From: Barthelona sp. PAP020
Lineage: Eukaryota
DNA length: 22,320 nucleotides
Assembly (NCBI GenBank): GCA_040182905.1
Contig: JARQWU010000019.1
Coordinates: 62,001-84,320, forward strand
Direction: 5' to 3'
Positions 1 through 22,320 of this stretch are shown here, piece by piece. Numbering within the stretch: the first letter of the stretch is position 1; every line of letters starts with the position of its first letter. Below the pieces are notes generated by a model. It was not told the origin of the DNA, made no database searches, and saw only the letters and a list, made by a program, of their open reading frames with translations. The position numbers were made by a program, and so were the translations under genes.

Positions 1-3000
1 AGAAGGTTCCGAAATAGTTGATAAATCATCCTTTTTAAATACAATTTCTCGACAAGTGGAAATGAATCCATAATTAATGAAAGAATGTATTTTAATTTCT
101 GGTCTATAAGCAAATGAACTACAATCAAAATAGATATTTCCTTTGTTTAAAAAGATACTTTTTGTTTCACTCAAAATATTTCGATAAATGTACATATCTC
201 CATAATTATAAAAAACTCCATCGTAAAGTTCCCATCTAGAATCAATATACATAATACCACTATTATTTAAATAAGCAGTAGGTCCAAATTCTACCATAAA
301 ATATTTGTTATGATTGGGATAATCATCTTGTAGTATATAGATCAAATTTTTATTAAATAAACGTACATTTTCGTGGAAATTTACCGGAGACTTTTTAAAA
401 GTCAAGATTCCATAATTGACTATGGCTAAATTATTGTGAAAACTAGAACTATCAACAACTAAAACATCAAGAAAATGTAATTCATCAGATCCATAAAATT
501 CAGTTCCATAAAACGTTACATTATACATATAAACGGGTAAACCAGTATCAAAATAAATATTTGAGTCAGATAACTCCAATTGAGTGCTATTAATGGAATT
601 GTGCAAATCAATATAATGAATAGTGGATGTTTTGACTATGGATTCCATACAATCGATACTAACATTGTCAAAATATACCACAGAGTTTACTATATACATC
701 TTATCCACAGTTATATTAGCAGTATTATTAAATACGATTCTACTGTTCTTAATCGTTAAAACAGAACAACCTGTAAAATTTCCATAAAAATCACCAGTAA
801 AACCATCCAATGCAAAAGTGCCTTCACATGCATTAATGCTGGTTTCATTTGCAAACGTCAAAGCTTTATTGATAGGAGTCACACTAACTGTCTCACCAGA
901 ATATTTGTTAACAATGTCACTTGACATAGCAATAATGTGCAAGAAAGAATCAATCGATTTGATGAAGAAATCTCCTTCATGATATCCACCTTCTCCAAAA
1001 ATAACTCTACCATCAACAATGTTCCAAACACTATGTATGTTTCTTGTATCAACAATGGATCTAAACGTTACTGCTGCACTATCATAGATACCAACATAAT
1101 TGAAATTTGTAAATTTATCGCCAACCATTAATGAACTCCCACTTATCTTAAATATACCAATATTCTCAAAATTATCAAACAATATAAATCTCTCTTGATC
1201 TCTGTGTTCTTCAAAAGTCATGATATCAAAACTATATTCATTTAAACTGTAACTGCCTAAATTCAAATGACAATATGCTCTCAAATTACCATAATTCAAA
1301 AGAGAAGAATTCTCTCCAGTCTGTGATAAGATAAAATTAGTTTCAAAGGATACTGTACCCAAAGGCATGTTGATAAATTTGGCATCATTTTCAATATTCA
1401 AGACTGCCCATGGCATTGAATCCAAAGTAACGTAAGATTTTTGTTCAACAAATTTCAACAAACCATAGTTAGTAATAACAGAGGAATATCCAAGATAAAA
1501 GTCAGAAATTTTAAAAACAGTTGATTCTCCGAACAAATTCATCCTGACATTGTCAAGAAATCCACCACCATACCATTGAAAGATAGAACTGACATTAATG
1601 ACATCATGCCCATCTCTAAAACTACTGTACATAATCATTTGATCAATAACAACATCATGAGAAGTATTGAATGTAATATTTGAATGTCTTATATCAAAAA
1701 TAGAAACATTTGCCAGAGTACAGTTATTGTCAAAAATCAATTTCAAATTGGTAACAAAAATGTCACTAATATTAATAAAAGATGGTTCTGAAAAACTCAT
1801 ATTACTCAAAGTACCAACTAAACTGTCAGAGATAGTCAAATTACCTTCACAAAATAAATCAATGTACCCTCTGAAAGGATACAATATAACAACAGGTTTC
1901 TCTAATTCAGGTATCACCATTGAACCATCTTTTATCCAAATGAAACCATGTTTTGTTATTGAAAAATGATGTAATCCTAACACATCCATCCTGGGGAGAT
2001 AATCATCTCCAACAATCAGATCCCCTTTGTGAATAATTAAAGTACCATCAATATCAGCACCATCAAATATAGTAACATCGCCGGTCTCCACTGACAGAAC
2101 AGATCCTTCAAAAGTTTGAAGAATAACACTGAATGTAGAAATTGAAGCTGGTGATAACACATTTATTGTTCCATTATTTTGAAAATATGATCTAATAGGC
2201 TGTTGATTGTAATAATACTTATAGACTAACACATTGTCTTGGTATGTTGAATATGACCTTAACGAAATTGTTTCCGGGGTAGCTTTCAAATTTCCAGTAC
2301 AATTCATCAAACCGTTGTTAATGAAATACCCTCCTCTGTAAAAATCAATAGAACCAACATCATGATAATCAATGAAACCCTCATTGATAAATTTTCCATA
2401 ATAGTTGATGCTGTGTTTACCAAATCCTGATATTTCTGCTTTTTTCATGTTAACTACATTAGTATATTTTTGACTGATAGTTCCTTGAGTCCAAATCAAT
2501 TGTTCATCAATTTCTAAACGATAATCCTTTGATCCTCGAATTTCACCACCATAAAACCATACATAATCAAAAGAAATGATAGGCATTCCAGCAACATGGA
2601 AAAATCCTGCTTTCAACAAAAGTTCTTTTGGCTTTAATTCATTTTTCATCAAATACAAATATATACCACCACCTAACAATTCCAATTTATCAAAATATCC
2701 TTCAGAATCAGTTTGGAAACTCAAAAATCCAGCAGGAATCTTTAAAATTGACATGTTGAAATAACTATCTTTTTGCATATATATATATGGTCCACCAGAA
2801 TATCCAATATTGTACCAGCAGAAATAATAAAAAGTTTGGTATACATACTTTCTCAAAGTATTTGAATATACACGTCGATTCACAGAACACATACGAGGTT
2901 GTTTGGGTGATTCACGTTTCCAATCTAACTTGGGTAAATTGTCAAAGGGACCTTTCAGTTCATCAGCAACAGATATATTTCCATACATTTTACAATTTGC

Positions 3001-6000
3001 ATGATAGCAGGCTTTTTGTTGCCATGTGCCATTATTATAAAGGATTAAACTACTATTCACTGCCATTGATAAACCTCCCTTTGGGTTAAACGTACCTTTA
3101 ACATGAATGGTGTTGTCTTTAAGAATGTTGATAGAACGATCAAAAATGAAAAAATTTGCCTTATAATCAACAACTAAATCAGCTCTTAAATCAAACACTA
3201 ACTCTTGCTTACTAATTGCATAGGTTAAATACCCAAATGTCGAAGAGTCATCACTTGATGGATTGGGAATAATCCACTCTTTCTTTGCTGTCTCCCAGAA
3301 TTCAAAATGACACATTGGTTTATGTATACTCAACATCAAAGGATCAGGTGGATTATTTGAGCACCAAGTACTTCCACTCTTACATCCCAATTCCCAATGT
3401 CCAAATTCGTCAGCATAAATCACATTCCCATCTTTGTACATTGTTGATTTAGTTGTCATACTTCCAAATATTATAGCACTTGATCCTTGCCAAATTATTG
3501 TATTCGATGCATTACATGCATAAATAGTGAAAGAATCATGCACAGACAAAGTGCCATTCAAAATCAATGTATGTCCAGAACCCATTATATGTTCCTCTGT
3601 ACCATTAAACTTTGATTTACCTGTGACAGTTGTTTTGGAAGGTCCAAGAAAACCTCCTGCTTCCCAGATTAATTGTTGAACAACAACATTATCGGTACCA
3701 TCTCTCCAACCACCTTTAAGATTAAGCCTAGCAAAAGACAATTCAGAACCTGTATCAAAGATAACATATCCACCTTCAATAATTATCTCATCATACTGAA
3801 CACTTTGGGAAATTTTGTTAAATGAAGTAACACCACCAGTAACTTTCAAAGTTTCCATAATCATGACGTCATCAAATTCATCAAAATAAATACGTCCAGT
3901 CAAAGCAGTTTCAGCTGATTTGACAAACCATTCACTTCCACTTGAAGACTTTACTTGTTTGAGATAGATTGCACCAGCGGAACAATATAGGGAATTGATA
4001 GATATTGTACAACCATAAAAATATAAGTTAGAATCCACAGTTTGTTCAATGTATTCTCCCATATCATACGTACCATAGATATAAACAGATGTATTTTTAA
4101 AATATGATAATAGACCAAAACCCGAAAGTGTACCATCTGTTGAAAGAGTAAAAAAACCATCTTCAGGAATTACTACCCTTGAATTGTATCCCATAAAAAC
4201 AGTTGAAGAAATATTGGAGTCATTCTTCACATAAAGATTACAATACGAATTAATGTTCACATGAGAACCAACATAATAAATTGTTTCTGGCATTTCAAAA
4301 TCGCAATAGGGATTAAACGTACCATACAAATGGAAAAACAATGGATAATCGTTTGACGTGAAAGGAACAAAATGAATTGCAGGTTGATTTGTAATATTAA
4401 CTGTACCAGCAGCTTGAATGGTAAAGTTTTCAAGGCTTATAAGATTATTTCCTGAAAAAATGCCATTTGAAATAACTTGAAAATTGGATAAATATTTTGT
4501 GTAATTATCTCCAGCAATATAGATATCATTGACCAAGAAATTATCCAAAGTACCTTTATACATTTCTAAAATATCAATGTGAAGTTGATCTTCATTTGTT
4601 ATAACGCCACAATCCAATTTGAGATAAGAAATTCTAACGTGTTTTAAGTAATAATCCGAATAATCACTGGTTTTTCCATAATAAGAAGCAAGGAAATTCA
4701 TTTGTGTCTTCTCAGTTAACCATAACTGATAGATATGTAAATAATACAGAACATCAACATCATGTTCCATATTCATCCAAAATTTGAATACACCACCATC
4801 TGTAAAATGCAACAATTCATCAGGCTTTGTGATAACTCGATAAGATCGTCTAAATTGATGATAGAAATGATAGCAATTCTCATTACTTTGATGATTACTC
4901 AATACAATATCATTTGAAGGATTATAATACCATATACTAGAATCAGTATTGGGTGTACATTTGAGAATAGGATCATATTGTTCAGATGCATTGTACATCG
5001 ACTCATAACCTAATATTACACTACCACCTTGAATATCAATCTCTTGAATATTATGAGTGCCATAATACATACTGAATAATCCTTTGTTTCTAACAATAAT
5101 CTTTTCAGGATAAAAATGTCCTCTTATTTGTACTCTATTCAATGAAAATGGATTAATATTGTGATTTTGAAAGATAAAGGTTGATTTTGAAGGATAAATT
5201 ACAGCATCATTATAAGTTTGAAGATAATGACCATCAAATGTAACAACTGAACCTTCGGATGTATTGAAGACATTATTACCATAGAAATATACTGTAGAAT
5301 TAAAAGTTGTATCTCCTTTCAAGATAATAAACTCAGAACGATCATAAAAATTTAAACATATGTTCCAAAAGAATCCATCATACGCAATCAACTTTGAATA
5401 TTGTTTAAATCCGAAATTTAATCTGTAAGATGTGGTAATGATATTCTGATACAGATGAAGAATGCTTGAATCATTAAAAACAATGTTGAATATGAAATCA
5501 TCATCGTTAACATTCCATTCATTACTGATGTTCATATAGTGTTGTACGTTGACCGAAACATCATTTATTTTATAAAATGATGAACCTCCTGTAATATTGA
5601 AATTATCAACAGTCAATATTGAGTGATGTTGTTGAGTACTTCCTGAATTTCCCAGAATACCACTTTGCCACACAAAATTGGTGATTTCAATGATAGCTTT
5701 GGAACACGAAAAATTACCCTCTCTGAAATCAAAATGATCAACTTTCAATGAAGAAGAAATAACAGTTATTGAATTGTTCCAGAGTTCAATTTTAGAAAAA
5801 TTCATTAAATTTTCAACAAATGAAAAGATATATAAACCATATTCTGTGTTTAGTTCATTCAAAATCACTGTATTTGCTGTTTTAATATTTAAAACGCCAA
5901 GAATTTGATGATCTCTCAAATAAATAATATCTCCTTTTTCAATCAACAATTTGTTAATCATACCATGATCAATAAAGACAGTGGAATAGTTATAAATATG

Positions 6001-9000
6001 TATCTGCTTATTTGCTGCAGCAGAATTCCAAGAATTTACTGTCAAACTTAAATTATTAAAAGAAACATTCCCCAATGAATTATCAAAATATTCATCAATA
6101 AACAAACTACTTCCATTCATATCAATGATTCCCTCATTAATATTTTGCAATTTACCAAACTCAAGTTTAATATCCTCAATCTCAAGTTTACCTTCACTTG
6201 TAGCATCAATAATTCTATTAATTTCATTCAAACTTCCCAAATTTTTCAATTTTAATGTACCTTTATTGATTAATTGATAATTTGTAAAATTTTTAGCAAT
6301 AATATCCAAAGAACTATAACTACTTGTAATATTGATAACATCAATTTCAAAAATACAATCAGATACAAAGGATAAATGACTTTCACCTTGTAAATATATA
6401 CTTTGCATTTTGAAAGTAGGACATAACGAAGCAAAATGAACATCACCAGTATACATTTCAATCGCTTTGAAAGCATAAGTAGCAGATTCTCTGAATATAA
6501 TACCTGCTTGAGGATTATCATAATAGAACAATGATACGTTATAGAATCCGTACACATCCAAAGCTAAATTTGTGAATTTGATTGGAATACCTGTTATTGT
6601 TCCATCTATTTCAATAAAAATTGTATGTGGGGAAGTGTTTGGATCCTTCAAAAATCCAGTTTCTTCAATATATAATGTACCATGAAGATCCAAGTCTCGA
6701 AGAGTATAAGCAGTTGCAAATAACCTCAAAATTCCTCCATTTTTGATATCACCCAAAACAAATTTCAAATATCCTTCTTTAAACAAGGTAACATATCCTT
6801 GATTTTCGACAATCAAAGATTGAACAGTTGAAATCTCTCCAAAAACATTCAAATCACCAAAAACCGTCAATTTTGAAAAAGACTCAATGGTTGCATTTTG
6901 ATTGATATTTAACACTGAGCCTTCATATAAAACTGAATTTCTAAGAACAGATTTTAATACAGAATTCGTTTCCATATTCCACTCCCCATAATTTACAATT
7001 ATTAATGGTGGCTCAAAAACAGTATTAGGTAATTGTTTCACAACCCCATAATTGTGTATCTCATAAGCAATATTCCCTCCATGCAGCTCTTTTGTTGAGT
7101 TTAAAATTATTGTACCACGATTGATAATGACTGTTTGATATGAATCACCATAATAATGGTGACTCATGGCCAATTGCTCAAATCCCATTGTATTATTGTT
7201 AACAATATAATGTCTGGCTGCAACGTTCCAATATGAATCATTTTTTAGTGGCACAAACTTATCAAATTCTAAATATGACTGATGAATAGCTTCAAAATCC
7301 CCAAATTGAATTTCCTTACTTATCAAACGAGCATAATCAGCAACAAATTTTGTTGAAGCATATATATTATCAACAAATGCTGTTTTTGTCAAGGATTCTA
7401 TCAAAGAACCAGTAGAAGGACCTCTGATCGATACTGTAGGAGCTATTAAATACTCCAATTGAACATTTGTGGATGAAAAAATATTAGCACTTGAAAAAGA
7501 AGTGATATTAAATATTTGAACTTGCAAACAATTATTACAAGACAAAGTGACATCAGTTGCTGTTGCAAAATCAAATTCTGAATGGGCATTTGAACCATCA
7601 ACATTAATAACCAATGAATTCTCCATTACTATATTCATTCCAAAAGATCCTTTGTTAACAATCTTACAACTACCACCCTTTAATATTAAATCTGATGATG
7701 TTGCCAAAAATTCTCCAGTGGAATATACTGTTATGGTTCCTGAATTACAATAAAAATCATCTAGAATGTATAAGGATCCATAGATAATAATGGAACCACT
7801 CATAGCAAAAGTTTTATGAAAATAAACTTTAGCTGATGGTTCAATAAGAAGATTAGGAGAAAATGAACTCATTGCAACGTCAGATCTTAATCTCATAACT
7901 CCTTTGATATCAAAAATAAATTGATTAGCTAATGAAACAAAGAAACCATCAGTAAAGTCCCCTTCTAAAGTTGCCTCAGGATTAATGGTAAACGTACCAT
8001 ATTCACCTAAATATTCACCTTGATCAAAAGAACAACTATGATTACAGACAAAATTACCTTGTAAAATTTTTTGCCAATCAGTTAACATTTTAACACAATC
8101 AAATTCAAAAAGTTTTGACGGTGAATAAATCTTTCCAGAAGAAAATTCAAACAATGAAATATGCTGTGAACTAAAAGTTGAAATTAATGTACTAAAACCA
8201 TATTGCTCAATTTTATTAGAAATAATTGTGTTGATACTTAATTGAGATGTTCCTGAGATCAAGTGTATTGAAGTAATATTCATGGAATTTGCTTGAACAA
8301 CAGCATTCTTTGATGAACTAGATAAATCAACGCCATTAAAAGAATTGATTCTTAACCAATTCAATTTACCGTACCATTTCATATTTGTTGAACATTGAAT
8401 TATATCATAATCACATACATAAACAATATCATTAGACATTTCAATAGACCATTCTTTAAAAAATAACTGTCCATTCATTGAATTATTCTGATTAGTTAAA
8501 CATGAATATTCAGAAGCATTTTGAAAACCAGAAAGTTGAATAAATCCCACACTTTGAATTTTATTTCCAACAATCATTTTAGGTACAAATAACTTCAAAC
8601 TATTGTTAGAATGAACAAAATTATTGCCAACTTGAAATAAAATGGGTGAATCAATGTATGTTTCAGAATCAATGTGATTCAGATCATTATCAATAATAAT
8701 TGATGATGTAAACATATTAAAGTTTGAATTTTTGATATCCAGATTGGCTTTTATGTGAATAGAATCAACCACTTTAAAAAGAACATTTGTATCAATAATT
8801 GAAATGCCTTTTGATATTATATCAAGTGATAACGATTTGAATATGATAGAATTATCCAAAGTCAATTGATTTTCAATGATAAATTGCTTTGTTGTAAAAT
8901 CACCATTTCCCTCAAATTGCACATCAGAACGGTTCAAATATATACCCTCAATTATTGAACCAATATCATGAATAGAATAAAAGGAAGAATCTTCAACAAC

Positions 9001-12000
9001 TAATTTTTGTCCAACAAAAAGATTCTTAGGTAATATAGACACAGTAGAATGATTGGTAACAATAAAATTCCCTTTGGTTTCAAAGCAAGAGATGTTAACC
9101 ATGTCAATAATTGAATTATCAAGAATAAAATCTTGGTATATTGTCAAATTCCTAAGAACATTTACAGTTGATGCTGAAACAATGACAGATTTCCAAATAA
9201 TGTTTTGTACATACAAATGAATATCAATGTCATTGAAGATTATTTGAGAAGATTGAGATGCTTCAAACAAATTTAAATCAAAGATGCCATTTCTCATATC
9301 AAAATAAGTTTTTGAAATATTTAAAGTTTTTAAACCAATTAATGTATTATTATGGAATTTTAAATATTTTAAATCTGGTCTAAAACTGTTTGTTTGAATA
9401 TTTTCAACAATCAATTTTGAATCCATAAAATATGAGTTTTTATGATACTCTTGATCAACTAATAAACAATTTCTTCCTGCTAGATCAGAATTAAAGACAT
9501 AAATATAAGTATTTTCTATGATTATATCCTTAAATTCATAACCTATCTCAAATTGATGAGATTCATCATTTCTACAATCAATCAACTTCAAATATGAAGA
9601 TTGACTTGTATAAATATCATTCAATCTGTGTTTTGTATTAAACATTTGCAAATTGGAATTGATTAGTCTTAATTTCTCAAACAAATAGAAATTCGAATCC
9701 TTTATTGACATCCACCCACCAGAAATAATTGTAATTGATGTGACATTATTCATATTTACGTTTGTTAACTCAACATGACTCTTTACAATATAAAGATTTT
9801 TTAAATCATTGAATGTCCCTTTATTTAAAATGAATTGACTATTCTCACATTCAAAAGAAGATAAGCTTGCAGAATTGAATTCACTTATATTCCAAGTATC
9901 TGTAAAAATAGTCATCCTTTCAAATGAACTTCCACATTGTATGATAGACACTGTTCCAATAACATTGTTCGTTGACCATTCAATCAGTCCATCAAAAATA
10001 ATTCTTTCAACAACAACATTACCATCAGTCAAATTAATTGACTGCAATGACGTTGATTGTAAATACACACAATTCCAATCAGTATTGAAAGATTCAAAAC
10101 TAACTAGATAATTGGAACTGATACCGGTATTGGATAAACTAAAACTACTATCATTAGCTTTGAATATTTCTAATTTTGGCATAACTAATGTAGAAACAAT
10201 GAATAAAGAATCAATAGATGTGAAATTTCTTAAAATGTCAAATTTCATTTGAGAAACTTTAAAAGTAGCATCAACAGATGTAAAAGCAATGATAGACATC
10301 GAAGAAATTTCGTCTCCAGTCAAAACACCCCTTTCAATGGTCAAATTTGATAAATGATGCAAAATAAAAGTATCAAAACTCCAATCAGTGAGATCACTAG
10401 TAATTGATATCAATTCTGGAAACGTAACATTAAGAGCATTGAAAGTTTTTGAAAACAAATCAAGATTTTTCAAATTCTTAAAAATACTGTCATAAAGGTT
10501 CAATTGATAATTTGTCTCACCACCTGCGCTCAAAGAAATCAAACCATTCATTTGGGTATACTTTTCAATGGTTGCAAAAGAATTTAATATTTTCAAAGAT
10601 TCAAGAGCATTCCACTTTGAATCTTGAATAAACAAAAAAGAATGTTCTTCAATAATCATCGAAGTCGCATTGCTATTGCAATTTTCAAACGTAATGGACG
10701 AATGATCACCAAAAGAAACATCTTTCAAATTAGTTGTAGAAGATTCACATTTGAAATGTGATGATGATGCTGTATTTATTGTTGAAATGTTAGAAACAGA
10801 GTTTATCAAGAAAAATTGAGAATTGACAACATTTAAAGTGCTAATGTTGGTAAATGAACTCTCAATTTTTGCAGGAACAATCAGATAAAGAGATATAGTT
10901 TCAACATATAAATGACAGTTGGAAATAGTCATAATTGCAAGTCTTCTCAAATTCATATAATTACAAGAAAAATTTTGAACATTAGATAATCGAAGATCAA
11001 CGTTTTCGTAATTCAAACCATCTTTATAAACACTAGGTGCATAGAATGTTCCACCATTTATTGTGAAATCTCCAGAATGAGTTAAATAAACATCGGTACT
11101 GATTTCAACAACAGAATCTTTTGAATAAAAAGTTTGAAAACGATCACCAGCTTTCAAATATCCACTGGATCTGAAAATTGAATTTTCCAAGGAAATGGTA
11201 ACCGCAGTCACCCAATTGTTTGTTTTATCAAGTGTTATATTTCCACATGAATAAAAATTCAAGGAATTAACATTTTCTACAGAAGGATTATTGAAAAAAA
11301 CGTGGTCATTGCCATCATGTACAGACAAAACCAAATTATTCATGTTAATCTTTTGAAAATCAACGCTGGGTGAAAATATGGTACCATCACAATGGTCACT
11401 ATCAAAATCATTGATTAATACTGAATTTGCAACAAACACAAATGAGCTATGTCTGTTAAAACCAATATGTGAAATATTGAACCTTGAAACAACAAAATCT
11501 TTCAAAGGTGCATTAAGAACCCAATATAGTCCATAAGATTCAACGGATCTGAAAGTAAAATTAGAACAAGAATTGCATTGCCAATTTAAAGATGTAATTT
11601 CATCTGATTCGCCACTAGTTTTCCTTGCTTTGATATCTAGAGTGTGAAAATCTGCTCCTTCATATATATTCCATGTAGTAGATACTTGTGTGGACCCGCA
11701 AAGCTCATTTGCTTCATTTTCCACATACAATTTTCCATACACATTCAAAAAATACCCACTAATCTTACATACAGTCACATTAGCATTAGCACCGACTGTT
11801 AAACGTGAAGATGATGATGTCGAAGAAATAATCAAGTTTTTTGCTGAAACAATGATTCCTCCGAAATTGATTGCCTTGTAGCCAATAATTGTCTTCAAAA
11901 TTTCTTCTTCTTCCATGGATAAAGAACCATCAAAGTTCATATTAGAATAGAGGAACATAACACTGTTTGTTGATATTACTTCATAATCAGAAATAAAGTT

Positions 12001-15000
12001 GGAGAAAATGATAGTTTCACTTTCATTGGAAGGTTCAAAAGTCTTGGACTTTTTGAGTACAGAATTTCCAACCAAAGTAATTGAACCTGACATTCTATGG
12101 TTCTCTGAATCATACGGCATTTCATAAAAGTAACCAAATATATCAATATTTCCATTCAAAGTGAATATTTGTTGATTACTTATGAATGAAAAACGAGTTT
12201 GAATAAGCGCTACATCACAGTACCACACATTTTGTGAAACTAACTGAACAACATTAATTAAATAAGCCTTTCCTGTTGGATTAATATAACTTTCAAAACG
12301 TACATTCTTTAGAACTAATTCTTCAGTAACATTTATCTGAACGTTATCACATAATAACAATACATCATACCATGCTCTTTGCATTGAAGAATGAATGGAA
12401 CGTTCATCATTGAGATACAACTTTTCAAAATTGATTTGATGAGAAACTCCCAATAACTTGAATTGAGGTATTGATGATGAATAGAAATCATCTGCTTGAA
12501 CTACAACAAAGCCTAAATGCAAATCAGTCAAAGGGGTTTGAACTATAAAAGTAGACTGGTCCGTTACAAACAGATACTCAAAATAGGGACTAATTTGTGA
12601 ATTGGAAAAACGTGAATATGAATTGGCTTTGGCTTCAAAACTTTGAAAATATTGTTTTGCAGAATTACTGATTCTTAGATTACCATTGTCCAAATTCTCA
12701 TAACTTTCAAATGTGGTCGGATTCAAAACATTGGAGAAATACACAGCACCACGTGATACAACATGATTGATCAACCAATAATCATCTAATCCAGGTGCAG
12801 AATTTTCAAACCAAAGAATACCTCCATATTTCACAGAAATGTTATCAATGGTCAAATTTCCCACACCAATGATACTTACTTTACTTGTTGACGATAATGC
12901 AGTGGAATAATCAATATATAATGAGTGAATATACAAACTTTCCAAATCATTGAATTCTGCTTGACCATTCCTCACAACAACATCAATAATTTCGACATCA
13001 GCAACAATGGCAGGGTGAAAACGAATTTCACCATCTAATAATACAGTAAGATCATTGATTATCCATTTATCAACATTGGGCGTCTCATCAAAAATAATTT
13101 TTCCTTTTGAAACACTAATAGAATGAAAGTCATATATACATCCGGGTAACATATGCAAGATTCCTCCATCAATAATAACAATGGAGCCGATTTCCCAACT
13201 TCCAGCGAATCGTAAATAACCACCATCGGCAACAAAAACCGAAGAACCAAAACCTATTAATTTGACATCATAATTGATGACTGTTGGACCATTGAAAATA
13301 ATAGATGAAGCTGCTTCACCATTTGATGTGTTTGAAAGCAGAATATCTTCAAAAAAACACATTTCAGAGGGAAAAGTAATTGAAGAACCGGGTTTAATAA
13401 TCAAACTTCCTAACAAGAATAATCTGAAATCAATAGTGATAATAGAGTCAACAATTAAATCCCCGGATATTTTTAATGAAGGTAAAACGTCAACAGAAGC
13501 ATCACCATATGTAACTGCATATGTTATTGTCTGTGAATCTTCAGCACCATCTGCAAATGCAGCTCGCACAGAACCCACACCGACAAATCGAATTCTGGAT
13601 TGAAATAAAGTTGTTCCCAACTCTATTCTGACATAGTCACCAACTTCAAATAAAGAATCATATCCGACAAAAGAATAATTTCCTTTGAAAAGAATTTCAA
13701 CGCCGGTACCAACTTTGTGAGTTTGAGCTGCATTCATAAACAAATAATCCCCAATGACATTTAAAATAACATAAGAATCAATGGTACCACCTAAAAATGT
13801 GGCACTATTAGAAATATTAAAGAAACAAGGTCCATCAAGATAGCCAGAAACCATTGTAAAATTAACAATGTCAATAAAATCAATATTTAGATAAGCCTGT
13901 GAATCGCTCAAATAAAATTCCCCTGCACTAATCTGATTAAAATCCTGAATTGTCAAACTAGATTGATCTTCTGCTCTAAACAGGTTCAGTTCCAACTTAT
14001 CAGCTAACAACAAATGTTTACAATCTATGATGGTCAAATTGGACTGACTAAGCGAAATACCATTTAAAACCATGTTACAGTGTTGAAAAATAAACTCAGT
14101 ACGGTGTAAATGAACCTTATCTACAACTTTAATTGTACCTTGAAACAAAATGTAAGTATAATCATTTGACCAAACCATACCTGTATCTGCAGTTGATTCA
14201 AAATATGTATGTAAACCAAATTCATAATGAGTGTTCAAAAGTTTCAACCCAGATAACTCACCATACATCATGATAATACCATCAAAGTACGCATTTGGAT
14301 GAACAGTCCAATATGAGTTATTTAAATATATTTCTGAAGTTGATGTAATGACAGGCTTCAAAAACAAGTGAAAATTACTGTTGTACATTTTCCAAATACC
14401 CTTTTGAGTAAAAGTAGAATGAACTAAATCGGTCGAAACAAGAGTTAAATCACCATGGGTCTCAACAGTTGCATTTTCAGCAACTGTAATATACCATCTG
14501 GGACCATCCATTGAATATGTAGATGGAATAAACCAATACTTATTGATTAAAAACGTTATAGAGTGACTAAAATGAACGTTGGTATCAATAGAGAAAAAAT
14601 CAAAATTAAAAGAAGCACTGCATCCAGATTCTGTTACATATATTGAGCCCATTTCTGAATTTCTTAACTTTGCATATTCTGCATTTGTATGACAACCCGT
14701 ATAAAATTTAGAGTTGTTGAAAAACAAAAACTTGGTTGTGAAAACGTTAGCTCTTTGATAAAAACTAATTTCATCAAACAAAACAATTCCAGGCATCTCT
14801 AATGTAGATCCTTTTACCAATAAACTTCCCTGAAGAAATTCAGTCACATCAAGTGTTGTTGCTTGATCGAACGAATAATTACTGAAAATATCTTCCAAAT
14901 CATAAGTATTTGTTCTATCCATGCTGATGGTGGCAGTTTGTGATCTAGAATCAATTACCCAATCAGTGTTATATGATAATTTTAAATTTAAAAGGAAATC

Positions 15001-18000
15001 TTTATAAAGCAACAGATCAATTGCACTATTTAACACAGTAGCAATCGAACCCAACTTTAAATCTTTGATTTCAAAATCAAAATCAACAACATCATAATTA
15101 GAACCATAAAATATCAATGAATTTGCTTGAATGTCAACTTTACTCTCAACAACGTTTACCAAATCCTCAAAAGTTATTAGAGAACTATCATAGATTAAAG
15201 TTGTTCGTAAAGCACGAATAAAAATCTTCGACTGTAATAAGTCAGCTAATCCTTCAGCAATAAACTGATTCGCTATTGTCTCAATTGATACGTTGACAAA
15301 TGATTTGGCTTTAAAGTTAAAAGAGTCTGTTGAGACATTTGCAATCAACTTCAAATTCTCCACAATGGCATTGGAAGAACCCATTTCTGGAATATTCCCC
15401 ATAATATTTGCATAAATATTTTTTAGATTATTGAAAGTTACTATTGCAGAAGAACCCCCATGTAAAACAATGTCTGAATCAAAAAGGTACCCTGAAACAA
15501 TCTTATATGAACCACTGATAATGCTCCTAAATTTACAATTACGAATATCAATGCTATTCAAAGACATGTCAATACCGTTTGTGAATTCAAAGTCAACACC
15601 CCAAAAATCCTTCAAATTATTGATTGAAACTGTTTCAACATCTGCAATAGTAACATTCCCATTCTTGTAATATTTAAGAGTCCAAATATCAAAAAAGTCA
15701 ATAAAATGCAAATTAAAATTGGTTTCTGTGATCAAATTAGATTGATACAAATAAAGCGTGTCAATTTCAGTAATATTTACATTACTGTTTGAAACTGTTG
15801 TTGAAATGAACTGAAGATCAGTGGAATTTGTAACATTCATAATGTTATTAGAAAACGTTTCTGCCTTAAACAATTGAACATTAGAATTTTGAAGAATGAT
15901 GGAACAACTGTCTATTTTTGTGAATTGCTCAAAAGAATTTGTGACTGACGATTCAAATAAAATGTCGGAAAATGACCATGTGCTAGATTTGGTTTGGAAA
16001 AGTGTGGCAATATTTCTAACTTTAATATCACTGTCATTCAGTTCATTAATCTCCAATGTTCCTTCGTTGTAAAATTTTATTTCAATTTCTATGTCATTCC
16101 AGTTATTACCTTTCAGTAAAGAGACTTCAAGACCATTTGAAATGAAAAATTGGCTGGAGATTGCATCTACTTTTTCATTCAACACCCTACTGGTGACTTG
16201 AAAATTATTGACTTGATCCGCGTTCATCGCAACATTGTTGAAATTGGAAATTTTGAAGAAAAAATTTTCAATTACAAGACATTCAAAAGATGTAAATTTT
16301 GTATGGGATGCATAAAGATTGACAGAATTAACTGTGTTCAATTGAATATACGCAACATGTTCAATGGATTCCTGAACAACCAAATCAAATAAATTGAAAT
16401 CTGAACAACTGATTGAACCAGAAGCTAAAACATTACTATTCAATGAAAACTCATTGGCTAAAGTGGTGGTTGACTCATTATTTGCAGTTACATTAATTTC
16501 AACGGACAAAATGTTATCACTTTTCAAAAATCCCTTGCCAATAGTCTTATTAAATTGTAAATTAATGGTTCCTGTTGAAAGCAATTTATTTGAGTGAACA
16601 AAATCGTCAATCAATATTCCTGAAAAGTCAATAAAGGACAATGCAATTCCTAGATAATTGTAATTTTTGATAAATTTTCCATCAAAGGTATAACTATTGA
16701 TTGTATCAACTTGTAAATCAAGTAAATCAATATATTGTGCTTGAAAACCAAATGTGTTAATGGTATTAGCACTAAAATACACTGTTTTGACCACATCGAA
16801 ATCAAATTTCAAATTATTGGACATAACATTATGCAAGATTGATATATCAACTGAATTAGCAATGAATAACATAATATTTTCAGCATTATCAACATTCCAA
16901 TTAAATAATTGTATAACATTCATATTTGTTGTTATATTAACCGCATTATCATTAGTTAAAACAACACTATTAATATTTGAAATGTGAAATTGTATATTTT
17001 GAAAAATTTTGGAAAAAATATCACAATTATCACCATAGTTCATATAAATATTGCTTGAATCATAAGAACCTTTAATTTTGACCTGATTTACCTTATAAAA
17101 ATCAAGATTTGAATTAAAATGACTTGTTGAAGTCAAATAAAATGCTTCAATATGATTACCAGTGTATTTATTGTCAAAATATGCATAAACACCTTTAACT
17201 ATTGACATATTGTGAATATGATTCATAATTATTTGAGTGTTTGATAGTTGTTTTGTATCTATCACGCAATTTTCATCAATTTCATTGAGAGTATAATAAC
17301 TATTGTTGACATAACTAATTGAAGTAAAATTCACTAAATTACTGGAAGAAATGTCAAACCTAATATCAAACGTTTGAAAATCAACAATACTTACATTGAA
17401 AATATCAGATGTACTCACATTTGAATGAAATAAACTGTGTATATTAACATCCAAAAATTCTATTACATCAACTACAATCAGATTGTTGTAATAAAAAGAA
17501 GAACTTAAATCAGTTCCATTGACAGTCACATTAGAACCATGCTTTAATTCAATTGATGAATAATAAACAGAATTTTCAAAAATTATGTTCAAAAGTTCAA
17601 AATATTCCTCAAAAATTACACCAAACATTATATTTTTTATATTATAATTGATTGAAAGTGAATTTAAACCATTAACAACACAGTGATTAGCAATATCAAC
17701 ATCAAACTCAATAAAATCAACACCTTGATGAATAAACTTCATATCATTAACAAGAGGAGCATGCATTCTATTTAAAACTCCATTATAATGTGATAACGTC
17801 CAATTATCAACTTCAGAAAGAACAGAAACATTGGAATATTGAACATCAGTTAATGCTATGGTTGTTGAAACAATTTTATCAGGACTAAATAAGTAAAATT
17901 TATCTGCATTTTGTGTTGAAATCGATAAATTAAACATTAACAAATCTAAAAAGATAAATGTACTGTTGGGATTGACCAATGATATAATTGAAGATGAAAA

Positions 18001-21000
18001 ACTTGTTTTTAAATCAAAAAGGGTGAAATTTGCTTGATTAATGGTAACATACCAGTGATCTATAGATTTCAATGTAATATTAAAATCACCAATGTTATTC
18101 ATTTGTAATTCATTGTTTACACTATTTAATTGACTGTTTATAATAGTTACGTTCCCACCAACAATCATCTTCCAATACATGTTGTCAAAACTATCAACAA
18201 AAAATGGGAAAATCTTAAAAATATTCACAAAACTAAAGTAACTATCATTAAAATAACTGTTTAAGGCATCGTCAACGAAAAATTCATCAACATTGTTCAT
18301 AACCAATTGAGTGTGTTCAAACATGCTTGAGTATAAAGTTAAAAAAGCCACTTCTTCAATATTCATCACGGTATGCTTGAAATCAATCAATTGATGAAAA
18401 GTTTCATCAGTCAATTTAACTTCAACACTATCAACAATATTCAAATTTTTAGAACAATAGGAAGTTATTCCCAGTGTTAGATATGAATCATGTTGAAAAT
18501 CAAAAACACCAGAATGACATTCAGGATGCTTCAATTCTTTAAATTCAAAATATTTGATTTCATACACACGTAGAATACCATACAAAGGTAAAATTGTCCC
18601 GAATATAGAAAATCCCTTTTGTAACACCAATTCACCCCAAATTTCAAGAGAATCAATGTCAATTTTGAAAGTTGTTGTCAAATCCAACAATATCAATGAT
18701 GTTGATGAAACATAAAACTTTTCAAAATCGTTTGCCACCCGAGATAATTCACTGAATACAAAAGTTCCTCCAAAATGTTCAAATGACCTATTTAAATCAT
18801 AGTAACCATCATATTGAATGTGTGAGTCATTATAAGCGCCTTGAATTGTTCCTAATCCATGAAATTCAGTGGTTTCTGGAATAACTAATGACCTGTAAAC
18901 ATACATATATCCTTCAAATTGAAAGATACCCTCAAATCTACAACCTGTTCCCAAGACATGAATTTGAACATCAGAACCCATGCTAAAAGTGTCAGTTTTT
19001 GAGATCATTGCAATTCTAGAACCTAAAATTAATGTTCCTTCATTCATGACGACATTATCTTCAAAAATGACCTCACCCAACAAAACATCGTTATTCAAAT
19101 CGCTCACATAAATATCTCGAAAGCATTGTTCTGTAGTTGGTATAGGAAATTCATTCGTTGATAATGTAAAATCAGTCAATGAATAAGCATGAAAATCAAA
19201 AGGTATAGATTCAACACCTAAGACAAAAGTACATACACGTCTTTCAACAATATTCTCCTCATATACAATTTCATAGCCCAAATCGTTATCAGCACCAACA
19301 ATATGCATTTCATATTCAATCACATCTTTAATTTCATCAGATACATATTTGATAGGCCACCAAGCATGTGTTAGATCAGAAAATCGATTGATGTTACTGT
19401 GAACAAATGACTGACAAGAAACAGTAGAGCAAACATCATCTTCCAACACATAAGTAGAATATTCTATTGCATTAATTAACTCATTTCCCAAACAACAAAC
19501 TCGAGGGGGAAACAAAGAATCAACAACCATATCATTGGACAAAGATAGAGCATCAAGAAAGACCAACTTTCCTTCTGGTGCAACTTTTATCTCGTTGTCA
19601 CCAAATTCAGAAGGATTGATGTGTATCTCAGCATTAGAACCAACAAACACATCACAAGATTCAGTGATGTATGAATGAGCAGATACCTCTGGTGTAAAAA
19701 ACCTTCCTTTTGCAACAACGTGATCATATCCTTTCAATAATTTAACATCACAAACATACGTGAAATCAGCTTCACTGTCCCATATACCACCATACCATTC
19801 AAATAGCTTATCAAAAACCAGAAAATCAGTAATTCGAATCAAAGGAACGTTCCAGAACCTTGCATGATGAACTAAAAGATTCATTCCTGATGCAATATCG
19901 AAATCACCTCCACCCAAGAACAACTCATGAATTTCAAATGCTTGTTCAGTATTATTCAAAATAAATGAGCCACCAGTATGATTGATATACCATGGAAAGT
20001 ACATATTGGTATCATCTCTATAAATAACTCCATATTCAAACTCTGTAGAACCACCTGATTGATTGAACTTAAATCCATCAACAGGATCAATAATTTGACA
20101 ACCAAATCTGAAGTAAATATCTCCACCTTGATGGTCATACACCTGCAAATAATTTATCACAGAATCGGAAGTAAAGTCAACAGTACCATTATATACCGAC
20201 ATTAAATATGTGTTAAAGTCAATAGATCGAATAACAACAGAACCATTGTAAACATACATATGCCCCATTTGATATATTGAGGACATTGTAGTGTACAAAA
20301 TATTCTTGTTTACCCCTTTATATTCAATGTTTGAAAGAGTGTTCAATTGATATATATCTCCATAGAAATCAACAGAATCATAAAACGTAATATTACCATA
20401 TATAAACAAGGGAAACCCCATATGTCTGAAGTAAACTTCACAAATGAAATCGCTATGGTCAGAAAAATAAATAGTACCATAATTTCGAAGGGAAGCCATA
20501 TTATCAACATCATCATTCTCAGTTTTAGGTAGGGTTAAAATGTTGAAATTGGTAAACGTTACACTGGCAGCACTGTTAATAGAAATATAAGCCCCTAAAT
20601 TCAGAAAAATATATCCATCAGAAAAAGCATTTATTCCACCAGAAATTAATAAAGTGTTAAAAGAATTCATCGATCTATCACCATTACCTTCACAAATAAT
20701 TTTGGAAACAGTAAGCGAAGCATAACCAGAGAAGTTTCCACTATTCCAATTGAAATTTTGAATCGAAAAAGACCTACCATAACTAAATACCAAAACAGGT
20801 GTGTTGATGGAATCACCTAAAGTAAATGTTCCAATATTCATTGATCGCCCGACATTTACAGTCGCATTTGTATTTATTAATATATTGTCACCATCAATGG
20901 GTACATTATTCGTATTCCAACATGACAAATCAAAAAAATCCGATTCTTCAAAACAAATAAACTCATGGTCTACTGAATATACAGCGCATATCAAAAAAGT

Positions 21001-21027
21001 AAATAAAATAACAATTCCAACTCGCAT
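1..21027 (-). CDS. Giant (>=7009 aa, 3'-partial) secreted/surface protein, predicted beta-solenoid / adhesin-like; uncharacterised
   Basis: ATG is at 21027-21025, with an in-frame TAG immediately upstream (21030-21028). Manual translation begins MRVGIVILFTFLICAVYSVDHEFICFEESDFFDLSCWNTNNVPIDGDNILINTNATVNVG and is still open at base 1 (...FISTCREIVFKKDDLSTISEPS). No in-frame stop was found in any stretch I translated. The ORF track lists no stop-terminated ORF in this frame, as expected if the frame runs off the left edge. Composition is rich in I/F/N/S/D/V with alternating hydrophobic residues (beta-strand pattern). The CDS call is strong; the fold and function are inference. Confidence 0.95.
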   Translation of the reverse strand, partial: MRVGIVILFTFLICAVYSVDHEFICFEESDFFDLSCWNTNNVPIDGDNILINTNATVNVGRSMNIGTFTLGDSINTPVLVFSYGRSFSIQNFNWNSGNFSGYASLTVSKIICEGNGDRSMNSFNTLLISGGINAFSDGYIFLNLGAYISINSAASVTFTNFNILTLPKTENDDVDNMASLRNYGTIYFSDHSDFICEVYFRHMGFPLFIYGNITFYDSVDFYGDIYQLNTLSNIEYKGVNKNILYTTMSSIYQMGHMYVYNGSVVIRSIDFNTYLMSVYNGTVDFTSDSVINYLQVYDHQGGDIYFRFGCQIIDPVDGFKFNQSGGSTEFEYGVIYRDDTNMYFPWYINHTGGSFILNNTEQAFEIHELFLGGGDFDIASGMNLLVHHARFWNVPLIRITDFLVFDKLFEWYGGIWDSEADFTYVCDVKLLKGYDHVVAKGRFFTPEVSAHSYITESCDVFVGSNAEIHINPSEFGDNEIKVAPEGKLVFLDALSLSNDMVVDSLFPPRVCCLGNELINAIEYSTYVLEDDVCSTVSCQSFVHSNINRFSDLTHAWWPIKYVSDEIKDVIEYEMHIVGADNDLGYEIVYEENIVERRVCTFVLGVESIPFDFHAYSLTDFTLSTNEFPIPTTEQCFRDIYVSDLNNDVLLGEVIFEDNVVMNEGTLILGSRIAMISKTDTFSMGSDVQIHVLGTGCRFEGIFQFEGYMYVYRSLVIPETTEFHGLGTIQGAYNDSHIQYDGYYDLNRSFEHFGGTFVFSELSRVANDFEKFYVSSTSLILLDLTTTFKIDIDSLEIWGELVLQKGFSIFGTILPLYGILRVYEIKYFEFKELKHPECHSGVFDFQHDSYLTLGITSYCSKNLNIVDSVEVKLTDETFHQLIDFKHTVMNIEEVAFLTLYSSMFEHTQLVMNNVDEFFVDDALNSYFNDSYFSFVNIFKIFPFFVDSFDNMYWKMIVGGNVTIINSQLNSVNNELQMNNIGDFNITLKSIDHWYVTINQANFTLFDLKTSFSSSIISLVNPNSTFIFLDLLMFNLSISTQNADKFYLFSPDKIVSTTIALTDVQYSNVSVLSEVDNWTLSHYNGVLNRMHAPLVNDMKFIHQGVDFIEFDVDIANHCVVNGLNSLSINYNIKNIMFGVIFEEYFELLNIIFENSVYYSSIELKHGSNVTVNGTDLSSSFYYNNLIVVDVIEFLDVNIHSLFHSNVSTSDIFNVSIVDFQTFDIRFDISSSNLVNFTSISYVNNSYYTLNEIDENCVIDTKQLSNTQIIMNHIHNMSIVKGVYAYFDNKYTGNHIEAFYLTSTSHFNSNLDFYKVNQVKIKGSYDSSNIYMNYGDNCDIFSKIFQNIQFHISNINSVVLTNDNAVNITTNMNVIQLFNWNVDNAENIMLFIANSVDISILHNVMSNNLKFDFDVVKTVYFSANTINTFGFQAQYIDLLDLQVDTINSYTFDGKFIKNYNYLGIALSFIDFSGILIDDFVHSNKLLSTGTINLQFNKTIGKGFLKSDNILSVEINVTANNESTTTLANEFSLNSNVLASGSISCSDFNLFDLVVQESIEHVAYIQLNTVNSVNLYASHTKFTSFECLVIENFFFKISNFNNVAMNADQVNNFQVTSRVLNEKVDAISSQFFISNGLEVSLLKGNNWNDIEIEIKFYNEGTLEINELNDSDIKVRNIATLFQTKSSTWSFSDILFESSVTNSFEQFTKIDSCSIILQNSNVQLFKAETFSNNIMNVTNSTDLQFISTTVSNSNVNITEIDTLYLYQSNLITETNFNLHFIDFFDIWTLKYYKNGNVTIADVETVSINNLKDFWGVDFEFTNGIDMSLNSIDIRNCKFRSIISGSYKIVSGYLFDSDIVLHGGSSAIVTFNNLKNIYANIMGNIPEMGSSNAIVENLKLIANVSTDSFNFKAKSFVNVSIETIANQFIAEGLADLLQSKIFIRALRTTLIYDSSLITFEDLVNVVESKVDIQANSLIFYGSNYDVVDFDFEIKDLKLGSIATVLNSAIDLLLYKDFLLNLKLSYNTDWVIDSRSQTATISMDRTNTYDLEDIFSNYSFDQATTLDVTEFLQGSLLVKGSTLEMPGIVLFDEISFYQRANVFTTKFLFFNNSKFYTGCHTNAEYAKLRNSEMGSIYVTESGCSASFNFDFFSIDTNVHFSHSITFLINKYWFIPSTYSMDGPRWYITVAENATVETHGDLTLVSTDLVHSTFTQKGIWKMYNSNFHLFLKPVITSTSEIYLNNSYWTVHPNAYFDGIIMMYGELSGLKLLNTHYEFGLHTYFESTADTGMVWSNDYTYILFQGTIKVVDKVHLHRTEFIFQHCNMVLNGISLSQSNLTIIDCKHLLLADKLELNLFRAEDQSSLTIQDFNQISAGEFYLSDSQAYLNIDFIDIVNFTMVSGYLDGPCFFNISNSATFLGGTIDSYVILNVIGDYLFMNAAQTHKVGTGVEILFKGNYSFVGYDSLFEVGDYVRIELGTTLFQSRIRFVGVGSVRAAFADGAEDSQTITYAVTYGDASVDVLPSLKISGDLIVDSIITIDFRLFLLGSLIIKPGSSITFPSEMCFFEDILLSNTSNGEAASSIIFNGPTVINYDVKLIGFGSSVFVADGGYLRFAGSWEIGSIVIIDGGILHMLPGCIYDFHSISVSKGKIIFDETPNVDKWIINDLTVLLDGEIRFHPAIVADVEIIDVVVRNGQAEFNDLESLYIHSLYIDYSTALSSTSKVSIIGVGNLTIDNISVKYGGILWFENSAPGLDDYWLINHVVSRGAVYFSNVLNPTTFESYENLDNGNLRISNSAKQYFQSFEAKANSYSRFSNSQISPYFEYLFVTDQSTFIVQTPLTDLHLGFVVVQADDFYSSSIPQFKLLGVSHQINFEKLYLNDERSIHSSMQRAWYDVLLLCDNVQINVTEELVLKNVRFESYINPTGKAYLINVVQLVSQNVWYCDVALIQTRFSFISNQQIFTLNGNIDIFGYFYEMPYDSENHRMSGSITLVGNSVLKKSKTFEPSNESETIIFSNFISDYEVISTNSVMFLYSNMNFDGSLSMEEEEILKTIIGYKAINFGGIIVSAKNLIISSTSSSSRLTVGANANVTVCKISGYFLNVYGKLYVENEANELCGSTQVSTTWNIYEGADFHTLDIKARKTSGESDEITSLNWQCNSCSNFTFRSVESYGLYWVLNAPLKDFVVSRFNISHIGFNRHSSFVFVANSVLINDFDSDHCDGTIFSPSVDFQKINMNNLVLSVHDGNDHVFFNNPSVENVNSLNFYSCGNITLDKTNNWVTAVTISLENSIFRSSGYLKAGDRFQTFYSKDSVVEISTDVYLTHSGDFTINGGTFYAPSVYKDGLNYENVDLRLSNVQNFSCNYMNLRRLAIMTISNCHLYVETISLYLIVPAKIESSFTNISTLNVVNSQFFLINSVSNISTINTASSSHFKCESSTTNLKDVSFGDHSSITFENCNSNATSMIIEEHSFLFIQDSKWNALESLKILNSFATIEKYTQMNGLISLSAGGETNYQLNLYDSIFKNLKNLDLFSKTFNALNVTFPELISITSDLTDWSFDTFILHHLSNLTIERGVLTGDEISSMSIIAFTSVDATFKVSQMKFDILRNFTSIDSLFIVSTLVMPKLEIFKANDSSFSLSNTGISSNYLVSFESFNTDWNCVYLQSTSLQSINLTDGNVVVERIIFDGLIEWSTNNVIGTVSIIQCGSSFERMTIFTDTWNISEFNSASLSSFECENSQFILNKGTFNDLKNLYIVKSHVELTNVNMNNVTSITIISGGWMSIKDSNFYLFEKLRLINSNLQMFNTKHRLNDIYTSQSSYLKLIDCRNDESHQFEIGYEFKDIIIENTYIYVFNSDLAGRNCLLVDQEYHKNSYFMDSKLIVENIQTNSFRPDLKYLKFHNNTLIGLKTLNISKTYFDMRNGIFDLNLFEASQSSQIIFNDIDIHLYVQNIIWKSVIVSASTVNVLRNLTIYQDFILDNSIIDMVNISCFETKGNFIVTNHSTVSILPKNLFVGQKLVVEDSSFYSIHDIGSIIEGIYLNRSDVQFEGNGDFTTKQFIIENQLTLDNSIIFKSLSLDIISKGISIIDTNVLFKVVDSIHIKANLDIKNSNFNMFTSSIIIDNDLNHIDSETYIDSPILFQVGNNFVHSNNSLKLFVPKMIVGNKIQSVGFIQLSGFQNASEYSCLTNQNNSMNGQLFFKEWSIEMSNDIVYVCDYDIIQCSTNMKWYGKLNWLRINSFNGVDLSSSSKNAVVQANSMNITSIHLISGTSQLSINTIISNKIEQYGFSTLISTFSSQHISLFEFSSGKIYSPSKLFEFDCVKMLTDWQKILQGNFVCNHSCSFDQGEYLGEYGTFTINPEATLEGDFTDGFFVSLANQFIFDIKGVMRLRSDVAMSSFSPNLLIEPSAKVYFHKTFAMSGSIIIYGSLYILDDFYCNSGTITVYSTGEFLATSSDLILKGGSCKIVNKGSFGMNIVMENSLVINVDGSNAHSEFDFATATDVTLSCNNCLQVQIFNITSFSSANIFSSTNVQLEYLIAPTVSIRGPSTGSLIESLTKTAFVDNIYASTKFVADYARLISKEIQFGDFEAIHQSYLEFDKFVPLKNDSYWNVAARHYIVNNNTMGFEQLAMSHHYYGDSYQTVIINRGTIILNSTKELHGGNIAYEIHNYGVVKQLPNTVFEPPLIIVNYGEWNMETNSVLKSVLRNSVLYEGSVLNINQNATIESFSKLTVFGDLNVFGEISTVQSLIVENQGYVTLFKEGYLKFVLGDIKNGGILRLFATAYTLRDLDLHGTLYIEETGFLKDPNTSPHTIFIEIDGTITGIPIKFTNLALDVYGFYNVSLFYYDNPQAGIIFRESATYAFKAIEMYTGDVHFASLCPTFKMQSIYLQGESHLSFVSDCIFEIDVINITSSYSSLDIIAKNFTNYQLINKGTLKLKNLGSLNEINRIIDATSEGKLEIEDIKLEFGKLQNINEGIIDMNGSSLFIDEYFDNSLGNVSFNNLSLTVNSWNSAAANKQIHIYNYSTVFIDHGMINKLLIEKGDIIYLRDHQILGVLNIKTANTVILNELNTEYGLYIFSFVENLMNFSKIELWNNSITVISSSLKVDHFDFREGNFSCSKAIIEITNFVWQSGILGNSGSTQQHHSILTVDNFNITGGSSFYKINDVSVNVQHYMNISNEWNVNDDDFIFNIVFNDSSILHLYQNIITTSYRLNFGFKQYSKLIAYDGFFWNICLNFYDRSEFIILKGDTTFNSTVYFYGNNVFNTSEGSVVTFDGHYLQTYNDAVIYPSKSTFIFQNHNINPFSLNRVQIRGHFYPEKIIVRNKGLFSMYYGTHNIQEIDIQGGSVILGYESMYNASEQYDPILKCTPNTDSSIWYYNPSNDIVLSNHQSNENCYHFYHQFRRSYRVITKPDELLHFTDGGVFKFWMNMEHDVDVLYYLHIYQLWLTEKTQMNFLASYYGKTSDYSDYYLKHVRISYLKLDCGVITNEDQLHIDILEMYKGTLDNFLVNDIYIAGDNYTKYLSNFQVISNGIFSGNNLISLENFTIQAAGTVNITNQPAIHFVPFTSNDYPLFFHLYGTFNPYCDFEMPETIYYVGSHVNINSYCNLYVKNDSNISSTVFMGYNSRVVIPEDGFFTLSTDGTLSGFGLLSYFKNTSVYIYGTYDMGEYIEQTVDSNLYFYGCTISINSLYCSAGAIYLKQVKSSSGSEWFVKSAETALTGRIYFDEFDDVMIMETLKVTGGVTSFNKISQSVQYDEIIIEGGYVIFDTGSELSFARLNLKGGWRDGTDNVVVQQLIWEAGGFLGPSKTTVTGKSKFNGTEEHIMGSGHTLILNGTLSVHDSFTIYACNASNTIIWQGSSAIIFGSMTTKSTMYKDGNVIYADEFGHWELGCKSGSTWCSNNPPDPLMLSIHKPMCHFEFWETAKKEWIIPNPSSDDSSTFGYLTYAISKQELVFDLRADLVVDYKANFFIFDRSINILKDNTIHVKGTFNPKGGLSMAVNSSLILYNNGTWQQKACYHANCKMYGNISVADELKGPFDNLPKLDWKRESPKQPRMCSVNRRVYSNTLRKYVYQTFYYFCWYNIGYSGGPYIYMQKDSYFNMSILKIPAGFLSFQTDSEGYFDKLELLGGGIYLYLMKNELKPKELLLKAGFFHVAGMPIISFDYVWFYGGEIRGSKDYRLEIDEQLIWTQGTISQKYTNVVNMKKAEISGFGKHSINYYGKFINEGFIDYHDVGSIDFYRGGYFINNGLMNCTGNLKATPETISLRSYSTYQDNVLVYKYYYNQQPIRSYFQNNGTINVLSPASISTFSVILQTFEGSVLSVETGDVTIFDGADIDGTLIIHKGDLIVGDDYLPRMDVLGLHHFSITKHGFIWIKDGSMVIPELEKPVVILYPFRGYIDLFCEGNLTISDSLVGTLSNMSFSEPSFINISDIFVTNLKLIFDNNCTLANVSIFDIRHSNITFNTSHDVVIDQMIMYSSFRDGHDVINVSSIFQWYGGGFLDNVRMNLFGESTVFKISDFYLGYSSVITNYGLLKFVEQKSYVTLDSMPWAVLNIENDAKFINMPLGTVSFETNFILSQTGENSSLLNYGNLRAYCHLNLGSYSLNEYSFDIMTFEEHRDQERFILFDNFENIGIFKISGSSLMVGDKFTNFNYVGIYDSAAVTFRSIVDTRNIHSVWNIVDGRVIFGEGGYHEGDFFIKSIDSFLHIIAMSSDIVNKYSGETVSVTPINKALTFANETSINACEGTFALDGFTGDFYGNFTGCSVLTIKNSRIVFNNTANITVDKMYIVNSVVYFDNVSIDCMESIVKTSTIHYIDLHNSINSTQLELSDSNIYFDTGLPVYMYNVTFYGTEFYGSDELHFLDVLVVDSSSFHNNLAIVNYGILTFKKSPVNFHENVRLFNKNLIYILQDDYPNHNKYFMVEFGPTAYLNNSGIMYIDSRWELYDGVFYNYGDMYIYRNILSETKSIFLNKGNIYFDCSSFAYRPEIKIHSFINYGFISTCREIVFKKDDLSTISEPS
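16579..16818 (-). repeat. Protein-level 10-residue periodic repeat (8 consecutive units) within the giant CDS
   Basis: Translation: NNLKFDFDVV/KTVYFSANTI/NTFGFQAQYI/DLLDLQVDTI/NSYTFDGKFI/KNYNYLGIAL/SFIDFSGILI/DDFVHSNKLL. Positions 3 and 10 are hydrophobic in all units and position 5 in all but the last. No DNA-level identity between units. Confidence 0.7.
20974..21027 (-). other. N-terminal signal peptide coding segment (MRVGIVILFTFLICAVYS, likely cleavage VYS|VD)
   Basis: Short basic n-region (MR), a hydrophobic core (VGIVILFTFLICAV), small residues at -3/-1 (V, S), then an acidic mature N-terminus. Confidence 0.85.
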
Positions 21028-21394
21028 CTAGAATTGCAAAAACCATATAGTATAAATAACTTTTTACCCAAACCAATCAGAAAATTTTTTCCAAAAAATT
21101 CAAAGAATTTATTACAAATGAATGAAAACAACAGTTTGATCGCAAAGAGTACAAATAAAAAAGTAACAGAAAAGAGAATCAAAAAAAAAAAGATCGGGTA
21201 GAAAGACGAATCATTTTTTTTGATTTTTTCCTTCTCAGCATGTTTCTGAAAATGTTTGAAAGAAGAAGTTTTTCACCATATTTATTTGATTTTCATGTTG
21301 ATTAGAAAAATTATGAAGTGCAGTTCTTTTGTTTATCAATTATTGGAATGATTTTATCACTAACATTGTAAATATTCAATTATTTTCAAAAGAA
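21028..21394. promoter_or_regulatory. Intergenic region / putative divergent promoter with CCAAT-box-like AACCAATCAG (21071-21080) and opposed poly-A (21181-21191) and poly-T (21214-21229) tracts
   Basis: Lies between the start of the minus-strand giant CDS and a plus-strand coding-like region. Rich in homopolymers. AACCAATCAG matches the NF-Y consensus. No Shine-Dalgarno-like sequence precedes ATG 21027. Confidence 0.45.
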
Positions 21395-22320
21395 ATGGAG
21401 TTTGACCAGTTTTCGAAGATGATTGTTAGTGAGGAAATTTCATTTTTAGCAAGCAAAGATTCGTATACATTTGGTCATATTTGTTTCCATATTAGCGAGA
21501 AGACGGGAATAGATAGAAACTCTTACGATATTCATGAAATTAAGAGTTTAAAGGCAAGGGACTGAAATTGGTGGGGTTTATTGTTACCTAAAGGTCAAGC
21601 ACAAGTTTAATATGATTTACAAACCATAATATGATTTATCTGGTGAACTTTGTATCAATTATTGTTGTGATGCAAAATTTTTGGGAATTGAAAAGGGACA
21701 TGCTGTTTGCCAACATTCAGTTATTGTAGAAGGAAATTTGTTGGTTTTGTTGTTGTTTTATCTAAGACCTATGGATGCCAGCAAGTTGAATTTTGAAAGA
21801 ATATTCTTTTCAATATCAATTAAATTGTATTTATTTATTGATAAAGAGTGAGTGAACAAGACTTATTTTTTGTTATTTCAGCTTCCAAGAATTTGATGCA
21901 GATTTTTCCTTGAAAGTTTTCTTTTGAATTTTTTTGTCTTCCTTTTTTATCGATTGCTTCCTTAGCGTTTACATTTCAATAGATCGAACGTGTCTGTAAA
22001 TGCTGTGGGGAAATATATCCTTTCCTTTGAATCAGTTGCAGAGAATAACTTTTTAAAGTGAAATTGAACTTCAACCACATTGACAAATATGAATCAAAAT
22101 TCTATAGCCACAATAAGAATGAAGGAGCAAAATTGTATTGTGAAGACCAACAGGATCTTATTGGTTTAACCATTGCTCTTAATGTGGAAGTTCATACTCA
22201 ATGAACGGAATTTATTTCCAAGCCAAGAAGCACTGTGCGTATGAGTGAATAAGAAAGAATAGTGTTTATTTGGTTAAAGGCTTTCGAGGCCCGATTGATC
22301 TGTTGAAAAACTTTAGATTT
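21395..22320 (+). pseudogene. Fragmented coding-like region: pseudogene or short-intron gene of unknown function, possibly continuing past the right edge
   Basis: Successive protein-like open segments occur in different frames: MEFDQFSKMIVSEEISFLASKDSYTFGHICFHISEKTGIDRNSYDIHEIKSLKARD* (21395-21565); TEIGGVYCYLKVKHKFNMIYKP*YDLSGELCINYCCDAKFLGIEKGHAVCQHSVIVEG...IDKE* (21561-21851); RLHFNRSNVSVNAVGKYILSFESVAENNFLK* (21966-22061); KVKLNFNHIDKYESKFYSHNKNEGAKLYCEDQQDLIGLTIALNVEVHTQ* (22055-22204). Two T-rich GT..AG segments (21848-21881, 21916-21965) join some of them in frame, but other breaks remain unexplained. Confidence 0.35.

Follow-up and report, generated by a model that had tools for sequence, protein, structure and literature searches.

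A giant intron-free open reading frame

The 22,320-nt stretch of DNA analysed here (the window) probably carries an uninterrupted gene for a likely exported protist protein of at least 7,009 aa, which would fold into a right-handed β-helix rod, at least in its repeat-bearing parts, and would likely act as an adhesin or coat fibre. The first-pass annotation of the window claimed a minus-strand frame open for 7,009 codons, and translation from position 21027 to position 1 confirms it: the frame contains zero stops, and its 3′ end is open at the window edge. From base composition, about 559 stops would be expected, and log10 P for their complete absence is −253. ORFs in 50 shuffles reached at most 148 codons, and the second-longest stop-to-stop frame anywhere in the window is 109 aa. 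The two parts of the window are:

1..21027, minus strand: giant ORF, at least 7,009 aa (at least 794 kDa, pI 4.7, K+R−D−E about −335), with its stop codon outside the window
21028..22320, no strand assigned: 1.29 kb upstream of the ORF, containing a poly-T tract, without a frame of 100 aa, and without a Shine-Dalgarno-like word near the ATG

The giant ORF is free of introns across 21 kb, is directly preceded by an in-frame TAG at its ATG, and has a GC content of 0.36, 0.32, and 0.23 at codon positions 1, 2, and 3. The net charge of the protein is negative in each 500-aa block. The standard genetic code suffices, and alternative codes were ruled out: TAA and TAG occur at none of the 189 Gln codons, and codes 4 and 25 are disfavoured because TGA is absent from the 72 Trp and the 415 Gly codons. 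At the DNA level, 13 direct-repeat families are present, each two-copy, 27–42 nt long, and 70–82% alike, together with one 29-nt tandem repeat; the best self-match of the protein has an E-value of 1.6e-4, in agreement with the earlier statement that near-identical repeats are absent. The upstream region gave no Pfam match for 7 frames and no Rfam match. A caller of closed ORFs would omit an ORF whose frame has no stop in the window.

N-terminal segment and sequence motifs

The N-terminal segment comprises a predicted signal peptide followed by a cap and a first repeat:

20974..21027, minus strand: predicted cleavable signal peptide, aa 1–18 (hydropathy peak 2.21 at aa 1–19; cleavage site placed by eye)
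20470..20955, minus strand: N-terminal cap (W..N.VP..GD.. motif, weakly G8-like) plus first degenerate repeat, aa 25–186 (Pfam G8 E 0.1; repeat HMM 12.4 bits)

Residues 1–19 are the sole strongly hydrophobic stretch of the protein (19-residue Kyte-Doolittle mean 2.21, with later maxima ≤1.75), consistent with the signal peptide claimed in the first-pass annotation; there is therefore no clear transmembrane segment after it within the window, also as claimed. In the cap, Pfam G8 aligns at aa 37–59 with an E-value of 0.1 and 12.9 bits, compared with a cut-off of 22.9 bits, over profile positions 2–24 only of 124; on this partial match, membership of the G8-domain family (fibrocystin type) was rejected. 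The N-terminal region aligns by phmmer with a bacterial protein, P0016, at 13.2 bits, compared with 3.5 bits for the reversed control. RTX GGxGxDxL nonapeptides number 0 in the 7,009 aa seen.

N-glycosylation sequons are numerous, as had been claimed (129 vs 104.6 ± 9.2 in 1,000 shuffles), and the excess lies entirely in N-x-T (62 vs 39.5 ± 5.9 shuffled). Two bacterial relatives share an N-x-T excess (13 vs 6.3 and 15 vs 9.2), so this excess is not clean evidence of glycosylation, and it was rejected as proof of a eukaryotic gene.

A ~205-aa repeat shared with bacterial and protist proteins

A phmmer search with aa 5701–6900 against 1.84 billion representatives returned 10 hits with E-values from 4e-22 to 3.5e-4, each of which aligns best over aa ~5710–5857, i.e., on the same module. 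Ranks 1–3 are bacterial-type or unlabelled proteins and stand above the labelled eukaryote ones. One hit, from Roseateles, is annotated as a "beta strand repeat-containing protein", 4 of the 10 have a PEP-CTERM motif above the Pfam cut-off, and 3 of the 10 come from NCBI records for Eukaryota sp. GEM-RC1 and TZLM3-RCL. A profile search with A1, covering protein lengths of 353–2,000 aa only, matched 3 of 7,996 candidates.

The relatives are built of a ~205-aa unit with the core h.l.GG.r.G.g.l.v..l.W.gG.l.G.g.ttv.g. A repeat HMM built without the window detects 7 copies in the giant protein, of which 5 are clear and 2 are weak; controls scored at most 0.8 bits in 20 shuffles and at most 1.5 bits in reversed sequence. 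Copy 1 spans aa 88–186 (12.4 bits), and the others are:

5410..5811, minus strand: weak repeat copy, aa 5073–5206 (5.0 bits)
4363..4644, minus strand: weak repeat copy, aa 5462–5555 (5.2 bits)
within 3430..4212, minus strand: best-conserved repeat, aa 5727–5856 (93.5 bits)
2026..2625, minus strand: repeat copy, aa 6135–6334 (14.2 bits)
1282..1740, minus strand: repeat copy, aa 6430–6582 (30.9 bits)
112..627, minus strand: repeat copy, aa 6801–6972 (13.7 bits), the window edge being reached still in repeat-type sequence

Repeat homology is limited to aa 25–186 and 5070–6970. The copies are spaced by about 300–390 aa in the window, by 362 and 267 aa in the eukaryote protein GEMRC1_008520 (P0005), and mostly by 200–250 aa in bacterial proteins. 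Two inserts between the repeats stand out by composition:

3175..3468, minus strand: Cys/Trp/Pro-rich insert, aa 5854–5951, candidate loop (density 0.40, only the 95th percentile of shuffles)
2680..3066, minus strand: Cys/aromatic/basic insert, aa 5988–6116, candidate binding loop (density of Pro, Cys, aromatic, and basic residues 0.50, exceeding all 300 shuffles, maximum 0.46)

Two samples of 401 bacterial genomes each, taken around the same genome (G001, counted in both), contain the repeat in 5 and 7 genomes, respectively. The bacterial carriers include frames as long as 5,938 aa, some of 2,400–5,900 aa, with DUF4347, cadherin-like, RTX, TPS, or PEP-CTERM parts, and three further repeat-bearing relatives have Ig or dockerin domains; the presence of the repeat beside such parts indicates that the bacterial carriers are exported surface proteins. 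In particular, bacterial PEP-CTERM proteins and giant T1SS/TPS-type adhesins (Roseateles WP_428506352.1; L026, L027, L032, L033) are exported, reach ≤5,900 aa, and share with the giant protein both a homologous repeat and a W..N/W..P..D-type N-terminal cap. However, the bacterial carriers are Gly/Ala/Thr-rich and Cys-free and have regular tandem repeats and sorting or adhesion domains, whereas the giant protein has degenerate, widely spaced copies and no sorting or adhesion domain within the window.

Scans of 7 overlapping pieces of the giant protein against Pfam, NCBIfam, and PHROG gave nothing above cut-off, the best row being the partial G8 match; the earlier claim that no catalytic, EGF, Ig, cadherin, or LRR family is recognisable therefore stands. 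Known families were rejected individually. The PATR (autotransporter-associated β-strand repeat) models PF12951 and TIGR02601 gave no row at E ≤1 in 7 of 7 window pieces or in the relatives scanned, and, since no Pfam or NCBIfam model covers the repeat in any protein scanned, the repeat is not PATR. The motifs by which Pmp proteins are defined, repeated GGA(I/L/V) and FxxN (10.1101/454884), occur 0 times and 56 times (48.4 ± 6.4 shuffled), respectively. The BspA/LRR patterns LxxLxLxxN and IxxxAF occur once each, at chance level, with no LRR Pfam row, and membership of the Hyr/Iff/Awp1 family was rejected for lack of a PF11765 row at E ≤1.

Word-based searches found relatives among 0 of 3,438 candidates for aa 2010–7009 (against proteins of 3,854–12,266 aa) and among 0 of 7,983 scored proteins for aa 18–900 (against proteins <3,854 aa). 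Relatives numbered 0 among 37 metagenome-contig pattern matches with a window piece, 0 among 26 with P0006, and 0 among 3 viral contigs. PDB sequence searches gave chance-level rows only, the repeat profile matched Hap weakly (E 0.026), and the Atlas leads for aa 5701–6900 were all below 0.9.

By sequence comparison, the ~205-aa repeat is an unnamed family common to bacterial secreted proteins and skoliomonad proteins (see below). The suggestion of a possibly undescribed giant-protein family is refined by this result: the protein is not an orphan.

Predicted right-handed parallel β-helix

The segment that includes the best-conserved repeat was modelled with AlphaFold2:

3430..4212, minus strand: segment modelled as right-handed parallel β-helix, aa 5606–5866 (pLDDT 77.5, pTM 0.78)

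The input alignment comprised 46 rows, 4 window stretches and 42 bacterial rows (kept from 45 after removal of near-duplicates), and the model therefore leans on the bacterial rows. The model is all-β, with no helices, and aa 5606–5866 are accordingly predicted to form a right-handed parallel β-helix; this confidently modelled part accounts for 261 of the 7,009 residues. A single-sequence AlphaFold2 run on aa 5701–6500 was uninformative (pLDDT 32.6).

Full structural alignment of the model with 48,161 chains placed VacA p55 first (Z 16.9, rmsd 3.8 Å, 247 residues aligned), followed by pertactin (Z 16.3, rmsd 3.6 Å, 244 aligned), tapirin (Z 15.7, rmsd 3.6 Å, 231 aligned), and Candida Awp1 and Awp3b (Z 14.4), so that the top five neighbours are all non-enzymatic. 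Other passengers, tailspikes, and lyases rank close behind. The rmsd to the model is 3.3–4.5 Å for right-handed β-helices and ~12 Å for left-handed ones. Foldseek searches of PDB and BFVD gave no match at E ≤0.001 (best PDB TM 0.39).

Scores only slightly below those of the top neighbours were also obtained for polysaccharide lyases and phage depolymerases (Z 12–13.9), and the fold therefore does not fix the function. The rod might instead be a secreted polysaccharide-binding or -cleaving protein, a β-helix of lyase or depolymerase type that strips capsules or biofilm from bacterial prey, a reading that we judge quite unlikely. Many lyases, epimerases, and tailspikes do match the model at Z 11.6–13.9, the inserts contain numerous aromatic, basic, and Cys residues, and skoliomonads are described as bacterivorous (PMC11603281). 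Against this, no enzyme family of Pfam, NCBIfam, or PHROG matches, the best structural neighbours are non-enzymatic, and the 46-row repeat alignment contains 0 invariant columns and one near-invariant Gly, hence no conserved catalytic residue in the repeat.

The central ~4,600 residues

Between the N-terminal repeat and the C-terminal group of repeats lies a long region for which relatives were not found:

5848..19620, minus strand: central ~4,600 aa (aa 470–5060), Asn/Ser/Ile-rich and Pro-poor, presumed β-solenoid stalk on composition and periodicity

In aa 470–5060, nothing scored above reversed controls. The hydrophobic periodicity of the protein peaks at 6.5–7 residues (band power 2.69, compared with 0.5–1.3 for the 12 remaining bands) and echoes at ~20 residues; periodicities of ~6.7 and ~20 residues fit three faces per β-helix coil. 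The periodicity exceeds the 95% null level in only 6 of 23 400-aa windows. The β moment is 0.96 for the giant protein and 0.92 for one shuffle, and the α moment is 0.86 and 0.92, respectively. The earlier description of the protein as almost all β-patterned thus finds only modest backing. The β-solenoid assignment is supported, by prediction, for aa 5606–5866. From the ~6.7/20-residue periodicity alone, the central ~4,600 aa are presumed to be a solenoid. The rise of a β-helix is 0.48 nm per coil. At 20–24 residues per coil, the visible chain would be 140–170 nm long if it were helix throughout.

Alternatively, the protein could be a precursor or mosaic in which β-helix blocks at both ends are joined by other folds, possibly cut into subunits after export. 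The confinement of repeat homology to the two ends, the changes in composition and periodicity along the chain, and the modest size of the database relatives (500–1,070 aa) are compatible with this arrangement, which we nevertheless consider unlikely: low Pro content and the ~6.7/20 periodicity persist through the middle, no R-x-K/R-R site is present in the 7,009 aa seen, and the short relatives start or stop in mid-repeat and therefore look like fragments.

Skoliomonad relatives and origin of the gene

By name match (Skoliomonas sp. GEM-RC; TZLM3-RCL; 10.1101/2023.05.03.539051), the isolates GEM-RC1 and TZLM3-RCL are skoliomonad metamonads. One of their proteins is collinear with the C-terminal part of the visible chain:

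1441..4248, minus strand: aa 5594–6529, collinear with P0005 (GEMRC1_008520), a eukaryote protein (BLASTP 20%, 947 columns, E 2.6e-18)

Outside the repeat core, the similarity between the window and P0005 is beaten by 0 and 2 of 1,000 shuffles. P0005 also has an insert at the position of aa 5854–5951, and the inserts of the two proteins do not resemble each other in sequence (p 0.18 for the aa 5854–5951 insert, and 0.04). At an identity of only ~20%, the window may represent either a related but different organism or a distant paralogue. The three skoliomonad proteins GEMRC1_008520, GEMRC1_008066, and RCL1_000032 (P0005, P0011, and P0009) resemble the giant protein in the repeat, in long inter-repeat inserts, and in the presence of Cys, and RCL1_000032 likewise has a hydrophobic N-terminus. 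They differ in being annotated as hypothetical proteins of 513–1,069 aa, uncharacterised and apparently partial, compared with at least 7,009 aa here. The relatives annotated at 500–1,000 aa may thus be fragments of far larger genes.

A quick tree has a branch, supported at SH-aLRT 93, to one side of which lie 13 of the 14 modules taken from the window, the skoliomonads, and P0006. The tree comprises 87 modules of 92 found (near-duplicates dropped) and 96 columns, and omits three weak copies of the window that scored under the cut-off. One skoliomonad module falls outside the eukaryote-type group, long branches and deviant composition occur in exactly the eukaryote-type rows, and no starred support was obtained in the quick search. 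Because of the 96 columns, the long branches, and the compositional bias, the direction of repeat transfer is a hypothesis.

Alternatively, the source could be a giant virus or an AT-rich bacterium, and the gene would then encode one more giant bacterial-type β-helix surface protein. The absence of introns in 21 kb would fit such a source, as would the predominance of bacteria among the relatives and the existence of giant bacterial repeat carriers. We consider this origin improbable, however: the only long collinear relative is a record labelled eukaryote on a 2.8-Mb contig, the tree groups the window with skoliomonad modules, the giant protein contains 87 Cys compared with none in the bacterial relatives P0002, P0004, and P0010, no PHROG matches, and there is neither a Shine-Dalgarno-like word nor TGA at Trp or Gly (codes 4 and 25). 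Taken together, the collinear skoliomonad relative, the tree, the Cys content, and the lack of a Shine-Dalgarno-like word in the ORF-poor upstream region make it likely that the giant gene is eukaryotic.

Proposed function and comparison with known systems

For a eukaryotic β-helix rod, we propose the following sequence of events. The giant protein would enter the ER via its 18-aa signal and may be N-glycosylated. Its ~20-residue coils would stack one upon another, giving a stiff and acidic rod, tethered by a C-terminus beyond the window, from which the Cys/aromatic inserts could loop out as variable binding sites far from the cell. The window itself contains no anchor. The rod would then act as an adhesin or coat fibre, in the manner of pertactin, tapirin, and the Awp/Hyr proteins (PMC8746771). 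The repeat itself may be of bacterial origin, taken up by an ancestral member of the lineage.

Skoliomonads are reported to eat bacteria, and one isolate to stick by a posterior spike and to form double-walled cysts (PMC11603281); bacterivory, spike attachment, and cysts suggest attachment, prey capture, and the cyst wall as possible uses. A purely structural role, in which the protein does not bind ligands as an adhesin but forms a fibre in a cyst wall, a plug, or some other extracellular scaffold, is in our estimate rather improbable. The protein is very long, acidic, and sequon-rich, has no transmembrane segment in the window, and has a relative in TZLM3-RCL, which makes double-walled plugged cysts (PMC11603281); but GEM-RC has relatives as well, and the text consulted from the same source reports no cyst for it; moreover, the bacterial relatives are tethered surface proteins.

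A broader proposal, which we put forward tentatively, is that free-living anaerobes of barthelonid/skoliomonad type captured a bacterial repeat and grew from it single-exon, near-megadalton β-helix filaments of at least 150 nm, missed or fragmented by gene callers, whose variable Cys/aromatic loops grip surfaces, prey, or partners. If true, these would be among the longest single-chain β-helices in a eukaryote.

The fold is already known and the kind of function probably so, the repeat family is unnamed, and the giant intron-free eukaryotic form is apparently undescribed. A literature search that included few subscription papers and no supplements (such as genome-preprint annotation tables) found no such protein described in a metamonad, and the main text of the genome preprint on the skoliomonad isolates contains 0 occurrences of "surface protein" and 0 of "adhesin". 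The repeat defined here is absent from Pfam and NCBIfam though present in bacterial proteins of several export routes. Almost nothing has been described of surface biology in free-living metamonads, for which a giant exported β-helix related to bacterial adhesins would offer a testable candidate for prey capture or attachment.

Four known systems provide comparisons. First, autotransporter and TPS passengers (pertactin 2iou, VacA p55 2qv3, Hap 3syj, HxuA 4rm6) and tapirin (6n2c) have the same right-handed parallel β-helix as the model (Z 13.8–16.9, rmsd 3.3–4.2 Å, 221–247 residues), but at 8–13% identity; the giant protein is >5 times longer than the matched chains and has no barrel, protease, or toxin domain in the window. 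Second, the fungal Awp1/Hyr/Iff wall adhesins (PF11765) are eukaryotic, secreted, adhesin-like β-helix proteins described as having many bacterial relatives (PMC8746771), and they resemble the giant protein at Z 14.4 and as an Atlas lead of 0.87. Their A-regions have about nine turns and an α-crystallin cap, followed by a Ser/Thr stalk and a GPI anchor, whereas the giant protein has no low-complexity Ser/Thr stalk. Third, the trichomonad Pmp and BspA proteins are likewise bacteria-like solenoid surface proteins of a metamonad (10.1101/454884), and the giant protein would be a free-living parallel to these adhesins, differing in its lack of GGA(I/L/V), its chance-level FxxN, and its lack of an LRR pattern. 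Fourth, Cag_663 and Cag_665 of Chlorobium chlorochromatii, likened to the giant protein by description only, are bacterial, LEPRxLL-led, and highly repetitive, and are described as giant single ORFs encoding predicted β-helical filaments of 240–400 nm in cell-cell contact (10.64898/2026.03.19.712371).

Periodicity within the giant ORF and sequence upstream of its start

The central region of the giant ORF contains a periodic segment:

Window 9550-10500 (aa ~3510-3825 of the giant ORF), minus strand: ~15 degenerate 20-residue units with the pattern F..L..L.I....F.L.N..

Across aa ~3510-3825, the autocorrelation of hydrophobicity is 0.16 at lags of 20 and 40 residues, and these units may represent a second type of solenoid.

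On the minus strand at window 21028-21067, TTCTAG lies immediately 5′ of the giant-ORF ATG. The sequence before it is rich in pyrimidines and includes several GT dinucleotides, 15-45 nt upstream. A short intron in the 5′ UTR could have its acceptor at this TAG, which would then be more than an in-frame stop. Farther upstream, GC is slightly raised across window 21950-22320, where three of the four 100-nt bins reach 0.34-0.37. Both strands of this interval have short frames (40-51 aa), with no Pfam match, and it may be the end of an adjoining gene.

Other carriers of the unnamed repeat

Two bacterial loci carry multiple copies of the unnamed ~205-aa repeat:

L026 (genome G049), 2845-16356: ORF of 4,504 aa, comprising DUF4347, followed by the unnamed repeat in 13 tandem copies, followed by 11-12 cadherin-like/Big_9 domains
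L033 (genome G001), 3242-10453: frame of 2,404 aa with eight copies of the unnamed repeat

The L033 frame looks like a head-to-tail fusion of several complete PEP-CTERM-type repeat cassettes.

The skoliomonad relatives GEMRC1_008520, GEMRC1_008066, and RCL1_000032 start and/or end in mid-repeat, and the first two have no hydrophobic N-terminus; all three look like pieces of larger genes. The metagenome relative P0006, a protein with 12 Cys, is encoded on a 2.5-kb contig. In a quick tree of 87 modules (single repeat copies; 96 columns), both P0006 modules group with those of the window and the skoliomonads, and its source is possibly another eukaryote having the unnamed-repeat family.

Follow-up and report, generated by a model that had tools for sequence, protein, structure and literature searches.

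The analyzed window, a DNA stretch of 22,320 nucleotides (nt), contains a giant open reading frame (ORF) on the minus strand (1..21027) that is stop-free for 7,009 codons and open at the left end of the window, with the 3' end of the gene and the C-terminus of the protein lying beyond it. The product comprises at least 7,009 amino acids (aa), with a beta-solenoid predicted throughout, and no intron interrupts the 21-kb ORF. Comparison of the whole ORF with Pfam and NCBIfam detected 0 families at E up to 1, and database searches found no orthologues of the protein. The N-terminus carries a predicted signal peptide (aa 1-18; 20974..21027, minus strand, as are all features described here), called from hydrophobicity with the cleavage site judged by eye; no other 19-mer of the protein is as hydrophobic as the segment at the start codon, aa 1-19 (Kyte-Doolittle 2.21, against 1.75 for the runner-up). 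It is followed by a cap motif common to bacterial relatives (aa 35-72; 20812..20925). The cap profile, built from 26 of 61 homologues with a seed pattern picked with the window motif in view, scored 18.3 bits at aa 35-72, compared with at most 4.6 bits elsewhere in the protein and at most 3.7 in controls; in 26 of the 26 cap-bearing homologues, the cap stands before a module of the repeat described below. The protein is rich in Ile, Phe, Asn, and Tyr, and contains 129 N-glycosylation sequons (107.5 in shuffles), at a density equal to that in the bacterial-type homologue P0002. Neither strand of the 1.3-kb upstream region has a 100-aa ORF; inspection by eye showed extended poly-T tracts there and revealed no ribosome-binding site ahead of the ATG.

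The original prediction described a degenerate Gly/Trp motif, quoted in eight peptides, that would recur every 300-390 aa over positions 430-20790. All eight peptides lie in frame in the giant ORF, with the six Trp codons exactly at 20746, 19795, 5668, 3664, 2491, and 1573, and the two Trp-less variants at 13780-13860 and 439-519. Profiles derived from relatives outside the window recovered seven of the eight motifs above controls (9.8-37.1 versus at most 5.5 bits); these scores are partly dependent because the bacterial seed proteins were first selected with the window profile. In leave-one-out searches within the window protein, the copies at aa 5788, 6485, and 6858, when held out, scored 13.8-17.0 bits (controls at most 11.4, 8.9, and 9.3, respectively), those at aa 94, 2411, and 6179 exceeded the controls by just 0.5-2.6 bits, and those at aa 411 and 5120 did not exceed them.

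The individual copies differ widely in preservation. Four profiles built from relatives gave 11.1-20.1 bits for copy 1 (Trp at aa 94; 20383..20901). The copy at Trp aa 411 (19615..19980) is in register but doubtful, scoring 5.2 bits with the outside profiles, under the best control of 5.5, and is not recovered by the deepest profile. Three bacterial-type profiles gave 9.4, 19.7, and 11.9 bits for an isolated copy with Phe in the Trp position (aa 2411; 13663..13932), and the profile from the eukaryote GEM-RC1 (see below) gave 5.1 bits. The copy at Trp aa 5120 (5470..5808; 10.7 and 10.1 bits) was missed also by the P0002-only profile. The best-kept copy is that at Trp aa 5788 (3463..3858; 28.7, 37.1, and 44.4 bits); further copies lie at Trp aa 6179 (2068..2628; 19.2 and 31.3 bits), modelled as a right-handed beta-helix with an inserted loop, and at Trp aa 6485 (1282..1737; 14.9, 20.1, and 16.3 bits); the copies at aa 6485 and 5788 are the most alike pair (z about 8). 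The Trp-less copy at Val aa 6858 (346..591) scored 17.0 bits in the leave-one-out search, and the outside profiles gave it 6.1, 9.8, and 3.0 bits. Absent from the original prediction are one or two degenerate remnants at aa 4231-4505 (7513..8337), which scored 7.0, 4.7, 4.6 (the latter two under control), 11.0, and 11.5 bits in a register that varies by profile, and a marginal copy with Met at aa 5489 (nt 4561; 4315..4641), with 7.6 bits from the deep profile against 6.9 for the best control, 4.9 bits, under control, from the GEM-RC1 profile, and no pairwise similarity to other copies.

The predicted periodicity holds for part of the protein. The four spacings given for it (951, 1173, 918, and 2004 nt) are arithmetically correct, and recurrence at 300-390 aa was found between aa 5120 and 6858 and once at the N-terminus (317 aa), but not elsewhere: in scans with outside profiles, no module copy exceeded controls within aa 471-2366 or aa 2455-~4230, leaving two gaps of about 1,900-2,000 aa without the repeat. 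The 2004-nt interval, read originally as two units, has the marginal copy at the expected place. With this copy counted, the spacings from aa 5120 to 6858 are 369, 299, 391, 306, and 373 aa, a regularity reached by 86 of 31,825 random placements; that of the last four copies alone was reached by 3,784 of 101,279. The grid of about 330 aa is confined to the last 1,900 residues, and three quarters of the protein are not on it. Whole 300-390-aa units show no mutual alignment (z at most 2.9 over 15 pairs); 57-133 residues of each fit the family profile, and the spacers between copies are unalignable. One spacer contains a basic, aromatic, Cys-bearing stretch (aa 6036-6085; 2773..2922), a candidate exposed binding loop, in which the density of C, W, P, R, K, Y, Q, and H, a residue set chosen by eye, is 0.54; 200 shuffles reached at most 0.50. 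The sole clear duplication detected by self-BLAST (aa 3352-3483 repeated at aa 3650-3791, an offset of 298 aa; 9655..10974; E about 1e-6) is unrelated to the Trp-Gly module and does not coincide with any quoted motif. Its local score is 123, whereas 1,000 block shuffles reached at most 97; neither a third copy above controls nor a counterpart in the homologues was found.

Similarity autocorrelation of the protein peaks at lag 20 (z 8.3) and at 40-41, and the same 19-20-residue rung period is present in the homologues P0002, P0003, and P0063. Of 7,999 candidates scored with a profile built exclusively from window copies (A1), the metagenome protein P0002 was retrieved at E 4.1e-23, whereas 100 shuffles of P0002 reached at most 2.3 bits. 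With an E cutoff of 0.001, the window-copy profile also matches 7 of the 301 Acidobacteriota genomes searched, and the repeat is present in 16 of the 301 (about 5%). Profile searches in both directions demonstrate that the motif is a genuine degenerate repeat homologous to one in large bacterial proteins, and that the cap and seven to nine modules of the window protein share ancestry, as judged by sequence comparison, with this bacterial family. The ancestral module of about 330 aa originally proposed gives way to a family unit of 216-238 aa, for which there is no Pfam or NCBIfam model. Like the bacterial proteins P0002 and L001, the window protein shows reciprocal profile homology, a cap-then-module start, and rungs of 19-20 residues, and matches no Pfam family. 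However, bacterial modules are Gly/Thr-rich and directly adjoin one another (216 aa apart in the median, with 190-260 aa in 71% of 173 gaps), whereas the window copies are degenerate and lie 299-391 or about 1,900-2,000 aa apart in a chain of 7,000+ aa. Because it lacks the tandem 190-260-aa spacing, the window protein is a variant rather than a typical family member. Window copies are 26-34% identical to their nearest relatives over at most 88 columns; in an alignment of 34 modules, just three Gly columns and one Asn column reach 90% conservation.

Organism names on family matches include Verrucomicrobiota, Acidobacteriota, Gemmataceae, Thermoflexales, Flavobacterium, Methyloversatilis, Nocardioides, and Acidibrevibacterium; eukaryote names occur on 2 of 60 homologues, and the rest are overwhelmingly bacterial or without a name. 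The profile search covered proteins of up to 2,000 aa and would therefore have missed giant members from eukaryotes. The extracellular and sorting domains accompanying the repeat in the 60 homologues include the T9SS tail (4), RTX (2), Hint (2), and PEP-CTERM (1), and Ig ends also occur; both of the two plasmid matches carry Calx-beta and cadherin names.

One searched homologue, P0063 (4,545 aa, hydrophobic N-terminus, 11 module matches), belongs to Eukaryota sp. GEM-RC1, whose name points to the skoliomonad metamonad in PMC11316075. This eukaryote encodes three paralogues (GEMRC1_005187, 004614, and 003924), the searched one on a 3.7-Mb contig. The GEM-RC1 proteins resemble the window protein in giant size, hydrophobic N-terminus, many module copies, and lack of a Pfam family. 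The GEM-RC1 homologue has no more than a feature-level lead of 0.86 for the Hyphal_reg_CWP domain. Tyr and Cys contents are raised in both (5.2% and 1.2% in the window protein, 4.0% and 1.3% in GEM-RC1, versus 1.1% and 0.2% in bacterial modules), and one GEM-RC1 module has an insertion at the same loop as in the window protein. Unlike the window copies, GEM-RC1 modules reach 71 bits, are much better preserved, and stand mostly in tandem. BLAST of P0063 against the window protein was empty, and pairwise comparison gave nothing beyond one weak stretch; the window protein has an identity of 17.1% to GEM-RC1 modules, which does not exceed the 18.5% to bacterial ones.

The window module is predicted to form a right-handed parallel beta-helix of about eleven rungs. 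An AlphaFold2 model of aa 6100-6335, covering 236 of the 7,009 residues and based on 34 mostly bacterial (31) alignment rows, is all beta (pLDDT 83.9, pTM 0.81); prediction without an alignment yielded no confident fold (pLDDT 32.6). The best fold matches are parallel beta-helices led by adhesins, namely, tapirin (4wa0, Z 13.8, rmsd 3.9, 185 aligned residues), SRRP (5nxk, Z 12.3), Vag8 (Z 12.1), pertactin (Z 11.7), the FHA secretion domain (Z 11.4), and Candida Awp3b (Z 11.3), in agreement with the original suggestion of a fold like that of passengers and adhesins; Foldseek returned no match at E up to 0.001. Enzymes score alike, with lyase-like 4phb at Z 12.2 and pectate lyases at Z 11-11.5, so the fold search does not separate them from adhesins in this model. 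The Gly, Trp, and Asn residues of the module are predicted to be turn and core residues rather than an active site.

We consider it fairly probable that the gene, likely from a protist, encodes an exported protein built on a repeat shared with bacteria that would form a long beta-helix rod, a putative non-enzymatic surface coat or adhesion filament. The exported chain would fold one rung after another into a stiff rod, with the modules as its best-conserved scaffold; at 0.48 nm per 20-residue rung, 7,000 continuous residues would span about 170 nm. The spacers, stretched to 300-390 aa in the C-terminal quarter, would contribute extra rungs and aromatic or Cys-bearing loops, a putative binding surface for glycans, substrate, or prey; any anchor would lie in the C-terminus beyond the window, a part that could alter this interpretation. 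It is quite improbable that the rod is instead a multi-site polysaccharide-degrading enzyme, similar to lyases or tailspikes and directed at bacterial capsules or biofilm. Lyases, tailspikes, and depolymerases do fill much of the fold list (Z 9-12), and the window protein is richer in Tyr, Asp, and His than bacterial modules, but no lyase or hydrolase family was detected at E up to 1, and no acidic or basic residue is conserved across the 34 modules, a set that speaks for family-wide rather than lineage-specific sites.

The source of this putative rod gene appears to be eukaryotic; that the contig comes from an AT-rich bacterium or archaeon, with a fast-evolving giant family member and no transfer between domains, is distinctly unlikely. 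The uninterrupted 21 kb, the largely bacterial or unnamed homologues, and the failure of a spliced model of the upstream region to outperform chance (its score was attained in 39 and 15 of 60 shuffles) are compatible with such a source, and the sequon density, which P0002 matches, does not mark the protein as eukaryotic. Conversely, the upstream region described above has neither a 100-aa ORF nor a visible ribosome-binding site, sigma-70-like sites occur there at chance level (3 vs 2.9), patches with ORF-like codon use change frame, and the Tyr and Cys contents are like those of GEM-RC1. If the gene is eukaryotic, lateral transfer from a bacterial ancestor, followed by decay under AT-rich drift and internal duplication, would explain the shared repeat, and this is the least certain part of the interpretation. 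An ancient repeat inherited vertically in eukaryotes, or one with many unsampled eukaryotic members, is somewhat unlikely. It would fit the presence of the repeat in the GEM-RC1 paralogues and the size limit of the profile search, and a clade uniting the window and GEM-RC1 modules is not rejected (p-AU 0.52), in a module tree that has no supported branch and neither supports nor rejects a single clade of window copies. Nevertheless, the 60 matches contain one credible eukaryotic lineage versus names from at least seven bacterial groups, and the patchy presence among Acidobacteriota genomes fits a mobile domain. Convergence, whereby any Gly-containing beta-helix would yield such motifs with no common ancestor, is largely refuted and carries very little probability. 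The low identity to the nearest relatives is in its favor, and yeast and bacterial adhesins of similar fold have reportedly been interpreted as convergent (10.1101/2022.02.09.479577); however, the database-wide E of 4e-23, the same register in every repeat, colinearity over most of a 230-aa module, and the cap, likewise shared and identically placed, all argue for homology, and solved beta-helices give no comparable sequence scores.

A broader scenario, which we regard as speculative and rather unlikely, is that this undescribed bacterial super-repeat entered free-living bacterivorous protists and seeded secreted rods of 4,500 to >7,000 aa, with a stretched scaffold and Cys- and aromatic-rich loops, for prey capture or a fibrillar coat; if so, a bacterial adhesin scaffold would have become a predator's surface filament. 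The analysis defines, without an existing Pfam or NCBIfam model, a long beta-helix repeat that is spread over many bacterial groups. Giant proteins are made of it in at least one named protist as well, and probably in the host of the window. A profile of the repeat would annotate otherwise blank giant genes and would make testable the surface display of free-living anaerobic protists and the question of whether such proteins came from prey.

No new mechanism is involved: surface rods of the long beta-helix type are familiar, and the proposed function derives from predicted fold and architecture. The link to autotransporters in the original prediction finds no support: the PF03797 barrel is on record in 0 of 60 homologues. 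The autotransporter-associated repeat PATR (PF12951) was considered and rejected (0 of 34 modules match at E up to 0.1, and the whole ORF has no match at E up to 1), and it is carried by 3 of the 60 homologues. No PATR, TPS, or haemagglutinin repeat scored above threshold in the window protein, no TPS secretion domain was detected in aa 1-3000 with Pfam or NCBIfam, and no TpsB transporter gene lies within 1.3 kb upstream. Traits in common with type Va autotransporters are the predicted signal peptide and the right-handed beta-helix predicted for one module; passengers and TPS exoproteins (pertactin, Vag8, FHA, and HMW1) resemble the module in fold (Z 9.8-12.1; 7-12% identity), and a bacterial family member compares with autotransporter clusters at TM 0.41-0.56. 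The best parallels in fold are tapirins, the binding region of Lactobacillus reuteri SRRP, and fungal Awp and Hyr/Iff-like proteins (Z 13.8, 12.3, 11.3, and 10.9). Their sequence similarity to the window protein is at or under threshold (tapirin E 0.027-0.039), and PF11765 (Hyphal_reg_CWP) has no match on the ORF. All are non-catalytic beta-helix adhesins, and the fungal ones provide a eukaryotic precedent (10.1101/2022.02.09.479577; PMC8746771); they carry single short beta-helix domains, whereas the window protein would form a rod of 7,000 residues.

A minus-strand ORF of at least 7,009 codons runs stop-free from position 21027 to the left end of the window (position 1), with its 3' end open. 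The most hydrophobic stretch of the entire chain is the N-terminus, which we read as a predicted signal peptide. The GC content of the DNA is 30%; within the ORF (1-21027, minus strand), third-position GC is 0.23, and of the 132 Arg codons a single one is CGG and none is CGC. No Pfam or NCBIfam family was found for the encoded protein at E ≤1, and a sequence search of the PDB gave no solved structure, its two hits being judged due to chance; Rfam yielded 0 matches. Autocorrelation of residue similarity peaks at a lag of 20 residues (z 8.3) and again, as an echo, at 40-41; a period of ~20 residues is visible in four of six sub-regions, in agreement with the spacing expected of stacked beta-helix rungs.

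All eight peptides quoted in the original prediction are present in this frame where it put them, as degenerate Trp-x-Gly-Gly modules anchored on the minus strand at aa 94, 411, 2411, 5120, 5788, 6179, 6485 and 6858, counted from the start codon. Leave-one-out profiles recovered three held-out copies clearly and three narrowly, and missed two. Of 7,999 candidates scored with a profile of these eight copies only, a single one matched, the metagenome homologue P0002 (E 4.1e-23), whose six repeats of 234-240 aa are all hit in one and the same register; 100 shuffles of P0002 scored ≤2.3 bits. The same profile matches 7 of 301 Acidobacteriota genomes. In the reverse test, not wholly independent because the seed proteins were first chosen with the window profile, the P0002-only, 38-module and 236-module profiles gave window copies up to 28.7, 37.1 and 44.4 bits, against controls of ≤3.9, ≤5.5 and ≤6.9 bits, respectively; with 38 modules, seven of the eight quoted motifs exceeded the control and aa 411 did not. 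In 26 of 61 homologues, the first module is preceded by a cap motif, which was also detected at aa 35-72 of the window protein (18.3 bits; ≤4.6 elsewhere in the protein). Judged from these profile matches, the motif and its predicted bacterial resemblance are real, the latter as homology, and the window protein belongs, as a divergent variant, to a bacterial repeat family that has no name. Used as a single query sequence, the window protein matched 0 of 4,897 candidates of 3,854-12,266 aa and nothing in plasmids, and aa 5791-6990 as the query matched none of 1.84 billion representatives; none of 43 pattern matches in metagenome contigs was confirmed as a relative.

The regular recurrence proposed for the motif, every 300-390 aa, holds in the C-terminal quarter (299-391) and is overstated for the whole protein; profile scans found no copy above controls in aa 471-2366 or from aa 2455 to ~4230. 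If a copy at aa 5489, which is marginal as a module (7.6 bits versus 6.9 for the best control), is counted, the spacings in this quarter are 369, 299, 391, 306 and 373; random placements were this regular in 86 of 31,825 cases. These values suggested an alternating two-module higher-order repeat, which was not established on testing: copies 5788 and 6485 form the one conspicuous pair (z about 8), copies 5120 and 5489 match nothing, and the spacers do not align. Outside the module core, no unit aligns with another. Plain self-BLAST shows one clear off-diagonal, which is a different duplication, and does not find the Trp-Gly motif significant. No other self-similarity in the protein is as strong as this two-copy duplication (positions 9655-10974, minus strand; aa 3352-3483 and 3650-3791, 298 aa apart), which has no match to the module family. 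The region of aa 850-2050 (~14900-18500, minus strand) is Gly-poor and Asn/Ser-rich; segments of it lying 244-344 aa apart match each other weakly (BLAST E 0.003-0.05; scores 85-96 versus a control maximum of 84), and it is possibly a second, leucine-rich-repeat-like type of solenoid.

One module, aa 6100-6335, is predicted to fold as a beta-helix: AlphaFold2 with 33 further rows gave pLDDT 83.9 and pTM 0.81. The model consists of short strands throughout and has an insertion of low confidence around its residues 158-180; the fold failed without an alignment (pLDDT 32.6). Foldseek detected no match at E ≤0.001, the best being the HMW1 secretion domain (TM 0.50), and a wide structural search retrieved parallel beta-helices, none standing out. 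Adhesin-side matches (Z 13.8 for tapirin, 12.3 for SRRP, 12.1 for Vag8, 11.7 for pertactin, 11.4 for FHA and 11.3 for Candida Awp3b) come alongside enzyme-side ones (12.2 for a lyase-like protein, 11.5 for pectate lyase). The conserved module columns are Gly and Asn only, so that a scaffold fits better than an enzyme.

A profile of window and related modules scored 7,988 candidates and retrieved 60 proteins, 432-2,000 aa long; the search covered proteins of up to 2,000 aa, below the size of any giant eukaryotic members. They are named from Verrucomicrobiota, Acidobacteriota, Gemmataceae, Thermoflexales, Bacteroidota and Methyloversatilis, with Nocardioides and Acidibrevibacterium among cluster mates, and at a limit of E ≤1e-8 the family is present in 16 of the 301 Acidobacteriota genomes. 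The family has no Pfam or NCBIfam model, its members fall in unnamed Atlas clusters, and a search of the openly accessible literature listed no description of the repeat. Calling the repeat autotransporter-like went too far: a barrel is on record in none of the 60 homologues, and the domains that are (PATR in 3, T9SS tail in 4, RTX in 2, Hint in 2 and PEP-CTERM in 1) point to a passenger-like domain paired with several export routes. In one Acidobacteriota locus, a giant gene (500-11414, plus strand), broken by an assembly gap, adjoins a Ser/Thr kinase-like ORF; judged by eye, the giant gene encodes an N-terminal propeller-like region, then the cap with about five modules, and numerous Ig-like repeats at the C-terminus.

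Two of the 60 homologues bear eukaryote names, GEM-RC1 and Rotaria. Of three paralogues in GEM-RC1, one is 4,545 aa long, has a hydrophobic N-terminus and gives 11 module matches. The three (P0063, P0018 and P0064) lie on two megabase contigs and are either near-identical paralogues or split gene models; in P0063, runs of modules are separated by a Cys-rich block (about aa 990-1290), and no C-terminal anchor is obvious. PMC11316075 reports a decontaminated assembly of a skoliomonad metamonad, equated here by name with GEM-RC1; its main text contains no occurrence of adhesin, giant or autotransporter. The window protein resembles GEM-RC1 in amino-acid make-up, and one module of each has an insertion at the same loop. 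The Rotaria sp. Silwood1 proteins (P0034 and P0065) were not counted as eukaryotic, their modules looking bacterial: identity to bacterial modules is 27.3%, versus 27.4% among bacterial modules. They sit on one 38.7-kb contig and, deposited as rotifer while resembling bacterial secreted proteins, would represent contamination or recent transfer.

The lateral origin raised in the original prediction is plausible and unproven, because window modules share 16.7% identity among themselves, 17.1% with GEM-RC1 and 18.5% with bacterial modules, and no branch is supported in the module trees, built on 88 columns with 149 rows and then with 49 rows that include 36 of the 132 bacterial ones (0 of 46 inner branches in the latter), so that no donor is named. 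AU tests neither established nor rejected a clade of window copies (p-AU 0.66) or of window copies with GEM-RC1 (0.52). The 1.3 kb upstream of the ORF lacks any ORF of 100 aa and contains poly-T tracts, sigma-70 sites at chance level and coding-like patches of changing frame; together with the GEM-RC1-like amino-acid make-up, this makes a eukaryotic host likely, short of proof. A divergently oriented spliced gene at 21240-22320 (plus strand), combining such patches with GT-AG candidates of 23-91 nt (GTGAGT donor at 21848), is possible, at chance level against shuffles; it was convincing by eye, did not score above shuffles and was dropped as proof of a eukaryote, as was sequon enrichment. Its four frame pieces match no Pfam family above cut-off.

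We propose that the chain is exported and would form a stiff rod, with the modules as its conserved scaffold; a continuous rod would reach about 170 nm at most. Median module spacing in the homologues is 216 aa; the longer window units may carry extra rungs and loops, because the profile accounts for just 57-133 residues of each unit and because a basic, aromatic, Cys-bearing stretch (aa 6036-6085) exceeds 200 of 200 shuffles. The C-terminus, beyond the window, could hold an anchor or a catalytic domain. Judged from its predicted fold and architecture, the protein probably works like a giant beta-helix surface adhesin, comparable to the elongated beta-helices discussed as adhesins in yeast and bacteria (10.1101/2022.02.09.479577) and to the giant bacterial proteins discussed as likely adhesion devices (10.1101/2023.11.21.568195).
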